DNA of 64,000 bases, from assembly GCA_040756875.1 (NCBI GenBank), contig JBFLYH010000001.1, forward strand, positions 1,024,001-1,088,000. Direction: 5' to 3'. The number at the start of each line of letters is the position of its first letter. Position 1 is the stretch's first letter. The DNA is from a candidate division FCPU426 bacterium. Its GTDB lineage: Bacteria; Oederibacteriota; JAAXVQ01; JAUVAV01. The notes under the pieces were generated by a model. The model searched no databases. It was given only the letters and a program-made list of their open reading frames with translations, and was not told the DNA's origin. Below are positions 1-64,000 of this stretch, piece by piece. The position numbers and the translations under genes were made by a program.

Positions 1-3000
1 AGATTTACGTTCGCGCCTTCTCCGGCCAGCACGTACGGTTGCACGGCGAAATCCGTCACCAGCGGCGGTTTACGGTCCACGATGATGCCGGCGATGGATT
101 CCATAACGCCCACATTACCCGCGTCATCCTCGGGCACGAGCATCAGGGTGTAAACGCCGTCCGGGATATTCATGAAGGGATTGGTCAAGTCCCAGGCAAA
201 ATAATTATTGGGATTGGTTTGGTAGATGGGCTCGTTATTTTCGTCCACATCCACCACGCGTCTATTTTGCGCATAAGCCCGTTGCGCGCCGTAGTAGGAT
301 AGGTTTTTTGTCTCGTTATACATCACGAATTTTACCGAGCAATCCCCATCCACCGAATATTTGACGTAAAAGCCGTTAAAATCATTGTTAACCCGGTTGT
401 CCGTGATCGGCGTTTGCGCCGTGTCCATTCTAAGCAGGGTCAGGCCGGGCAAAATCACCGGCGGCGTGAGGTCTATTTTAAAGGGTTTTGTCTGCCCGCC
501 CTGGTTCCCGGCTAAGTCCTTGGTTTCGACGACCAGCTCATAGTCGCCCGCAGCCACGAACATGGGATGGTCTCCGGAAGTTTTATAATCCCAGCTGAAC
601 AGGGCCGATCCAACGGAGCGGGTTTGCATGGTTTCGGAATAAACCGCGATATGATCCCCTGCGCGGCGTATCGTTATCCGCGTTTCGCTGAGCAAAGGCG
701 ACAGATTGTCGCTGATTTCATACCGCACCCGCAACCGTTCCGGCGCTTCAGGCGCCGTATGGGTGAAAGCCAGATTATCCGCCATTTTAATATCCACCAA
801 CGGAGCTTCGTCGTCAAAATAGAACCCCCAGGCGCTTTGGCTCTCCTTGCCCACCTCGTCTTTGGCTTTGATCAGGATGGTGTAGTAACCGTTGGATAGA
901 TCCGCTTCCTGCGCAGCCAGGCGGAAGGTCAGCTTTTCAGGGGTAACCGCAAGTACTTCGGCATCCAGGCTTTCCGCTTCGGCGGTCGCGGTGTTCACTT
1001 TCTGCAATGCAATGCCGATATTGCCAGCGGGTATATTATTGTTGATGTCCGTATTGTAAATAATGGCGGACATCACCGGGCGTTTTTCCCTGATAAAAGC
1101 CTCATACGTGGGATAATTCGGCGCGATCTGGATGGGCATCATGTCCAGATTGATCTGAAACACCTGCCTGGCGATTCCGCCATATTTGTTTTCCGCGACC
1201 AAGACCACGGTATTGATGCCCTCGAGCAGATTGATGGGCTTGTCTGCGGTGCTATACAATTGAAAGACTCCGTCTTCGGTAACCGGCGCTTCCCAGAAAA
1301 CTTCGTAGTTAAAGGACACCTTCAATTTGCAAAAAGCTACATTGCTGTCTTGAATGATCCCGCGCAGGCCTCGATAGGGTTTATCTATGCTGATGCGGCC
1401 TATATCCTGGACCTGTTGGTCTTTGGTCAGCATGTATAGCCCCACTCCCGGGTGGGTGCGGGGCGTTACGGCGCATTCATGCAAAGGTTTGCCGTTGATT
1501 TCAAGCCCGTAGATTTTTGGCCTTTCCATGGAAATGAGTTTGGCGATCTCTTCGCTGGCATTGGGGCCCGAGAAATGCCAGCCTTTGACTTCCACCTGCT
1601 TTTCTACCGTTTGCGGGGTTGATTTATTCAGTCCCATAAGCCGGCTCAGCGCCAGAGGCGAGCCTTCGGTTACGCCGTCCGTGTTGATGACATAATCCGT
1701 GGCAAGATAGGCCAGCGCCCCCACGATCACCGCGCCCGGAAGCCCGCCGGGGATATTAATGGATATGGAAGGTATCCATGAAATAAGTTTGTTAAGATCA
1801 GGCAGGTTTTGCAGGATAAATTCTTTGACATGATTGCGCAAGGGGATCTGGATTTTTTCGCGAAGCAGCAGGTCCACTTCGCTGTTGACCCAGCGGATGG
1901 GCATTTTGCGCAGGTCTTCCAGAGGAATGAACAGCATTTCGATTTCCTTGTCCAGTGCGGCATATAGCTGGTCCGCATCGCGCGTTTCCGGCATGGCGGT
2001 GATAATGGCTGATGTCTGATTGCCAACCACTGTGTTTATGTTGTTCTGTATATTGCTCACGGACGCAATCAGGCTGTTTATCCGGTTTTCTATTTCCACG
2101 GTGGGTATCCAATTGCGGATTTCGGCTGATATGGCGTTGCTGACCTTGTCCTTGGTTTGCGAACCAAAAGCGTTCTGTATGATTTTACCCACGTCGTTTT
2201 GCAAGGGATGGTTGATGAAATTATTCAGGTCATTGACGCTTCCCTGCTGTAATTGGCTTTTCAAGTCCTCAAGCGGCCCTCTAAACCATTCGGCCGCGGT
2301 ATTGGTCGGGTTGGTTATATATTTACTTACAAATTCATCCACGGTTTGAGCAACAACCTGTTTATAGGTGAGGAAATCCGTGCCGGTTCTGGCCAGCAGT
2401 TCCTGCATTCTGTTTCGCACCTCTTGCTTGACCGCATCTTTCAACCAGGCATCGTACATGAGCTGTTTTTCCGCGTTTTCCAACACTTCGTTGATTTTAT
2501 TCTTGATGGGCTTGAATACCGAGCGTTCCAGCTCCTCCTCCAGCTTGCTGGTAAGTATTTCCGCCACTTCTTCATTTAAATTGTTATAGGTTTTGCTTTT
2601 TAAATCGAATAATTTCACGCCGGTATATTGCCCGCTGGCTCCCAATGCTGCAAATCCCGCGACAATGATCACCTGAATTCCGGGGTCCATATCCGGCCAC
2701 AATCGTGTGACCACACTGGAGGTAGGTATATTTATATCCTCGGTGTTGAACTGGTTTAAGTCTTTCATGAAGTCCGAGCCTGACTGAAAGTTCCCGGCAT
2801 AATCAAAACGTCCCAGAGCTAGTCCGATGAGATTCAGGGGATTAATCACTAAATCGTTACGGTTGCTGGTGCGTAAAAACGATAAAAAACTCAAGTCAGG
2901 CCCGTATGCTCCCCAACGGTTTTCCAATTGAGTTAACAGGTTGTTCAACCCTAGTTTTTCGAGCCAGGGAACCACGGGCGAAAACAGCAGGTTTACGGCG

Positions 3001-6000
3001 TAGGATTGGGTCGCCATGGGAAGGCTGTTGACGCCATTCAAAGGAGTGCCGATAGTGACGAGTTTTGCGATCTTGTCAATGGGTGTATTTTCCTGCAAAT
3101 ATTTTTTCGCCAATATCCCGGCCTCGCCCCAGGCCATAATGGTGACTTTCTCAGTCCTGGATCTAATATAATTTTCAATTTGGTTCTTAATGGAATCCAA
3201 TTGCAGGTCAATGCTTCCCCATTTCTGTTCTCCATAGATATTGCCCATGCGAAAATCGATGCCGCTGTTTATTTCGCCCAGCCCGGAAAATATCCCGCCG
3301 ATGGAGCTCAAACTGCCGAAAAGGTTGCGCAAGCCGCCGAATTCAATCCCTCCCAGGGAAAAAAGGCTTGAAAGCATAAAATTGAGATTACTAGTGCCGC
3401 TGTTCTCCCTTATGTTTTGCGTGGTCGTGGCGTTTGTGTTGCTTTCATGAGTGGTTGCCGGTTGGTTTACATTGAAAGAATGGGTATTGTCGCTAACACC
3501 GTTTCCATAAGCGTTCTCGGCGTATATTTCAATTTGCACATCGCCGTAAACGTGGTTGCCTTGTTCATCTTCGGCGTTCCATTTAAACTTCAGGCTTTGA
3601 TCGCCGGCAACTTCCACATCAGGAACCGGCTTGCCTTGGGCCAGCATGTTCACCAGAGAACCCGAAGGCTTAAGGTACTTGAAGTACCAGGTTCTAAGCT
3701 GTCTTCCGTTTTGCACCAGCCGCACGTGCAGGCGGTATAAATAGTTCATGGAATCCGTGACGCGCAGGCTCATGAATTGCTGGGCTGCCGAGCAGGTAAT
3801 GCTCTCCGCGGGGGTGGCCGAAGTTTGTATAGTTTCATCGCTGAATTTGACTGTTTTTGCATAATTCTTGGTTTCTTCGTTGCCTGCCGCGTCCATAAAA
3901 GTGATTTTTGGGGCCAGGAGACTCTGCGTGCCGGTCAACCCGCTAAAATCCAGTTCAGCCGACCATTTGGTTTTTTCGTCCGTTGTATCGTCGTCCGCCT
4001 CTTGCACGGCATTGGCTTTAATCGAGATGCTCCCGTCGCTGTTTTTAACCTCGACCGACGGGGGCATTTCGGGGTTGATGTTCTTTTCTTCGATTTCGAA
4101 TTTGAATTTGTATTTGCGTTTGCCGAGAAGGTACTGGGTGTCCGCGGTGTCCACTTCCGTGTTGTTGCTGACGCCGTTGGTGTCGGTGGTGTTGTTGACG
4201 CGGGTTATTTGGAGAGGGGTGAGAATGGGTTTTATCAGGTCCACCGTCAGTTCATATCGCCCATAAGTATTGGCATCATTTGGAAGTATTTCGCCGCTGG
4301 CCGTGCTCCCGTTATTGTCGTCCCTCCGTGCCGTTAATATAATTTCCACTTTTACGCCATCCGCAAATCCCAAGGAAGCTATATTAATGGTTTTGCCCCA
4401 GGTAAAATAAGGTATTTCATCTTTAACCCTGGTTAAGTTTCTAATGGGAGATGGAGGGCCCAGGGGTTCCGGGGTCGGAGCCGGAGTGGGTGTGGGGGTT
4501 ATTCCAAATACTTGGGTTTTATAAAGGTTGTAGATTTGCTCATTCGCTTGGCTCATGTACTTCAACGGCAACAAACTATCCAAGGCCAAGGTGACTTCCT
4601 TGCCGTTATGATTGGTTATTTTAACCGTCGGTTTTTGCGGTTCCTTGTCGATTTTTCTGTTGAACTGCACGGCTAGTTTGAGGTCGTCGGAATTAATGCA
4701 GGCCTGGGAATCTGAAGTTTTAGTAAAATGGGGGGCGTTATTTACTTTATTCCAGGTGCCGTCTATAACATTTCGATATTTGTCATTTCTCGTCTGTTTG
4801 GCAATGAGCCGCTCGACTGTTACGTCTTTAGAGTTGTCTATATGGATATCATAAGTCTTTTTAAATATCTTTGAACCCCGAACGTTTTTAGCGACGATGA
4901 TGATTTTTCCGTCTTGAAGTTCGGCATTATTTGCAAGGTCTTGTATTTTAGGAACACTGTTACTTCGTCCAGTCCCTTGTGCATTCCAGAGATCATCTTT
5001 ATCCCATTCTGTATATAGGAAGATATCATTTCCACATGGTATTTTCTTAATACTTTCCTCACCCTTAGGAACATATTCATCTATCGGGTAAAATAATTGA
5101 TAATATCCCGTTTTATCCCAGCTTTTTGTATAGTATGTGCCGATACCGGTTATCGAATTATAACCTGATTCAATATTTGTATTTATTGGTGATCCGGGTG
5201 TATAGGGTGTTGTGGCAAGACTGGTAGGTTTTCCTCCAAAACTGAATTGCTGGATAAGATGCTCGTCATCTTCTTCATCATAATATATTTTGACTTCCTC
5301 TAGGTCCGATTGACCTTCCAGGACAGGGTCACCATACGAATTAATAAAAACTCTCAAATAATAACCTTGGAAATCTTCAGTAAAAATGGGAACAACTGGT
5401 CTTTGCCATTCATGATATTTACCATTTGCAAGTTTTTCACCTAATAATCTAACATCGTATTCGGTTTCTCGATGAGGAATATTAAACATAGGATTGATAT
5501 TTACTCCCAATCCAGAATCAATGTGCAAGTGGACTGGGTACTCCTTGCCTTCTAATACCCACGTTTCAATTCCATTAATTGTTTTTATCGTCCATCCACC
5601 TGAATTTCCAACCGCTCCGATCCAATTATGAGTCGGCAACATAAGCGTGTTTCTTGTAACCGCGGCAATTGTTGTTCCCTTTTGCATTACAAAAGAATCC
5701 AAATCGCTTGGATAACGCACCTTTATTTCCGCTACAGGCCCGATAATGTATTTTGCTTTTTTATTTTCTTTGTCATCCCATATAATAACAGTATTATTCT
5801 TATTAACGTCCTTTATAAAGGAAAATGCTGGGTCTGTATTATTGGTATTGTTAGTATCAATATAAAGGTAATTATTTGTTCCGTTATGTGTGATCCCGCC
5901 AATAATGTAAGGGGTATTCCCCTTGTATATATAATCATTATTAAATAAATGCAGGTAGCGATACTCTCTTTTCCTATCTTCAGAACGAACCCTTATGAAT

Positions 6001-6245
6001 ATCAAATTAGAATCCTCGTCTTGCTCAACTTGAAGCACCGTACAATTTTCCATAGTCTTTGCGCCGCGGCCTTCCGGAATAGGAAGATCAATTGCTTTGT
6101 GATAATCAGGTTTACTTCCCAATAACCGCGGACCAAAATCATCCGAGAATCTAGTGGCTATCGACTCAACCGAAATTGCTATACCAGAAAATATTAGTAA
6201 AACTAATATTGTTATGAGTAGTACTCCGATTGCCTTACGTACCAT
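1..6245 (-). CDS. Very large secreted protein (>2,080 aa, 3' end outside window): N-terminal M23 metallopeptidase, Ig/FlgD-like domains, degenerate alpha/beta-hydrolase domain
   Basis: Translated by hand because it is absent from the ORF track. ATG at 6245 gives MVRKAIGVLLITILVLLIFSGIAIS (signal peptide), then M23 motifs HKAID, YRYLHL, IGAVGNSG and VHLHI. Later come PTPTPAPTP, repeated D-x-AGN Ig-like motifs and a FlgD-like KFKWNAEDEQG. Frame checked at 3137 and at 59; I saw no stop codon down to position 1. Confidence 0.88.
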   Translation of the reverse strand, partial: MVRKAIGVLLITILVLLIFSGIAISVESIATRFSDDFGPRLLGSKPDYHKAIDLPIPEGRGAKTMENCTVLQVEQDEDSNLIFIRVRSEDRKREYRYLHLFNNDYIYKGNTPYIIGGITHNGTNNYLYIDTNNTNNTDPAFSFIKDVNKNNTVIIWDDKENKKAKYIIGPVAEIKVRYPSDLDSFVMQKGTTIAAVTRNTLMLPTHNWIGAVGNSGGWTIKTINGIETWVLEGKEYPVHLHIDSGLGVNINPMFNIPHRETEYDVRLLGEKLANGKYHEWQRPVVPIFTEDFQGYYLRVFINSYGDPVLEGQSDLEEVKIYYDEEDDEHLIQQFSFGGKPTSLATTPYTPGSPINTNIESGYNSITGIGTYYTKSWDKTGYYQLFYPIDEYVPKGEESIKKIPCGNDIFLYTEWDKDDLWNAQGTGRSNSVPKIQDLANNAELQDGKIIIVAKNVRGSKIFKKTYDIHIDNSKDVTVERLIAKQTRNDKYRNVIDGTWNKVNNAPHFTKTSDSQACINSDDLKLAVQFNRKIDKEPQKPTVKITNHNGKEVTLALDSLLPLKYMSQANEQIYNLYKTQVFGITPTPTPAPTPEPLGPPSPIRNLTRVKDEIPYFTWGKTINIASLGFADGVKVEIILTARRDDNNGSTASGEILPNDANTYGRYELTVDLIKPILTPLQITRVNNTTDTNGVSNNTEVDTADTQYLLGKRKYKFKFEIEEKNINPEMPPSVEVKNSDGSISIKANAVQEADDDTTDEKTKWSAELDFSGLTGTQSLLAPKITFMDAAGNEETKNYAKTVKFSDETIQTSATPAESITCSAAQQFMSLRVTDSMNYLYRLHVRLVQNGRQLRTWYFKYLKPSGSLVNMLAQGKPVPDVEVAGDQSLKFKWNAEDEQGNHVYGDVQIEIYAENAYGNGVSDNTHSFNVNQPATTHESNTNATTTQNIRENSGTSNLNFMLSSLFSLGGIEFGGLRNLFGSLSSIGGIFSGLGEINSGIDFRMGNIYGEQKWGSIDLQLDSIKNQIENYIRSRTEKVTIMAWGEAGILAKKYLQENTPIDKIAKLVTIGTPLNGVNSLPMATQSYAVNLLFSPVVPWLEKLGLNNLLTQLENRWGAYGPDLSFLSFLRTSNRNDLVINPLNLIGLALGRFDYAGNFQSGSDFMKDLNQFNTEDINIPTSSVVTRLWPDMDPGIQVIIVAGFAALGASGQYTGVKLFDLKSKTYNNLNEEVAEILTSKLEEELERSVFKPIKNKINEVLENAEKQLMYDAWLKDAVKQEVRNRMQELLARTGTDFLTYKQVVAQTVDEFVSKYITNPTNTAAEWFRGPLEDLKSQLQQGSVNDLNNFINHPLQNDVGKIIQNAFGSQTKDKVSNAISAEIRNWIPTVEIENRINSLIASVSNIQNNINTVVGNQTSAIITAMPETRDADQLYAALDKEIEMLFIPLEDLRKMPIRWVNSEVDLLLREKIQIPLRNHVKEFILQNLPDLNKLISWIPSISINIPGGLPGAVIVGALAYLATDYVINTDGVTEGSPLALSRLMGLNKSTPQTVEKQVEVKGWHFSGPNASEEIAKLISMERPKIYGLEINGKPLHECAVTPRTHPGVGLYMLTKDQQVQDIGRISIDKPYRGLRGIIQDSNVAFCKLKVSFNYEVFWEAPVTEDGVFQLYSTADKPINLLEGINTVVLVAENKYGGIARQVFQINLDMMPIQIAPNYPTYEAFIREKRPVMSAIIYNTDINNNIPAGNIGIALQKVNTATAEAESLDAEVLAVTPEKLTFRLAAQEADLSNGYYTILIKAKDEVGKESQSAWGFYFDDEAPLVDIKMADNLAFTHTAPEAPERLRVRYEISDNLSPLLSETRITIRRAGDHIAVYSETMQTRSVGSALFSWDYKTSGDHPMFVAAGDYELVVETKDLAGNQGGQTKPFKIDLTPPVILPGLTLLRMDTAQTPITDNRVNNDFNGFYVKYSVDGDCSVKFVMYNETKNLSYYGAQRAYAQNRRVVDVDENNEPIYQTNPNNYFAWDLTNPFMNIPDGVYTLMLVPEDDAGNVGVMESIAGIIVDRKPPLVTDFAVQPYVLAGEGANVN

Positions 6246-6261
6246 AATACACCCCATAAAA

Positions 6262-7125
6262 CTATTTTCCCAAAGGTCGGAAAACCTCATAATATTCATC
6301 TTTTTCCTGGTTGTATCTTTCAATTACAATAGTCCCATTATCTAATATCCGCGAAACATGATAATCAATTTGTCCAACATCATATTTATTGTGGTTTTTT
6401 AAGTTTTGAATTTTATAAGAATCTAGGTTTGCACCAGACCTAAATAATAACCATTCACCGTTGTCAGATATTCTGCTGAAATTTCTCGCTATTAGATTTT
6501 CTTCAATTTCTTTAATCACGTTTCCATCTTGATCCAGTACTGTTATTTTAGATAGTGGTGGTTTTTGTTTGACTTCCCAACTTACACCTTCAAGTATTGC
6601 GGGGCTTCCTTTGAAGCAAATTATATATTTCCCGTTTTCGGAAATATAAGTAGGTATGCCTTCAACCGTTTTAATGAAGTAGACCTTGCCAGTGGCATCT
6701 AAAAGGTTGACTTTATAGGTTTGCCGGGAATAATATCCGGTTTTGTAATGATAATCTGGAGGGACCATCCTGACATCCGCGACATAGAGAGCCATGAAGG
6801 TTTTGGGGTGGTTTAGAATGTATTCTGTAGTTACCCGTCTTTGCGTTTTCTCAGTCAAACCAATTTCCGCAGGCACTACAAAGGAATTGATGGTATTGCC
6901 TGCGTTATCATGAATATAAATGACATTTTCTCCAGTTTGTGCTTGGGAGCCGTTCGTAGATGCTGCGCTAACGCCGGCTTTTTTCTCCATCGTTACTTTT
7001 TCAAATGTTTTTATTTTTTCTTTATTATCCGTTTGTTCTTGAGCCTGAGTGCCCTGCGCCCAAACATATAACGGCGTCATCGCAAGGGTCATGGCGCAAA
7101 ATATTGTCATTGCCTTTTTCATCAT
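6262..7125 (-). CDS. Secreted hypothetical protein directly upstream of the giant M23 gene (candidate partner/immunity protein)
   Basis: 304-aa ORF in the track. Better start is ATG 7125 (MMKKAMTIF...VWA signal peptide) after a GGAGG RBS. The C-terminus has beta-rich ISENG/ISDNG repeats. Confidence 0.75.
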   Translation of the reverse strand: MMKKAMTIFCAMTLAMTPLYVWAQGTQAQEQTDNKEKIKTFEKVTMEKKAGVSAASTNGSQAQTGENVIYIHDNAGNTINSFVVPAEIGLTEKTQRRVTTEYILNHPKTFMALYVADVRMVPPDYHYKTGYYSRQTYKVNLLDATGKVYFIKTVEGIPTYISENGKYIICFKGSPAILEGVSWEVKQKPPLSKITVLDQDGNVIKEIEENLIARNFSRISDNGEWLLFRSGANLDSYKIQNLKNHNKYDVGQIDYHVSRILDNGTIVIERYNQEKDEYYEVFRPLGK

Positions 7126-7176
7126 CCCTGCCTCCTGTTGGTGTTGTTTCAATATCATAGTGATATTTCTAATCAA

Positions 7177-7884
7177 TTAATTCCTCTCCACTTTCCTATT
7201 CTCCATCACTATCCCGCTCGCAATATCCCCGCCTGGGGTGATGATGCGGGCGAAGATCTTTTTAGGAACCCACAAACCGCTTTTATTCTCATAGGTCATT
7301 TTAAATTGCATGGGTGGGATGGTCTCGAAGCCGATAAAATCTATCTGCGTTACCAGGCCCCGTTCTTTCTCAAATAGCACCTCTAAAGCTTTTACATTGC
7401 GCACGGTTTTTTCGTCCGCAATATTGCCTTCGGCGTCTTTCCTGTATCCAATTATTTTCACCAACCCGGACTGGGCTGGCTGGTTTTTCTCATCAATAAC
7501 CAAGTAAAATTGCTTGATAAAATGATAGTAATAAATATCGCTGTTCATGCCGGCAGTAGTTTCGCCTTGCTGTACCGGGCTGAAGGGTCCGCCGTTGATG
7601 CTTACCAGCACTTCGCCGCCGTTGATTTTGACTGTATTGTGACTGGGCTCGGTGAACTCCATTACAACCTGATTGGGGGCATTGTAAGTGTATTGCCCCT
7701 TTTGCTTGATTGTCAGGTCACCGACTCCAAATATTGACAGGCTGAAATCCGCTTCGATGGTTTTAACTTTATCTTGGTGGGCTTTTAGACTATCCAGCAG
7801 GCTTTGGCTGGTGGGTACATCGGCCCTGGCTGGCGCGCTGACCAACAGAGGGATTAGTATTACGAGTCCAAGATGCTTGTTCAC
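7177..7884 (-). CDS. LolA-like / outer-membrane lipoprotein-sorting family periplasmic protein
   Basis: Signal peptide ending ARA, followed by 'KVKTIEADFS...QKGQYTYNAPNQVVMEFTEP', a LolA-like pattern. Paralog at 19944-20651. Confidence 0.65.
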   Translation of the reverse strand: MNKHLGLVILIPLLVSAPARADVPTSQSLLDSLKAHQDKVKTIEADFSLSIFGVGDLTIKQKGQYTYNAPNQVVMEFTEPSHNTVKINGGEVLVSINGGPFSPVQQGETTAGMNSDIYYYHFIKQFYLVIDEKNQPAQSGLVKIIGYRKDAEGNIADEKTVRNVKALEVLFEKERGLVTQIDFIGFETIPPMQFKMTYENKSGLWVPKKIFARIITPGGDIASGIVMENRKVERN

Positions 7885-7980
7885 TTAAGCATCCCCCTTT
7901 TGTTCTAATTATTTAGACTGTTAAAACATTTTTTCCTTTTATCTTTTTTCATATTTTTTATACCCGCGAATAGTTTGTTT

Positions 7981-9579
7981 TCACGGGCGAACCAGTGCGA
8001 TTTTCCTTATTTTCAGAGCTCTTTCTCCACCGTCTCCTTTGATCTTGGTTCGCACCAGGTAGATGCCCGGTGCAATTCCTTCACAATCCCAGGCTACTGT
8101 CGCGGTTCCCGAGGCGTTCACTTGCTCCCTGATTTCAGCGACCTTAGTACCGGTTATGTTATAGATTGTGATTTCGACCTCCGCATCTTCAGCCACATTT
8201 ATGAGGAAACTCATGCGCTCTGTGGCGGGGTTCGGATAGGCGAGCACTTCGTCATTACCTACGAGTGCTGGCGGCGTATTTGTCGGCGTGATCGTCCGCG
8301 TGGGCGAGATAGTATAGGTGGGGGTAATCGTTGGGGTCGGGGTATGGGTGGGGGTTATGGTAGAAGTTGGAGAAATAGTCGAGGTGGGGCTGATGGTCGA
8401 GGTGGGAGAAATGGTAAAAGTGGGGGTAGGCGTAGGGAAAATGTAATGTTTGACGTAATCTCGTACAATAGCCCCGTCATCTTCTGGCCAAACGGCATAT
8501 GGTCTGCCAAATCCATCAATACAAAATGCACCGGCATACGCTTTTTCATTTAAATTAAAGTTTAACTCTCCTCCATCTCGAATCCAATTTACCCCATCGA
8601 AATGTTTTACATAATTGAATTGATCAGGCGTATGCGTTTCGGTCCAAAATACAAAAGGTGTATTGTTATAAACCTCAATATTGGGTCGACCAGCATTTTT
8701 ACTTGAGTCTACATTCAAACTCCCACCCAATTGCTCCCACGACGCGCCATTGTAGCGTTCGCAATAGATGTGCCAGATATATGGCGGACCTACTACCCCC
8801 TGATAGGTAACATAGGGAGTTCCATTATCTATATCAATCGTTGGATATTCTGCGCTTCCGGCATTGTTCAATGCACCTCCCAATGCAATCCAATCCGCGC
8901 CGTTATAGTACCTTACCCTGGTCCTCCCCAGGCCTTCTTGGTAGGCAACATAGGGTGTATTATTATCCATAGCAACATCCGCGTTATACACTCCCTCGCC
9001 CACGCCATTAACATAGCTCGAACCCACCTGTTCCCAATCCGTTCCATTATATTTTTTCATGTACGCTTTGCCGAGCTCAACCCAGACCACATAGGGTGTG
9101 TCATTGTAGCCCGCGATGTTGGGCACGGTTCCATCCGTGCTAGGTGTAAGGTTGAGATAGCTGCCTCCCACTTGCTCCCAATCCGTGCCGGTGTACTTCT
9201 TGACGTAAACCAGATTGGTGTTCCCACCTGCCTCGGCCCAGGCCACATACGGCGTGCCGTTCAAAATGGCAATATCCGGCGTATCCGCATCCATGGCCGG
9301 GTTCATGTTCAAGCTGCCTCCCAATTGCGTCCATTGAATGCCGTTGTAGCGTTTGACGTAAACCTGGTACGCCGAGCCGTTGCTCTCTTTCCAGGTGACG
9401 TACGGCGTTTCGCCGTCCGCGGCTATGCGCGGATAATAGGCGTTTTGGCTGGGATTGATGTTCAGGCTGCCATTGGGTCCGATATCTCCGTCCAATACCC
9501 AATCAGCATGTGCGGTTGCAGAGGCAAATAACAATAACGGCAGAACCAGGCGCCATGATCTTGGCATGGTCATTCGCAT
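7981..9579 (-). CDS. Secreted 7-repeat beta-propeller (lectin-like) with Pro/Thr linker and T9SS type-A/FlgD-like C-terminal domain
   Basis: Signal peptide (AHA); seven ~50-aa repeats W-x-Q-x-GGSLN...TPYV-x-W-x-E...YVK; PT/ISPT linker; C-terminal YPNPA...IYNITG...WD...GIYL. Confidence 0.85.
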   Translation of the reverse strand: MRMTMPRSWRLVLPLLLFASATAHADWVLDGDIGPNGSLNINPSQNAYYPRIAADGETPYVTWKESNGSAYQVYVKRYNGIQWTQLGGSLNMNPAMDADTPDIAILNGTPYVAWAEAGGNTNLVYVKKYTGTDWEQVGGSYLNLTPSTDGTVPNIAGYNDTPYVVWVELGKAYMKKYNGTDWEQVGSSYVNGVGEGVYNADVAMDNNTPYVAYQEGLGRTRVRYYNGADWIALGGALNNAGSAEYPTIDIDNGTPYVTYQGVVGPPYIWHIYCERYNGASWEQLGGSLNVDSSKNAGRPNIEVYNNTPFVFWTETHTPDQFNYVKHFDGVNWIRDGGELNFNLNEKAYAGAFCIDGFGRPYAVWPEDDGAIVRDYVKHYIFPTPTPTFTISPTSTISPTSTISPTSTITPTHTPTPTITPTYTISPTRTITPTNTPPALVGNDEVLAYPNPATERMSFLINVAEDAEVEITIYNITGTKVAEIREQVNASGTATVAWDCEGIAPGIYLVRTKIKGDGGERALKIRKIALVRP

Positions 9580-9660
9580 CTCGACCCCTCGGCTGATGTA
9601 GTAGATGGCGAGGTTTTAAGTATAGCACATCTTCCCTTGCCCATCAAATTAGGCACCCCC
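9576..9660. repeat. 85-bp direct repeat, copy 1 (promoter + RBS + start codon of the propeller gene)
   Basis: Matches 15672-15756 with a single mismatch. Confidence 0.95.
9619..9647 (-). promoter_or_regulatory. Putative sigma70 promoter TTGATG-17-TATACT with extended -10
   Basis: On the minus strand: TTGATG GGCAAGGGAAGATGTGC TATACT, then a GAGGGG RBS before ATG 9579. Confidence 0.7.
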
Positions 9661-10659
9661 GTTTGGGGGACGTTGTTTAAATGTCAAAATGTCAGGTTGG
9701 CACCGGCAATACGCTTCGCCCCGCCTAATTAAATAAGCTGCCCCAGCTCGGGTCATCCCCAACTGTTTGCCGATCTCCTGGCCATTGATGCAGCATTCCA
9801 TTTTTAATAAATAAGCCAGAACCGCCTTGGCATCGCCAGCCCGATGGCTTTTCCACTTCTCCTTTAGCTGATGCTGATCGATCCGAAAATAATCGCAAAC
9901 CATTTGTATCATCTTCTCCACAAGCCGTTCGGATCGAATGCCCACACCGCTTTGGCTTCCTCTTGGCTCTTCCAGAACCTCTGCCACAAACCAGCTCTCA
10001 CCCAAAATCCGTTCGTCCCCCATTTGATCGCCGTCTGTCCCTGTTTGCCACCCCTTTTGGCTTCTCCGCAAGCCGCCGCCCTCGAGCTCCTCACGCGCCC
10101 CCTTCGTTTCTCCTTCTCGGATGAATTCCATGTACTTTCCTCTAGCTCGGCCCTCGGTTCGGCCGAAGTACCGCAAAACATCCACTACTGCCTGCCACTC
10201 CCTAGAACGATTGCCGATCAGCGCCGCATGGCCCGTCCAGGGATAGCGGCCCAGTTCCTTAATGTCCGCCACGAGGCCGGCACGTACGGGATTGAGGTGG
10301 ATATATCGGACCAATTCCAAAAAGTATCTTTCTTTCTGACACAAGATGGAACGATATCGATTTTGAAACAGATGCCCCGCCCTTTTATGACGTCGGTTGA
10401 AATAGATGGCATAACCAGTCAACAGCGAATGCAGAAATGGCGTCAGCGGCGTGCCGGCAGGAGAGAGGAGGAGGTGAACATGGTTGGGCATAAGAACCCA
10501 AGCATAACACTTGATCTGATGGGCTATTAAACCTTCGGCCAAGCGGTGGACAAAAGCCATCCTGTCTTTATTATCTGCGAAGACACGGCGGCGTTCAATG
10601 CCGCGGACCATGATATGATAGAGCCCGCCAGAAATGTGGATACGACCTTGTCGAGGCAT
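9649..10659 (-). CDS. HUH/Y1 tyrosine transposase (REP-associated/RAYT-like, IS200 superfamily) with C-terminal DnaA_C-like HTH
   Basis: MPR...YHIMVRGIERR, HUH motif LMPNHVHLLL, GHLFQNRY, Y1 motif YIHLNP, YPWTGH, and a C-terminal helical HTH-like segment. Confidence 0.9.
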   Translation of the reverse strand: MPRQGRIHISGGLYHIMVRGIERRRVFADNKDRMAFVHRLAEGLIAHQIKCYAWVLMPNHVHLLLSPAGTPLTPFLHSLLTGYAIYFNRRHKRAGHLFQNRYRSILCQKERYFLELVRYIHLNPVRAGLVADIKELGRYPWTGHAALIGNRSREWQAVVDVLRYFGRTEGRARGKYMEFIREGETKGAREELEGGGLRRSQKGWQTGTDGDQMGDERILGESWFVAEVLEEPRGSQSGVGIRSERLVEKMIQMVCDYFRIDQHQLKEKWKSHRAGDAKAVLAYLLKMECCINGQEIGKQLGMTRAGAAYLIRRGEAYCRCQPDILTFKQRPPNGGA

Positions 10660-10732
10660 ATATCTTTCGACCCGGCCGCCAGTTTTTCCATGCGTTTTAT
10701 TTTACTCATTTTGACATCTATACAACGTCCCC
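9666..10732. mobile_element. Y1-transposase element 1 bounded by 26-bp terminal inverted repeats
   Basis: Left 9666-9691 is GGGGACGTTGTTTAAATGTCAAAATG; reverse complement of right 10707-10732 is GGGGACGTTGTATAGATGTCAAAATG (2 mismatches). Confidence 0.85.
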
Positions 10733-12506
10733 ATTCACTTTTCAGCCCTTCTTCGGTTTCTCCATTCCATAGAAATGTAAGAAGCTTCCCTTGGTTGCCA
10801 TCCGAAACAGTCACGGTTCCTGTGTTAGTGCCGGCTTCAGGGAAAGCCACTGTAGCCTGATTGGAGTCATAATTGATTTTCCAGTCAAATAAGGAAGGCC
10901 AGTCTGTATTGGTGGCCGTCCCCACCTTGAAAGCGGCTTCGATGTTAAGAATGCCCTGCGGAGAGCCGGGAAATTCGACGGTGAAGATGGGTTTGTGGGG
11001 GGAAAAAGAGTACGAACCAAATAATACTTTTACGAACATGGTTAAAAGAGATTTATAGCTTACCTTCGTATTTAAATTGTGATTATTTACTAGCGGATTA
11101 CCAGCTGTGTCATTTGCATCGCCGACAACTATATAATATTCATCATCACCAAGCAAATTATCTTCGGCATTGAAGCTGGCTATCCATGTATCCCTGGAGT
11201 ATTTTGTTTTCTTAACAGAAGAATAAATAAGGTCAACCGGATTTTGCCCAAGGATGGCAGATAATGCACTACCTCTTACGGCAACGCGTATCTGCGGGTC
11301 AGGATTTTCATCCATTTCTTCTGAAAATACCACTTCCACTTCTGCCGCACCCTTGGAAATAGGGTTATTGGCCAATAATTCGATGTTTTCACCTTGTATA
11401 CCCGTAAATCGAGCGTGATATTTTAGTTTTTGGGATTGCTTAATCTTAATCCATTTAATGTATGGGCGGAAATTATCTACGATCACTTCCGCTTCGGCGG
11501 TTCTAGTGCGGGCAGCTATATCAGCAGTAATAACTCGAACTAGATATTTTCCATCCGGATATTGGGCATCGTCATTAATTTGCGCTTCTAGCATTAATCC
11601 CGCCTGATGTTCTTCAGGTGTTAATTCTTTGCGATTTGTCGGCCAATATTTATTTGGTTGGTTTAGACTAAAAGGATCCTTTGATACCCAATAAACTTGA
11701 TCAGAAGCATAAACATAGTTAAAGTTTCTTTCCCCAGCATTACTACCTGTCGCCCCGCCCGGGAGATCATCAAATCTAATTTCGGGAAATTCAATGATTT
11801 TAGTATTCCCTTTAAGTACTTCGCATTTTAAGTAATATAGACCTACTCTATTCGAATTATGTCCCCCCAGAGAGTCATAAGCAGGTATTTTTATATCAAC
11901 ATTACCGTTAAGATGAGGAAAATGAACCTCACTGTAATCATCATGCGGCAAGAATCCTATTTGGTTGCCGTAGGAATAGGATTGTATGCTGATATTTCCT
12001 GTATCCAGAAAGCCATCAAGGCCATCTGGGCGAAGAGGATTATAATAGCATTGCGAGTCTTTTTCGGTTAAGTGGAGGTGGGAAGTCCATCCAATTGTAT
12101 TTAGCTTTTTTAAGTATCCTATAACTTCTCCAGCAGTTATTTTTTCATTCTCGATTAAATCAATATTATTTTGAATATGGACATAAAATAAATCTCTTCC
12201 TCCAATACTGATTAAACGTACCGTCTCATTATCGGAACCCACTAAATATTTTGTAAATCTACCATCCTCAACAGCGCAAACCGTGGTTCCAATGTCACCA
12301 TCACTAGCCGCCGCATTAATATCGATACCAGTATGTAAATGCCCAGGGCGATATTCACCCAAAGTTGCAGAAATATATTGAATTGTATTGTTTTCGTCAT
12401 CAATGGTTCCAGAGCCATTTGAATCGAGCGGCCAATAATAAGCATTAGCTATTCTACCCAGAATAGCAGTAGTAAACAGGATAATTAAATGACTACATTT
12501 TTTCAC
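10527..12506 (-). CDS. Secreted M23 peptidase with Ig-like domains, apparently truncated at 10733 by element 1 (last ~68 codons read through the element)
   Basis: Signal peptide (ANA); M23 motifs HTGID, FYVHI, SHLHL. After the FlgD-like LTFLWNGETEEG the frame enters the inverted repeat and overlaps the transposase start in another frame. Confidence 0.8.
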   Translation of the reverse strand: MKKCSHLIILFTTAILGRIANAYYWPLDSNGSGTIDDENNTIQYISATLGEYRPGHLHTGIDINAAASDGDIGTTVCAVEDGRFTKYLVGSDNETVRLISIGGRDLFYVHIQNNIDLIENEKITAGEVIGYLKKLNTIGWTSHLHLTEKDSQCYYNPLRPDGLDGFLDTGNISIQSYSYGNQIGFLPHDDYSEVHFPHLNGNVDIKIPAYDSLGGHNSNRVGLYYLKCEVLKGNTKIIEFPEIRFDDLPGGATGSNAGERNFNYVYASDQVYWVSKDPFSLNQPNKYWPTNRKELTPEEHQAGLMLEAQINDDAQYPDGKYLVRVITADIAARTRTAEAEVIVDNFRPYIKWIKIKQSQKLKYHARFTGIQGENIELLANNPISKGAAEVEVVFSEEMDENPDPQIRVAVRGSALSAILGQNPVDLIYSSVKKTKYSRDTWIASFNAEDNLLGDDEYYIVVGDANDTAGNPLVNNHNLNTKVSYKSLLTMFVKVLFGSYSFSPHKPIFTVEFPGSPQGILNIEAAFKVGTATNTDWPSLFDWKINYDSNQATVAFPEAGTNTGTVTVSDGNQGKLLTFLWNGETEEGLKSEWGRCIDVKMSKIKRMEKLAAGSKDICLDKVVSTFLAGSIISWSAALNAAVSSQIIKTGWLLSTAWPKV

Positions 12507-13783
12507 TGTGAATACCTAATTTTATGTATGAGATATTGATCACTATTCGATGCATTTCCATATAAATAAATGGTTTTATGAATAGGTTGTACTATGAGCT
12601 GAATATAATCATAATTCATTTTTAGTTTACTTCTTATTTCGCCAAATTCAATTATTTGTGTTTTTCCATCTTTTACAATTATTCTCGATCTTTTCCGCTC
12701 CAAATATACTAAACCACTAAGTAAATCGTTCTCTGAAAACATAAAATAATAATTTCCTGGTCTTTCTAAATCAACTTGATCCATTAATTCCCCATTTGAA
12801 TTAAGAAACAATACTTTTTGATCTGGCCGTCCATCACTTTCATACTTAGGCAACTTATTTAATTTGAGAATGTGCATTTTGTCATATCGTGATTCCCCAA
12901 TGACGGTTCCGCAATAGTATCCAGATATCGGCAATGTCTTGCGTAGTATTTCTTTGCCATTCTCATCCCATTTCACTAACTCTGGTTTTTTACTTCCTAT
13001 AACACCAACAATAATATTGGTTTTTTCAGAAATAGCATAGATTGGTTCTGGTATTGTATAATCGCTTGTTTGCAATCTTATAGTTGATGTGTCGCCGCTT
13101 CTGCTTACAATGGAAAAAGAGCTGCCTCCACCTGCAAATTGTTCGAAATCAATAAGTTTATTTTCTGATAAAGGTTGCACTCTCCCAAACATTCTCGGTT
13201 CTGGCTTCCATAGCTCATTCCCTTGATCGTCATACACTGTCGCCTGCCAGGGTACAGACATGTTTTTTTCCGATTCATATTCAGTCAATTCCCTCACCGG
13301 CATGCCGACGATGATATATTTATTGTCTTCTGATTTGCCCATAAAGATTAATCCTGGTATCTCTTTAGTAACCTGCCCCGAATAGTTCATGATCCGAATT
13401 AGACGGTTAAGTATAACCACTTTAGGATAAATAATTCTTTTCGTGTTTTGTTGGCCATTGGTTTCTAGCACATAAGCTGTTTGGGGAACGTCGTCATTTA
13501 TACCAATTTCGCTTTCACCCCATATCACCCTCTCCGCTCCTGGAAACTCCTTCTCCCACACCTTCTCCACCTTCACCTTCTCATCCTCATATATCACCAC
13601 CGGTGGTTTGAGGGTGCCGGCGTCCGCGAGGGTGGGCAGGGTTGAAACTACTGCTGCGGCGGTGACAACTGCTGTGGCTGTGGCGACTGCGGTGGCGGTG
13701 GCCACTGCGGTGCTAGTGCCCATGCCAAAAGCGGGGTTGATGATTAGAATGCTTGCGATGAAAGACAGAATGGACTTTTTCAT
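12503..13783 (-). CDS. Secreted hypothetical beta-rich protein coupled to the M23 gene (candidate partner/immunity protein)
   Basis: Signal peptide MKKSIL...AFG and a TAVATA low-complexity linker. Its stop overlaps the downstream GTG start (GTGA, 12503-12506). Confidence 0.75.
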   Translation of the reverse strand: MKKSILSFIASILIINPAFGMGTSTAVATATAVATATAVVTAAAVVSTLPTLADAGTLKPPVVIYEDEKVKVEKVWEKEFPGAERVIWGESEIGINDDVPQTAYVLETNGQQNTKRIIYPKVVILNRLIRIMNYSGQVTKEIPGLIFMGKSEDNKYIIVGMPVRELTEYESEKNMSVPWQATVYDDQGNELWKPEPRMFGRVQPLSENKLIDFEQFAGGGSSFSIVSRSGDTSTIRLQTSDYTIPEPIYAISEKTNIIVGVIGSKKPELVKWDENGKEILRKTLPISGYYCGTVIGESRYDKMHILKLNKLPKYESDGRPDQKVLFLNSNGELMDQVDLERPGNYYFMFSENDLLSGLVYLERKRSRIIVKDGKTQIIEFGEIRSKLKMNYDYIQLIVQPIHKTIYLYGNASNSDQYLIHKIRYSQ

Positions 13784-13919
13784 TGGTGTTTTAAGCTCCT
13801 TTTTCACTGGATTTGACTGCGGTTTCGTGGGTAATGGCGTTGATGTAGCAGCAATGGTTGTCCATATCCAGCCATTAAATTAGACAGGCATTAACATATT
13901 TCCATGCTATTTTTTAAAC

Positions 13920-13994
13920 GTCATTTCGGCATATTAAGCCGGAATCCAGTAACTTGATTTTCCTGGACCCTAGTTACAAATACACCGGGATTAC
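13920..13994. repeat. Degenerate REP-like palindromic element
   Basis: GTCATTTCGGC-ATATTAA-GCCGGAATCCAG...CTGGACCC...CACCGGGATTAC resembles GTCATTCCGGC...GCCGGAATCCAG-type REP doublets. Lies just after the stop of 14002-15675. Confidence 0.5.
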
Positions 13995-14001
13995 GTCAAA
14001 T

Positions 14002-15675
14002 TCACTTCACAATCGCCAGCTTCTGCCTGCCTGCTGACTTCCCATTCAATCTAATATCCGCCAAATAAATTCCCGGGCTGATACTGTCTGTTTTCCATAT
14101 CATTGTCTGCCCACGGCCGGCGGGAAGATTCTCGTTAACCTTAGCCACCAAGTCTCCGGTTATGCTGTATATCACGATCTCGACTTGGGCTGGTTCAGTA
14201 AGGTGTATCAGGAAATTCACCTGATCCCTGGCTGGGTTGGGGTACACCAATGCCGCTTTGCCGCCCAATTCCACACTGGCCAATGATCGCGTTTGCGTGG
14301 CAGTTGGCGAGACCGTAGCAGTTGGAGTAATGGTGCTGGTTGGGGTTATGGTGGGCGTTATGGTAAAGGTGGGCGAATGGGTATAGGTTGGCGAATGTGT
14401 AGGTGTAGGTGAATATGTCGGCGTTATCGTAGGAGTAGGAGAAATAGTGGGTGTGGGAGTGATAGTCAGAGTTGCGGTGTGAGTGGGAGTGTATGTCGGC
14501 GTTGGAAGAACATAGAATTTGCAATAGATTTTATTAATTGTGGCGGACTCTTCGGACCAAACAACATATGCAGTGTTATCAACAAATTCGAGTGCCGAGT
14601 TAAACACACGCGTATCATAATTAGGATCAATATTGAGACTCGAGCCATCCTGAATCCATTCCGAACCATCGAAGTGCTTCATAAATAAGTGTCGGATATT
14701 AAATATTTGCCCAACAACATACTTCATTTCATAAAATAATACATACTGAATATTATTAATGACTTTGATGTCTGTTGGATAGGCATCCTTATCCGATTCA
14801 ATATTTAAGATACTTCCATCTTGTAACCATTCACTCCCATTATAATGTTTAACATAAATTTGGTAATCACCAAAATAAGCTTCAGTCCAAGTCACATAAG
14901 GCGTGCTGCTATATACCGCAATATGCGGACCATTAGCAGACTGATTTAAATTATAATTCAGCGCCCCCCCTACTTGTTCCCAAGTTGTACCATTTATTTT
15001 TTTGACATATATTTTGAAATCTTCCATCCACGTAACATATGGTGCCGAAGCAATTGAAATGATATCTGGATAATAAGCAGAAACGTTCCCGTCTAAATTC
15101 AACATCCCCCCATCCTGCTCCCAAGCGTTCCCATTCCAATGCTTCACAAGAATGTGATACGCAGTCACGGCATCTTCATGCCAGGTCACATAGGGCGTGG
15201 CACCATCCATGGCAATCGCCGGATAATCCGCAAACTTGGCCGGATTGACATTCAGGCTTCCGCCTAGTTGCTCCCAACTTGTGCCATTGAGGTATTTCAA
15301 ATAGACTTGCCGGGTGTTCCCTTGGTCTTCAGCCCACACTACATACGGAGTGCCGTTGTAGGCTGCAATCGCCGGATTATATGCGCTTTCCGCCGTATTG
15401 ACGTTGAGGCTTACTACCGAACCGCTGGCATGCACCCAAGATACGCCATCGTTCTTCTTGACGTAGATCTGATTTTTGCCCGAAGCATTCTCCTCGCTCC
15501 AGACTACAAACGGCGTGTTATTGGATACAGCAATATCTGGATTAGTGGCATTATGAGTGGGGTCCACATTGAACACGCCGCCGTCTTGCACCCAATCGGC
15601 GCGTGCAGTTGAGGAAATGATTACAAGAGCCAGAAAGAACAACAAACGCGTCGTGCTTAGCTTAGCCCGATGCAT
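14002..15675 (-). CDS. Secreted 7-repeat beta-propeller with Pro/Thr linker and T9SS type-A/FlgD-like tail (paralog of 7981-9579)
   Basis: Signal peptide (ARA), seven W-x-Q-x-GG-x-LN repeats, long PT/SPT linker, YPNPA...IYSITG...GIYL tail. Confidence 0.85.
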
Positions 15676-15756
15676 CTCGACCCCTCGGCTGATGTAGTAG
15701 ATGGCGAGGTTTTAAGTATAGCATATCTTCCCTTGCCCATCAAATTAGGCACCCCC
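15672..15756. repeat. 85-bp direct repeat, copy 2, with promoter TTGATG-17-TATACT (15715-15743, minus strand)
   Basis: Matches 9576-9660 with one mismatch. Confidence 0.95.
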
Positions 15757-15772
15757 ATTTTCCTTTCCCTCC

Positions 15773-16873
15773 GGGGCTGGAGTCAACTTATCAACTTAAG
15801 CTTTTGTTCCTCCGCAACCTTCTCTCCGACTTTGATCAACTTTGCCAGCGCTGTGCTCGATATTTTCAGATACCGGGCGACTTCCGCACTGCTATAGCCA
15901 AGCTCTTTGCATCCCCAATAACCTATCAGCCCTTTGGCAAACGATATGGTGTTTCTTCTTCCTTTTTTCCCCAACTCCGATTTATCCACCCCCGTAAGCT
16001 CACATGCCCTTTCAACCAGTCGTTCCATCGTCCAACCTCCACGACGATTCTTTTCTTTCCTATTCATCTCTTCTTCCGCTCGTTTTAATACTTCCACAAC
16101 AAACTGGTCATCGCCCAAAATCAACTCCTGCCCGCGCCAAGTATTTCGGACATTATTTTCTTCTGTTTGACTCCTCCAGTCGTTCTCTTTCCGTTTTAAA
16201 TTGCCCCGAGTGAGTTCTGCACGTTTGCCTTGATCCCAACCCTCGCGAATATATTGGCGATAGGCTCGGATTGCGTCTGCTCTTTTAGCACTGAATGGTG
16301 ACAATACTTCCCCAGTGGTTTGCCATGAATTTCTCATTGTTCCGATAAGCGTTGCATGCCCGGTCCAGGCGTATCTATCCAATTCTTTCAAGTGTTTGAT
16401 TATTCCGGCACGCACGGGATTTAAATGAATATACCGGACCAGTTCCATCAAATACCCGCTCTCCTGACAGAGGATGGACTTAAATCTATTTTGGTACAAA
16501 TAGCCGCGCCGTTTATGCCGCCGGTTGAAATGAGCCGCATAGCCTGCCAGAAGCCTTTGCATGAATTCGCTCAATGATTTTTCGGATATTCGCAGGAGGA
16601 GGTGGATATGATTGCTCATCAATACCCAGGCATAACAACGGCACTTATAAAGGCACAGGTTTTCAGATAGTCTTTTTACAAATTCACTTCGATCGGCAGT
16701 ATCCATAAATAGCGCAGTGCCATTGATCCCGCGGGTGATGACATGGTAAATTGCCCCAGGCAGGTTGATTCTCTTTTGTCTGGCCATATTCATTTAGACT
16801 GCCATTTTAATATTTCCATTCACCTCCTGAGAATGATTCGGCTTTCTTAAGTTGATAAGTTGACTCCGGCCCC
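15773..16873. mobile_element. Y1-transposase element 2 bounded by 28-bp terminal inverted repeats
   Basis: Left 15773-15800 is GGGGCTGGAGTCAACTTATCAACTTAAG; reverse complement of right 16846-16873 is GGGGCCGGAGTCAACTTATCAACTTAAG (1 mismatch). Confidence 0.85.
15783..16793 (-). CDS. HUH/Y1 tyrosine transposase (RAYT-like) with C-terminal HTH, diverged paralog of 9649-10659
   Basis: YHVITRGIN, LMSNHIHLLL, YQNRFKS, YIHLNP, YAWTGH. The stop codon lies inside the left inverted repeat. Confidence 0.9.
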   Translation of the reverse strand: MNMARQKRINLPGAIYHVITRGINGTALFMDTADRSEFVKRLSENLCLYKCRCYAWVLMSNHIHLLLRISEKSLSEFMQRLLAGYAAHFNRRHKRRGYLYQNRFKSILCQESGYLMELVRYIHLNPVRAGIIKHLKELDRYAWTGHATLIGTMRNSWQTTGEVLSPFSAKRADAIRAYRQYIREGWDQGKRAELTRGNLKRKENDWRSQTEENNVRNTWRGQELILGDDQFVVEVLKRAEEEMNRKEKNRRGGWTMERLVERACELTGVDKSELGKKGRRNTISFAKGLIGYWGCKELGYSSAEVARYLKISSTALAKLIKVGEKVAEEQKLKLIS

Positions 16874-16885
16874 TTTCATTAACCT

Positions 16886-17105
16886 TTCACCACGAAGAGA
16901 ACCTCAAAACCCCTCACCACGAAGACACGAAGGGCACGAAGGAGGACTTGGGTTAAACATTTTCAACCTTTAAGCCTCAATACCCTTCATCACGAAGCCA
17001 CGAAGGGTACGAAGGAGGACTGAGGTTAAACATTCACACCCATTCAAACCATAATACTCCTCACCACAAAGACACGAAGCACACGAAGGAGGGCTAGGGT
17101 TAATA
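16886..17105. repeat. Tandem ~73-bp repeats with internal CACGAAG periodicity
   Basis: Units start at 16914, 16987 and 17061 with core TCACCACGAAGACACGAAGGGCACGAAGGAGGACTTGGGTTAA and divergent spacers. A partial unit starts at 16886. Confidence 0.85.
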
Positions 17106-17312
17106 AATAACCCCAATAACCCTTTAAGTTCTAATCATAAAGATTCAGAAAACAGTATATCTATCCAATCTTGCCATCATTTGCTTTCTTCGTGTTCGGG
17201 GTCGGCAATACCTTTCCTATCATTAATACTTATTACCCACTTATCATTTCATTTATTCATGCCGTTACTACCAATAACCCAGATCGGGCTTAATCAACAA
17301 GGCGGTGCAACG

Positions 17313-17879
17313 ATGCAACCCCAGCGCAGACGGCAGTATTTGATCAACAAGCCATTCCAATTGAAAATCATGCTCTATCTTTCCTTGTTGGTTGCGGGGG
17401 TTGTAGGGTTCGCACATATTCTGGCCACGACCTATGCCAAATTGGTGACGAAGGCCGTTTCAGCGGCTTCGGTCTCTAAACCGGTCGCCGCCAGTCTTCC
17501 GACCGGATTTATGGAAGGATTATGGCTCCCGGTCCTGGCAGCCATACTGGTAGGAATTGTATTCGTCATGATCGCGGGCCTGTTATATTCGCATAAAATT
17601 GCCGGCCCGCTTTTCAATCTCAAACGCGTCATGCAACGCGTGCAAAACGGAGATTTAAGCACCCTGATGCGTATCCGTTCGGGAGACGAGTTGCACGACG
17701 TGGAAGCCGCGTTCAATTTCATGGTGGTTGGTTTGAATCAAAGGCTGATCAACCTGCGCCAGGCCATACTCGATTTGCCGGAAAAAGATTCCCGGCATCT
17801 GCTCCGCCTGTTCCACGAGCATTTCCACACCGGCGAGGAGATCGACACGTTTTTGTCTCAGAAAATCCAGGTTCCCTAG
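17313..17879 (+). CDS. Small two-TM HAMP-domain membrane protein
   Basis: RRRQYLINKPFQLK, two hydrophobic helices, then SHKIAGPLFNLKRVM...GDL...RIRSGDELHDVEAAFN (HAMP). ATG 17313 follows a GGCGGTG RBS-like site. Confidence 0.75.
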   Translation: MQPQRRRQYLINKPFQLKIMLYLSLLVAGVVGFAHILATTYAKLVTKAVSAASVSKPVAASLPTGFMEGLWLPVLAAILVGIVFVMIAGLLYSHKIAGPLFNLKRVMQRVQNGDLSTLMRIRSGDELHDVEAAFNFMVVGLNQRLINLRQAILDLPEKDSRHLLRLFHEHFHTGEEIDTFLSQKIQVP

Positions 17880-19730
17880 TCAGAATATTATCACCAATCC
17901 ACCCCGGGTTACCAACCCTGATATATTGATCTCCATATTCTTTCCTGTCCCGCTGTATTTGATATCATCATCCTCTGCATCTTTCAATTCATACATGCAT
18001 GACATGCGGTAGTTTATTTCCACCCCCAGCGCGATATTCCTGCCCAAATATATATCCATACCCGTCATCAGCTTCGTTCCCAAGGATTGACCCGAAAATG
18101 TTATGTCCATATACCCTATTCTCTCGCCTTGATAAAGCGCTTCCTGGCTGTAGATACTGTAAACACTCATATATTCCAAACCCGCACCAATTTTCATGAG
18201 TACATAGTCGCCCACCCGGCCCGCCAATGCCAATCCCACTCCAAATTCATGAAATGGCATTTGCAGGCCGATGTTGTAAGTAATCCGATCCCCCAAGGCA
18301 TTTTCTATTGTCGCCATGCCTTTTCTTTCAACCGGTATATAACTGTAATCAGCCATCAACACAAGACTGTCTGTCAGGCCATAGTCGCATTGAACACTCG
18401 CGCCAAAGTTGCCTTTGATTTCCGCTATATGTTCAACCGATCCGCCAGGTTGCGAACCAATCATATCCAGCAGGTTATTGGTGTTATGGATCAGGGTTTT
18501 GTTGATATCCTCTAAAAGAAACTGATGTTCCCCGGGCATTAATCTGACGGAAAAACGCCCGGCCATTTGATTGGGGGCTATATAGGCACGCGCAGGCACC
18601 GGGTGTGCAGATGGCCGACTAATGGTATTGGAGAATCCCGCCGTTTCTGCCCTAACCGCCGATGCCGCCGGTTTTGCAGGGACTGGCACGGACGCGCTTG
18701 CTTTCTTAGACCTTGTTTCGGGTTTGTGTTTTTCAACAGAGGCGGGAGGAGTCGATACTGCCGGTACTATCACTCCAAGCTTACCCGCCTCCTCAATTCT
18801 CGCCTGAGTCCGCGCGATATCCGCACTATATTTTTCTTCTCCACTTATTGTTTTCGCTTCCATGAAATAATTCAAAGCATCCCGCAGACGCCCTTCCTTC
18901 TCCTCATAAATGCCCAAGTTGTATATTGCCGCAACACGATCTTTAGGGAGCCCGGTAGTCTGCCCCTGTTTCCACAATTCCACTGCCCGGCGCCAGTCAT
19001 CTTTTTGAGCAGCTTGGTTCCCCTCCTTGATCAGCTGCGACTCTCCGTTTTCAAAAGTCCTGCTTTCCGTTACAAAATAGGGCGAGATTTTTCGTATAAA
19101 GGGCTCGTGAATATTCGCCAGGGATTCAATTACCACTTTATCCCAAGGCATTGAATTCTGTTGCGCACGTGCCCGGTCCTCCCCTTTGCTTATGCTATAT
19201 CCTGACCCGTTCACTTCTGAAGCTCCCAGGACACGCCCGGATTTATCGGAAACAGTGAATTCTATCCGCGTTTTAACTGAACGCTCGATTTCATACACTT
19301 TGTAAATCATCTCCTTGTCCTTATAGGTCTTTTCACCACCTGTATCTTCAATCGAATAGCGGACCAGCCCGGTTATAACCGCATCATATTCCGATCCATT
19401 CGTAAGTTGGTAATACCCATCTTTGAGGACCGCGAATTGAAGATTGCTCCAGACTGCTTGTTGAATTCCCGGGTGCTTTTCTTCCGCCTTTTTCTTCGCT
19501 CCGGCATCCAACGCCAGCCCAACCAATGCCCCTAAAAAGGTACTACCACCCTCATTCTTATTTTCATCCAGACTTAAATCTCCCGAGACGGTAAAAAGAT
19601 CGATCTTGATGGTTTTTGCCCCTGCCAGGTTCAACTCGGGCGCTCTTTTAATCTGTAAAAATACGGTGGTCGAACAACCTGAAGCAAAACAAATGATGCT
19701 CGCAATTAAAATGCATTTTGCTTTGTACAT
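17880..19730 (-). CDS. Lipoprotein with TPR region, Pro/Ala linker and C-terminal outer-membrane beta-barrel-like domain
   Basis: Lipobox-like FASGC; TPR-like 'AAIYNLGIYEEKEGRLRDALNYFMEA'; alternating beta strands ending in a terminal Phe. Confidence 0.65.
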   Translation of the reverse strand: MYKAKCILIASIICFASGCSTTVFLQIKRAPELNLAGAKTIKIDLFTVSGDLSLDENKNEGGSTFLGALVGLALDAGAKKKAEEKHPGIQQAVWSNLQFAVLKDGYYQLTNGSEYDAVITGLVRYSIEDTGGEKTYKDKEMIYKVYEIERSVKTRIEFTVSDKSGRVLGASEVNGSGYSISKGEDRARAQQNSMPWDKVVIESLANIHEPFIRKISPYFVTESRTFENGESQLIKEGNQAAQKDDWRRAVELWKQGQTTGLPKDRVAAIYNLGIYEEKEGRLRDALNYFMEAKTISGEEKYSADIARTQARIEEAGKLGVIVPAVSTPPASVEKHKPETRSKKASASVPVPAKPAASAVRAETAGFSNTISRPSAHPVPARAYIAPNQMAGRFSVRLMPGEHQFLLEDINKTLIHNTNNLLDMIGSQPGGSVEHIAEIKGNFGASVQCDYGLTDSLVLMADYSYIPVERKGMATIENALGDRITYNIGLQMPFHEFGVGLALAGRVGDYVLMKIGAGLEYMSVYSIYSQEALYQGERIGYMDITFSGQSLGTKLMTGMDIYLGRNIALGVEINYRMSCMYELKDAEDDDIKYSGTGKNMEINISGLVTRGGLVIIF

Positions 19731-19943
19731 ACTGCCCCTCCTGGCGTTTAGTCCGCCCGGATTGTTTCAGGCAACTCCAGGCAGAGCTCAAATAATCTCC
19801 TGGCTGTTTAGACCAGGAGGGGCATATTTCCATTCGTTTTTTTATTATCGATTTAAAGCGGGGATACACATCAGGTAGGCAACACATGCAGATTCAGAAA
19901 GGGTTGATCGTGCCGACCTCTATTTCGAGGAAACAAGTTCCAT

Positions 19944-20651
19944 TTATTTTCCTATAATCTTGTTATTCATCTTCACCACGCTGCTGATCGCGCCGCCCGG
20001 CGTGATCACTTTGGTAAAAACGCTTTTCGGGACCCAGCAGCCGTTCTTTTCCTCATATACCTGCTTGACCTCGATGGGCGGCATGGGGCCTGAGCCTGTA
20101 AAGTTCATCTGCGTGACCAGGCCGCGGTTGCGGTCGTAAATGAATTCCAAAGCTTTTTGATTGAGCATTGACTCGCTGGAGGCCATGGTGCCGTCTTCGT
20201 TACGAAAGTAACCCAGCACCCGGTAGAGATTCGAATCAGCGGGTTTGTTGGTCAGGTCAATATCCAGGTAAAACTGTTTGAGAAAAGCATACTGAAATAA
20301 ATCACTGCTCATGCCCGCCTGCTGTCCGCCGGTCGGAATTTCTTTGAATGCGCCGTGGCTGACCGAAATAAACGACTTCCCTCCTTCGGTTTTCACGGTT
20401 TGCGCTCTGGGTGCAACAAATTCCATGACGACTTTATCCGGCGCAATAAAAACATATGTTCCGCTTTGCTCAAGTTTGAAGCCTTCAACGCCGAATACAG
20501 TCATGGCGAATTCCGCTTCAATGGTTTTAATTTGATCTTGATGGGCTTTAAGATGATCGAATATTTCCGTAACCGAAAGCTCGGAAGCAACAGCTGGAAC
20601 CGCAGCCAAAACAGCGGTTATTAAGAGCAGGATTCGACCAACATTTTGCAT
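19944..20651 (-). CDS. LolA-like periplasmic protein (paralog of 7177-7884)
   Basis: ATG 20651 after GGAGG. Shares LKAHQD..KTIEA, VVMEF, GMSSD, KQFYL, KALE, GLVTQ and ITPGG with 7177-7884. Confidence 0.7.
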   Translation of the reverse strand: MQNVGRILLLITAVLAAVPAVASELSVTEIFDHLKAHQDQIKTIEAEFAMTVFGVEGFKLEQSGTYVFIAPDKVVMEFVAPRAQTVKTEGGKSFISVSHGAFKEIPTGGQQAGMSSDLFQYAFLKQFYLDIDLTNKPADSNLYRVLGYFRNEDGTMASSESMLNQKALEFIYDRNRGLVTQMNFTGSGPMPPIEVKQVYEEKNGCWVPKSVFTKVITPGGAISSVVKMNNKIIGK

Positions 20652-20800
20652 GGGATCCCCTCCTGTCCGAGAAGAACGCAGGTGCATTGAGCATATCACA
20701 TAAATATGTGCAATCCAAATAACGAAGCTCAAACAGCCCATACTCACTTAGACTTTCTTTATTAAATTCCCATTCATTTTATTAATTGTTTTAATGCGAT

Positions 20801-22240
20801 TTATTTCTTTTCTACAGGTTTGAGGCGGAAGATGAGGATGCCGGCGCCTTCCTTCCAGAGCGCGTAGCGGGGATCCAGGCGGATTTGATCCAGCACCTGC
20901 AAATATTTTTCACGGTTGAACGGCCAGATATTGCCCTGCACATGGAAAACGATGAAATGCGGCAGCTTGTCGAAAGCGTTCATGCCCAACACGGTGATGC
21001 GTTCGGGGTGGGAAATCTGCGGCCCCAAATTGGACTGGGCCAGCACCCGGCCTTTGGCCGGCAGGCTGTGCAACAGCTTGCGGGCAGCCTGGCTTTCCGC
21101 ATTGGCTTTCGCCGGCGTGACCCAGTTAAAATTGAAAATCAACAGGTACAATGCGATTCCCAGGGCCACGGCCTGCCGGGACGGGCTGTTTTGAAGGCGC
21201 CGATCCATGGCAGCCCAGCCCGCAGCCAGGGCCGCGAACAAAAACGGAATGATCGGGGCTGCATAATACCACTGCAGGGTGGCCTGGCTCAGACGGCTGG
21301 AAGCCAACTGAACCCAGACCGGCGGCAGCAACGCCAGGCCCCAGAAAGTCGCCAGCGGCAGGAACGCCGTGGCTAGAAGCATTTTTAAAAATTCAGGCGT
21401 GAACCACACTCCCAGCGTGGCAAACGGCTGGCTCAAAGCCCCAGCCAGGATGCCGAACAAGCCCTTGCCCCAGTGGGACCAGTGGCTGAAATAGGGATAA
21501 ACCCCGTGGTTAGCCAGCAGCATGGCGACCAGGGCCAACAGCCCCACAGCCAGGCAGACGCCGGCTGCGATCCAGGCCTGCAACCGGCGTTCACGGTAAA
21601 AGGCTCCGGCCATCAACAGCCAGGGCAGAAGATAAAAACCCGCATCCTCTTTAATGCCCAGCGCCAGGCCCAGCCAGACCCAGAATTTCCACGAAACGCC
21701 GGCTGCATACGCATCGAAAACCAGCAGGAACGCCAGCGGCAGTAAATGCTCCACCCGAAAATCCGAATTGGCCAAGCGGCCCGTGTAAACAAAGTTGTAG
21801 TAAACGAAAACCAGCACCAGGGCAGGAACCGCCTCCAGGCCAAGCCTGCGCGCCAAAGAATACAGAGGGACGCCGGCCAGGGCCAATGCCGCAGCCTGCA
21901 ACAATAAAAGGGTCAGGGGGGAATTGAACAATTTCATGACCGGCAGCAGCAGATAAAGGACCGGCGAAAAATGATCAGCCATCAGGCTTTTGCCGATGAT
22001 CGGCGAAAAGAGCTGCCAGTTGACGAACGCCTGCTGGTAAACGGTCAGATCGAGGGCATAGGTATTGAGCCCAACGTGGCGGGCAACGCCGAGGTAGAAA
22101 AACACGAAGACATAGAGGCCGACCAAAGTCCACAGCCAGACAGCGGGTTTGATTTTCGGCCAAGAGATGGGTTTGGGCAGCCAGCGCAATCCAGAATACA
22201 GCAAGGCGGCAAAGAGGCATAGTTTGAGGAATAGGCTCAA
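20801..22240 (-). CDS. DUF2079-like multi-pass membrane protein (GT-C-like)
   Basis: TYALDLTVYQQ, DHFSP, DFRVE and IKEDAG motifs; many TM helices. Confidence 0.75.
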   Translation of the reverse strand: MSLFLKLCLFAALLYSGLRWLPKPISWPKIKPAVWLWTLVGLYVFVFFYLGVARHVGLNTYALDLTVYQQAFVNWQLFSPIIGKSLMADHFSPVLYLLLPVMKLFNSPLTLLLLQAAALALAGVPLYSLARRLGLEAVPALVLVFVYYNFVYTGRLANSDFRVEHLLPLAFLLVFDAYAAGVSWKFWVWLGLALGIKEDAGFYLLPWLLMAGAFYRERRLQAWIAAGVCLAVGLLALVAMLLANHGVYPYFSHWSHWGKGLFGILAGALSQPFATLGVWFTPEFLKMLLATAFLPLATFWGLALLPPVWVQLASSRLSQATLQWYYAAPIIPFLFAALAAGWAAMDRRLQNSPSRQAVALGIALYLLIFNFNWVTPAKANAESQAARKLLHSLPAKGRVLAQSNLGPQISHPERITVLGMNAFDKLPHFIVFHVQGNIWPFNREKYLQVLDQIRLDPRYALWKEGAGILIFRLKPVEKK

Positions 22241-22350
22241 CGCGCTGCTCCTGGCTGACCGAATTCCCGGCGGACCGTGCGCACTCCGCCCGCCTCAGAA
22301 CAACATTGGTTACAGTTTATCGCAATGATTGGGGAAATTCCAGAAAAACC

Positions 22351-23073
22351 TCAAGGCATGGGTTCGTGCTCCCAATAGGCCATGTCCCACTCCCACCCCT
22401 CGGCGCGGGGATTGTGGCGCAAGGAGAAATACCAGGTTTTTTTGCCGTTCTCCCAGCCCGAGGTTTTGAGCACAACCTGGTTGTCTTCGTCCTTGGAATA
22501 GATTTCCACCACCGGCTGGTGGAGGTTTTTCATCTCCTCGGCCAGCAGATGCACGCCTTCCTGGTATTTCACGGCAAAGCGTTCCTCGTAACTGCGGCCG
22601 AAGCCGAAGTCACGTGAAATCAGGGCCTGCAGCGCCTGTTCATCCTGCTTGAGCAGGGCGTATTCCAACTTAAGAATCAGCTCGTCCACCGAGGGCATGA
22701 CCCAGCGCTTGTCCCCCAGCAGCCAATACAGGCGGTTTTCAGTCATGACGCCCAACTGGCTGTTGTCATGCAACACCGGATACTGGATGAGCAGGTGGAT
22801 GTACAATTTTTCGGCATCCTGATCCCGGCCGAACTGCTCGAAGGCCTGGGCGAGCAGATAAAGATAGAAAGACAAGGAGATAATGCGGGTGAAATGATGG
22901 GTCTTAACCACGATGGTCTCGACCCCTTTTCTTTCCAACCGGTTGTAATCGCGCAGGGATTTGGCCACTTGGGAAGGATTTTCGAAATCCACATTGCGCT
23001 GGGGCATGGTTTGCTGCCCACAGCCGGCAAGTAAGATCCAAAACGCCAGAATGACCGTTCCTAACCGTTTCAC
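22351..23073 (-). CDS. Hypothetical lipoprotein
   Basis: Lipobox LAGC and a TPR-like helix pair. Confidence 0.7.
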   Translation of the reverse strand: MKRLGTVILAFWILLAGCGQQTMPQRNVDFENPSQVAKSLRDYNRLERKGVETIVVKTHHFTRIISLSFYLYLLAQAFEQFGRDQDAEKLYIHLLIQYPVLHDNSQLGVMTENRLYWLLGDKRWVMPSVDELILKLEYALLKQDEQALQALISRDFGFGRSYEERFAVKYQEGVHLLAEEMKNLHQPVVEIYSKDEDNQVVLKTSGWENGKKTWYFSLRHNPRAEGWEWDMAYWEHEPMP

Positions 23074-23137
23074 TTTCCTTCACCTTCCCTGAATGCAGGC
23101 TCTTTTAAGTATAACGCGTCCGGATGATATTTTCCAT

Positions 23138-23236
23138 ATCCCCTCCCCCTCGAGGGGGGAGGGTCAGGGAGAGGGTGATCATGTTGCCTAAAGTCCACCC
23201 TCCCCTATATCCCCCACTCTCAAGGGAGGGGGGGAC
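23138..23236. repeat. Intergenic C/G-rich palindromic REP-like repeats
   Basis: CCCTCCCCCTCGAGGGGGGAGGG hairpin plus CCCCCACTCTCAAGGGAGGGGG. A related CCCCTCCCTTGAGGGGAGGG occurs near 25774-25794. Confidence 0.55.
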
Positions 23237-23255
23237 GACAGAATGTATCAATAAT

Positions 23256-23293
23256 AAAAAAAGGCCGCCCCCTTGCGCGGGGACGGCCTTTTT
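23256..23293 (-). terminator. Rho-independent terminator after secF (bidirectional form)
   Basis: A-run, GGCCGCCCC / GGGGACGGCC stem, T-run; about 15 nt after the secF stop. Confidence 0.8.
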
Positions 23294-23307
23294 AATAACG
23301 GCGGTTA

Positions 23308-24225
23308 TCAGCGCGGCACCGGGCTGCGCGCGTTCCACTCCGAGATGAAATTGCTGGCCACAAAAATCGTGGAATAGGTTCCGATCACCAAGCCGATGGT
23401 CATGGCCAGGGAGAAGGTATAGATGACTTCCCCGCCCAAAAACAGCAGGGCGATGACGACCAGCATGGTGGCCAAGGACGTTACAATGGTGCGGGACAAG
23501 GTTTCATTGATGCTCCGGTTGACCAGGCCGTCGTACTCGGCCTTGCGGTCGTGCCTGAGGTTCTCGCGGATGCGGTCAAAGACCACCACCGTATCGTTGA
23601 GCGAGTAACCGGCAATGGTCAAAAGCGCGGTAAGCAGCAGCAAATTCATTTCAAAGCCAAGCAGATACATGATTCCGAGGACAGCCAGAATGTCGTGGAT
23701 GGTGGCCAGGGTGGCGGCCACGGAAAACCGGAAGTCAAAACGCCACCAGATATAAATGACGATTCCGACCATGGCCCAAAACAGGGCGAAGAGCGCCTGC
23801 TGCCGCAAATGGGCGGAAACCGACGGCCCTACGTCCTCGGAAGCCAGGATCACGGCTGGATTGTCAGGCAGGTTTTTTTGCAGAACCTGCAGCACCCGGG
23901 TGCTGACCTCCGAGGTTTTCAGGGAGGTGGCCTGAATGCGCAGCATGAACTTGTAACGCCCGGGGTCCGCGATGGTTTGAATGCTTGAATCCTGGAATTC
24001 GTCCGCTTTCAGGGCGTTGCGGACCTCTTCGGTCTTGATGGCTTTTGGAAATTCGACTTCCACCGTGGTGCCGCCGGAGAACTCAACCCCCATTTTGGCC
24101 CGTCCCAAGCTGAGTTGAAGGGTGGCATAAAGCCCCAAGGTCATCAGCACGGCCGAGAAGGCGAAACCGATCCAGCGGATTTTGGTGAACGGGATGTTCA
24201 TGTCATTGCGGATGAGCTGCATCAT
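23308..24225 (-). CDS. secF: Protein translocase subunit SecF
   Basis: GVEFSGGT, VGPSVS, GYSLNDTVVVFDRIRENLR and ETLSRTI motifs. Confidence 0.95.
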   Translation of the reverse strand: MMQLIRNDMNIPFTKIRWIGFAFSAVLMTLGLYATLQLSLGRAKMGVEFSGGTTVEVEFPKAIKTEEVRNALKADEFQDSSIQTIADPGRYKFMLRIQATSLKTSEVSTRVLQVLQKNLPDNPAVILASEDVGPSVSAHLRQQALFALFWAMVGIVIYIWWRFDFRFSVAATLATIHDILAVLGIMYLLGFEMNLLLLTALLTIAGYSLNDTVVVFDRIRENLRHDRKAEYDGLVNRSINETLSRTIVTSLATMLVVIALLFLGGEVIYTFSLAMTIGLVIGTYSTIFVASNFISEWNARSPVPR

Positions 24226-24289
24226 GCCTGGTGCCACTCCTTTTCGGGGTCTCCCCCGTTAGTCACCTTCATGGGCCCTGCGTTCGTTC

Positions 24290-25627
24290 TTAAATCGACA
24301 ATTTGGTGTAGTGCTTGCGCACGTCGAAAATCAGTTTGCTGACCACGATGGCCGTGAACATGGAAATGACCAGGCCCACGGTGAGGGTCACAGCATAGCC
24401 CTTGATCGGCCCGGTGCCGAACTGAAACAACACCGCAGCCGTGATCAGGGTGGTCACGTTGGCGTCGATGATGCTGGAAAGCGCCTTGGCATAACCCGCG
24501 TCGATGGCCGCGCGCACGGTCTTGCCCAAGCGCAGCTCCTCGCGGATGCGCTCGAAAATCAGCACATTGGCGTCCACGGCCATGCCGATGGTCAGAATCA
24601 CGCCCGCGATGCCGGGCATGGTCAGCGTGGCGTGCAGGGCGACCAGGGCGGCCATGAGGAACAGGAAGTTCAGGGCCAGCGAAATATCGGCCACCACGCC
24701 CGAGGTGCGGTAATAAACGATCATGAAAAGGATGACCAGGCTGATGCCGATGATGAACGAGAGCTTGCCTTTTCGGATCGAATCCCGGCCCAGGGTCGGC
24801 CCGACCACGTATTTGTTGATGATATTCACCGGCGCGGGCAGGGCGCCGGCGCGCAGCACCAGGGCCAGGTCCTTGGCTTCCTGGAGGGTGAACTGGCCTT
24901 CGATGATGCCGCTGCCGCCGCCAATGCGGGATTTGATGACCGGCGCGGAATACACGCGGCTGTCGAGAATGATGGCCAAGCGGCGATTGATGTTGGCGCC
25001 CGTGATGGCGGCAAAACGCTTGCCGCCCTCGGGATTAAGCTTGAAGGCCACGATCGGCCGGCCGTAGCCGTCCATTTCCACCTTGGCGTCCACCAGGCTG
25101 GCTCCGGTGAGCAGCTGCTTGGACTGCAGCAGCATGGGGTCCCCTTCCTTGCCCGGCAGGATCTCGAGTTCCGGCGGAACCTTGGCTGCCACGGTATTGC
25201 CGTCCGCGTCCATAAAATCCGTCAGGGCGCGGTTTTCTTCCATCATTTTGAACTCCAGCAGCGCGGTCTGGCCGATGATGGACACCGCGCGCTCCGGGTC
25301 CTTGACGCCGGGCAGCTGGATCACGATCCACTTCTCGCCTTCTTTTTGGATGATGGGTTCGGCCACGCCCAGGGCGTCGATGCGGTTGCGCAGGATTTCC
25401 AGGGCGCGTTCGCGGGCCTCGGCAGGCGTGACATTCGCAGGCAGGCCTGACGAATCCACTTCCAATTTCAGGTGCATGCCGCCCTGCAAATCCAGACCCA
25501 AATTGACTTTGCCGCGCGTCACCAGGCCTCCGGCGCTGTCGCGCACGTCAAAGGGCGGATAAACAACCCAGATGCTGGCCAGGACCAGAACCACGGTCAA
25601 GGCGGTCAACCATTGGCGTAAACGCAT
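24290..25627 (-). CDS. secD: Protein translocase subunit SecD
   Basis: NLGLDLQGG, RIDALGVAEP, LRAGALPAP and GMAVDANVLIFERIREE motifs. Confidence 0.96.
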   Translation of the reverse strand: MRLRQWLTALTVVLVLASIWVVYPPFDVRDSAGGLVTRGKVNLGLDLQGGMHLKLEVDSSGLPANVTPAEARERALEILRNRIDALGVAEPIIQKEGEKWIVIQLPGVKDPERAVSIIGQTALLEFKMMEENRALTDFMDADGNTVAAKVPPELEILPGKEGDPMLLQSKQLLTGASLVDAKVEMDGYGRPIVAFKLNPEGGKRFAAITGANINRRLAIILDSRVYSAPVIKSRIGGGSGIIEGQFTLQEAKDLALVLRAGALPAPVNIINKYVVGPTLGRDSIRKGKLSFIIGISLVILFMIVYYRTSGVVADISLALNFLFLMAALVALHATLTMPGIAGVILTIGMAVDANVLIFERIREELRLGKTVRAAIDAGYAKALSSIIDANVTTLITAAVLFQFGTGPIKGYAVTLTVGLVISMFTAIVVSKLIFDVRKHYTKLSI

Positions 25628-25694
25628 GAAGGGGCATCCTCCTTGGACAAATCACGGAATGACAAAAACGCTTGAAAACAAAACAGATTCCGAA

Positions 25695-25724
25695 AATATA
25701 CACTACCAGGTGAATGTATGTCAA
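25695..25724 (-). promoter_or_regulatory. Putative sigma70 promoter for secDF
   Basis: TTGACA-18-TATATT on the minus strand in an AT-rich gap. Confidence 0.5.
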
Positions 25725-25851
25725 CCGTTTTAAATTAACTGGGATATAAGCATTTATAACCAATAAAATGGATCCCCCTCCCTTGAGGGGAGGGTGATGA
25801 ATATGGCGCTGTTCTCGAGGGGGGGGATGGTTATCGAGTGAACCTGATGAT

Positions 25852-27570
25852 TTATTGTTGCTGGTTTTTCCACTCGCGCAGAACGCGCTGAATGGTCTGG
25901 CGCACGGGGATGGAAGGCTCGCGCTTGAGGTACCAGCGCAGGTCATTGATGGTCCGGCTGTCTGCGCTCTGGCCCAGGGCGATGATCGCCTCGGAGCGGG
26001 TATCCTCGTCCTTGGTTTCCAAGGCATTCCAGATCAAAACGCGGAAATCCGGATATCCGGCTTTCACCAGGCTGGCGCTGCAAAGAATGCGTACTACGGC
26101 GTCCGGATCGTCGTTGGCCGCGTCGGCCAGAGCTTTGAGGCTGGCATCATCGGCAATCCGTTCCAGGCCCAGAATGGCGTAGCGGCGGATGGCTGGATAG
26201 CCGTGTTCCAAGGCTTGGAAAAGGACCGTGCGGCCGCGGTCATCGCCTTTGACCGCCAGCACCAGGGCCGCGGTCAGGGCTTCGGAATAGACGGAACTGT
26301 GAAGCTTGGGCGCCTGCGCTTCGCGGATCTTTTCGTCCCCCAGGGCGCCGAGCGCCATGGCGTAGGAAAGCCGCACGTTCAAATCCAGACGGCGGTCCTC
26401 GAGCGCATGCAGCAAAACCGGCACTCCGGCCGGGTTGCCCAGCCTGACCAGGGCCTGGCCGGCGGCGATCCGCACTTCCTGCGCCTCCTGGTCATCCGCC
26501 ACCAGGGCGGCCAGCTTCTCCTCGGCCGGCTTGTAGCCAAGTTCCCCCAAGGCGGTTGCGGCCGAAGCCCGCACCAAGGGTTTGGGATGGCTGAGTTTGG
26601 TCATAACCGCCGGACCGGCGGTCTTGGCTTCCAGCTGGCTCAGGGCGTAGGTGGCCCAGTGCAACACCGTGGGGTCCTGGTCGTCAAGCATGGCCAGAAT
26701 CGCCGGGACATTTTCCGGGTCCGGGATTTCAGTCAGCGCGTACAGGCACGCCATGCGGGTGCGCGGATCGCGGCTGTCCGCGAGCAGGCGGCGGATTTCC
26801 GGCAGCGCGCTGTACGACTGGATCTGGGCCAGGGCGTACAGCAGGTGCAGCTGCAGGTTGCGGTCAGCGCGCGGCAGCGCGGCCAGCAGCTTGGGCACCG
26901 GATCCACGTGGCCGATATTGGCGAAGGCGTCGGAAAGGTTGAGGCGCAGCTGGGCATCGGCCCGGTCCCACAATTCGAGCAGCGGCGGCAGACTCGCCGG
27001 CCGGCTGAGGATGGCCAGCACGATGACCGCAGTCAGGCGGAGCTTGCGGTTCTTGTTCTCCAGCCAGGGAACCAGGCGGGCTTCGAATCCCTTCTCCGGT
27101 TCCAGCCGGTACACCAGCTCCCGCAGCGCGTTCAAGGCCTGAAGCACCAAGTCCTTGTCCCGGGGGTGCGCCTGGGCCGCATCCAGCAAATACCCGGCCA
27201 TGGCCGGATCGCGCACCAGGCCGGCCACATCGATGGCCGCCAGCCGGACATCTCGGTCCGGGTCGGCCAGGCCGGCCACCACGGCGGTTTCCACGCGGGG
27301 ATCGGCCACGTCCTGCAGCAGGCGCTGGGCGGTCCGGCGCACGGGCTGGGAACGGTCGTGCAGCATGGTTTCAATGATCAGGCCCACGGCCTCGGGTGTA
27401 TGCCTGTACCCCAGGGCCTCCAGCGCCAGGATGCGGCGGTAAACCTGGCCGTGCGCCAGTTCATCCTGCAATTGCTTATGGCTGAAAGCGCGCAGATCCT
27501 CGGCCGCAGCTAAAGCGGGCCACGCAAAAAAAGCCAGGGTCAGAACGGCCAGAAAGGAAATTTTCATCAT
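25852..27570 (-). CDS. Exported HEAT-repeat (PBS lyase-like) protein
   Basis: Signal peptide MMKISFL...ALA and many 'D..VR..A...LG' repeats. Confidence 0.85.
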   Translation of the reverse strand: MMKISFLAVLTLAFFAWPALAAAEDLRAFSHKQLQDELAHGQVYRRILALEALGYRHTPEAVGLIIETMLHDRSQPVRRTAQRLLQDVADPRVETAVVAGLADPDRDVRLAAIDVAGLVRDPAMAGYLLDAAQAHPRDKDLVLQALNALRELVYRLEPEKGFEARLVPWLENKNRKLRLTAVIVLAILSRPASLPPLLELWDRADAQLRLNLSDAFANIGHVDPVPKLLAALPRADRNLQLHLLYALAQIQSYSALPEIRRLLADSRDPRTRMACLYALTEIPDPENVPAILAMLDDQDPTVLHWATYALSQLEAKTAGPAVMTKLSHPKPLVRASAATALGELGYKPAEEKLAALVADDQEAQEVRIAAGQALVRLGNPAGVPVLLHALEDRRLDLNVRLSYAMALGALGDEKIREAQAPKLHSSVYSEALTAALVLAVKGDDRGRTVLFQALEHGYPAIRRYAILGLERIADDASLKALADAANDDPDAVVRILCSASLVKAGYPDFRVLIWNALETKDEDTRSEAIIALGQSADSRTINDLRWYLKREPSIPVRQTIQRVLREWKNQQQ

Positions 27571-27641
27571 AGCTCCCATGGGTGAACGATGCTCAGGCAA
27601 TCCCACCGTGGATTAGACACCGTTTTCCCGTTTTGTCCTCG

Positions 27642-28229
27642 TCAGGATTGCTCCCCGCCCGCCCGTGGTCCGGTCGGGTCGGCCTGGAAGAAACTCAGGG
27701 TCGTGGAACCATAGTCCCGGCTGCGGTATTTGCGGCACCCGGCCCAGGCTTCGGGCGCGGCCCATTTGCGGTCGTGCTGCAGCACCGCGATGCCGTTGGG
27801 CGCCAGCAATCCGGCCAGGCTCTTTTCCATGGTCCAGCGTTCGGTTTCGGACCGGTGATAGGGCGGATCCAGAAAAATGATATGAAACCGCTCGCTCCGC
27901 TGCCCCAGCCTGCGGGCCACGGCCACGGCGTCGCCCTGGATCACCTCCGCGCGCTCGCCCTTGGGATCCAGGCGTTCCACGTTGTCGCGCAGCACGCGGC
28001 AGATATGGGCGTCCCCTTCCACGAACACGGCGCGGCTGCAGCCGCGGCTCAGGGCTTCAAGCCCGATGGTCCCGGCGCCGGCGTACAGGTCGAGAAAACG
28101 CGCGGAAAGCAGATGGGGCGCCAGGATGTTGAACAGAGCTTCGCGCACGCGGCTCAACGTCGGCCGCGTGCGATTGCCGGCCGGGCTTTTCAGGCGCCGG
28201 CCGTGAAAATCGCCTGCGATGATGCGCAT
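27642..28229 (-). CDS. rsmD: 16S rRNA m2G966 methyltransferase RsmD
   Basis: MRIIAG..GRRL, TRPT..RVREALFN, DLYAGAG, EALSRG and FLDPPY motifs. Confidence 0.95.
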   Translation of the reverse strand: MRIIAGDFHGRRLKSPAGNRTRPTLSRVREALFNILAPHLLSARFLDLYAGAGTIGLEALSRGCSRAVFVEGDAHICRVLRDNVERLDPKGERAEVIQGDAVAVARRLGQRSERFHIIFLDPPYHRSETERWTMEKSLAGLLAPNGIAVLQHDRKWAAPEAWAGCRKYRSRDYGSTTLSFFQADPTGPRAGGEQS

Positions 28230-28251
28230 GGATGCTGGATACCGGGGCCGG

Positions 28252-28641
28252 CTAGGCGGGCAGGAACTTTTTAACGCTCTGGCGGAGTTTGTTCAGATCG
28301 AAGGGCTTGACGATGTAATCGTCGGCTTTGACTTTGAACCCTTCCTCGATTTCGCGTTTCTGGCCGAAGGCGGTGAGCATGACGACCGGAATTTTCATGG
28401 TGGAGGCTTCGCTTTTCAGGCGGCGGCAGATTTCATAACCGTTCAGCTTGGGCAGCATGATGTCCAGAAGGATCAGGTCGGGATTGGCGGTCAGGGCCAT
28501 GTGCAGCCCCTCCTCCCCTTCCATGGCTTTGAGAATGTCGTAGCTGTCTTCGGTGGACTTGAGGGTCTCGGTGACCAATTCCATGATATCCGGTTCGTCT
28601 TCGATGATCAGGATTTTATACGCTTTGCCCGAACGGCTCAT
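28252..28641 (-). CDS. Stand-alone response regulator receiver protein
   Basis: ILIIEDE, LLDIMLP, MLTA and DDYIVKPF motifs. ATG 28641 follows a purine-rich RBS. Confidence 0.9.
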   Translation of the reverse strand: MSRSGKAYKILIIEDEPDIMELVTETLKSTEDSYDILKAMEGEEGLHMALTANPDLILLDIMLPKLNGYEICRRLKSEASTMKIPVVMLTAFGQKREIEEGFKVKADDYIVKPFDLNKLRQSVKKFLPA

Positions 28642-28672
28642 GCCCCTCGTCCTCCTTGTTTCCAAGGTTTAT

Positions 28673-28701
28673 ATTATATGAAGCGGAAGAACGGCTGGCA
28701 A
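28673..28701 (-). promoter_or_regulatory. Putative sigma70 promoter for the response regulator-rsmD unit
   Basis: TTGCCA-17-TATAAT on the minus strand. Confidence 0.7.
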
Positions 28702-28720
28702 GTTTATTTTCTTGCGCCGG

Positions 28721-29053
28721 TTATTCAACGGATTCCTCCCCCACCGGGGGCAAGGGATAGGCCGTGCGGCGCGACGCTCTGGACATATAGAGAAAGGCGC
28801 CGTGAGGGCGGTCCACCTTGGCTGCCTGGCCGATCAAGTCGAAAATTTCGTCGGCGCGGCGCGCTTCGATCAGCACGGTCAGCACTTCCTTCTCGAAGGC
28901 CAGCGGCGTCTGATCCGCCACGGAAGATCCCCGGGCATGGCAGGCCACGGCCGTATTGACGCCCGCGCGCCGCAACGCCTTGAGCACCGGCGCGCTGGCG
29001 CCGCGGTAAAGCACGGCCGTGATCACCCGCGCGGCTTCCTTGACCGGGCTCAC
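28721..29053 (-). CDS. Divergent P-II-like protein
   Basis: 'ARGSS...EKEVLTVLI...ADEIF...GAFLYM' parallels the adjacent P-II protein. Confidence 0.7.
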   Translation of the reverse strand: MSPVKEAARVITAVLYRGASAPVLKALRRAGVNTAVACHARGSSVADQTPLAFEKEVLTVLIEARRADEIFDLIGQAAKVDRPHGAFLYMSRASRRTAYPLPPVGEESVE

Positions 29054-29427
29054 GGCCGGCCCGCCTTGTCCCCGGCCATGGCTTTGAGCACCTCATGGGG
29101 GATGTAGGTGGCGGCCTTCTCGAGGGGGGTAAGGTAGATGAACCCCATGCCCGGCGTGTCCAGCTTGCCGGCGGCGAACATGCACTCGAAAATCCGGTCC
29201 GCCTGATCGGTGGAAACCACCACCTGGATGACTTCCTTCTCCACCTCGACCGCGATGCCCAGCACGCCCAAGCGTTCCCGCACGCCTGTCCCGCGTCCGT
29301 AGAAAATAGTGGCGCCCTGAGCCCCGGCTTCGCGCGCGGCTTTCACGATGGTGTCGGCCGCCCCCCGCTGCACGATGCAGGTGATCAGGGCCACGTCGGT
29401 CAAAACGGTCATTTTACGCTGCGGCAT
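29050..29427 (-). CDS. P-II family regulator
   Basis: AGAQGATIFYGRGTG, EKEVI and PGMGFIY motifs. Confidence 0.88.
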   Translation of the reverse strand: MPQRKMTVLTDVALITCIVQRGAADTIVKAAREAGAQGATIFYGRGTGVRERLGVLGIAVEVEKEVIQVVVSTDQADRIFECMFAAGKLDTPGMGFIYLTPLEKAATYIPHEVLKAMAGDKAGRP

Positions 29428-29433
29428 GGACAG

Positions 29434-31170
29434 TCACTCCTCGACGAGGATTTTGGGCGCACTGCGGCGGGCGCGCCATTGCACGTACAATCCGACGGAC
29501 AGGACGGACAGGATGGGAAACACCGAGGCGGCGGCCAAAACGCCGAATCCCTCGATCACGCCCAGCGCCCGCCCAAACCCCAGGCCCATGGCGAGCACGA
29601 GCGGAACCGTCACCGGGCCGGTGGTGACGCCGGCGCTGTCCCAGGCCACGTTGACATAGGCTTCGGAGGAAAAAAAGGTCAGGAGCAGGGCTAGGGAGTA
29701 CGCCAGGAACAGGATCAGCGTCAGGTTGAGCCCGAAAACCAGTTTAAGCACGCCCACGGTGATCCCGCAGGCCACACCCAGGGAAACCGCGTACATGAGC
29801 AGGGTCTTCTTGAAAGCGCCGCTGGTGAGGTTCTCCACGGTCAGCCCCAGGGCGTTGAGCGCGGGTTCGGCCAGCGTGGCGCCGAATCCCAACACCCAGC
29901 TGAACAGGCAGGCCAGCAGCACGCCGGTGACCAGGCTGAAAAGCGGAGACCCGGCGATGGCCGGGATGTTCGTGAAGGCGCCGGGGATCAGGCTGCCGGA
30001 TTGCCCGCCCAGTTTCGAAAGGCCGTAGGTCAGGCCGAGGTTGAACAGGATCATGCCCGCGACGGCCAAGGCCAGGCCGTAAACGATGAAGCGCCCCTGC
30101 GCCAGCCTTTCCCGCAGGATGAACCGCAGCACCAGGAACAGAAAAAGGATGAGCGGCACGATGGCCCGCAACCCCGTAACGATCTCGACGCCGGGCGTGG
30201 TCTCGTACCAGGCCGCGCCGCCGGCGGCGACGGCGGACCCGGACGCCAGCAGGGCTGGCAGCTGGGCCGGCGGAAACGCATTCACCGCCGCTATCCCGAG
30301 CAGCAGGACGCCCATGATCGGGTACAATGAGGCCAGCGTGACGATGCCGAAGCCCGAGAGGGATTCATTCCCCCGGGTGACCGCCGCGGCCACGCCGATG
30401 CCCAGCGCCAGCACCAGGGGCACGGTCACCGGCCCCGTAGTCACGGCTCCGCAATCCCAGGCCAATCCGATCAGAGTGCGCAAATGGGGATGCCATTGGC
30501 AGGCAACCGTAAGCGCGAGCAGGGGGATCAGACTGAAATAAACGATCGGTTTGAGGCTCCAGCCGCGCACGAACCGCAGGGTGCCGACCACCGCAGCCAG
30601 GCCCACGCCCGCGCCCACCACCAGCACCAGCCAGACGGACCAACGGTTCAGCAGCAGATGAAGATACGGCGCTTTGGCGGGATCTACGATCGATCCCGCC
30701 ACTTGCAACGCGCCGATAGCCGGTTCGGCGAAGGTGACCCCCACGCCCAGTAAAAACGTGATGCCCAAAACCACAAACAGGCCGGTGCGGCGCGGCAGGT
30801 TGTTGCCGATGGTCTCGCCGAACGGCATCAGCCCGAGCTTGAGGCCTTCCATAAACAGCATGAGGCCGGCCATGACCGCCAGCAGGCCGGCGGCAATCAC
30901 CGCGGCATCAGCCACGGATTGGCGGAGCACCAGCCATTGGAAAAGCGCCAGATACAGCGCCAGGGGAAACACGGCCTTGAATTGTTCGCTGAAACGGGTG
31001 CCGAGGTACGGCGCCAGCAGGCGGTAGATATCCATGGAGCGCAGCTTCAGCTTGCGTTCCCTGGCAGCGGTTTCAGCCTCGGATTTTGGCGTCAAGCGGT
31101 TGTAGCTGACTTGAGTGCTCTGGACGCTGACTTGGCGGAGATAATCACCGAAGCGGACGGGTTTGGGCAT
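29434..31170 (-). CDS. DUF1538 membrane protein (two fused DUF1538 units)
   Basis: AEPA and AWD-x-x-x-VTTGPVTVPLVLA motifs each occur twice; adjacent to P-II genes. Confidence 0.88.
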   Translation of the reverse strand: MPKPVRFGDYLRQVSVQSTQVSYNRLTPKSEAETAARERKLKLRSMDIYRLLAPYLGTRFSEQFKAVFPLALYLALFQWLVLRQSVADAAVIAAGLLAVMAGLMLFMEGLKLGLMPFGETIGNNLPRRTGLFVVLGITFLLGVGVTFAEPAIGALQVAGSIVDPAKAPYLHLLLNRWSVWLVLVVGAGVGLAAVVGTLRFVRGWSLKPIVYFSLIPLLALTVACQWHPHLRTLIGLAWDCGAVTTGPVTVPLVLALGIGVAAAVTRGNESLSGFGIVTLASLYPIMGVLLLGIAAVNAFPPAQLPALLASGSAVAAGGAAWYETTPGVEIVTGLRAIVPLILFLFLVLRFILRERLAQGRFIVYGLALAVAGMILFNLGLTYGLSKLGGQSGSLIPGAFTNIPAIAGSPLFSLVTGVLLACLFSWVLGFGATLAEPALNALGLTVENLTSGAFKKTLLMYAVSLGVACGITVGVLKLVFGLNLTLILFLAYSLALLLTFFSSEAYVNVAWDSAGVTTGPVTVPLVLAMGLGFGRALGVIEGFGVLAAASVFPILSVLSVGLYVQWRARRSAPKILVEE

Positions 31171-31286
31171 GACCGGTAAAAAATAACCTAAAAAAAGCTG
31201 TCTGGCAAGAATTTTCCCTGAGGGCCGTTTGCGCCTCCCTGTTCAACCGCCACGGGTTCAGGGAAAACGCGAAGCGACCGCAACCG

Positions 31287-34200
31287 TCAGGCGGCTTGTC
31301 CGGGCGAATAGCGCAGGCGCGGACGGCGCAACGGCTTTTCGAGATCCAGGGGCGCGAGGAAGGGCCACGGTTCGAGCAGCTTGCGCACGCGGCCGGTCCA
31401 GCTGGCGCGCCGGAGCAGAACGCCGGGCAGCAGCAGGCGTTGGTCGCGTCCGGTCCCGAGCGCGGCCACGGGGGCGCTGCGCAGGGCCGCGAGCCGGGAC
31501 AGCAGGGCCGAAGCGTAAGTCCATTCGGCCAGGCGCTGGCCGGGGTCAGGCACGGCTTGCAGCCACTCCAGCAGGGCCAGGGCCAGGGCCGCTTCCTGCC
31601 CGGCGCCTGGTTCGCGGGCAAAGGCCAGGTACGCCGCGCCAAGCGGATCGTCCGCGCTGGCCCAGGCCGCGGCCAGTTCCGCTGCGGCGGCGGCTTCGGG
31701 CTGCCGACGTTTGGCGTCAGCCTGCACCAGCCGCAGATACAATTCCGGCGCGCGCGTCATGAGCAGCCGCTGGCTGAAACGCGCCAGCCAGGACGGTTGC
31801 ACGCTGCTCAGGCGGTAGAACGCGTTCGCAACGGTTTCGGTCCAGGCAGCCGCCGCGTGCTGGCGGTAGAATTCGGCGCTGCGGTAGCGAAGGATCTGGC
31901 GCGCGGTTTCCGCGGCCAGTGCGGACCGCAGCCGCGCCCAGCGCCCGGCTGCAGCCGGCGCGCCCAGATCGGCCAGGAGCGATCCGCTGAGGTCGAGGCG
32001 CGCCGTCTGACCGGCCAGGGCTTCATAGCGGCCGAGCAGGCGCTCGGTCCAGGCGGCCGTTTCCTCCAGCTGCTCGGTGGCGAGCTGATGCGGACGGAAG
32101 GAGGCCGATTCCACGTCGTCCCGCGGGAAGTATCGCCGTTTGAGCAGGTCGAGGCGTTCCTCGGCCAGCCCGGCGTCGGACACGGTCATCGGAGCCAGAC
32201 GGCCGACGACCCAGCGGCCGGTCTGAAGCAGGATCAACCACAGGAGGCGCGGCGTCCGCCAACGCTGGAATACGCGGAAAGGACGGTTCAGCAACGGCTG
32301 GTTGACCAGCGCCTCGGCGGCGGATAACCGGCGCGCCAGGCGCGGGGTCAGCCGGCCGCCTTCGGCGCTTGAGTACCGGACCTGGCGGAAAATCAGGGCG
32401 CCGGGCTGGGACTCAGGCCATCCCCGGAGCCGGAGGCTGAAACGGGCGCCGACTGATTCCAAGGCTGTCAGGCCGGGTTCTCCGGGATGAAGCTGTTTGA
32501 GATAAGTATTGCGGATGGGTTCCGCGGGCAGGGATTCCCAGCGGTCCGCAATCACGAATCCGTTCCGTTTCAGAAATTGCCGGACCATGACGCCGGCCAG
32601 GCGTCCGAGTTTCAGCGCGGGGTTCCCGAGTTCCTGGGTTTGGTATTGTCCAACTTTCAGCAGCAGGAAATCAAACGGGCCGCGGCGGTCCAAGGCATCG
32701 GCATACGTTTCCGTGTCCTCGAGGTCCGCGACCTGCAGATAAGTGAGGCGCCGGATCTTGCCCCCCCATTCGAAGTGGACCGTGAACTGCCGGGGATCAG
32801 TCCTGCTCTGCACGGGTTCGCTGATATGGGTGGCGCCCAGCAGGTTGAGTTCCAGATTAAGGAACGGCCAGATTCCGGTCCGCGTCAGCACCGTGCGCGG
32901 CAGGCCGAGAATCTTGCCGTGTACCTGCTTGAACCGCAGATAGTAGGTTTGATTGCTGTCCAACGCCGCGCGGGACAGGGGTTTTCCGGCCGGCTGCCAT
33001 GGCAGGTCGTCCACCAGCATCAGGTCCTCGGCTTGGGTGGCGTTCAGGAGCGTCGCCAGATCGGCCAAGGGGCGCACGGCCAGGACGCGTTTGCGCTGCC
33101 GGCGCTGGTCTTCCGGATTTACCAGTCGGGCGATGTGGCGGAGATAGTCCAGGTTGAGCGTTCCGCCCACCAGGCGCGCCTCCAGGGACTCGGTCCGCCC
33201 CACGTAAACCAGCGCGGCCTTCAGGGGGTCGCGTTTCATGATGACATAGTCCGTTTCCTGCGGCCCCACGATCTGCAGCAAATAGGCGTCTTCGCCGACC
33301 GCGCTCAAGACCGTGGCATTCGCCGTATCCATGCGCCACATCAGTTGCACGTGGTCGCCGGGAAGCAGCCGCTGTTCCCCGGCTTTGACTTCCTGGGTCA
33401 ATTCCACCGGGTTTAGGGGCAGGGGCGCGGTTTGGCGGCCGGCGGACGGTTCGCTCGCGGACCAGCCGGAATGGAAGATCCGCTTGGGCGACTCCCGGAT
33501 CGCATTCCGCCGGAATCCGCGCAGCCGGAAGTAGAGGTAATGGACCACCTCCACCATGGACATGCCGTTGATTTCTTCCAGCAGGCCGGCCCCGAAACGG
33601 GAGAGGCGCTTGTGGTCCTGGGTGCCGGCCTTGATGCCGTCCAGTTCGGGCACCAGTTCGCCCAGGGCCCGCGCCAGTTCCTGCTGGTTGTCGAGCATGG
33701 TGCCGTCGTAGTCGAAGACCACGGCCTTGACATTGCGGATGGAGATGCGCTGGTTGGTTTTGGCGTCGTAAAAACGCAGGGTGTTTTCGCGCGGGCTCCA
33801 TTCAAAGGCGTTGTAATCCGAGATCAGGTGGTCCGCGCCGTACGTGGCCAGTTCGGTTTGCTCCAGGTCCGGCGCCCGGCCGATGGCCACGGTGCCCGGC
33901 ACCATCTTCGCGGCGCTCATGTCCAGGCCGCCGTCGCCGATCATGACCACCACGCCCGGGTCCGCTGAAACGGCGTGCGCACGCCGGAGCGTGTCGGTTT
34001 TGGGGAACCGGGCGCCGAAGATCCGGCCGGTGAAGTGGGATTCCAAGCCGCGTTGCTTGAGCTCCCGCCAGGTGCGCCCTTCGGCCGAGCCGGTGGCGAT
34101 GAAGAGCGGCAGGTTCGAAGCCCGGAAGTCGTCAAGCATCCGCTGCAAGCCGGGCGTAAGGGCCTTGAGTTCGCCCCGCGAATACAGTGTCCGCCAGGCC

Positions 34201-37200
34201 CGGCTGCGGCCCACCCGCAGGGCAAACCAGAAAACCGCCAGCGGACGCCCGAGCTCACGCAGGAAATATACCAGCGGCAGGACGGGATTGAGGTAAATCG
34301 AACGGCCGCGCCAGCCGTCCAGGCGCATGTGTTCCTGGGCCTGAACGTTGAGGAGGATGGTGAGGCGCAGGGCCCAATTCACGGCCTGGAGCACGGCCAG
34401 ATAAGCGCGCTCCGCCCGGTTTTCCCCCTGCGTCCAGTCGATATCCTGGACCAGCCAGCGGGCGATGAACACGCGCCGGTCCAGGGTTTCTGCAAAACGG
34501 CGGCTCACGCGGTCAATGGCCGAAAAATCCACCGGCACGTCGAACGACAGGCGGATGAGGCGCATGAGCATGTGGTTGTCTGTCAGGGTGTTGGCCGGCA
34601 GGCTTTGGTGCACAAAATGGGCGAACAGCCAGTTGGCCACTCCGGGCAGGGCGCGGCTGCCGTAAAGCAAAGTGCCGAAGCCGAAGAGCCCGAGCCAGGC
34701 CTGGGCAAACCAGGCGCCGGTCAGGGGCGCGAGCAACGCCAGGCCGAGGCCGGCTGCCAGACCCCAGCCGGAGAAAGCCAGCACATTGGCCGCCAGGTCA
34801 AAGCGCTTGCCCTGGTCTTTTTCGCCTTCCTCCGGCGCCCGGGCCCTGGCTGCATCCGCCTGATCCGCAGCAGTCGCCATTCCCAGGGCGTCGCTGGCCG
34901 CCTGGCGGACAGCCGGATGATAATCGTTCAACCCGCCGATGATCAGCCGTTTGACCGCGCCGCGCACTGCCTGGTTTTCCGCCGGAAACGCCGTGTACAG
35001 ATTGCCCAATGTGCGGTAGAGCTGGCTGCGCAGGGGCGTGCTGGGTTCCTCCTCCAGCCGCCGCATGATGACCTGCAGACCTTCCAGGCCCTGGGTGCCC
35101 AGGGCCTGGGCCGCGCCCAAGCGGGCCAGACGATGCTGTCGTGGATCGAAGAAATCCGCGGCCATGGCTTTGACCGCGGTCTGTTCCATCGGGCGGACTT
35201 CCAGCACGAACACCGCAGCCTCGACAATGCCCGCGATATTCTCGCTTTCCTTGCCCACGGCACGGATGCGGTAGCCCTGTTCATACAGCAGCTGGAAGAA
35301 GCGCGGGCTGCGGATCAGGTACGGCAGCACGATCTGGCCGTTGGGTTTGAGATGGTTTTTGGCCTGGCGGAGGAATTCGGCGATCACCTGCAGGCCCGGA
35401 TCCTTGAACGCCTGCTGGGCCATGGATTCAGCCGGCTGGTCGATCATGGGCGGGTTGAAATAAATCTGATCGAACAGGCCCAGGGGTTTGCCGGAAAGCA
35501 GGGAGAAGAAATCCCCCACCCAGGCTTTCACCCGGTCAGCCACGCCCAGGCGCCTGGCGACGTCGTTGGCATTGGCCACGGCCATGGGGTTGAAATCCAC
35601 GGCCACCACTTCAGCCGCGCCGCGCTGCGCGGCCAGGACCGAAACCACGCCCATGCCGCAGCCCATTTCGCAGATGCGCTCGCCCGGCTTGACGTCCACG
35701 CTTTCGATCAGCGAGGTGCTGGACGGGCCCAGGGCCGTGAAAACCGAGGCATAGGTGGGCACGCGCCGGCCCAGGGCCGGCACTTCCGACCACTCGGCCA
35801 GAGCGAAGGGTTTGACCGGTTTGGCGCCGAGCCGCGCCAGCAGCGCATCCACCTGCGGCTGGACAGCCGCAAACGCGTCCGCCGGATCTTCCGCCATTTC
35901 GGTCATCACGCCGATATAATTTTCAGGCGAGCCCTCGGCTTCGATGACCAGGGCCAGCGGTCTGCCTTGAGGACGCAGCAAATGCAGGCGGACTTGCCCC
36001 CCCCGCAGCTGCAGATGGACAATCCGCTCCAGCAGGGCAATCTGGTCTCCGGGCACTTGCCACGTCTGGCGCTGGCTGTCCGCGGATATGATCCCCTGGG
36101 TTGCATCCAGGCCCAGCACGTGTAAAAACGGCAACCAGTCATCCAAGGCCTGGGGCGATTCCCCTTGGGTCGCAAAAGGCAGGGTCAATTGCCTGGATTC
36201 CCGGGCCTGGGCGGCTTGCTTCTGGATTTGATCCTGGGCTGCCAATTGCCGGACCACGTCATTCCAGGTGATTTTTTCAGCCAATTGATAGAAAGCCGGA
36301 GGCCCGCGCATATCCGGACTGAACATCCAATCCAGCAGTCCGGGCGCCAGTTGTGGCTGCTCGCTAACCACCCATAATGGCAGGTCACCCACGGTTTGCG
36401 AACGCACATCAATGGTGCCAAGTAAATGCAATGGATACAACATATCCATGTAATAGTTAAGGTATTCTCTCTGTATAAGGCGATATAGATAGGGTTTGTT
36501 TTGACGAGGCAGTTGATTTCTCAAGGACAGCCAGGTGCGGTTGCTCATCCGGCCCGCGTCCAGGCCCATATCGCGGAACAGGGTCCGGAAATGCCGGGTA
36601 AGCTCCTCGGTAATCTCGCGTTTACCGTGACGGAGGTTGTAGTCATTCAGCGTCCGGATGAGCTTGGTAATGGGCATCCGGATGAGCCGTTGCCAGTGTG
36701 CGCCCCTCTCCGCCGCATACCCTTCCCGTGGCTCGGAGAACAAGTGGGAAGCCTGTTGCCGCCATTCCTGGTAATGGATCCCACCCAGGGTGCCGTATTC
36801 GCTCAACACTTTGGCCGGATCGTCCCGGGGTGCGAGCAGAAGGTAGGCAAAACGATCATAGCCGGCTTCGGACTGCCCCATCCTCAGGCGCAGGAACAAC
36901 CGGCTGTCCTCTTCCACATATTGGATCTGGTAAGCATAAGGCGCGAGGTCCTGCAAGGCCGGTGGAACGCCTTTATCCAGCAACCCGGCCAGGGGCTTCC
37001 AGGCTGATTCAGCGACCAAACCGGGCGCTTCCCGCCAGACCATGGCCAGGGGGCCGATCGATGTGGTCAGGAACAGTTTGGCCCACGAGCCGCTGGCATC
37101 CAAAGTGGGCTGCAGCAAAGTTTTGCTTACCTGGCTGCTGTACAAAACGCCCTGTTCGAGCAGTTTGGAAACATCCGCAAGCTTGTCCATCGGATCTTTA

Positions 37201-40200
37201 TAATCTTCGCCCTCCAGAATCCGCTGGTAGTAAGGCGCCAAGCCCTGGTCCGGAGCAGCCCAGGATTTAATGTCCGCCAGCAGGCGCCCGGCGCGCTGCC
37301 GGTCAAAACGGACCAGGTCCTCGAAGCCCCGCAGGTTGATCCAGAGCAAGGCGAAAAGCTCCAGGTGTGCGGCCGGAGTCTGCGGCATCAGACGGGACAA
37401 CTGCAATTTGCCCAACTCCCGCGCGAGGGAAACGTCCAGCCAGTCCTGGTTTTGGAACACGCGCCAATCCAGGTATATTCTCGGCTTGGCGCCGGTCTGA
37501 AGCTCCTTCACCCCGGCCGAGGCGAAATCGCCGGACGTGATGATCAGTTCCACATTCAATTCCTCGGGGCTGAAGCGTCCGGTCTGCAGCAGGCGGCCGC
37601 GCGCCTGGTCCAGGGCGGATTGGAACGCAGTCAGGACGGCCGGACTGAGTTGCACGAACTCGTGGCTGACATCCGCCAGCTCCGATTCGCGCCAAGACGC
37701 TGCCTGGGCCAGGCGGCCGGCTGCCTCGCGGGGCAAGGACAGGCTGGACAGGCGGTTCCAGGATCCGGCCGCGATCTGCAGCGTGCGGCCTTCGAGGCTC
37801 GGCAATGCCCAGCCGCCCTGCCCTTTAAAAATCTTCATATCGTCCTGAGCGGCGATCTGGCCCAGCCCCAGCACCATGCCCATGGCCAGCATGCTTTCCG
37901 AAGCATTGTGGCCGGACAGCCACTGGGCCACGGCCGCCCCGGCCAAGACCAGCAAGGCCAGGGTATCAAGGTTTCCACCCAGGTAATGAAGAACCCACGC
38001 CCAGGCCGCCTGTGCGCGCACGGCCAGGCGCTGGTTCCGCGTGATCGCCGGCTTGCCGGTCCAGGCCAGAACGCGCTCCGCCTCCTGCCACAGTTCTTCC
38101 TCGGCGCCGGTGACCGGCACTCTCGCGATGGCTGCCGCGAACCGTTCTTCGTCTTTAACGACCAGGGACTGGCCGAGGTACACGGGGCTAAACCCGTCGT
38201 CCCTGGCCGCCACATATTCGTATTGTTCCTGCATCTCCTCCGGCGCCGCGGATTCAAAGGCAGCGCGATCGGCCTGGTCCGGGAAGTATACCTGCAATAC
38301 CGCCGCCTCGCCGGCGCCTGCCTTGAATTTGACCCAGGCCGTGGGTTCGGACGGAACGCTCGGCCCAAATCCGTATTCCCGCATCAGCACTTCGTGCAGA
38401 ATCAGGTTTTTCATGGCCGGGTGTGTTTGCCTGAGGCGCGGGAATTGGTTGAAGAACAGCGTCAACAGGGGCCGCAGCAGTCCCATGCCCCGTAAATCCC
38501 GGGCGATCAGCACGCCCCGCAGGCCGCTGCCCGCATAGCCGTCGGCGATCGGCATCCGGTAGGCCAGCAGCTCGGCGAATTCTTTGGCCGGGGTCTGGGG
38601 CCGGATCAGGCCCACGCCGATTTCCGTCACCAGGGACCTCTGCTGCCGCAGTTCCACGGTCCGGCCGCGCGACGTGAGGCGCACGCGGTCGCCGGCCAGC
38701 TGGATCTGGTCCGCCGCCGTCGCCGGCACGCCGCGTTCGGCCTCCAGCTGCGCCAGGGTCAGCGGCCGGCCGGCTTCGTCGCGCTGGAAGGACACGCGGT
38801 AAGCCACTTCGGCGTTGAACAGGCGGCTGGTGACGGGATTCAACCCCAGATGGCCGTCGGTATCGTTGAGCGCGCCCGGCGGAGAAGTGACCGGCTCCAG
38901 GGCGAAGAAACCCGTTTCCTTGTCCCACACCACCACGAACGGCATGTTTGCGGACTGGGCCACCTCGATCATCAGGCCTTCGGTCTCGTTGTAAGCGCGC
39001 GACACCACCTGGCCTTCTGGCTCGGCCTGCAGGTCGAGCAGCACACCGTGGCGGCTGCGGTCCGAAGCCTGGAAAGCGCGCAGGTCCATGGACGAACGGT
39101 CCACGGTCCGGGGCGGCCCGGTCGGAAGCATGTCCCGGGTGGGCAGCAGGCGTTCGGCCGGAACCTGCAGGAACCATTTCCCCTCCCCGCGTTTGAACCA
39201 GGGATGGCTGCCCGTGGTGAACACCGTGGCATTGTCCACCTGGATGCGGTTGAACAGCTCCGGACCGGACAGGCGGTAGGTCAGGGCCAGGCGGCCGGGG
39301 CCGAAACGCTTCAGGATCTCCGGATGGCTGCGGTTGTCGAAACGGACGCGGACTGAAAGGCCCTTGGCATTGACGCTGATTTTGTCCACGTGGAACGGCT
39401 GGCGCCGCACCAGGCCGTGATAGACGGTGCCCTGCGCGTTTTTCTTGGTCAGCCCGGCGTCCGTCAGCGCCTTGTCGCCCAGGTCGATGAGGCGGCCGTT
39501 GAACATGAATTGATTGCCGGCCACCTGGTCGATGTAGGGATACATGACTTCGATGCCGCCCGAGGACGGCACTTTGTCGAAATGCAGGATTTCCCGGCCG
39601 GCGACGGTGAAGGAAGCGATTTTGGCCGCGAACCCGGGCACGATCTCGAAGGAACTGTCGTGCGCCAGATCGCGGAAGATCAGGGTGTCATAGCCGTCGC
39701 GCGAACCCCGCTGGACGTCATAGCGCCCGGCCCAGGGCGAGAACCGCTCGGCCACCCGGGCGTAGGCGCGGGCCAGCCAGGCCGGCAGCCAGGGCGCGTT
39801 GACCTGTAAAACAAGGACGCGGGCGGCCAGGGCCTGTTGCCGCAGCGCGTCAGCAGGACTGGCTTCGGCCTGCAGCAGCAGGCTGCTCACGATCCGCAGG
39901 GCCCCGGCTTCGGCGCCCCGGGGGATTTGTTCGCGCAGGAAGGCGTCGAAAAAGCCCCGGCTGAGCCCGCCCATCTTCCGGGCGGCCGCGGGATCGGCCA
40001 GCAGCGCCTGCAGCAAGCCGCGGTCGAACATCCGCGCTCCGCCGGCCGCTTCGAGCCCCTGCCAGGCTTCGCGGTTGTATTCCCAGTGCGAACCGAAATA
40101 CAGCACGGGCTTGCCCTGGGCCGCGGGCTCCAGTAGGTTGCGGTCGTTGCCCATCACCACCACGTCGGCTGCTGCGTAGAAGGCGTTCATCTCGCCGACG

Positions 40201-43200
40201 CTCTCCACGAGCAGGATATTCTTGCCGGACAGGTCCGGGTACGCTTCGCCGTCCGCGCGCCGGACCTCGCCCGCCTGCCCCTGCAGAACATCCAGGGGCG
40301 TCTGCGGATAATCGATGTCGTCGCGGCGCAAGCCGACCACGACCACCGGCCGCTCCGCGATGGGCAGGCCGGCGTATAAAGCCCGGTACTCCGCCATGAA
40401 GGCATCGAGTTCGTGCCGCGACGGAGAGCCGAGCACGATCAGCGGCCGGCCGGACAGGTTGAGGTCCAGCCGCAGCCTGGCGGCCGCGGCTTCGGGCACC
40501 TGCTCCGGCACGCCGTATTTCAGGGGCGCGTAATTCACGGCCACGCAGCTGACGTCGTTTTTCTCAAAAGGCGCGGCTGCGAATTGGTTGTCGCGGAAAG
40601 TCAGGCCTACGGCCGAGCGGTTTTCGACTGATTGCGGTTCCCGGGCCCACTGCGGGAATTCCCTGGCCGCCAGGCCGGCCATGCCGGGTTCGCGTTCCTC
40701 GTTGACGCCGATCACGACGTCTTCGGGTTGCAGACTCAGGGCCCGCACCAGGCCCTGTAGGGCGCGGGCCGAGGCGGTTTCGTACAAATTCAACTTCAAT
40801 TTCTTGCCCAGGGTCCGCAGTAAGGCCGGAACCAGGCCGGCCGCTGTGGAGGCAGAGGCAAACGCGGCATTGCGGCCGATCATCCCCTGCCGCCGGGCGT
40901 TCCGGAACCAGCCAAGGATCACGGAGGCGGCGTCGTATTGATCCGGGTCAGCCAGCAGCAGGTTGAGCCAGCGGATTTTTTGGGCCGGTTCCGCGGTTTG
41001 GTCGCTCAACAAGCCGGTGATCAGATCCTGCCGGCCGTCAACCGCCAGGAATTCCAGGCCCGCGCGCGTTATTTTTTCGAGTTCGCCCGCCAGGGTGGGG
41101 TCTTTGGGCAGCAGGGGCATGACGCGCAATAATCGGGCCGCTTGTTCCGGTTTGATTCCCCGGAATTTGACCACCGCCTGCTGCAGGGATGAACGGGCCA
41201 TCAGCAGGGTCCGGAAATCCAGGTTCGCGAGGCCCCGCTCCCAGGCTTCGGCCAGCCGGTCCAGTACCTGGCGCGGCTCCCCGGCTTGGAAAGCGCTGGC
41301 AATGGCTGCGTTGTAGTCGACCGGAATTTCCGCCGCGCCGGTCCGGAATCTGCCCCATTCCGCAAACAAAGCGCGCGCTTCTTCGGCCAGCCAGGCCAGG
41401 CCGGGCAGGCGCTGCCACCACGCGATCAAGCCGGCCGAAGTCCGGTCAGCCAGGTAATGATGAAGTTCGTGCGCCACCACCTGCAGGCGCCGGGATTCAG
41501 GCAGGGAGCGGAGATTGGCGTGGAACGCCAGCGCGCGGTCCGAGGGCGAATAATATGCCGCCGGGCCGAAAAGGAGCAACAGACGCCAGGGCGATATTTT
41601 CAGGGACTCGATCCGCAATAATCTCAGGCTTTCGGGAATCGCCTCGGTTTCTCCATTCACCCACGGCAGCCAGTCCGCAGCCAGGGGAACCTTGAACCGC
41701 ACATCCAGGAGGCTGCGCATATCGCGGCGCAGGTCCTGCATGTCGTACGCCCGGTCAGCCGGTTTGAACAAGCCGAGCACCAGGGGCAGGCGCCAGGCAA
41801 AATGCGGCAGCAGCGCCACCGCCAGGCCAGTGCCCCACCCTAAACCAGTTTGCAGGCCCGAGGCCCACAGCAGCAGGTCCACCACCACTCCGGCCGCGAT
41901 TCCCGCCAGGCCGAGCACGCCCAGAGGCTGCCGTGGAGCTTCGCCCTCCGGCGCCCGGGCCTTTCGCTCCACAATGAACATTTTGGGCATCGAAGCCATG
42001 GGCGTCGCGGATTCCAGGTTGGAAGCCGGATAGTCCGCGGGCAGGTCCGCTTCAACCCAGTTCAAATCAGGATCAGCGGCAGCCAGCTGCTCCAGCCGCC
42101 GGCGCGTATTGGCGATGAAATCTTGTTCCTCGGTGTAGGCGTGCGTAATCACGAGCAGGCCGCCGGGTTTGACCAGGCCCAGGGCCGGCGCGATCAGGTC
42201 GTTGTTATCGATGTTGTTCAGCGTGACCAGTTCCTGGGCTTGGGGGTGCAGGCCCACGGCGGCCAAATCCTGCGGGGAGTGGATGTCCGCGTACTGCACG
42301 CGCAGTTCCTCGGGCGCCGCGCGGTCCATGATACCCTGCTCCACACTGACGCCCGTGGAAACGCCGAAGCCCAGCTGCTGCACCAACTGGCGCAGGTTGC
42401 GGCCGAACTCGGCGCGCGCGCCGGCCCCCAGATCCGCAAACGCCAGGCTGGCCCGGCCGGTAAAACGTTTCTGCAGGAAGGCGCCGAAAGACCGGCTCAT
42501 TTCCTGAAGATCGGAGGCCTGGGCCTGCCTGAGGCGGCGTTCGGCCAGCAGGTTTCTAAGGTAGTCTGACTGCGTGTAGCCGAGGCCGAGCCGCACCTGG
42601 TTGGTTCCCGGCAGCACCTGAAGCGCATGCATGGCCAGGCCGCCGATGATCTCAGGGCGGGTCAGTTCCACGCCGCCGATGCTGACCGTCGCGCTTGAAG
42701 CCAGGAAGGCTTCGATCGCCTGCATGGTGGGCTGGTTCCGGCCGTTCCGGACGGCCTGGATCAATTCCCGCCTGGACAGGTCCGCGGGCTCGAGCGCCAT
42801 CTGGTTGTTGTTCCGGCGCACAGGCACCACCAGGCCGGACATAATGCTGCGGTAGGCTTCAAACAGGGTCAGCCGCTCGGCTTGCCGGATTTGCTGCAGC
42901 CGTTCGCGCTCGGATTTGGAGACTTTGGGTTTCTTGTCCTTGCCCTTTTTAGCCGAAGGTTTGGCAGCCTGAGGTTGCACGCCGCGGGTTACAATGTCGG
43001 CCACCTCGATCGTGTCCACGCCGTTTTGCAGGGCCCAAGCCAGCAGGGCATCAGCAGCATCCTGCCGGGCGCCAATCAGGTTTTCGACGAAATCCACGAT
43101 TTTCAGCCCGACCACATGCCTGGCCAGGACCTTGTTCTCGTAACTCCACACCATGCGGCCGTCCCGGATCGCCTGGTAGGATTCGATGCGGTGGCTGGCA

Positions 43201-46200
43201 AAGCCAAAAGGTGCAATGGCCGCGCGCACGAATTCAGGGTCCTCGCTCACGGACCCGCGGATGCTGCCGTTGCGGATGTCCTCCAAGGGTGACTCGAGGA
43301 AAAGCTTCAGGAAGGCATCGGCGCTGGCCTTGCGGGTTCGGTCCAGTTCTTCGGCATAGGCAGCCGGGTCCTGCCCCACCACCCGCACGCCATAGCGGCC
43401 GTCCGCGAACACAGGCACCAGCCGGCCGGCCCGGATGTGGCGGATGGTTTCGAAAAGATTGGGCTGCGCCGGGGTGTCGACCACCCGGCCCTGGGCATCC
43501 ACCAGGTCGATGTACACCACGCCGGTCTCGGGCAGCGGTTCGACCAGAGATTGCTCCCGCTCCTTGCGTGACCGCTGGATGAGGGCGAAGATCGGCTCAG
43601 CCGGCCTGCCCACAATGCCGACCTGCTTGACGCCGTCCCGTTCCCGATAGATCAGGCGGCCTTCGCGCACGTACTGGTCCACGTCCTCCACAGTGGGCCA
43701 GACTTCGTCCGGGATCTGCTTTTGCGCCTGGCTTCTTTCCATATATATCTGCCCGGGCTTCAGGCTCAGGGCATAATCGTCGGCTGCCCGGTTCCGGGCG
43801 GCCGTGACTTCGGCCATGTATTCCGGGGTGCCCATGTCCACCACGTACATTTGCAGGGCGTTGGTTTTGGGGTTATGGCGCCAGCCCAGTTTGCCCTGCA
43901 TGATGCCTTCCCGGACTTCTTCCACATTGGGCCGGTTGAAGCCTTCGAACACATCCAGGCCGGTGTCGCTTTCCAGGTCGACGTACAGGGTTTCTCCGGG
44001 CAGTTGATCTTCGAACTCATCCTGGATTTTCTGCCGCCCGGCTTCCAGCACCCGGAAATAATCCGCAGCGCGGATGCCGGTCAGGCGCAGCCAAACCCCG
44101 CCATCCGGATAAACGGTATAGCGCAGCCAGCCCTCGCGCAGTCCGCGCTCCGCCTCCTGGGTGTTGGGATGACCGAGATAAGCGTGGGCAGGGGCGGCTT
44201 CCAATTCTTCGTCAGACAGCATCAGGCCCATGGCCCGTTCGTTTTCGTCGAACAGGCGCTGGAACTGCTCAGCTGCTCCGGCGCGCGCCTGGCGTATGTT
44301 TTCCAGGTAGTCCTCGGCTGATCCGGCCACCAGCGCGGGCAGGTCCCTGCCCTCCTGGGTTTCGATGGTCAGACGGCCCGAAGCCACGGCCAGGTAGGCT
44401 TCTTCCCGGTTCAGGCGCAGCGCGCCTTCCCGGGCGCCAACCAGGGGCAGCATATAATCGCCGGTAGCCTGGGTCTGCTGCCAGAGGCGTTCAGCCCATT
44501 CCACCCGGGCTTCGTCCAATTGATTCAAGTACTCCTCGAGGCTTATTTTCCTCGGGGTTACGACTACCTGGCCGTCCGCTTCCCGCCAGGTCAGGCGGCC
44601 TTGGCGGATGTCTTCGTACGCTTCGAGCACATTGGGCCGGGAATCATCCTCGCCCGCGCCGGCCAGTTCCACGAACACCTGGCCGTCCGCCAGGGCCCGG
44701 CGGAACATGCGGGCTTCGTATTGCTGGTTCTTCTGCCGCTTCTCCTCGGCGGTCATCTGGCCGCCCCGGGATTTGTTGCTCTTGGACATGAGGAAGGGCG
44801 CCTGCAGCAGGGGGATCAGGTCCGTGGTGCCTGCGGGCTGCACGAAACGCACCGGGCTTTGCACGGTGATTTGGGGCCAGGGCAGGCGGGCCAGTTCAGC
44901 CCCCAGGGCGCGGGCTTCCTCGGCGAGCCAGCTCAACCCGGGCAATTGCCGCCACCCGGCGCGCCGGCCGGCAGGCGCCTGTGCAGCCAGATAATGATCC
45001 AGCTCGTGCGCCACCACCTGCAGGCGCCGGGCTTCGGGCAGAGAGAGCAGATTGGCGTGAAGGGCCAGCACATCGGCGCCGGGCGAGTAGAACGCCGCCG
45101 GGCCGAAAAACAGCAACAGGCGCCAGGGCGACAGGCGCAAGGTCTCGATGCGGAGGTTCCGAAGCTCGGGCGGGACGTTCTCGTTGGCGCCCCGGATCCA
45201 GGGCAGCCAGGCCGCAGGCAGGGGCACTTTCAGGCGCACGCCCTGGAGCTTGCGCAAGTCTTCGCGTAAATCTTGCAAACCATAGGCCCGGTCAGCTGGT
45301 TTGAACAAGCCGAGCACGAGCGGCAGGCGCCAGGCAAAGTACGGAACCAGCAGTGTGGTCAGCCCGGTTCCCCAACCCAGGCCGCCCTGCAGCCCGGCGG
45401 CCCACAGGACCAGGTCAACCGCCAGGCCGGCGAACACCGCGGCCAGGCCCAGGACAGGCATGGGTTGTTTGGCTCCTCTTCCCGCTGCCGGAGTCTTTGC
45501 CGTCTGCGGCCGGGAGATGATGTGCACTTCGTTTTCTTCGTCGTCCGGGTTGATGGTATCCAGGACCTCCAGGCCGTTGGCTTCAGCCTCGGCATAGATC
45601 AAGCCGGCCGCGTCACCCCGGTTCCACACGATGAGGCGCCCGCGGTCAGGAACCAGGGATTCGCCGGTGCCCAAAGTCAGCTGGCGGATGAACTCGCCGT
45701 TGTCTCCGTCCGCATAGCCGGCGAGGCGCTTGGGCCGCAACTGGCCGTTGTTGACCAGCACCTGCCGCACCCATTGCGCGATTTCCTCCAGCGTGCCGGA
45801 CACTCCAGCCAGGAACTCCCTGGCGATCTGGGCGTAAAAGCCTTTTTCTTCCTCGGACATGCGCTTCACGAACGGCGCATTGGAAAAGATCAGCGCAAAT
45901 TGCTCGCCCGCAAAGGCCCATTGGCCGTCCCGGGACATTATATTGTCGTGCACCTTGGCAATCAGCGGGAACCCCGCGGCTTTGGCCAGGTAGCGGGAAT
46001 TGGCCACTTCGAAGGGATTGATGCCCACGGCATACACCGGCAATCCGGCACCCAGCCAGGCGATCCAGGCGTCAATGCCCGACCCCGGGCCCACCACCAG
46101 GATTTTATCGTCCTGGGCGAGTTTTTCGTTTTTGCCGGCGATATAGATGCTTCTCAAGTACATATAATCCGCGAGGAAATTCTGGCCGAGGCCGGTTTCG

Positions 46201-49200
46201 CCTTCGCCCAGGGCCGGCGAATAAACCGTGGGAAAAACCGGGAACAGCACGCGTTTGACCTCGGGCCGGGCGTCATAGAAACGGTCCAAAATCCCGCCCT
46301 GCGTGCGAAGGACATCCGCAAAATCGAATTCCATGAACCAGGGCATGAACAGGCCCATTTCCTCCACGAACTGCGCGAAGACGAATGGTTTGTGCCCCAG
46401 GTCCGGCACTTTGGTGACAATCTCCGCCAGCCCCCTGCTTTCCAAATACTGGCGGATGGCCTGCTGGTCAGCCTGCCACTGTCCGGCCTGGTCCAGCCAG
46501 TGCTGTTTGAATTCCCGGTCATCCCAAGCCGGAAGCGCAAAATTGAAAGCCGAGAAGTCGAAGTAATTGAGCGGGTGCGTATCCCGGTTCGGAAATTCAG
46601 CCAGCAGTTGTCCGGACACTACCGGGAAAACGGCCAGCAGCTGCCCCTGGCGGTTGTAAAGCAGCTCGAACTCCCGGGTGGGCCCCAGTTCATTGTGCAG
46701 CACGTCAATGCCCTGCGGCGGTTCGGACGGTTTGGCCCGGACCGGAGCCAGGATGCGCTGCACGGTCAGCCGGGTGGTTTCATCGGTCCGGGTTTCCAGC
46801 ACCCGGGCGCTTTCCAGTTCCAGCACCTGCAGCAGTTCGTGCGCCGGCGTGCCTTCGGTCCGGGCCAGCAAGGCCCCGACATCCACCCGGTCCGAATCAT
46901 CCGCGGGCCGGGCTTCCGCTTCCGGCGCGCGCGCCTGTTCTGCCGCGACATCGACCTTTTCAGTCTGGCATAGGAGAACCATGGCGTTCCCGCGGGTACC
47001 GACCTGCCGGAAGCCCAGGCCGTTGTAGAGATTGACCGCCGCTTCCTGGATTTCCGAGGTCACCAGGGAGATGTTCCGGGTTTTTTCCTGGGGATAGGCG
47101 GCAAAGCCCTGGGCCTTGAAATCCGCCATGGCCTGCAGCATCAGTTTCCGGCCCAGCCCCAGCCGGCGATAGGCCTCGTCGACCACCAGGGCTTTGATGT
47201 ACAGGGTGGGTGTGTCGATGTTGGCCAAGACGCTTGCAGGCCGTTCATAGGCAATGAGCATGGCCACCGGTTCGCCGGCGGCGTTTTCGATGACATAGCT
47301 GCGGTTCCAGCGGTTGAACCAGCGCACGCCGTTGACGACTTCGGCATCGAGGTCTTGCGGATGCATGACCGGCAGATGAGGATCGCGGTTGTGCAGGTCG
47401 AGCAAGGCCTGCTGTTTGCTGCGGGCATACGCCCGGTCCAGCGGGCGCAACTCCTGGACCGAGTTTTCGCCGGGCAGTTGCGCCGCCTTCCGCCCCGCCT
47501 GCTCGGCAGCCAGGGCCTGCCATTCGCCTGCCAGCCAGCTCAACCCGGGCACTTGCCGCCACCAGGCGCGCCGGCCAGCAGGCGCCTGCGCGACCAGATA
47601 ATGGTCCACTTCATGCGCCACCACCCGCAGGCGCCGGGCTTCGGGCAGGGAGAGCAGATTCGCGTGGAAGGCCAGCGCATTGGCACCGGGCGAATAGAAC
47701 GCCGCCGGGCCGAAAAACAGCAGGAGGCGCCAGGGCGAAATTTTCAGGGAATGGATCCGCAATGATTGCAGGTCTGCGGGAACTTCTTCGGTTTGGCCGC
47801 TCACCCAGGGTAGCCAGCGTCCGGGCAGGGGCACTTTCAGGCGCACGCCTTGCAGTTTGCGCAGGTCTTCGCGCAGGTCCTGCAGGCCATAGGCCCGGTC
47901 AGCTGATTTGAACAAGCCGAGTACGAGCGGCAGGCGCCAGGCGAAATATGGAACCAGCAGAGTGGTCAGCCCGGTTCCCCAGCCCAGGCCGCCCTGCAGC
48001 CCGGCGGCCCACAGGACCAGGTCAACCGCCAGTCCGGCGAACATTGCCACCGCGCCCAGGGCAAACAGCGCCTGCTGTGCGACCCGTCCGGGTATCTCGT
48101 ACCTGAGAATCCGGCCGCTGGGCGTTTCCTGGAACCCGGATTTGACAAGGAACTGTTTGGTTTCCTTCCATTCCTCGGTTCCCTCGGCTCCGGGCCCCTG
48201 CTGGAAAGAGATTCTTTCGATGTTGGTTTCCTGATACAAAAGGCCGGGAATGGTCATGGCCTTCATGACCAGCAGCAGGACCTGGCGCCCGTAACCCTGC
48301 CGCAAAAAGGGCGGATAAATCCGGATGCCGATTATTCCGGTTCGCGACCGTTCATTGTCCCGCGCGATGAGCGCATGTCCGATGACTTCGCCCTGCTGGT
48401 TCTGAATGACGACGATGTATTCCTCGGGTTTGGTATCCTGGTTGCGGAAAGCGGTCACCACCACCGCGCCGGCCTGGAACCGGCGGCCGTGGTATAAGTC
48501 CAGGCGTTCCTCGAAGGGCATGGGCCTGCCGCCCTCCTCCAGGATGGCGTATCCGTGGCGGGCGTGGGCGGCGCGCAAATCGCGGAGCAAATCCCGCACC
48601 AACTGATCGTCACGGTAGTTAAAGACCTTGGTTTCGACCTCCAGGCCTTGCGCCTGCTGCCAGGTAGCTTCGGCTGTGCTCAGGACAGCCGCGGGCCTCT
48701 GCCGGGCAAACGCGTTGGCGAGGCCTTCGGCCTGCTGCGGCAGGTCCAGGGCGCGGCCGCGCAGGTTGAAATCCGTGCTGAAACGGAACCGGGTCTCGCG
48801 GGTCCCGGTGCCACGGTCGCGGATCTCCAGTTTAACGCCGGCGAGAGCGACATCCAGCCCGGCGGGTTGGGAGACCACTTCGTATCGGCCGTCCGCGCGC
48901 CGGATCTTGATTTCACCGGCTATATACTGCCGCCGCAGCGGCCCGAAGGAATTATAGAGGTCCACGCGGGGATCATCCAGGCGGTTCCAGGCCTGCTGGT
49001 CCGGTTCCTGCATTTCCATGGTCCCGGCCTGGAACAATTCCAAAGCAATGCCGAGCATGGCCGGATTGCGGACACTGTCAAAGACCAGGGGCATGGGATT
49101 GTCCGGATAGAGTTCCCGGGCCAGGCCCTGCAGCCAGCGGCTGACAGCCAATCCCCAGCCCTGCCCTTCCACGGGTTCAGTGGCTTCTATATTTAATAGC

Positions 49201-52200
49201 CGCAGGTGGTCCCCGGCCAGTTCAAAACCCACGGCCAGGCTGCCTTCCGGCAACTGGGTGGAGTACAGGAATTCATAATGGCCTTCGACGAGAATCCGCT
49301 CCCGGAAATGCAGGGCAAGCCGGCTGCCCGGCTGCCGCGGGTTGTCCACGGTCACGGTCCTGGGCACGTCCTCGCCGGTCTGCCACTCCGGTTCGCCGTA
49401 TTGGACGCGCTGGACCGGCGCGCCTTCGGTAGGGCCAGCGGTTTCCAGGCGCGCAACCAGTGCCCGGTCCACCGCGCCCTCCTGCAGCAGGCTGTCGAGC
49501 GAAACACGGCCGTCGTAGAATGCCAATCGGCGGTAAGGCGTGCCCTGTTCATGCGCGTCCAGAAAGTTTTTCAGGGCCAGGCCGGCGGCGCGGAACCCGG
49601 CCCGGTCTCGGCCCTGGTCATCGCGTGCTACGATAACACCGGGCTGGCCGGTTACGTCTTTTGCCGGTCCCAGGAAAATCGGAAAGCGCAGGCCCGGCAG
49701 GCCGGCGTCGGTCAGGAAATCATCGATCACCGAATCGCCCAGGAGCAGGAGCGCGCCCGCGGCCGGAAGATTTGCAGCCCAGGTCCGCACGTGGTCACGC
49801 TTGCGAGCCAGGCTGAATTTGGCGTAATCAGTCGAAGCGCCGGCCATGAATTCCGGGAACTGGTCCGCCAAACCCCATTTTCCGAGCAGGGCCTGCGCGC
49901 CGGCCAGCACGTCCCTGCCCTCGACGATTGTGTCGTGTGAGGAAAGGTTCACTTCGTAGTCATAAGGCTGGAAAAAGGCCGTGGTCCGGCCTTTAACCAC
50001 AGCCTGGAAGCGGTCTTTAATTTCCAAAAAATCGTTGCTGGCTTCGATGGCCGCCAGTTCGTTTTCCAGGTCCAAGCCCTGCTGCCGGCCAAGCAGCCGC
50101 AGATAGGACAATGCCAGGGCTTTGCCCAGGGAGATCTGTGCGGCCGGTTTGACCACCGGGCCTTGCCGGCGTTCGAAGCGCGTGGTTCCTTGTGCGTCAA
50201 AGGTGAAGGTCTCGCGGCCGGTGTTGGCTTGGATTTCCAGGTTGGCCAGGGCCGCCAGATCGCCGGTTTTGCCCAATTCGGTCCGGAGTTGCCGGATAAT
50301 GCGGAGCTCGAGAGAATCCTGGTCCCGAATCTCGGTCCGTTCCACAAAATCCCGCGGATCGTTGGAACGGAATATTTTACTGGTCTGCGCCGCGCGGCCC
50401 GGACTGCCGCTGATTAAAAGCACGGGAATCCCGGCCTTGAGGGCGCGCACGATTTGATCCAAAGCCTGGCGCGTCAGCGGCGCGACGGGGGTGTCGGTCA
50501 GGGTCAGGTCCACGTCCGCGACCAGGCCGCGCAGGCGCACGGGCGCGTTGGGGTCCAGACCGGCCGGAGTCTGCGCCAGCACGCGGTCCTGCCAAGCCTG
50601 ATCCGTGGTCATTCCCATGGCGCCGACAACCGGCCCCTGAGCCGTTGCCAGACCCGGGGCAGCCAGCCGCTCCCGGATCAGGTTCGCGAAAAACGTCTTT
50701 GTCTCTTCCCCGCTCTCCCGGCCGGTAAGGCGCTCGCGGCCGCGCTGCACCGCCTCCTCCAGGGCCGACAGCGGCAATCCGAGTTTTCCGGCTAGTTGGG
50801 CGGATTCACTGCGCGCGGCTTCCACGAACCCCGCGCTCATTTCCGGCGATAGGCCCGGCAGCCTGCCAAACACCGCGTGCTCGTATAAATCCGCCAGGTA
50901 GCCGCCGATTTGATCCAGGCGGCTGGCCAGGGTCCGGGCCGCTAATTCTTCGGCCGTGAAAACCCTGGCCGACCCCTCGGGGAAATCGCTCTGGCCGCGG
51001 GGCAGCTGGACCGTCAGGTTCAGGGGCACTTCGGCATATCCGTCGTAGTCGATTCCCACCAGCCGGCGCGGGCCTTCGCCCACCGGCGTTTGCAGGAAAA
51101 ACGGCATGGCCGCGCTGGCGTTTTCGTCAATGAGGCCGCGGATTCCAGCCTCCGCCTCGGGCCCGAGGTTGCCCACCGCACTGGCTGGAGCGGAAATGCG
51201 GCCGGCGTCGTCCCGCAGCCAGATGCTCACCCGCTCATCGGGCTCAACGCGCAGCGTATAGCGCCAGTTGCCGCCCCCAATATAATAATGAACCAGGGTG
51301 CCGACCGGCAGGAGGCGCAGGTTGATCCACTGGGCCCTCTGCGAACGCTTAGGGTCCAGAACCGGCGGCGCGCTTTGGTCTTCAACGCGGACCGCAGGTT
51401 TGCGGCTGGTTCCGAACTGCGACATGGCCAGGGGCGCGAAACGGTTCACGGCGAAATGAACCAGGAAAGCGGAGGCCAGAACCACGGGCAGCGAGCTGGA
51501 GACCGCCAGCAAGCCGAGATTAAGGACCGCGATAAGGGCCGCCAGCGCGAGATTGAGCGCCGGCGCGCGGCGGCCGGCTGAATCGGCGATGAAGTGCAGG
51601 CCCAGGAACGCGGGCCAGGCCAACAGATAGGAAGCCCTGGCAGCCAGCGCGATGTCGCCCGTGGCCCAGTAGAGCGGCACGCCCAAAAGCAATCCCGCGC
51701 CGGCCAACACCAGGCTGTTCTCCAGCCAGAACGCCACCCAGCGGTCGTAGCGGCTGCTGCGCGCCTGGCGCGTGGCTTCGTCCGGGTTGCCCCGGTTGAC
51801 ATACCATTCTTTGACGCGCGGCATGATGCCGCCGGCAGCGAAGCGGCCCTGCATGGCCTTTTCAGCGGCCTGCACGTCCGCTTCGGCGGGCATTTCGAAA
51901 TATTTGCCGGCAAACCGGGTCGGCTGTACTTTAGTTTCAGGTTCGCCCTGCACCACGGTTTCCGGCCGCGGCTGCAGGGACACCGGCGTATCCAGTTGCA
52001 GGTAAGGCACGAACCGGGTGGGATCGAAGATCAGCCACTCGCCGTCCACCTTGACCAGCAGCACGCCGTGCGCTTCGTTTTCGGTCAACAGCGAATTGCC
52101 ATCCACATTCGAAAGGCCCATGGCAAAAACCGCGTCCAGGCCCAAGTAGCGCAAATAAATAAACGCGTTCATGGCCAGGGCTTCGCAATCGCACAGGAAA

Positions 52201-55200
52201 CGGCGGCCCTGCTCCAGTTCCCCGTTCACGAACGAGCCCCAGGTCCCCTGGTTGAGCGCGTAAATCTGCCGTTCGTAGTAGGCGAAGTAATCCACGATCG
52301 CCCGCATGGCCGCCTGCGCTTTCCACTGTTCGTTGGACAGCGGCTGGTTGCGGTCATTGCGGAAACCGGTCCAGCGTTTCACATCATCCAGTTGGCCGCG
52401 GATCACGTCCGGAATGTCCGCGAATTCGCGCTCCAGCCTCGGCGTGACCGGGAAGCTGCCTTGGAGGTCGCCGTTTTCCGACATTTTTTCGATTTCATAA
52501 TCAAGCGAGTATTCGAGATTGTCCGCCTGTCGGCTTACAATCTTGCCGTCCGAACCAATGCTGACCTTCTCGTCCGGCCCGGCGACATAGTGTATACGGC
52601 CGTTCACAGTGACGGGCGCATTGATGCGAAGTCCGCTTTCCAGGTTGGGGAACAGCACGTCCACCTGCACGCGTTCGCCGGTGGGCTGCCCGCGGCTGAC
52701 CAGGTTCAGGCTGCCCTCTTTGGAAAAAGCGCCGGCATCATTGATCGCGTTGAAAAAACCCGTGAAATAAATTTCCGAAGGCGCTCCGGAGCGCCGGCCG
52801 GCATTGCCTGACAGGCGGGCGCGCACTAGTTCGGTCACGGTCAGCGTGCCCTCGGATGGAACGGCGGTTTTTTCGGCCTCGACCACGGAAGGCAGGCGGC
52901 CGTCCAGCGCCCGCTGTTCCGGGTCCAGCGGCTTGTAATAATACCCGCGCTGCCGGACCAGGTTGATCTTCTGGATGCGGGCTTCCGTGGGAGCCACCGG
53001 CTCCGAATAGTAGATATTAGGCCTGGCTTCGCGTGACACGCCGGCCAGGGCGGCCAAAGGCTGGGAAAGTGCCGTGGTCAGGGACAGGGCCAGCAGGAAC
53101 GCGGTCGCCAGCCATCCGGTCGACAGGCTCAGGCGCGGCCAGCGCCAGTGAAACGCCATCACCCTAGGCACGGCTTGATTGACGATGAAGTGCGACAGGA
53201 CCCCAGCGCCCAGCAGCAGGGGCAGCGACAGGCCTGACAGGCACAACCCTATATTCAGGAGGGACAACAAGCCGGCCAGCGCCAGGTTGAGCGGCGGCGC
53301 GCGACGGCCCTGCGAATCAGCGATGAAGTGCCCTCCCAAAAACGCCGGCCAGGCAGCCAGCATGGTCGCACGCAGAGCCAGGGAGATGTCTCCGGTTGCA
53401 GCCACGACCGGCAAACCAACCAGGAATCCGGCAAACGCCAGGGTCAGACTGTTCTCCAGCCAGAACGCCACCCAGCGGTCGTAGCGGCTGCTGCGCGCCT
53501 GGCGCGTGGCTTCGTCCGGGTTGCCCCGGTTGACGTACCATTCCTTCACGCGCGGCATGATGCCGCCCTGTCCGGAGTAGGGTTCCTTGACCACGACCGG
53601 CGCCTGGGCGAACGCGGCGTTGAATTTGGCCTGGTCCTTCACCACCAATGTCTCGCCCAGATACAGCGGTTCGAACTCCGGCGTCTTGCGGTCCACGATG
53701 GCGTATTGTTCCCGGATGGTGAGCGGGGCGTTACCGACCAGGTCGCGGGCCGCGGGATCCACGAAAAACAATTGGGCCCGGACCTTTTGCGTGCGGTCGG
53801 CTTCCGGAAGCATCCGGATCCAGGCATTGGGTCTGAGCGGCTTTTGCGGCCCGAAGCCGAATTCGCGGATGAGCATGCTCTGCAGCATGGGATTTTCCAG
53901 CTTCGGATGGGTTTGACGCACCTCGGGATACAGGTGGAAAAAGAGGTTGAGTAAGGGGCGCAAGAGATTCATGTCGCGCAAGCCGGTCAGTTCCTCAATC
54001 AGCAAACCCCGCAACCCCAGAAGGCCTCCCACCTCCGGTTCGCGCAGGGCATAGACGAAAATATCGGGCACGCCGGTCCACTCGTCCCATTTGCCGCCCA
54101 TGCCGTAGTAATTGAGCATATATCCCTGTCTGGCCCCCTGCCGCAGGGGCTGGTACTCAAAAACCAGACGCTCGGCTCGGCTGTGGATGGCCACTTCCAG
54201 GCGGTCAATGACTACTGCCCGCCCGGCAATCAGGCCCGGCTGGACAGTCATTTCGGGCACGACAAACATATTGGGCGCCAGGGCGTCCTCGTACAAGCGC
54301 TGGGTGAACGCCGGCAGAATCAATCCGCTGATGGAGCGGCCTTCGGAAGCAAAATCTTCCTCGTCGATCTGGACGCCTTCCAGGTGCTTGCCGCTGTGCA
54401 AGCGCTCCACCTGGATCCCGAATTGCTCCTCCCATTGCCGTAACTGCTCCGGCGCCGGCAGTTCGTCCGCCGTCACGCCGATGCGGATCGGTTCCTCCGG
54501 ATCCACGGTGAGCAATTCTCCCCGGCCCCAGGCGCCGATCAAATACAATCCCGGGAATCCGGGGCCGTAGAACTCCAGCAGTTCCCTGATCACCTTCAGA
54601 AAACCGCTTTGAGCCGCCTGCAAACGGTCCATCACACGTTCCGGAATGGGCGTATAGCGGTCAGCCTCGGGCAAACCGGCCGCCACCGCGGCCTGCGGGG
54701 TGAGGGGCACCAATTCCCCCTGCTGTTTTTGGAACACGCGGTAGAAATTATTCTGGCCGGCAATGGTGTTGCTGACTTCAATATAGAATCCGCCTTCGCG
54801 CAGATTGGCCGCGATTTGCTGCCGCGCCCGCTCCCAAACCTCGGGCGAAAAATGGATCGCCACGTTGGCGGCGCGGATCACGTCCACCGGCGTGGGCAGC
54901 TTGAAGTCCATGACATCGCCCTGGAACAGGCGCAAGCCCGCCTGGAGATATTTGGGATTCTGCCAGGGATTCCAAATGCCTTCCGCCCGGTCCAGGGCAT
55001 ACGCCTGCCCCTTGCCCGGCTGAGCCCGGCTGTAGGTTTCCAGGGTTTTAAAGCGCCGGCGGAATTCAGCAGCCAGGCTTTTCCAACGGGCAATAAAGCT
55101 GGCGCCCACGGTGCGGCCGCTGCGGGTCATCAAACTGATGATATTGCCCTGGCTGTCGAATATGGCCTGGACTTCCTCGCGGTCGCCGCGAACCACGGCC

Positions 55201-58200
55201 AGGGGCAGGTTTTTGTCCATGCCCAGGAAATCCACCTGCGGGGCGGCCGTGCTTTCCCGGTCCAGCTGCCGCCGCACATTGCCGGCGGTGAGCCACAAGG
55301 CATCAGGGTCCGCGCTCACGCCCACTTCCAGAAACCGCAACCCGGCGCCGGGCCGTGCGCGGCCCGCGGCGCGGAGCGCCGAAGCGACCAAGGCGTCCGA
55401 CTTGTCCAGCCGGTAGGGCGCCGTGTTCATGAATTCGAACAAATTGCCCTTGAACGCAAACGCCCGGGCTTCGGCCGGGCTGTAGAGCCTGGGTTTGGCC
55501 CAGGCTAGAAGGTCGAACTCGAATTTCTGGCGGAGGTGGTTCAGGGTCAGGCTGCCGTTGAGAACGCCTTCGGCAAAGGCCCCGGCCGCGGCCTCGGGCA
55601 AGGCGGGCAGCATGGGAAAAATGTCGTGGTGCAGGTCCCTGATTTGCGCCGTCAGGCGCATGATTTCTTCCGCGGCCGCTTCCTCGAATTCCGCGAGCGC
55701 GCCCAGGAGCAGCGCGCGTTCCTCGGGGGACAGGATCGCTTCCGCGGGGATATTCTCCCGCTCCCGGGCTGCGGGCCGCGTGGCAGCCAGCCACCGGCTC
55801 AGGGCTTCCTGCTGGTCATTGCCCAGCAGGCGCCCGACGAATCCCACTGCCTCGGAGGTCAGGTTGCCCAGCTGCGCGACCCGTTCCCGCTTGCCCGCGC
55901 CGCGCAGGAAGCGGTGATCCACAGCCGGATCGCCGAGGGATTCGCCCAGCTCGTGCGCCAGCGCGGCGTCGAACACCCCGTCCTGGCTGAACAGTCCCTG
56001 GTCGAGCAGCACGGTCCCGGCCGCGGCCATGCCGCGGAAAACGGCATCCGGCGGGCCGCGCCGGACCTCCACCCGGGTCATGATGTAAAAACCGCCGAAC
56101 GTTTGGTCCAGGTCCACCGGCTGGCCGGTCGTCTGCATCAGCGTACGGGCCTGCGCCAGCATCGCGGCCAGCACTTTTTTATCCTGGCCGAACCAACGGG
56201 CGCGGGAGGCTGAAATTCCATCCAGTTTTTGCAGCGCCTGTTCGATCCGCGCCATCTCCCGCGCGCTTGGTTCGCGCAACGTCACGATGAATTCCAGTTC
56301 CTGGCTGCGGTCGACCTGGCCCTGGGCGTCGATGGGATGGGCCTTGACGCGGATTTGCGGCAGGGACAGGACTTTGAGCACGGTTTCGTCCGTGCTGGCA
56401 ATGCCCTGCAGCAGGTCCGCTTCGGCCTGGGTGAAGGTGGCGGCCCGGGGCGAGAGCACGGTGGCTTCGGTGATTTCGAATTTGCCCATGGCCCCGCCGG
56501 TCTCGTCCGGGTCCAGGAGCGAGCGGCCGTGCGCGCGGAGCTTGTACCGTTGGGCCGAGGTGCTGAGGACCTCGCCGTCCGCGGGCGTGTTGAAGTAATC
56601 GGTTACGTCCACGTCGCCCCAGCCCATGGCCTGGAACACGCGGGTCGAGGCGGCGATCAGGCTGCGGATCATCCCGTTATATTCCTCCGCCGGGCGCTCA
56701 TGCCCTTCCAACCAGTAGAAGTTGAAGTCATAAGAGACGAGCGAGCTTAAATCCACGAAGAAATCGTACACCGTTTCGTGCAGCTGCGCGGCCGTGTATT
56801 CGCCGGCCTGGATGGCCTGTGCGGCCTTGGCCAGTTCGGCGTACTGCTGACCCACCGTGGAGTACAGCGAAGGCGCGGTGGCGCGCAGGCGGGTGTAAAA
56901 CCCGAACATCCCCTCCAGGGCCTCCCGGACTGCTTTCATTTCCGCCTGGACCGTTTCGACCGGCGCCGCGCGCTCCTGCGCGCCCGGCGCATGCTGGGCC
57001 AGGCTCTTGTACATCCGCGGCGTTCGGTCGCGCGACTCCACGTATTGCAGGCAGCGGGACATGATCCGTTTGTTGGCGGCGCTCATCAAAGCGGCGTGCA
57101 GCAGGATCTGGTTGGAGACCGTTTGGTAGAGTTCCAGGTCCGGCACCATGCCGCCGGACATGAAAGTAATATGATGGTAGCCGGCCATGCCGAAGAGGTA
57201 TTGCCGCACCGAATCTTCCAGGCGCTGCAGGCGCACCAGCAGGTCATTGGCCTGGCGGGGGTTCATGCCTTTGGGCGCTTTGGGGACGCTTTGCAGTATT
57301 TTCTGGAATTCGTTGACCAAGGGCAGGTAATCGGTCTGCCGCAAGGGGACGGCCTGGGGCTTGCGTTTCATCAGCTTGGCCACGCGCTGGATCTGCAGGC
57401 GCATGTCCTTCAGCAGGTTCAGCTGCTGATTGTACCTTCCCACGCGTTCCTGGTCCCGCAGGGCCTGCGTGAGCGGATGCTCGTTCAGGCGCCGGGTTTC
57501 GCCCCCGATCACCGCGCGCAAATCGTCCGCGAACTGCCGCGCGGCTTCGGCCTCCCGGGCTTCGGCTTCGCGCTTGCGCGCCTGTTCCTCGGCTTGGGCC
57601 GAACGGCCGGCCTCGGGCTTTTGCGCTTCGGGTTCCTTGCCGGCCTGTTCCTCCGCGGGCTTGGCCTGGCGGGCCTCGCGCCAGGAAGCCTGCAGCTGGA
57701 TCAGGTCCGAGGCGGAGATGAACCACTGGGTTTCATCCGGCGCGACGACGGAGTGGACGAATGTCAGGGGCAGGTTCCAGACTGCCAGGCGCAGCTCGCC
57801 GCTGACCAGGGCCTGCCGCACATCCTCCGGGGTGAGCGGCATGGCCGAGGACTGCATGCGGCGCAGGAAGGTTTTGGATTTAACCTGCAAGGTCAGCGTG
57901 CGTTTGCCGCTGAACGTGAAGGGTTCGGCCGCGGTCACCGCGATCTCCGCGTACATCTGCCAGGCTTGAGGCGCCTGCACTTCCCCGGCCTGGGACAGTT
58001 CGCGGAGCAAAACCGCGTCGTGGTTTGCAGGTAGGGCCTGTTCTCGGGCCGACTCCTGCGGCGACAGGCCCAGGGCTTCCAAGGCTTCGGCCTGTTCGGG
58101 CGTGGAGGCTGCCAGGTTCATCTGTGCTCGCACGCCATAAAACCGGGCAATCCGCTGCGCCTCGGCTAAATATTCGAGAATGCCGTCCTCGGTCGCCCGG

Positions 58201-61200
58201 GAATCAAAGGTGTGTTCGACGATCCAGACGCCCCGCTTCCACGCTTCCAGCCACTCGGTCAGCCCGTCCTGGGCGTCCAGGCCGAACTCCCGGCCCACGA
58301 ACCCGGCCTGTTCGGATGAGGGAACCGTGGCCAGGTCCAGGCGCTCCGTTTTGCCGGCGCCGCGCAGGAAACGGTGGTCCACCGCGGGATCAGGCAGCGA
58401 TTCGCCCAGTTCGTGCAGCAGGGCCGCGGCCAGGGGCTGCCGCGTCGAGAACAGGCCGGCGTGCAGCAGCGCGGCTTCCGGGAAACCCAGGCCGCCGATC
58501 ACGAAATCCTGCGGGCCGCGCACCACCTCGGTTCTGGTGATGGCGAACAATCCCTGGAAAGGCGCGGTTCCGCGCGCGGCTTTCAAGGCGTCCCACTGTT
58601 CCAGGAGGGACGCCAGCACGCGCCGGTCGGTCTGGTCCAGGTCCTTCCGGGCGGCGCGCGCTTGACGCGCTTCGGCCAGCCCTGCGTTCGCCAGTTCCAG
58701 TTCGGGATCTGACAGGGGCCGCACGGTCAGGATCAGTTCCACAGTTTCGGTCTCAATCGGGCGGCCTTCGGCATCCAGGGGATGGCCGGTCACCAGCAAT
58801 TTGGTTTCAGCCGCTTCCGGCGGTTGGGCCTGCTCCTGTCCGGTCTTGGCCACGGACAGAGGGGCGGTCAGCAGCATGCGCGCATCCGTGATTTGCAGCC
58901 TGCCCATGGCCGAGGGTTTGTCCAGGCGCTTGACTTCAGGGCCGCTGAACACCGCCTCCAAGGCCCGGCGCGCCGGAACCTGCAGCGGCTCGGCGCTTTC
59001 GGCCACCAGCAGCGCCTGGCGGATGCCCGCGTTGACGGCCAAGGGACCCAGGGCGGCCACGGTTTCCAGGGCCTGGACCCGGGCCTCGTCCGAGCCGCTG
59101 GAAATCAGTCCCGCCAGGCCGGCGAGCACGCGCTCCTGCAGCTCCCTCCGGTTCCTGAATTCCTCCAGCGCCTGTTGCCGGGTCTCGGGCGCGAGCAACT
59201 GCCTGATCAGTCCGGCTTCATCCGATATTGTCAGCCGGTCCGTGGCCGGCTGCTCTTCCTGCCCGTCTGGCCGGTTTTTCTTTTGCTGGTCGCGGTTGGG
59301 ATCGCGGTCCGGGGAGACCCGTTCGACCGGCCCCACGGGCGGAATGATCGCGGCCGCGAACGCCCAGTTCCACCATTCGCCGGCCGCGCCGGTCAGCGTG
59401 GTTTCGGGCGAGAACGCGCGGACCGCCAGCAGCACCGCGATCGCCAGCCAGCCCGCGTAATCGAAGCCGGTCCAGCGCACACGCGCCGGAACCCGCGCCA
59501 GCAGGGTTTGCATCCGCTGTCCCCAGGCGGCCAGGACCGAGACAGCGGAGCGCAGGCGGGCGAACCAGTCCCGGCCTTGCAGGCCCGCGGTCACGGCCGT
59601 CCACTGTTCCTGGCCGTAGAAAGTCATTTCGAACTGCCGCAACGGAAGGGTTTGCAGGGGCTCGGGCCCCAGGCGGCGGTTGAGGCCGACCGGGCCGACC
59701 ACCGCGAAAAACCCGGGCGAGAACGGCACGGCCAGGGCGTTGGGCGTGACCAGGGCCCGGCTGAAATCCGGCGCGATCCCGCTCGAATTGGAACGGTACG
59801 TTGCCAGGGTGGCCGCGTAGCGCGCCGTGAGGGCTTCCAGTCCGGAGGCGCCCTGCTGCCGGGCGTATTGCAGGTAGGCGAGTTTGAGCGACGCATCCAG
59901 CAGGCGGTAGCCGATGCGCAGGTCCTCGGGCAGCTGCGCGTCGTCCAGCACGGACTGGGTGTCGTCGGCTTCCGCGAAGAACGGCGCCAGGGCCAGGATG
60001 TTCTGGTTCTGGGCCAGGAGTTTTTCCAGGGGCGTGCGCTGTTTGCGCAGCAGCGAATAATACGGGTTCACCACGTCGACCTGGCTCAACTTGGGCTTGA
60101 GGGAGAGATAGGACAGGTTGCGCAGGCGCAGGAGGTCCAGGACGTGCTGAGTGTGGTAGCCGCCGCTGATCAGGACTGCGATGGAGGCATGTTCCCGGTC
60201 CATGCGCGCCAGCAGGTTGCGCACGAAGTCCTGGCTGCGCACGTCGGCGTTGGCGTAGAACTCCTCCACCTTTTTCAGGTAATTTTCCAGCTCATAGACC
60301 GCGGGCTCCAGGGTTAGCTCGCCGTCCGGGTCGTGGTGCCGGATGAAAGTCTGGAAAGTGTCCACCTTGAACAGGTACGGCTGGCTGCGGTATTCGGCGA
60401 ACTCCCGGCTCGACACCGCGATGCTCAGCATTTTCTCCATGATGTCCAGGCGGTGGATGAGCTCGTCCAGGGACTGCTGGTCCGCGTGGGTGTACATGCC
60501 CGCGCGCAGGCGGGCGTCCAGCGCCTCAAGCTGCTGGTAGAGGATTTCGGGATCGAACGCCGGGCCGGCGGTTTCGCCTTTACCGGCGGCGAAGGCGGCC
60601 AGCTGCGGATACTCGGACAACGGCAGGCCTTGGCGGTTGGCCGCGTCCAGGAGCGTGCGGCTGTAGCGGTAGAGCGAGCGTTCGCCTTTGCGGAACGCCG
60701 TGGTTTCGGCGTCGAAACCCAGCAGCGCCTGGGTGTACACCCGCGGCTTGAGCCGGTCCAGGACCTCGCGGATGTCCCACACGTAGCCCTGGCTCTCGTG
60801 GGTCAGGAACGACATGACGCACTCGCGGCCTTCGCGGTAATGCTCCGCCTCTTCAATGCCCACGAGGTTGACTGGCTGTTCACCCGCGGCCGCGGCCAGT
60901 TCGGCCCCGGAAATTTTCCCCAGCCGGACAAAATGGTCGCCGACTTCCTGTTTGACCTTTTCCACCGGGAAGGTCGACAGTTTGGTGACATTCACCGGAC
61001 GGCTGGCCCCTTCGATAGCCACAAGCTTCAGGCCGTGGCGTTTGGCCAGGTATTCGATGCAGGCCGCGATGTTTTTTTGCACTTCGTAATTGCAATGCAG
61101 GTCCTGGATGTGGATGACCAGCCGGTCTTCGCCCTGGAAAGCGTGCGCGATGGTGGCGAGTTTTTCGGGGATTTCCACGGGTTGGTCATGATAGCGGATC

Positions 61201-61400
61201 AAGGCCGGTTGGGTCTGATAGGTCTGGGTTTCGAAAGCCCAGGCCAGCGCCGGCATCAGGAAAGCCAGGGATAACAGGAGTGAAACAGTTCTGGTCGCGA
61301 GCCTGCGCTTCGGGTCAGTCCAAAAAGACAGAATCGACCACGAAAAGCCCGCTTCAAATTGTCGAGGAGTGTTTGCTGTCTTCATATAATGGAATTGCAT
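31287..61400 (-). CDS. Giant (~10,030 aa) multi-pass, multi-enzyme protein
   Basis: Single 30.1-kb open frame with many recognisable enzyme motifs in frame, an N-terminal signal-like segment and internal repeats. The true start may be ATG 61385. Confidence 0.92.
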   Translation of the reverse strand: MQFHYMKTANTPRQFEAGFSWSILSFWTDPKRRLATRTVSLLLSLAFLMPALAWAFETQTYQTQPALIRYHDQPVEIPEKLATIAHAFQGEDRLVIHIQDLHCNYEVQKNIAACIEYLAKRHGLKLVAIEGASRPVNVTKLSTFPVEKVKQEVGDHFVRLGKISGAELAAAAGEQPVNLVGIEEAEHYREGRECVMSFLTHESQGYVWDIREVLDRLKPRVYTQALLGFDAETTAFRKGERSLYRYSRTLLDAANRQGLPLSEYPQLAAFAAGKGETAGPAFDPEILYQQLEALDARLRAGMYTHADQQSLDELIHRLDIMEKMLSIAVSSREFAEYRSQPYLFKVDTFQTFIRHHDPDGELTLEPAVYELENYLKKVEEFYANADVRSQDFVRNLLARMDREHASIAVLISGGYHTQHVLDLLRLRNLSYLSLKPKLSQVDVVNPYYSLLRKQRTPLEKLLAQNQNILALAPFFAEADDTQSVLDDAQLPEDLRIGYRLLDASLKLAYLQYARQQGASGLEALTARYAATLATYRSNSSGIAPDFSRALVTPNALAVPFSPGFFAVVGPVGLNRRLGPEPLQTLPLRQFEMTFYGQEQWTAVTAGLQGRDWFARLRSAVSVLAAWGQRMQTLLARVPARVRWTGFDYAGWLAIAVLLAVRAFSPETTLTGAAGEWWNWAFAAAIIPPVGPVERVSPDRDPNRDQQKKNRPDGQEEQPATDRLTISDEAGLIRQLLAPETRQQALEEFRNRRELQERVLAGLAGLISSGSDEARVQALETVAALGPLAVNAGIRQALLVAESAEPLQVPARRALEAVFSGPEVKRLDKPSAMGRLQITDARMLLTAPLSVAKTGQEQAQPPEAAETKLLVTGHPLDAEGRPIETETVELILTVRPLSDPELELANAGLAEARQARAARKDLDQTDRRVLASLLEQWDALKAARGTAPFQGLFAITRTEVVRGPQDFVIGGLGFPEAALLHAGLFSTRQPLAAALLHELGESLPDPAVDHRFLRGAGKTERLDLATVPSSEQAGFVGREFGLDAQDGLTEWLEAWKRGVWIVEHTFDSRATEDGILEYLAEAQRIARFYGVRAQMNLAASTPEQAEALEALGLSPQESAREQALPANHDAVLLRELSQAGEVQAPQAWQMYAEIAVTAAEPFTFSGKRTLTLQVKSKTFLRRMQSSAMPLTPEDVRQALVSGELRLAVWNLPLTFVHSVVAPDETQWFISASDLIQLQASWREARQAKPAEEQAGKEPEAQKPEAGRSAQAEEQARKREAEAREAEAARQFADDLRAVIGGETRRLNEHPLTQALRDQERVGRYNQQLNLLKDMRLQIQRVAKLMKRKPQAVPLRQTDYLPLVNEFQKILQSVPKAPKGMNPRQANDLLVRLQRLEDSVRQYLFGMAGYHHITFMSGGMVPDLELYQTVSNQILLHAALMSAANKRIMSRCLQYVESRDRTPRMYKSLAQHAPGAQERAAPVETVQAEMKAVREALEGMFGFYTRLRATAPSLYSTVGQQYAELAKAAQAIQAGEYTAAQLHETVYDFFVDLSSLVSYDFNFYWLEGHERPAEEYNGMIRSLIAASTRVFQAMGWGDVDVTDYFNTPADGEVLSTSAQRYKLRAHGRSLLDPDETGGAMGKFEITEATVLSPRAATFTQAEADLLQGIASTDETVLKVLSLPQIRVKAHPIDAQGQVDRSQELEFIVTLREPSAREMARIEQALQKLDGISASRARWFGQDKKVLAAMLAQARTLMQTTGQPVDLDQTFGGFYIMTRVEVRRGPPDAVFRGMAAAGTVLLDQGLFSQDGVFDAALAHELGESLGDPAVDHRFLRGAGKRERVAQLGNLTSEAVGFVGRLLGNDQQEALSRWLAATRPAARERENIPAEAILSPEERALLLGALAEFEEAAAEEIMRLTAQIRDLHHDIFPMLPALPEAAAGAFAEGVLNGSLTLNHLRQKFEFDLLAWAKPRLYSPAEARAFAFKGNLFEFMNTAPYRLDKSDALVASALRAAGRARPGAGLRFLEVGVSADPDALWLTAGNVRRQLDRESTAAPQVDFLGMDKNLPLAVVRGDREEVQAIFDSQGNIISLMTRSGRTVGASFIARWKSLAAEFRRRFKTLETYSRAQPGKGQAYALDRAEGIWNPWQNPKYLQAGLRLFQGDVMDFKLPTPVDVIRAANVAIHFSPEVWERARQQIAANLREGGFYIEVSNTIAGQNNFYRVFQKQQGELVPLTPQAAVAAGLPEADRYTPIPERVMDRLQAAQSGFLKVIRELLEFYGPGFPGLYLIGAWGRGELLTVDPEEPIRIGVTADELPAPEQLRQWEEQFGIQVERLHSGKHLEGVQIDEEDFASEGRSISGLILPAFTQRLYEDALAPNMFVVPEMTVQPGLIAGRAVVIDRLEVAIHSRAERLVFEYQPLRQGARQGYMLNYYGMGGKWDEWTGVPDIFVYALREPEVGGLLGLRGLLIEELTGLRDMNLLRPLLNLFFHLYPEVRQTHPKLENPMLQSMLIREFGFGPQKPLRPNAWIRMLPEADRTQKVRAQLFFVDPAARDLVGNAPLTIREQYAIVDRKTPEFEPLYLGETLVVKDQAKFNAAFAQAPVVVKEPYSGQGGIMPRVKEWYVNRGNPDEATRQARSSRYDRWVAFWLENSLTLAFAGFLVGLPVVAATGDISLALRATMLAAWPAFLGGHFIADSQGRRAPPLNLALAGLLSLLNIGLCLSGLSLPLLLGAGVLSHFIVNQAVPRVMAFHWRWPRLSLSTGWLATAFLLALSLTTALSQPLAALAGVSREARPNIYYSEPVAPTEARIQKINLVRQRGYYYKPLDPEQRALDGRLPSVVEAEKTAVPSEGTLTVTELVRARLSGNAGRRSGAPSEIYFTGFFNAINDAGAFSKEGSLNLVSRGQPTGERVQVDVLFPNLESGLRINAPVTVNGRIHYVAGPDEKVSIGSDGKIVSRQADNLEYSLDYEIEKMSENGDLQGSFPVTPRLEREFADIPDVIRGQLDDVKRWTGFRNDRNQPLSNEQWKAQAAMRAIVDYFAYYERQIYALNQGTWGSFVNGELEQGRRFLCDCEALAMNAFIYLRYLGLDAVFAMGLSNVDGNSLLTENEAHGVLLVKVDGEWLIFDPTRFVPYLQLDTPVSLQPRPETVVQGEPETKVQPTRFAGKYFEMPAEADVQAAEKAMQGRFAAGGIMPRVKEWYVNRGNPDEATRQARSSRYDRWVAFWLENSLVLAGAGLLLGVPLYWATGDIALAARASYLLAWPAFLGLHFIADSAGRRAPALNLALAALIAVLNLGLLAVSSSLPVVLASAFLVHFAVNRFAPLAMSQFGTSRKPAVRVEDQSAPPVLDPKRSQRAQWINLRLLPVGTLVHYYIGGGNWRYTLRVEPDERVSIWLRDDAGRISAPASAVGNLGPEAEAGIRGLIDENASAAMPFFLQTPVGEGPRRLVGIDYDGYAEVPLNLTVQLPRGQSDFPEGSARVFTAEELAARTLASRLDQIGGYLADLYEHAVFGRLPGLSPEMSAGFVEAARSESAQLAGKLGLPLSALEEAVQRGRERLTGRESGEETKTFFANLIRERLAAPGLATAQGPVVGAMGMTTDQAWQDRVLAQTPAGLDPNAPVRLRGLVADVDLTLTDTPVAPLTRQALDQIVRALKAGIPVLLISGSPGRAAQTSKIFRSNDPRDFVERTEIRDQDSLELRIIRQLRTELGKTGDLAALANLEIQANTGRETFTFDAQGTTRFERRQGPVVKPAAQISLGKALALSYLRLLGRQQGLDLENELAAIEASNDFLEIKDRFQAVVKGRTTAFFQPYDYEVNLSSHDTIVEGRDVLAGAQALLGKWGLADQFPEFMAGASTDYAKFSLARKRDHVRTWAANLPAAGALLLLGDSVIDDFLTDAGLPGLRFPIFLGPAKDVTGQPGVIVARDDQGRDRAGFRAAGLALKNFLDAHEQGTPYRRLAFYDGRVSLDSLLQEGAVDRALVARLETAGPTEGAPVQRVQYGEPEWQTGEDVPRTVTVDNPRQPGSRLALHFRERILVEGHYEFLYSTQLPEGSLAVGFELAGDHLRLLNIEATEPVEGQGWGLAVSRWLQGLARELYPDNPMPLVFDSVRNPAMLGIALELFQAGTMEMQEPDQQAWNRLDDPRVDLYNSFGPLRRQYIAGEIKIRRADGRYEVVSQPAGLDVALAGVKLEIRDRGTGTRETRFRFSTDFNLRGRALDLPQQAEGLANAFARQRPAAVLSTAEATWQQAQGLEVETKVFNYRDDQLVRDLLRDLRAAHARHGYAILEEGGRPMPFEERLDLYHGRRFQAGAVVVTAFRNQDTKPEEYIVVIQNQQGEVIGHALIARDNERSRTGIIGIRIYPPFLRQGYGRQVLLLVMKAMTIPGLLYQETNIERISFQQGPGAEGTEEWKETKQFLVKSGFQETPSGRILRYEIPGRVAQQALFALGAVAMFAGLAVDLVLWAAGLQGGLGWGTGLTTLLVPYFAWRLPLVLGLFKSADRAYGLQDLREDLRKLQGVRLKVPLPGRWLPWVSGQTEEVPADLQSLRIHSLKISPWRLLLFFGPAAFYSPGANALAFHANLLSLPEARRLRVVAHEVDHYLVAQAPAGRRAWWRQVPGLSWLAGEWQALAAEQAGRKAAQLPGENSVQELRPLDRAYARSKQQALLDLHNRDPHLPVMHPQDLDAEVVNGVRWFNRWNRSYVIENAAGEPVAMLIAYERPASVLANIDTPTLYIKALVVDEAYRRLGLGRKLMLQAMADFKAQGFAAYPQEKTRNISLVTSEIQEAAVNLYNGLGFRQVGTRGNAMVLLCQTEKVDVAAEQARAPEAEARPADDSDRVDVGALLARTEGTPAHELLQVLELESARVLETRTDETTRLTVQRILAPVRAKPSEPPQGIDVLHNELGPTREFELLYNRQGQLLAVFPVVSGQLLAEFPNRDTHPLNYFDFSAFNFALPAWDDREFKQHWLDQAGQWQADQQAIRQYLESRGLAEIVTKVPDLGHKPFVFAQFVEEMGLFMPWFMEFDFADVLRTQGGILDRFYDARPEVKRVLFPVFPTVYSPALGEGETGLGQNFLADYMYLRSIYIAGKNEKLAQDDKILVVGPGSGIDAWIAWLGAGLPVYAVGINPFEVANSRYLAKAAGFPLIAKVHDNIMSRDGQWAFAGEQFALIFSNAPFVKRMSEEEKGFYAQIAREFLAGVSGTLEEIAQWVRQVLVNNGQLRPKRLAGYADGDNGEFIRQLTLGTGESLVPDRGRLIVWNRGDAAGLIYAEAEANGLEVLDTINPDDEENEVHIISRPQTAKTPAAGRGAKQPMPVLGLAAVFAGLAVDLVLWAAGLQGGLGWGTGLTTLLVPYFAWRLPLVLGLFKPADRAYGLQDLREDLRKLQGVRLKVPLPAAWLPWIRGANENVPPELRNLRIETLRLSPWRLLLFFGPAAFYSPGADVLALHANLLSLPEARRLQVVAHELDHYLAAQAPAGRRAGWRQLPGLSWLAEEARALGAELARLPWPQITVQSPVRFVQPAGTTDLIPLLQAPFLMSKSNKSRGGQMTAEEKRQKNQQYEARMFRRALADGQVFVELAGAGEDDSRPNVLEAYEDIRQGRLTWREADGQVVVTPRKISLEEYLNQLDEARVEWAERLWQQTQATGDYMLPLVGAREGALRLNREEAYLAVASGRLTIETQEGRDLPALVAGSAEDYLENIRQARAGAAEQFQRLFDENERAMGLMLSDEELEAAPAHAYLGHPNTQEAERGLREGWLRYTVYPDGGVWLRLTGIRAADYFRVLEAGRQKIQDEFEDQLPGETLYVDLESDTGLDVFEGFNRPNVEEVREGIMQGKLGWRHNPKTNALQMYVVDMGTPEYMAEVTAARNRAADDYALSLKPGQIYMERSQAQKQIPDEVWPTVEDVDQYVREGRLIYRERDGVKQVGIVGRPAEPIFALIQRSRKEREQSLVEPLPETGVVYIDLVDAQGRVVDTPAQPNLFETIRHIRAGRLVPVFADGRYGVRVVGQDPAAYAEELDRTRKASADAFLKLFLESPLEDIRNGSIRGSVSEDPEFVRAAIAPFGFASHRIESYQAIRDGRMVWSYENKVLARHVVGLKIVDFVENLIGARQDAADALLAWALQNGVDTIEVADIVTRGVQPQAAKPSAKKGKDKKPKVSKSERERLQQIRQAERLTLFEAYRSIMSGLVVPVRRNNNQMALEPADLSRRELIQAVRNGRNQPTMQAIEAFLASSATVSIGGVELTRPEIIGGLAMHALQVLPGTNQVRLGLGYTQSDYLRNLLAERRLRQAQASDLQEMSRSFGAFLQKRFTGRASLAFADLGAGARAEFGRNLRQLVQQLGFGVSTGVSVEQGIMDRAAPEELRVQYADIHSPQDLAAVGLHPQAQELVTLNNIDNNDLIAPALGLVKPGGLLVITHAYTEEQDFIANTRRRLEQLAAADPDLNWVEADLPADYPASNLESATPMASMPKMFIVERKARAPEGEAPRQPLGVLGLAGIAAGVVVDLLLWASGLQTGLGWGTGLAVALLPHFAWRLPLVLGLFKPADRAYDMQDLRRDMRSLLDVRFKVPLAADWLPWVNGETEAIPESLRLLRIESLKISPWRLLLLFGPAAYYSPSDRALAFHANLRSLPESRRLQVVAHELHHYLADRTSAGLIAWWQRLPGLAWLAEEARALFAEWGRFRTGAAEIPVDYNAAIASAFQAGEPRQVLDRLAEAWERGLANLDFRTLLMARSSLQQAVVKFRGIKPEQAARLLRVMPLLPKDPTLAGELEKITRAGLEFLAVDGRQDLITGLLSDQTAEPAQKIRWLNLLLADPDQYDAASVILGWFRNARRQGMIGRNAAFASASTAAGLVPALLRTLGKKLKLNLYETASARALQGLVRALSLQPEDVVIGVNEEREPGMAGLAAREFPQWAREPQSVENRSAVGLTFRDNQFAAAPFEKNDVSCVAVNYAPLKYGVPEQVPEAAAARLRLDLNLSGRPLIVLGSPSRHELDAFMAEYRALYAGLPIAERPVVVVGLRRDDIDYPQTPLDVLQGQAGEVRRADGEAYPDLSGKNILLVESVGEMNAFYAAADVVVMGNDRNLLEPAAQGKPVLYFGSHWEYNREAWQGLEAAGGARMFDRGLLQALLADPAAARKMGGLSRGFFDAFLREQIPRGAEAGALRIVSSLLLQAEASPADALRQQALAARVLVLQVNAPWLPAWLARAYARVAERFSPWAGRYDVQRGSRDGYDTLIFRDLAHDSSFEIVPGFAAKIASFTVAGREILHFDKVPSSGGIEVMYPYIDQVAGNQFMFNGRLIDLGDKALTDAGLTKKNAQGTVYHGLVRRQPFHVDKISVNAKGLSVRVRFDNRSHPEILKRFGPGRLALTYRLSGPELFNRIQVDNATVFTTGSHPWFKRGEGKWFLQVPAERLLPTRDMLPTGPPRTVDRSSMDLRAFQASDRSRHGVLLDLQAEPEGQVVSRAYNETEGLMIEVAQSANMPFVVVWDKETGFFALEPVTSPPGALNDTDGHLGLNPVTSRLFNAEVAYRVSFQRDEAGRPLTLAQLEAERGVPATAADQIQLAGDRVRLTSRGRTVELRQQRSLVTEIGVGLIRPQTPAKEFAELLAYRMPIADGYAGSGLRGVLIARDLRGMGLLRPLLTLFFNQFPRLRQTHPAMKNLILHEVLMREYGFGPSVPSEPTAWVKFKAGAGEAAVLQVYFPDQADRAAFESAAPEEMQEQYEYVAARDDGFSPVYLGQSLVVKDEERFAAAIARVPVTGAEEELWQEAERVLAWTGKPAITRNQRLAVRAQAAWAWVLHYLGGNLDTLALLVLAGAAVAQWLSGHNASESMLAMGMVLGLGQIAAQDDMKIFKGQGGWALPSLEGRTLQIAAGSWNRLSSLSLPREAAGRLAQAASWRESELADVSHEFVQLSPAVLTAFQSALDQARGRLLQTGRFSPEELNVELIITSGDFASAGVKELQTGAKPRIYLDWRVFQNQDWLDVSLARELGKLQLSRLMPQTPAAHLELFALLWINLRGFEDLVRFDRQRAGRLLADIKSWAAPDQGLAPYYQRILEGEDYKDPMDKLADVSKLLEQGVLYSSQVSKTLLQPTLDASGSWAKLFLTTSIGPLAMVWREAPGLVAESAWKPLAGLLDKGVPPALQDLAPYAYQIQYVEEDSRLFLRLRMGQSEAGYDRFAYLLLAPRDDPAKVLSEYGTLGGIHYQEWRQQASHLFSEPREGYAAERGAHWQRLIRMPITKLIRTLNDYNLRHGKREITEELTRHFRTLFRDMGLDAGRMSNRTWLSLRNQLPRQNKPYLYRLIQREYLNYYMDMLYPLHLLGTIDVRSQTVGDLPLWVVSEQPQLAPGLLDWMFSPDMRGPPAFYQLAEKITWNDVVRQLAAQDQIQKQAAQARESRQLTLPFATQGESPQALDDWLPFLHVLGLDATQGIISADSQRQTWQVPGDQIALLERIVHLQLRGGQVRLHLLRPQGRPLALVIEAEGSPENYIGVMTEMAEDPADAFAAVQPQVDALLARLGAKPVKPFALAEWSEVPALGRRVPTYASVFTALGPSSTSLIESVDVKPGERICEMGCGMGVVSVLAAQRGAAEVVAVDFNPMAVANANDVARRLGVADRVKAWVGDFFSLLSGKPLGLFDQIYFNPPMIDQPAESMAQQAFKDPGLQVIAEFLRQAKNHLKPNGQIVLPYLIRSPRFFQLLYEQGYRIRAVGKESENIAGIVEAAVFVLEVRPMEQTAVKAMAADFFDPRQHRLARLGAAQALGTQGLEGLQVIMRRLEEEPSTPLRSQLYRTLGNLYTAFPAENQAVRGAVKRLIIGGLNDYHPAVRQAASDALGMATAADQADAARARAPEEGEKDQGKRFDLAANVLAFSGWGLAAGLGLALLAPLTGAWFAQAWLGLFGFGTLLYGSRALPGVANWLFAHFVHQSLPANTLTDNHMLMRLIRLSFDVPVDFSAIDRVSRRFAETLDRRVFIARWLVQDIDWTQGENRAERAYLAVLQAVNWALRLTILLNVQAQEHMRLDGWRGRSIYLNPVLPLVYFLRELGRPLAVFWFALRVGRSRAWRTLYSRGELKALTPGLQRMLDDFRASNLPLFIATGSAEGRTWRELKQRGLESHFTGRIFGARFPKTDTLRRAHAVSADPGVVVMIGDGGLDMSAAKMVPGTVAIGRAPDLEQTELATYGADHLISDYNAFEWSPRENTLRFYDAKTNQRISIRNVKAVVFDYDGTMLDNQQELARALGELVPELDGIKAGTQDHKRLSRFGAGLLEEINGMSMVEVVHYLYFRLRGFRRNAIRESPKRIFHSGWSASEPSAGRQTAPLPLNPVELTQEVKAGEQRLLPGDHVQLMWRMDTANATVLSAVGEDAYLLQIVGPQETDYVIMKRDPLKAALVYVGRTESLEARLVGGTLNLDYLRHIARLVNPEDQRRQRKRVLAVRPLADLATLLNATQAEDLMLVDDLPWQPAGKPLSRAALDSNQTYYLRFKQVHGKILGLPRTVLTRTGIWPFLNLELNLLGATHISEPVQSRTDPRQFTVHFEWGGKIRRLTYLQVADLEDTETYADALDRRGPFDFLLLKVGQYQTQELGNPALKLGRLAGVMVRQFLKRNGFVIADRWESLPAEPIRNTYLKQLHPGEPGLTALESVGARFSLRLRGWPESQPGALIFRQVRYSSAEGGRLTPRLARRLSAAEALVNQPLLNRPFRVFQRWRTPRLLWLILLQTGRWVVGRLAPMTVSDAGLAEERLDLLKRRYFPRDDVESASFRPHQLATEQLEETAAWTERLLGRYEALAGQTARLDLSGSLLADLGAPAAAGRWARLRSALAAETARQILRYRSAEFYRQHAAAAWTETVANAFYRLSSVQPSWLARFSQRLLMTRAPELYLRLVQADAKRRQPEAAAAAELAAAWASADDPLGAAYLAFAREPGAGQEAALALALLEWLQAVPDPGQRLAEWTYASALLSRLAALRSAPVAALGTGRDQRLLLPGVLLRRASWTGRVRKLLEPWPFLAPLDLEKPLRRPRLRYSPGQAA
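33520..34170 (-). other. Giant-protein domain: circularly permuted HAD phosphatase
   Basis: IATGS, PK and MIGDGGLD come before VVFDYDGTMLD. Confidence 0.75.
35200..35770 (-). other. Giant-protein domain: HemK/PrmC-like N-methyltransferase
   Basis: EMGCGMG, VVAVDFNP and FDQIYFNPPM motifs. Confidence 0.8.
38790..39700 (-). other. Giant-protein domain: aldose 1-epimerase/mutarotase-like
   Basis: GGIEVMYPY, YHGLVR, GSHPWF and FALEP motifs. Confidence 0.8.
39900..40900 (-). other. Giant-protein domain: KdtA/WaaA-like GT-B glycosyltransferase
   Basis: PLKY, RPLIVLGS, LLVESVGEMNAFYAAADVVVMG and NLLEPAAQGKPVLY motifs. Confidence 0.7.
41970..42460 (-). other. Giant-protein domain: class I SAM methyltransferase-like
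   Basis: FADLGAG and LVKPGGLLVI motifs. Confidence 0.6.
45560..46260 (-). other. Giant-protein domain: N-methyltransferase-like
   Basis: ILVVGPGSG, VYAVGINP and LIFSNAPF motifs. Confidence 0.65.
46990..47300 (-). other. Giant-protein domain: GNAT acetyltransferase
   Basis: LVVDEAYRRLGLGRKLM and AVNLYNGLGF motifs. Confidence 0.8.
48120..48430 (-). other. Giant-protein domain: GNAT acetyltransferase
   Basis: IYPPFLRQGYGRQVL and FLVKSGF motifs. Confidence 0.7.
49700..50540 (-). other. Giant-protein domain: HAD hydrolase (Cof/IIB-like)
   Basis: VADVDLTLTD, LLISGS and LLLGDSVIDD motifs. Confidence 0.75.
52010..52330 (-). other. Giant-protein domain: transglutaminase-like (Cys-His-Asp)
   Basis: CDCEALA...LRYLG...EAHGVLLV...WLIFDPT. 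Confidence 0.8.
54770..55345 (-). other. Giant-protein domain: CheR-like class I methyltransferase
   Basis: RFLEVGVS, FLGMD, VDVIRAANVAIHF and NLREGG motifs. Confidence 0.7.
60090..61130 (-). other. Giant-protein N-terminal TraB/ChaN/EreA-like domain
   Basis: IQDLH, VAIEG, SGAE, VGIEE, R...FV.N and ISGGYH motifs. Confidence 0.6.
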
Positions 61401-61402
61401 TC

Positions 61403-61431
61403 AATATATCACATTTTTCTTCTCCTGGCAA
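61403..61431 (-). promoter_or_regulatory. Putative sigma70 promoter of the giant gene
   Basis: TTGCCA-17-TATATT with extended TG in an AT-rich gap. It implies translation starts at ATG 61385 or further downstream. Confidence 0.55.
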
Positions 61432-61582
61432 ATAGGCAATCTAATAATACAGCTTATTTTAAAAGATTTTAATTAGTTTGTTTCAATTTGATACGATACT
61501 GGCGGGTTATTTAGCCTTTAAAATTAAGGATCTGCAGGGTGTTGGCCAAACACCCTGCAGATTGCCTGCTAAACCATTATCT

Positions 61583-61762
61583 TTATTGGCCCAAACCCAA
61601 GGCCATAATGATGCCGTTTATTCCATGCATGAGCGCCAGGAGCAAAATGACCCAACCAAGTATGATATGCACTTTCCGGTCGGCTTTAATGATCCTGTGC
61701 CCGAGCAGGATATTCAACGCCAGCAAAACAAAGAGCGTGATACCGCTGAAAACCATAATCAT
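61583..61762 (-). CDS. Small membrane protein (59 aa, two His-bearing helices)
   Basis: Strong AAGGAGGTGA RBS before ATG 61762; hydrophobic, with KVH and MHG. Confidence 0.65.
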   Translation of the reverse strand: MIMVFSGITLFVLLALNILLGHRIIKADRKVHIILGWVILLLALMHGINGIIMALGLGQ

Positions 61763-61785
61763 GGTCTCACCTCCTTCCGGAAACA

Positions 61786-63915
61786 TTATCCCGCCAATGC
61801 CCGCTGTTCTTTTTCCAAGTACAGCGAGGCGTAAATCCGGCGCAATGCCGCGTGCTCCGGCCGGCTGAGCTCAGGGTCCGCTTCCAGGATGCCGCCGGCT
61901 GCCTGGCGCGCGGCTTCGATCTGGTCTGCGTCGCGGATCAAATGTGCGAGCTTGAGATCCGGCAGGCCGTGCTGCCTGAGCCCGAAGAACTCGCCCGGCC
62001 CGCGCAGGGCCAGATCCTCCTCGGCCAGCTTGAAGCCGTCGCGCACTTGGCTCATAACTTCGAGCCGGCGCTTCCCCTCTTCGGTGGTGGGCTCGCCGAT
62101 CAGGAAACACTGTGCCGGTTTCGAACTCCGGCCCACCCTTCCGCGCAACTGGTGCAGGCTGGCCAGGCCGAACCGCTCCGCGTTCTCGATGATCATGACC
62201 GTGGCATTGGGAATGTCCACGCCCACTTCCACCACAGTGGTCGCGGCCAGGATCTGGGTGCGGCCGGCCGCGAACTCGGCCATGATGCGCTCCTTGTCCG
62301 GAGTCGGCAGCCGGCCGTGCAGCAACCCCAGGCGGCAGTCAGGAAAGACGCGTTCCAGGCGCTGGTATTCAGTGGCCAGGGCTTTCAAGTCCAGCTTCTC
62401 GGATTCCTCGATCGCCGGGAACACCACGAAGCCCTGCTGCCCCGCGGCTACGGCCTGGGCCAGTTGCTCGTAGGCCTTGCGGCCGGCCGAGCGCCGCAGC
62501 CATTCCGTGTGCACGGGGATGCGGCCGGGCGGAAGCTCGTCGAGCACGCTCACGTCCAGGTCGCCGTACACGGTCAAGGCCAGGGTCCGGGGGATGGGCG
62601 TGGCCGTCATGACCAGCACGTGCGGATGCTCGCCCTTGGCGCGCAACAGGCTCCGCTGCTCCACGCCGAAACGGTGCTGTTCGTCCACCACGGCCAGCCC
62701 CAGGTCGCTGAATTCGACGCCGGCCTGCGTCAGCGCGTGCGTGCCCACGGCCAGGTGGATCCGGCCCGAGGCCAGGTCCGCGCGCAAGCCGGCTTTGGCC
62801 TTGGCCGGCAGGCCCGAGGTGAACAATTCCAGGCGCAGGCCCAGCGGTTCCAGCAGGGGCTTCAGATTCAGGTAATGCTGGCCGGCCAGGATTTCCGTGG
62901 GCGCCATGAGCGCAGCCTGCCGGCCGCTGTCCGCCGCGGCCAGCATGGCCAGGGCGGCCACGATGGTCTTGCCCGAGCCCACGTCGCCCTGCAGCAGCCG
63001 GTGCATGGGCCGCGCCAGCCCGAGATCGCGGCAGATTTCCTGCGTGGCCCGTTCCTGGGCCGTGGTCAGGGCAAACGGCAGGTTCTGCCGGAAGCGCGCG
63101 GCCAGCGGCCCGTTGACCTGCAGGGGCTGGCTGTGCTGGTGCTGGTAGCGGCGCTTCAGCCGGACCACGGCGATCTGCTGCAGAAACAGCTCCTCGAACA
63201 CCAGCCGGGCCCGGGCCCGGGCCAGCGAGTCCTGGTCCGGCGGGAAGTGGATGCTGCGCAGCGCCTGCGCGGCCGGGGCAAAACTTTTTTCCGCGGTCAG
63301 CGCGGGCGGCAGGGGGTCGGGCCAATCGTCCGGGATCTGCCCGACCAAGGCGTGCACCAGGCTTCTCACCACGCGCTGGGAGAGCCGCTCAGTCAGCGGG
63401 TAGATGGGCACGATCCGTCCCGTGTGGATCGACTCCTCGGTTTCATCCTCCAGGATTTCATAGTCTGGATTCAGGACCTGCCAGGACCGATGAAACTCCA
63501 CCTTGCCATAGGCCAGCACGCGCTGCCCGTTTTGGAAGCGCTCCATGAGATACGGCTGGTTGAACCACGTGGCCGCGATGTGGCCGGTGCCGTCCTCGAG
63601 TACCACTTTGGTGATTTTCAGGCCGCGCCGGACCGTGAATGTCTGGCGGGCTTTGACCCTGCCGTCCACCAAAGCCGTCTGGCCGTGGCGCAGGATCGCG
63701 ATCTTGGCCGGAGAACGGCGGTCCTGCCAGTCCCGGGGATAGTGCCGCAGCAGGTCCTCGGCCGTGTGCACGCCCAGGTTGGCGAACAGTTTCGCCCGCT
63801 GCGGGCCCACGCCTTTGATATATTGCACCGGGTCCTGCCACTGGAACCCCCCGGCGACCGAAGGTGCCGGGGTACCACTCCTGCCATGCGCTTTCCGCAT
63901 GGCAGGCGGCGACAT
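61786..63915 (-). CDS. recG: ATP-dependent DNA helicase RecG
   Basis: LQGDVGSGKT, DEQHRFG, MTATPIPRTL, QLRGRVGR and RGPGEFFG motifs. Confidence 0.97.
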   Translation of the reverse strand: MSPPAMRKAHGRSGTPAPSVAGGFQWQDPVQYIKGVGPQRAKLFANLGVHTAEDLLRHYPRDWQDRRSPAKIAILRHGQTALVDGRVKARQTFTVRRGLKITKVVLEDGTGHIAATWFNQPYLMERFQNGQRVLAYGKVEFHRSWQVLNPDYEILEDETEESIHTGRIVPIYPLTERLSQRVVRSLVHALVGQIPDDWPDPLPPALTAEKSFAPAAQALRSIHFPPDQDSLARARARLVFEELFLQQIAVVRLKRRYQHQHSQPLQVNGPLAARFRQNLPFALTTAQERATQEICRDLGLARPMHRLLQGDVGSGKTIVAALAMLAAADSGRQAALMAPTEILAGQHYLNLKPLLEPLGLRLELFTSGLPAKAKAGLRADLASGRIHLAVGTHALTQAGVEFSDLGLAVVDEQHRFGVEQRSLLRAKGEHPHVLVMTATPIPRTLALTVYGDLDVSVLDELPPGRIPVHTEWLRRSAGRKAYEQLAQAVAAGQQGFVVFPAIEESEKLDLKALATEYQRLERVFPDCRLGLLHGRLPTPDKERIMAEFAAGRTQILAATTVVEVGVDIPNATVMIIENAERFGLASLHQLRGRVGRSSKPAQCFLIGEPTTEEGKRRLEVMSQVRDGFKLAEEDLALRGPGEFFGLRQHGLPDLKLAHLIRDADQIEAARQAAGGILEADPELSRPEHAALRRIYASLYLEKEQRALAG

Positions 63916-64000
63916 CCCCGCAGCAGGAGATTCACATTTATCACTCCTGCGAAGGGGAACGATGGGCCGGGCCGGGGCTGCCGGAGCCGCGGCTGGCGTG

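Follow-up and report, generated by a model that had tools for sequence, protein, structure and literature searches.

Two predicted TIRtrons in tandem adjoin paralogous propeller genes that share an 89-nt promoter-like block in a low-GC island of a groundwater bacterium

The stretch of DNA that was analysed (64,000 nt at full length, referred to here as the window) comes from a groundwater metagenome bacterium with a type IX secretion system (T9SS). GC content across positions 1-20000 of the window is 34-54%, compared to 60.2% genome-wide, which marks the region as a flexible island of low GC. When the minus strand is read, the same gene order occurs twice: an inverted-repeat-framed Y1 gene, an 89-nt block, a propeller gene, one or two exported partners, and a protein with an M23-type head. 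A preliminary description of this locus had the complete module present twice; the parallel gene order is there, but duplication is demonstrable for three parts alone: the Y1 genes, the 89-nt block and the propeller genes.

The two Y1 genes, TIRYT-A (15783..16793) and TIRYT-B (9649..10659), lie on the minus strand and encode proteins of 336 aa each, and both scored above the 23-bit cut-off of Pfam Y1_Tnp (PF01797), at 43.5 and 42.5 bits respectively. The proteins are 42% identical in pairwise comparison, and the genome holds one copy of each and no further such genes. The HUH motif (N59-H60-x-H62) and the catalytic residue Y119 occupy invariant columns in an alignment of 15 sequences, and the Y1/HUH domain is followed by a C-terminal helix-turn-helix (HTH) tail; in TIRYT-B this tail is DnaA_C-like (PF08299 at 26.9 bits with E 4.8e-06, short of the 31.5-bit gathering score), and in TIRYT-A it gave a weak HTH_17 match and a match to a DnaA model. 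TIRYT-A is framed by the inverted-repeat pair TIR1, with an upstream arm at 16846..16873 (minus strand) and a downstream arm at 15773..15800 (plus strand), 28 nt long, 96% complementary and 1045 nt apart; TIRYT-B is framed by TIR2, at 10707..10732 (minus strand) and 9666..9691 (plus strand), with arms of 26 nt that are 92% complementary and 1015 nt apart. That each module begins at an inverted-repeat-framed Y1 gene, as had been proposed, is therefore confirmed. The TIR1 repeat consists of GGGGCCGGAG, two copies of TCAACTTA and AG, and the TIR2 repeat of GGGGACGTT, GTATAGAT, GTCAAAAT and G; two tandem sub-repeats of ~8 nt can be read from the sequences of every repeat family examined. The downstream TIR1 arm overlaps the stop codon of TIRYT-A, and the downstream TIR2 arm lies inside the 3' end of the TIRYT-B open reading frame (ORF). 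No stable single-stranded DNA hairpin was found in the terminal repeats, which fold no better than shuffled sequences (z -0.8 to +0.9). At up to five mismatches, the genome contains 6 copies of the TIR1 family and 22 of the TIR2 family. A 73-nt tandem repeat (2.8 copies, 16900..17103, unstranded, found by repeat analysis) abuts TIR1; it belongs to a dispersed intergenic family that carries three CTTCGTG motifs. Another member of that family, at C3:165894, directly adjoins a TIR2 copy.

Genes for tyrosine transposases that lie between inverted repeats have been described as TIRYTs and TIRtrons (Di Nocera, De Gregorio & Rocco 2013, PMC3733652), and TIRYTs correspond to subclass 2.1 of Quentin et al. 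2018 (PMC6006769), according to the excerpts of these papers. Judged by sequence, both Y1 elements are TIRtrons, and thus members of a published class and not new, because they combine a Y1/HUH domain, an HTH tail, GGGG-headed framing repeats without hairpins, and dispersed repeat copies; the earlier statement that the arrangement is not a described system consequently does not hold for the inverted-repeat-bounded Y1 elements. As far as the excerpts of PMC3733652 and PMC6006769 extend, the elements resemble published TIRtrons in having a RAYT-like Y1/HUH protein that exceeds classic RAYTs and ends in a Bac_DnaA_C/HTH-like tail, in terminal inverted repeats headed by GGGG that frame the gene and overlap its 3' end, and in each gene having its own repeat family of moderate size, present as singles, pairs and clusters, with several different genes possible per genome. 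Unlike the TIRtrons in those excerpts, the heads here are GGGGACGT and GGGGCYGG with no exact GGGGWSAS, the two elements stand in tandem 6 kb apart and are each followed by the same 89-nt block, and the host is an uncultured T9SS-bearing groundwater bacterium. Compared to GGGGWSAS, GGGGACGT fits at 6/8 positions and GGGGCCGG/GGGGCTGG at 5-6/8. Inverted-repeat framing was also found at 6/8 TIRYT loci of relatives and at 50 of the 62 homologous loci of other phyla that have at least 150 nt of flank, where most repeats begin (G)GGGACG.

RAYT/REP (REPtron) systems of gamma-proteobacteria, reportedly described by Nunvar in 2010, Bertels and Rainey in 2011 and Ton-Hoang in 2012, consist of a single-copy domesticated Y1 transposase flanked by a short repeat family that is thought to be spread by it. 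The present genes are likewise single-copy and flanked by a short repeat family, and their best NCBIfam match is REP_Tyr_transpos (NF047646); however, the proteins are about twice as long and narrowly miss the family cut-off, the repeats neither form palindromic hairpins nor carry a GTAG tag, and repeat copies number in the tens instead of the hundreds. With IS200/IS605 elements they share the Y1/HUH catalytic domain, but not multiple identical copies or subterminal hairpins, as their ends are inverted repeats and the protein has an extra HTH tail. Two identities were tried for the enzymes and rejected: IS200/IS605 TnpA (NF033573 at 16.2 bits vs a cut-off of 55; single-copy genes) and RAYT with palindromic REPs (NF047646 at 75.6 bits for TIRYT-A and 79.8 bits for TIRYT-B vs a cut-off of 80; repeats form no hairpins).

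The propeller gene propA (14002..15675, minus strand, 557 aa) encodes a signal peptide, a PDIAV-motif beta-propeller, a Pro/Thr linker and a T9SS type A C-terminal domain, and propB (7981..9579, minus strand, 532 aa) is its paralogue, with 39% identity over 524 aa (E 3e-91). The T9SS type A sorting domain scored above cut-off in both proteins (PF18962 at 35.4 and 39.8 bits, TIGR04183 at 32.7 and 34.7 bits, for propA and propB respectively); propA also gave a weak NF053835 PDIAV match, and its ESM Atlas model aligns to BNR-type propeller clusters at TM 0.57-0.67. The identities of the Y1 proteins and the propellers agree with the earlier remark that the module proteins are strongly diverged. 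A T9SS cargo gene was present within the fetched stretch at 5/12 TIRYT loci of relatives, including, in genome G008, a PDIAV propeller directly downstream of the TIRYT, which hints at a non-random association of TIRYTs with T9SS cargo; 79 of the 80 TIRYT loci of other phyla have no T9SS cargo or propeller within 3 kb.

The exported partners are p434 (12503..13807, minus strand, 434 aa, GC 0.40) in the first module and p304 (6262..7176, minus strand, GC 0.38) and a 235-aa LolA-like protein (7177..7884, minus strand) in the second. All three have signal peptides by inspection, as the preliminary description of paired secreted partners implied; however, p434 shows no significant similarity to the 304- and 235-aa proteins (BLASTP E 0.25 and 0.75), has no paralogue in the genome and matched nothing in Pfam or NCBIfam, and p304 is of no recognised family. 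The LolA likeness of the 235-aa protein is weak and no more than a lead, at 29.1 bits for NF053544 (cut-off 125) and 21 bits for TIGR00547 (cut-off 112); a 46%-identical paralogue lies at window positions 19944-20747. M23_659 (10527..12506, minus strand, 659 aa) is a predicted exported M23-type peptidase with an Ig-like region and, by inspection, the zinc motifs HTGID / YVH / HLH (HxxxD...H...HxH). Against the PF01551 cut-off of 28.7 bits it scored 26.6 as a whole protein and 28.8 over the first 200 aa; its best solved relative is a LytM-like protein (E 0.11), in the Atlas it neighbours M23 clusters (scores 0.83-0.87), a result that serves as a lead only, and a search of 5.8 billion proteins returned no homologue except itself. 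In the second module, a 7689-aa surface protein (G000:C1:1007254-1030323; first 2107 codons in the window at 3..6323, minus strand, from ORF extent) has an M23-like head followed by Ig-like, FlgD_ig, PA14 and NHL domains. Its head scored 12.2 bits against PF01551 (E 0.22) and carries the motifs HKAID / YLH / HLH by inspection, with ~130 residues from the central His to HxH, far more than in M23_659, and no BLASTP alignment was obtained between the two M23-headed proteins. The presence of an M23 protein in both modules is thus confirmed only in part. Because homology of the partners and of the M23 heads is not demonstrated, the term duplicated operon is secure for the propeller genes alone.

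The 89-nt block is present at 15672..15760 (copy A) and 9576..9664 (copy B), both on the minus strand, and ends at the ATG of propA and propB respectively. The copies are 87/89 identical (98%; BLAST E 7.5e-39 against the genome), and their edges are abrupt, with flanking DNA that aligns at chance level. The near-identical promoter repeat reported earlier is therefore real, but its extent is 89 nt and not 85 bp at 84/85. A consensus scan placed a sigma-70-like promoter in both copies (TTGATG, 17 nt, TATACT with an extended TG; 15743..15715 in copy A), where the scan yielded 29 sites vs 20.7 in shuffles and used a sigma-70-type consensus that may not be that of the host. The leader is ~35 nt, with a GAGGGG Shine-Dalgarno site six nt ahead of the ATG; no stable RNA fold (z +1.06) and no Rfam family was found for the block. 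The block is thus predicted to supply the propeller gene with its promoter, leader, ribosome-binding site and start codon. A genome search returned only the two copies, 60 relatives, same genus included, returned none (0/60), and a 29-mer of the block had no match among metagenome contigs. Given two genome copies only, 0/60 relatives, sharp edges and 87/89 identity, the block is most readily taken as a recent patch copy and not as deep conservation. Copy B begins 1 nt past TIR2 and holds the stop codon of TIRYT-B, and copy A lies 12 nt from the nearest repeat end; with such spacing, the transposase or its repeat may have taken part in the copying. The flanks lack shared homology of the kind that normally seeds RecA-type conversion, and we infer the mechanism and direction of the copying.

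The reading that we favour, with a probability of roughly 0.6, is that two TIRtrons sit beside two old copies of a secreted-protein operon in a low-GC island, that the 89-nt block was recently patch-copied between them, and that the transposases are neighbours. Each TIRtron is a single-copy TIRYT gene within its own 26-28-nt terminal inverted repeats, with solitary repeat copies elsewhere, and the TIRYT is a predicted nuclease-ligase for single-strand DNA, of RAYT-like Y1/HUH type and with a DnaA-like helix-turn-helix at its C terminus. Each operon copy would encode a T9SS-secreted PDIAV beta-propeller, one or two exported partners, and a surface protein whose head is M23-type (LytM-like). The divergence of the copies is ancient, as the propellers share 39% identity and the remaining proteins gave no alignment. 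The block would have passed between the operons recently, by gene conversion or another non-reciprocal repair event, perhaps seeded at the adjacent repeat end, such that the same expression signals now presumably start both operons. The most likely role of the transposases is the upkeep of their repeat families, and the operons would not be driven by them. The duplication is old because the duplicated proteins are only 39-42% identical, and by sequence comparison the 89-nt patch is the sole recent event. This leaves the transposase-driven shuffling of the preliminary description without evidence of shuffled or diversifying neighbours; however, repeat copies are concentrated in low-GC accessory islands, and terminal repeats mark the ends of a few local duplications.

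The strongest alternative, although an unlikely one, is that TIRYTs cut and rejoin DNA at their terminal repeats, pasting in foreign cassettes and patches and thereby building and reshuffling low-GC islands. Terminal-repeat copies fall mostly (22/28) within 4-kb windows of GC <0.52, which make up 8.75% of windows, although the repeats, being AT-rich themselves, may simply survive better where the DNA is AT-rich and dispensable. Three islands have solitary repeats that separate successive genes or gene pairs of differing GC (0.29-0.60), among them toxin-antitoxin pairs, GNAT, a DUF1016 nuclease, Fic and T9SS cargo, and the same-genus genome G001 has a comparable repeat array adjoining a TIRYT gene; the orientation of the repeats relative to adjacent genes is not uniform, however, and is opposite in the C3 island. 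Among the 26 repeated segments of the low-GC windows, nine have an end no more than 15 nt from a repeat edge, but six of these nine simply contain the repeat, and the three that abut it without containing it (0.18 expected, P 0.008) represent two events only. The M23_659 ORF crosses TIR2 and enters the 5' portion of TIRYT-B, and its last ~68 codons are thus repeat and transposase DNA in another frame, as though the TIRtron had replaced its 3' end. Against these observations, no junction variant (in contigs of one run), empty site or target duplication was observed, and the module proteins are old paralogues and not products of recent shuffling. The hints of accretion at repeats are circumstantial and weak; the idea survives in part because relatives lack a fixed arrangement (the block is found in none of the 60, and in a comparison with 5 relatives no clear orthologue of the M23 gene appeared, as the earlier proposal anticipated), repeats cluster in low-GC islands and a few duplications end at a repeat.

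An integron is an IntI-type tyrosine recombinase beside an attC-separated cassette array. By analogy, the present islands have short repeats between small accessory genes (toxin-antitoxin pairs, acetyltransferases) in a variable region, and an enzyme with a tyrosine nucleophile that would act on DNA; unlike in an integron, the enzyme is of the HUH Y1 type instead of the IntI type, the repeats measure 26-28 nt and are not attC-like, and in this genome the arrays lie away from the enzyme gene and are without a demonstrated capture event. That TIRYTs and their repeats form an HUH-based accretion machinery, as a functional analogue of the integron, is slightly more doubtful still. If it were true, foreign low-GC cassettes would enter flexible islands at the 26-28-nt repeats, which would act as joints, the cassettes being toxin-antitoxin pairs, defence genes, T9SS cargo operons and even 89-nt promoter patches, and the tandem sub-repeats would be docking sites for the DnaA-like HTH.

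It is about equally doubtful that the TIRYT is a domesticated regulator, which would bind the downstream repeat via its DnaA-like HTH and control the block promoter of the adjacent operon. The downstream repeat lies upstream of the -35-like hexamer and ends 19 nt (module B) or 30 nt (module A) before it, a placement known from activators, the two tandem sub-repeats per family are as expected of an HTH binding site, and TIRYT and propeller gene are co-directional twice here and once in G008. However, the invariant HUH and Tyr catalytic residues argue for a working nuclease, the two enzymes have different repeats yet identical promoters, and the loci of other phyla, nearly all without cargo or propeller nearby, provide no fixed target gene.

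Improbable by a further step is a recombination switch, in which crossover at the two 89-nt direct repeats would delete or amplify propA-p434-M23_659-TIRtron-B and change the secreted set. The direct repeats are 98% identical, 6096 nt apart and equivalently placed before both propeller genes, but homologous recombination is unlikely to be frequent over as little as 89 nt, and both outcomes would retain the same promoter; moreover, contigs of the single public run that holds the locus fit the two-copy layout, with no alternative joint at the repeat and none joining across the unit, although contigs would miss rare variants. Least probable of all is that the second block copy or the module order is a mis-join at a short repeat, for although the genome is of metagenome origin, independent contigs from that run end at the block and 31-mers cannot phase the propeller-TIRtron pairing across it, the block copies are distinguished by two positions and each of the four flanks is unique, contigs of the region have an even depth of 48-63, 89 nt is shorter than an ordinary read, and the locus sits on a 1.6 Mb contig.

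On the preferred history of two TIRtrons beside two old operon copies, the cassette look of the locus would reflect a known element class together with an old duplication, and not a novel diversification system. The 89-nt patch would be a clean natural example of expression signals copied between old paralogues. For TIRYT/RAYT-type domesticated transposases, the locus would offer a compact case in which to address function, with two enzymes and two small repeat families whose copies lie in flexible low-GC DNA, and binding and cleavage could be addressed with few substrates.

The two-module order claimed in the preliminary description, in which a repeat-bounded transposase, a promoter, a propeller gene, a secreted partner gene and an M23 gene occur twice, is present on the minus strand from position 16873, in a source genome of 3.22 Mb in 7 contigs, where the window covers contig C1:1024001-1088000. 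In minus-strand reading, module 1 comprises the terminal inverted repeat TIR1 (16846-16873), the Y1 gene TIRYT-A (336 aa, 15783-16793), an inverted TIR1 (15773-15800), copy A of an 89-nt block (15672-15760), the propeller gene propA (557 aa, 14002-15675), the gene for the exported partner protein p434 (434 aa, 12503-13807), and the gene for the M23-type protein M23_659 (659 aa, 10527-12506). Module 2 comprises TIR2 (10707-10732), the second Y1 gene TIRYT-B (336 aa, 9649-10659), an inverted TIR2 (9666-9691), block copy B (9576-9664), the propeller gene propB (532 aa, 7981-9579), and downstream of it a 235-aa gene and then a 304-aa gene; all of these genes lie on the minus strand. A giant open reading frame (3-6323) leaves the window and spans 7689 codons in the genome (contig C1:1007254-1030323). 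Upstream of the modules (17880-20747), a 616-aa protein of DUF6340 plus outer-membrane beta-barrel type is encoded, and a second LolA-like gene at 19944-20747 is 46% identical to that of module 2.

The two modules do run in parallel gene order, but paralogy can be demonstrated for only three parts of that order. Identity is 42% between the two Y1 proteins and 39% between the propA and propB proteins, and the block copies match at 87 of 89 positions; pairwise comparison of the other module proteins gave no significant similarity. By inspection, all module proteins other than the Y1 proteins and propellers carry signal peptides.

The near-identity of the promoter repeat, described earlier as 84/85, was borne out, and its measured extent is 89 nt. 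The edges of the block are abrupt, its flanks are at chance level, and the distance from a repeat end to the start of the block is 1 nt for one copy and 12 nt for the other. A consensus scan found TTGATG-17-TG-TATACT within it; GAGGGG stands six nt ahead of the ATG, and the block terminates at ATGC. Because 98% identity lies beside saturated flanks and the block is absent from relatives, the economical reading is that it would be a recent non-reciprocal copy between the modules. Purifying selection since an old duplication cannot account for such identity beside saturated flanks when relatives are without the block. Deep conservation was rejected: the block occurred in none of 60 relatives, same genus included (E up to 0.001), and a 29-mer from it matched no metagenome contig. 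The genome search proposed in the preliminary description returned two copies: approximate matching of three pieces of the block, with as many as 7 mismatches allowed, recovered only these plus chance hits, and head-motif searches gave nothing related, which argues against a dispersed repeat or a third terminal-repeat family. A structured RNA or riboswitch was also rejected: the fold was not better than shuffles (z +1.06), and a scan of window 1-20000 against Rfam, with E values up to 1 admitted, gave no match.

The Y1 elements belong to the published TIRYT/TIRtron entity, a known class of which these are new members. Both proteins matched Y1_Tnp, scored just below the cut-off of 80 with the REP-associated tyrosine transposase model (75.6 and 79.8 bits), and scored far below cut-off with the IS200 model. 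Both carry a C-terminal HTH, that of TIRYT-B resembling the DnaA C-terminal domain, and the HUH motif and tyrosine were invariant across a 15-homologue alignment. A paper on the class describes RAYT-like genes flanked by terminal inverted repeats with the head GGGGWSAS, some repeats forming moderately abundant families that occur as singles, dimers or clusters (PMC3733652); a later account assigns the group to subclass 2.1, with Bac_DnaA_C/HTH tails (PMC6006769). Each Y1 gene is single-copy in the genome. The search for both repeat families that the preliminary description proposed yielded 6 copies of TIR1 and 22 of TIR2 at no more than 5 mismatches, their flanks unrelated, and 1-3 copies of similar sequences in a few relatives, where backwards-read control patterns gave none. 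The TIR1 and TIR2 repeats did not fold into hairpins, and no target-site duplications were visible at the TIRtron ends.

TIRYT homologues were found in 30 of 41 genomes searched, source genome included, and at least 548 stretches from many phyla encode a relative at ~38-51% identity. The gene lies between inverted repeats in 6 of 8 loci of relatives and in 50 of the 62 other-phyla loci with enough flank; most repeats of the latter begin (G)GGGACG. As read from the sequences, the repeats of this clade have a GGGG head and, after it, two ~8-nt sub-repeats in tandem, TCAACTTA TCAACTTA in TIR1 and GTTAAAAT GTTAAAAT in a relative, at which the DnaA-like HTH may dock. A (G)GGGACG-type head and a tandem pair of ~8-nt sub-repeats, the latter varying from family to family, were also seen in fetched stretches L004, L006, L007, L009, L012 and many of L034-L113.

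Rearrangement at these elements was assessed in public sequencing runs. A single run, perhaps the source sample, holds the locus, stored as contigs, and no RNA run holding it was listed. The contigs of that run break at the block and fit the two-copy layout; they contain no alternative joints at the block or the TIRtrons, and can neither reveal nor exclude rare rearrangements. The sole listed joint skips 40 nt (16941-16982) inside a 73-nt tandem array, and its contig matches short pieces only.

Both propeller proteins score above cut-off for a T9SS type A sorting domain and have a PDIAV-type repeat, and the source genome has ~9 propeller paralogues; the Atlas's own propA model matches propellers of BNR type (TM 0.57-0.67). 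M23_659 gave a borderline Pfam M23 match (26.6-28.8 bits, cut-off 28.7), carries HxxxD, H and HxH motifs, and has M23 clusters as Atlas neighbours; T9SS sorting domains are frequent in its structure-neighbour clusters and absent from M23_659 itself. Its reading frame meets no stop before TIR2, and ~68 codons cross the repeat and enter the 5' portion of TIRYT-B, out of frame with that gene (10527-10732), as if the TIRtron had replaced the original 3' end of the gene. The head of the giant protein scored 12.2 bits against M23 and, by inspection, has the same motifs, with ~130 residues from the central His to HxH; the remainder holds Ig-like, FlgD_ig, PA14 and NHL repeats. This exported 7689-aa protein, with Big_13, Big_3, FlgD_ig, PA14, PKD-like and NHL domains and CHU_C-like stretches after its M23-like head, is probably a giant surface adhesin.

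The locus belongs to a low-GC flexible island. Genome GC is 60.2%, that of window 1-20000 is 34-54%, and the remainder is at ~58-69% except for a transition of 53-55% at 20-24 kb. Windows of 4 kb with less than 52% GC account for 8.75% of the genome and contain 22 of the 28 repeat copies. Beside them are toxin-antitoxin pairs, reverse transcriptases with a SLATT protein, Fic, GNAT, a DUF1016 nuclease, a type I restriction subunit and T9SS cargo. Solitary TIR1 and TIR2 copies separate successive accessory genes of differing GC at C1:108-114 kb, C2:195-202 kb and C3:156-168 kb, an arrangement that looks like a cassette array; these genes encode BrnT/BrnA and HigB/HigA-like pairs, GNAT, a DUF1016-YhcG nuclease, DUF4238, an FRG-domain protein, Fic and T9SS cargo. 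A literature search for terminal repeats as cassette joints found nothing. Reverse-transcriptase genes with a GC of 0.28-0.31, two adjoining at C3:159953-163344 and one next to a SLATT_5 protein at C1:1274757-1276904, lie beside TIR2 copies and are likely defence-associated. An intergenic repeat family of ~75-125 nt with three CTTCGTG motifs forms 2.8 tandem 73-nt units abutting TIR1 at 16900-17103; members also occur at C3:165685-165887, 168029-168216, 175412-175665 and elsewhere, and one abuts a TIR2 copy at C3:165894.

At C1:1273194-1274131, a TIR2 copy closes each unit of a 466-nt tandem duplication (98% identical), and further local duplications in the islands likewise end at repeats. An uncontrolled enrichment of duplication ends near repeats (9 observed, 0.38 expected) was too generous, because duplication ends and repeats alike are concentrated in low-GC DNA and the repeat lies within six of the segments. 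A test controlled for low-GC clustering, with repeat-containing segments excluded, left 3 segments from two events against 0.18 expected; the tie between duplication ends and repeats is suggestive and no more.

The locus is poorly conserved. The 616-aa flanking protein and M23_659 had at most weak partial matches in 5 family members; no relative of M23_659 was found in metagenome contigs, and in a near-length search of 5.8 billion proteins it matched itself alone among 8000 scored candidates. In the same-genus genome G001, 9 kb separate two TIRYT genes, each 55-56% identical to TIRYT-A, one of them adjoining a solitary-repeat array among accessory genes. A T9SS cargo gene lies within 5 of the 12 fetched TIRYT loci of relatives (stretches of 2.3-26 kb). 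In one of these genomes, the family-level relative G008, a low-GC PDIAV propeller/T9SS cargo gene follows the TIRYT by ~500 nt on the same strand (G008:C8:70001-90000, at 7644-10670 of the stretch), which holds no M23 gene, partner gene or 89-nt block. Among 80 other-phyla loci, one had a sorting-domain match and none a relative of propB, M23_659, p434, the second partner protein p304 or the LolA-like protein. In our reading, TIRYT and T9SS cargo reside together in the flexible DNA of genomes rich in T9SS; a functional link between the two retains some plausibility.

Altogether, the observations in the preliminary description largely hold, but its interpretation, an undescribed transposase-driven cassette system, lacks support in the form given. 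The boldest remaining reading, in which low-GC islands of this kind are built by TIRYTs acting with their repeats, is quite improbable; the locus is two TIRtrons beside an old secreted-protein operon duplication, plus one recent promoter patch.
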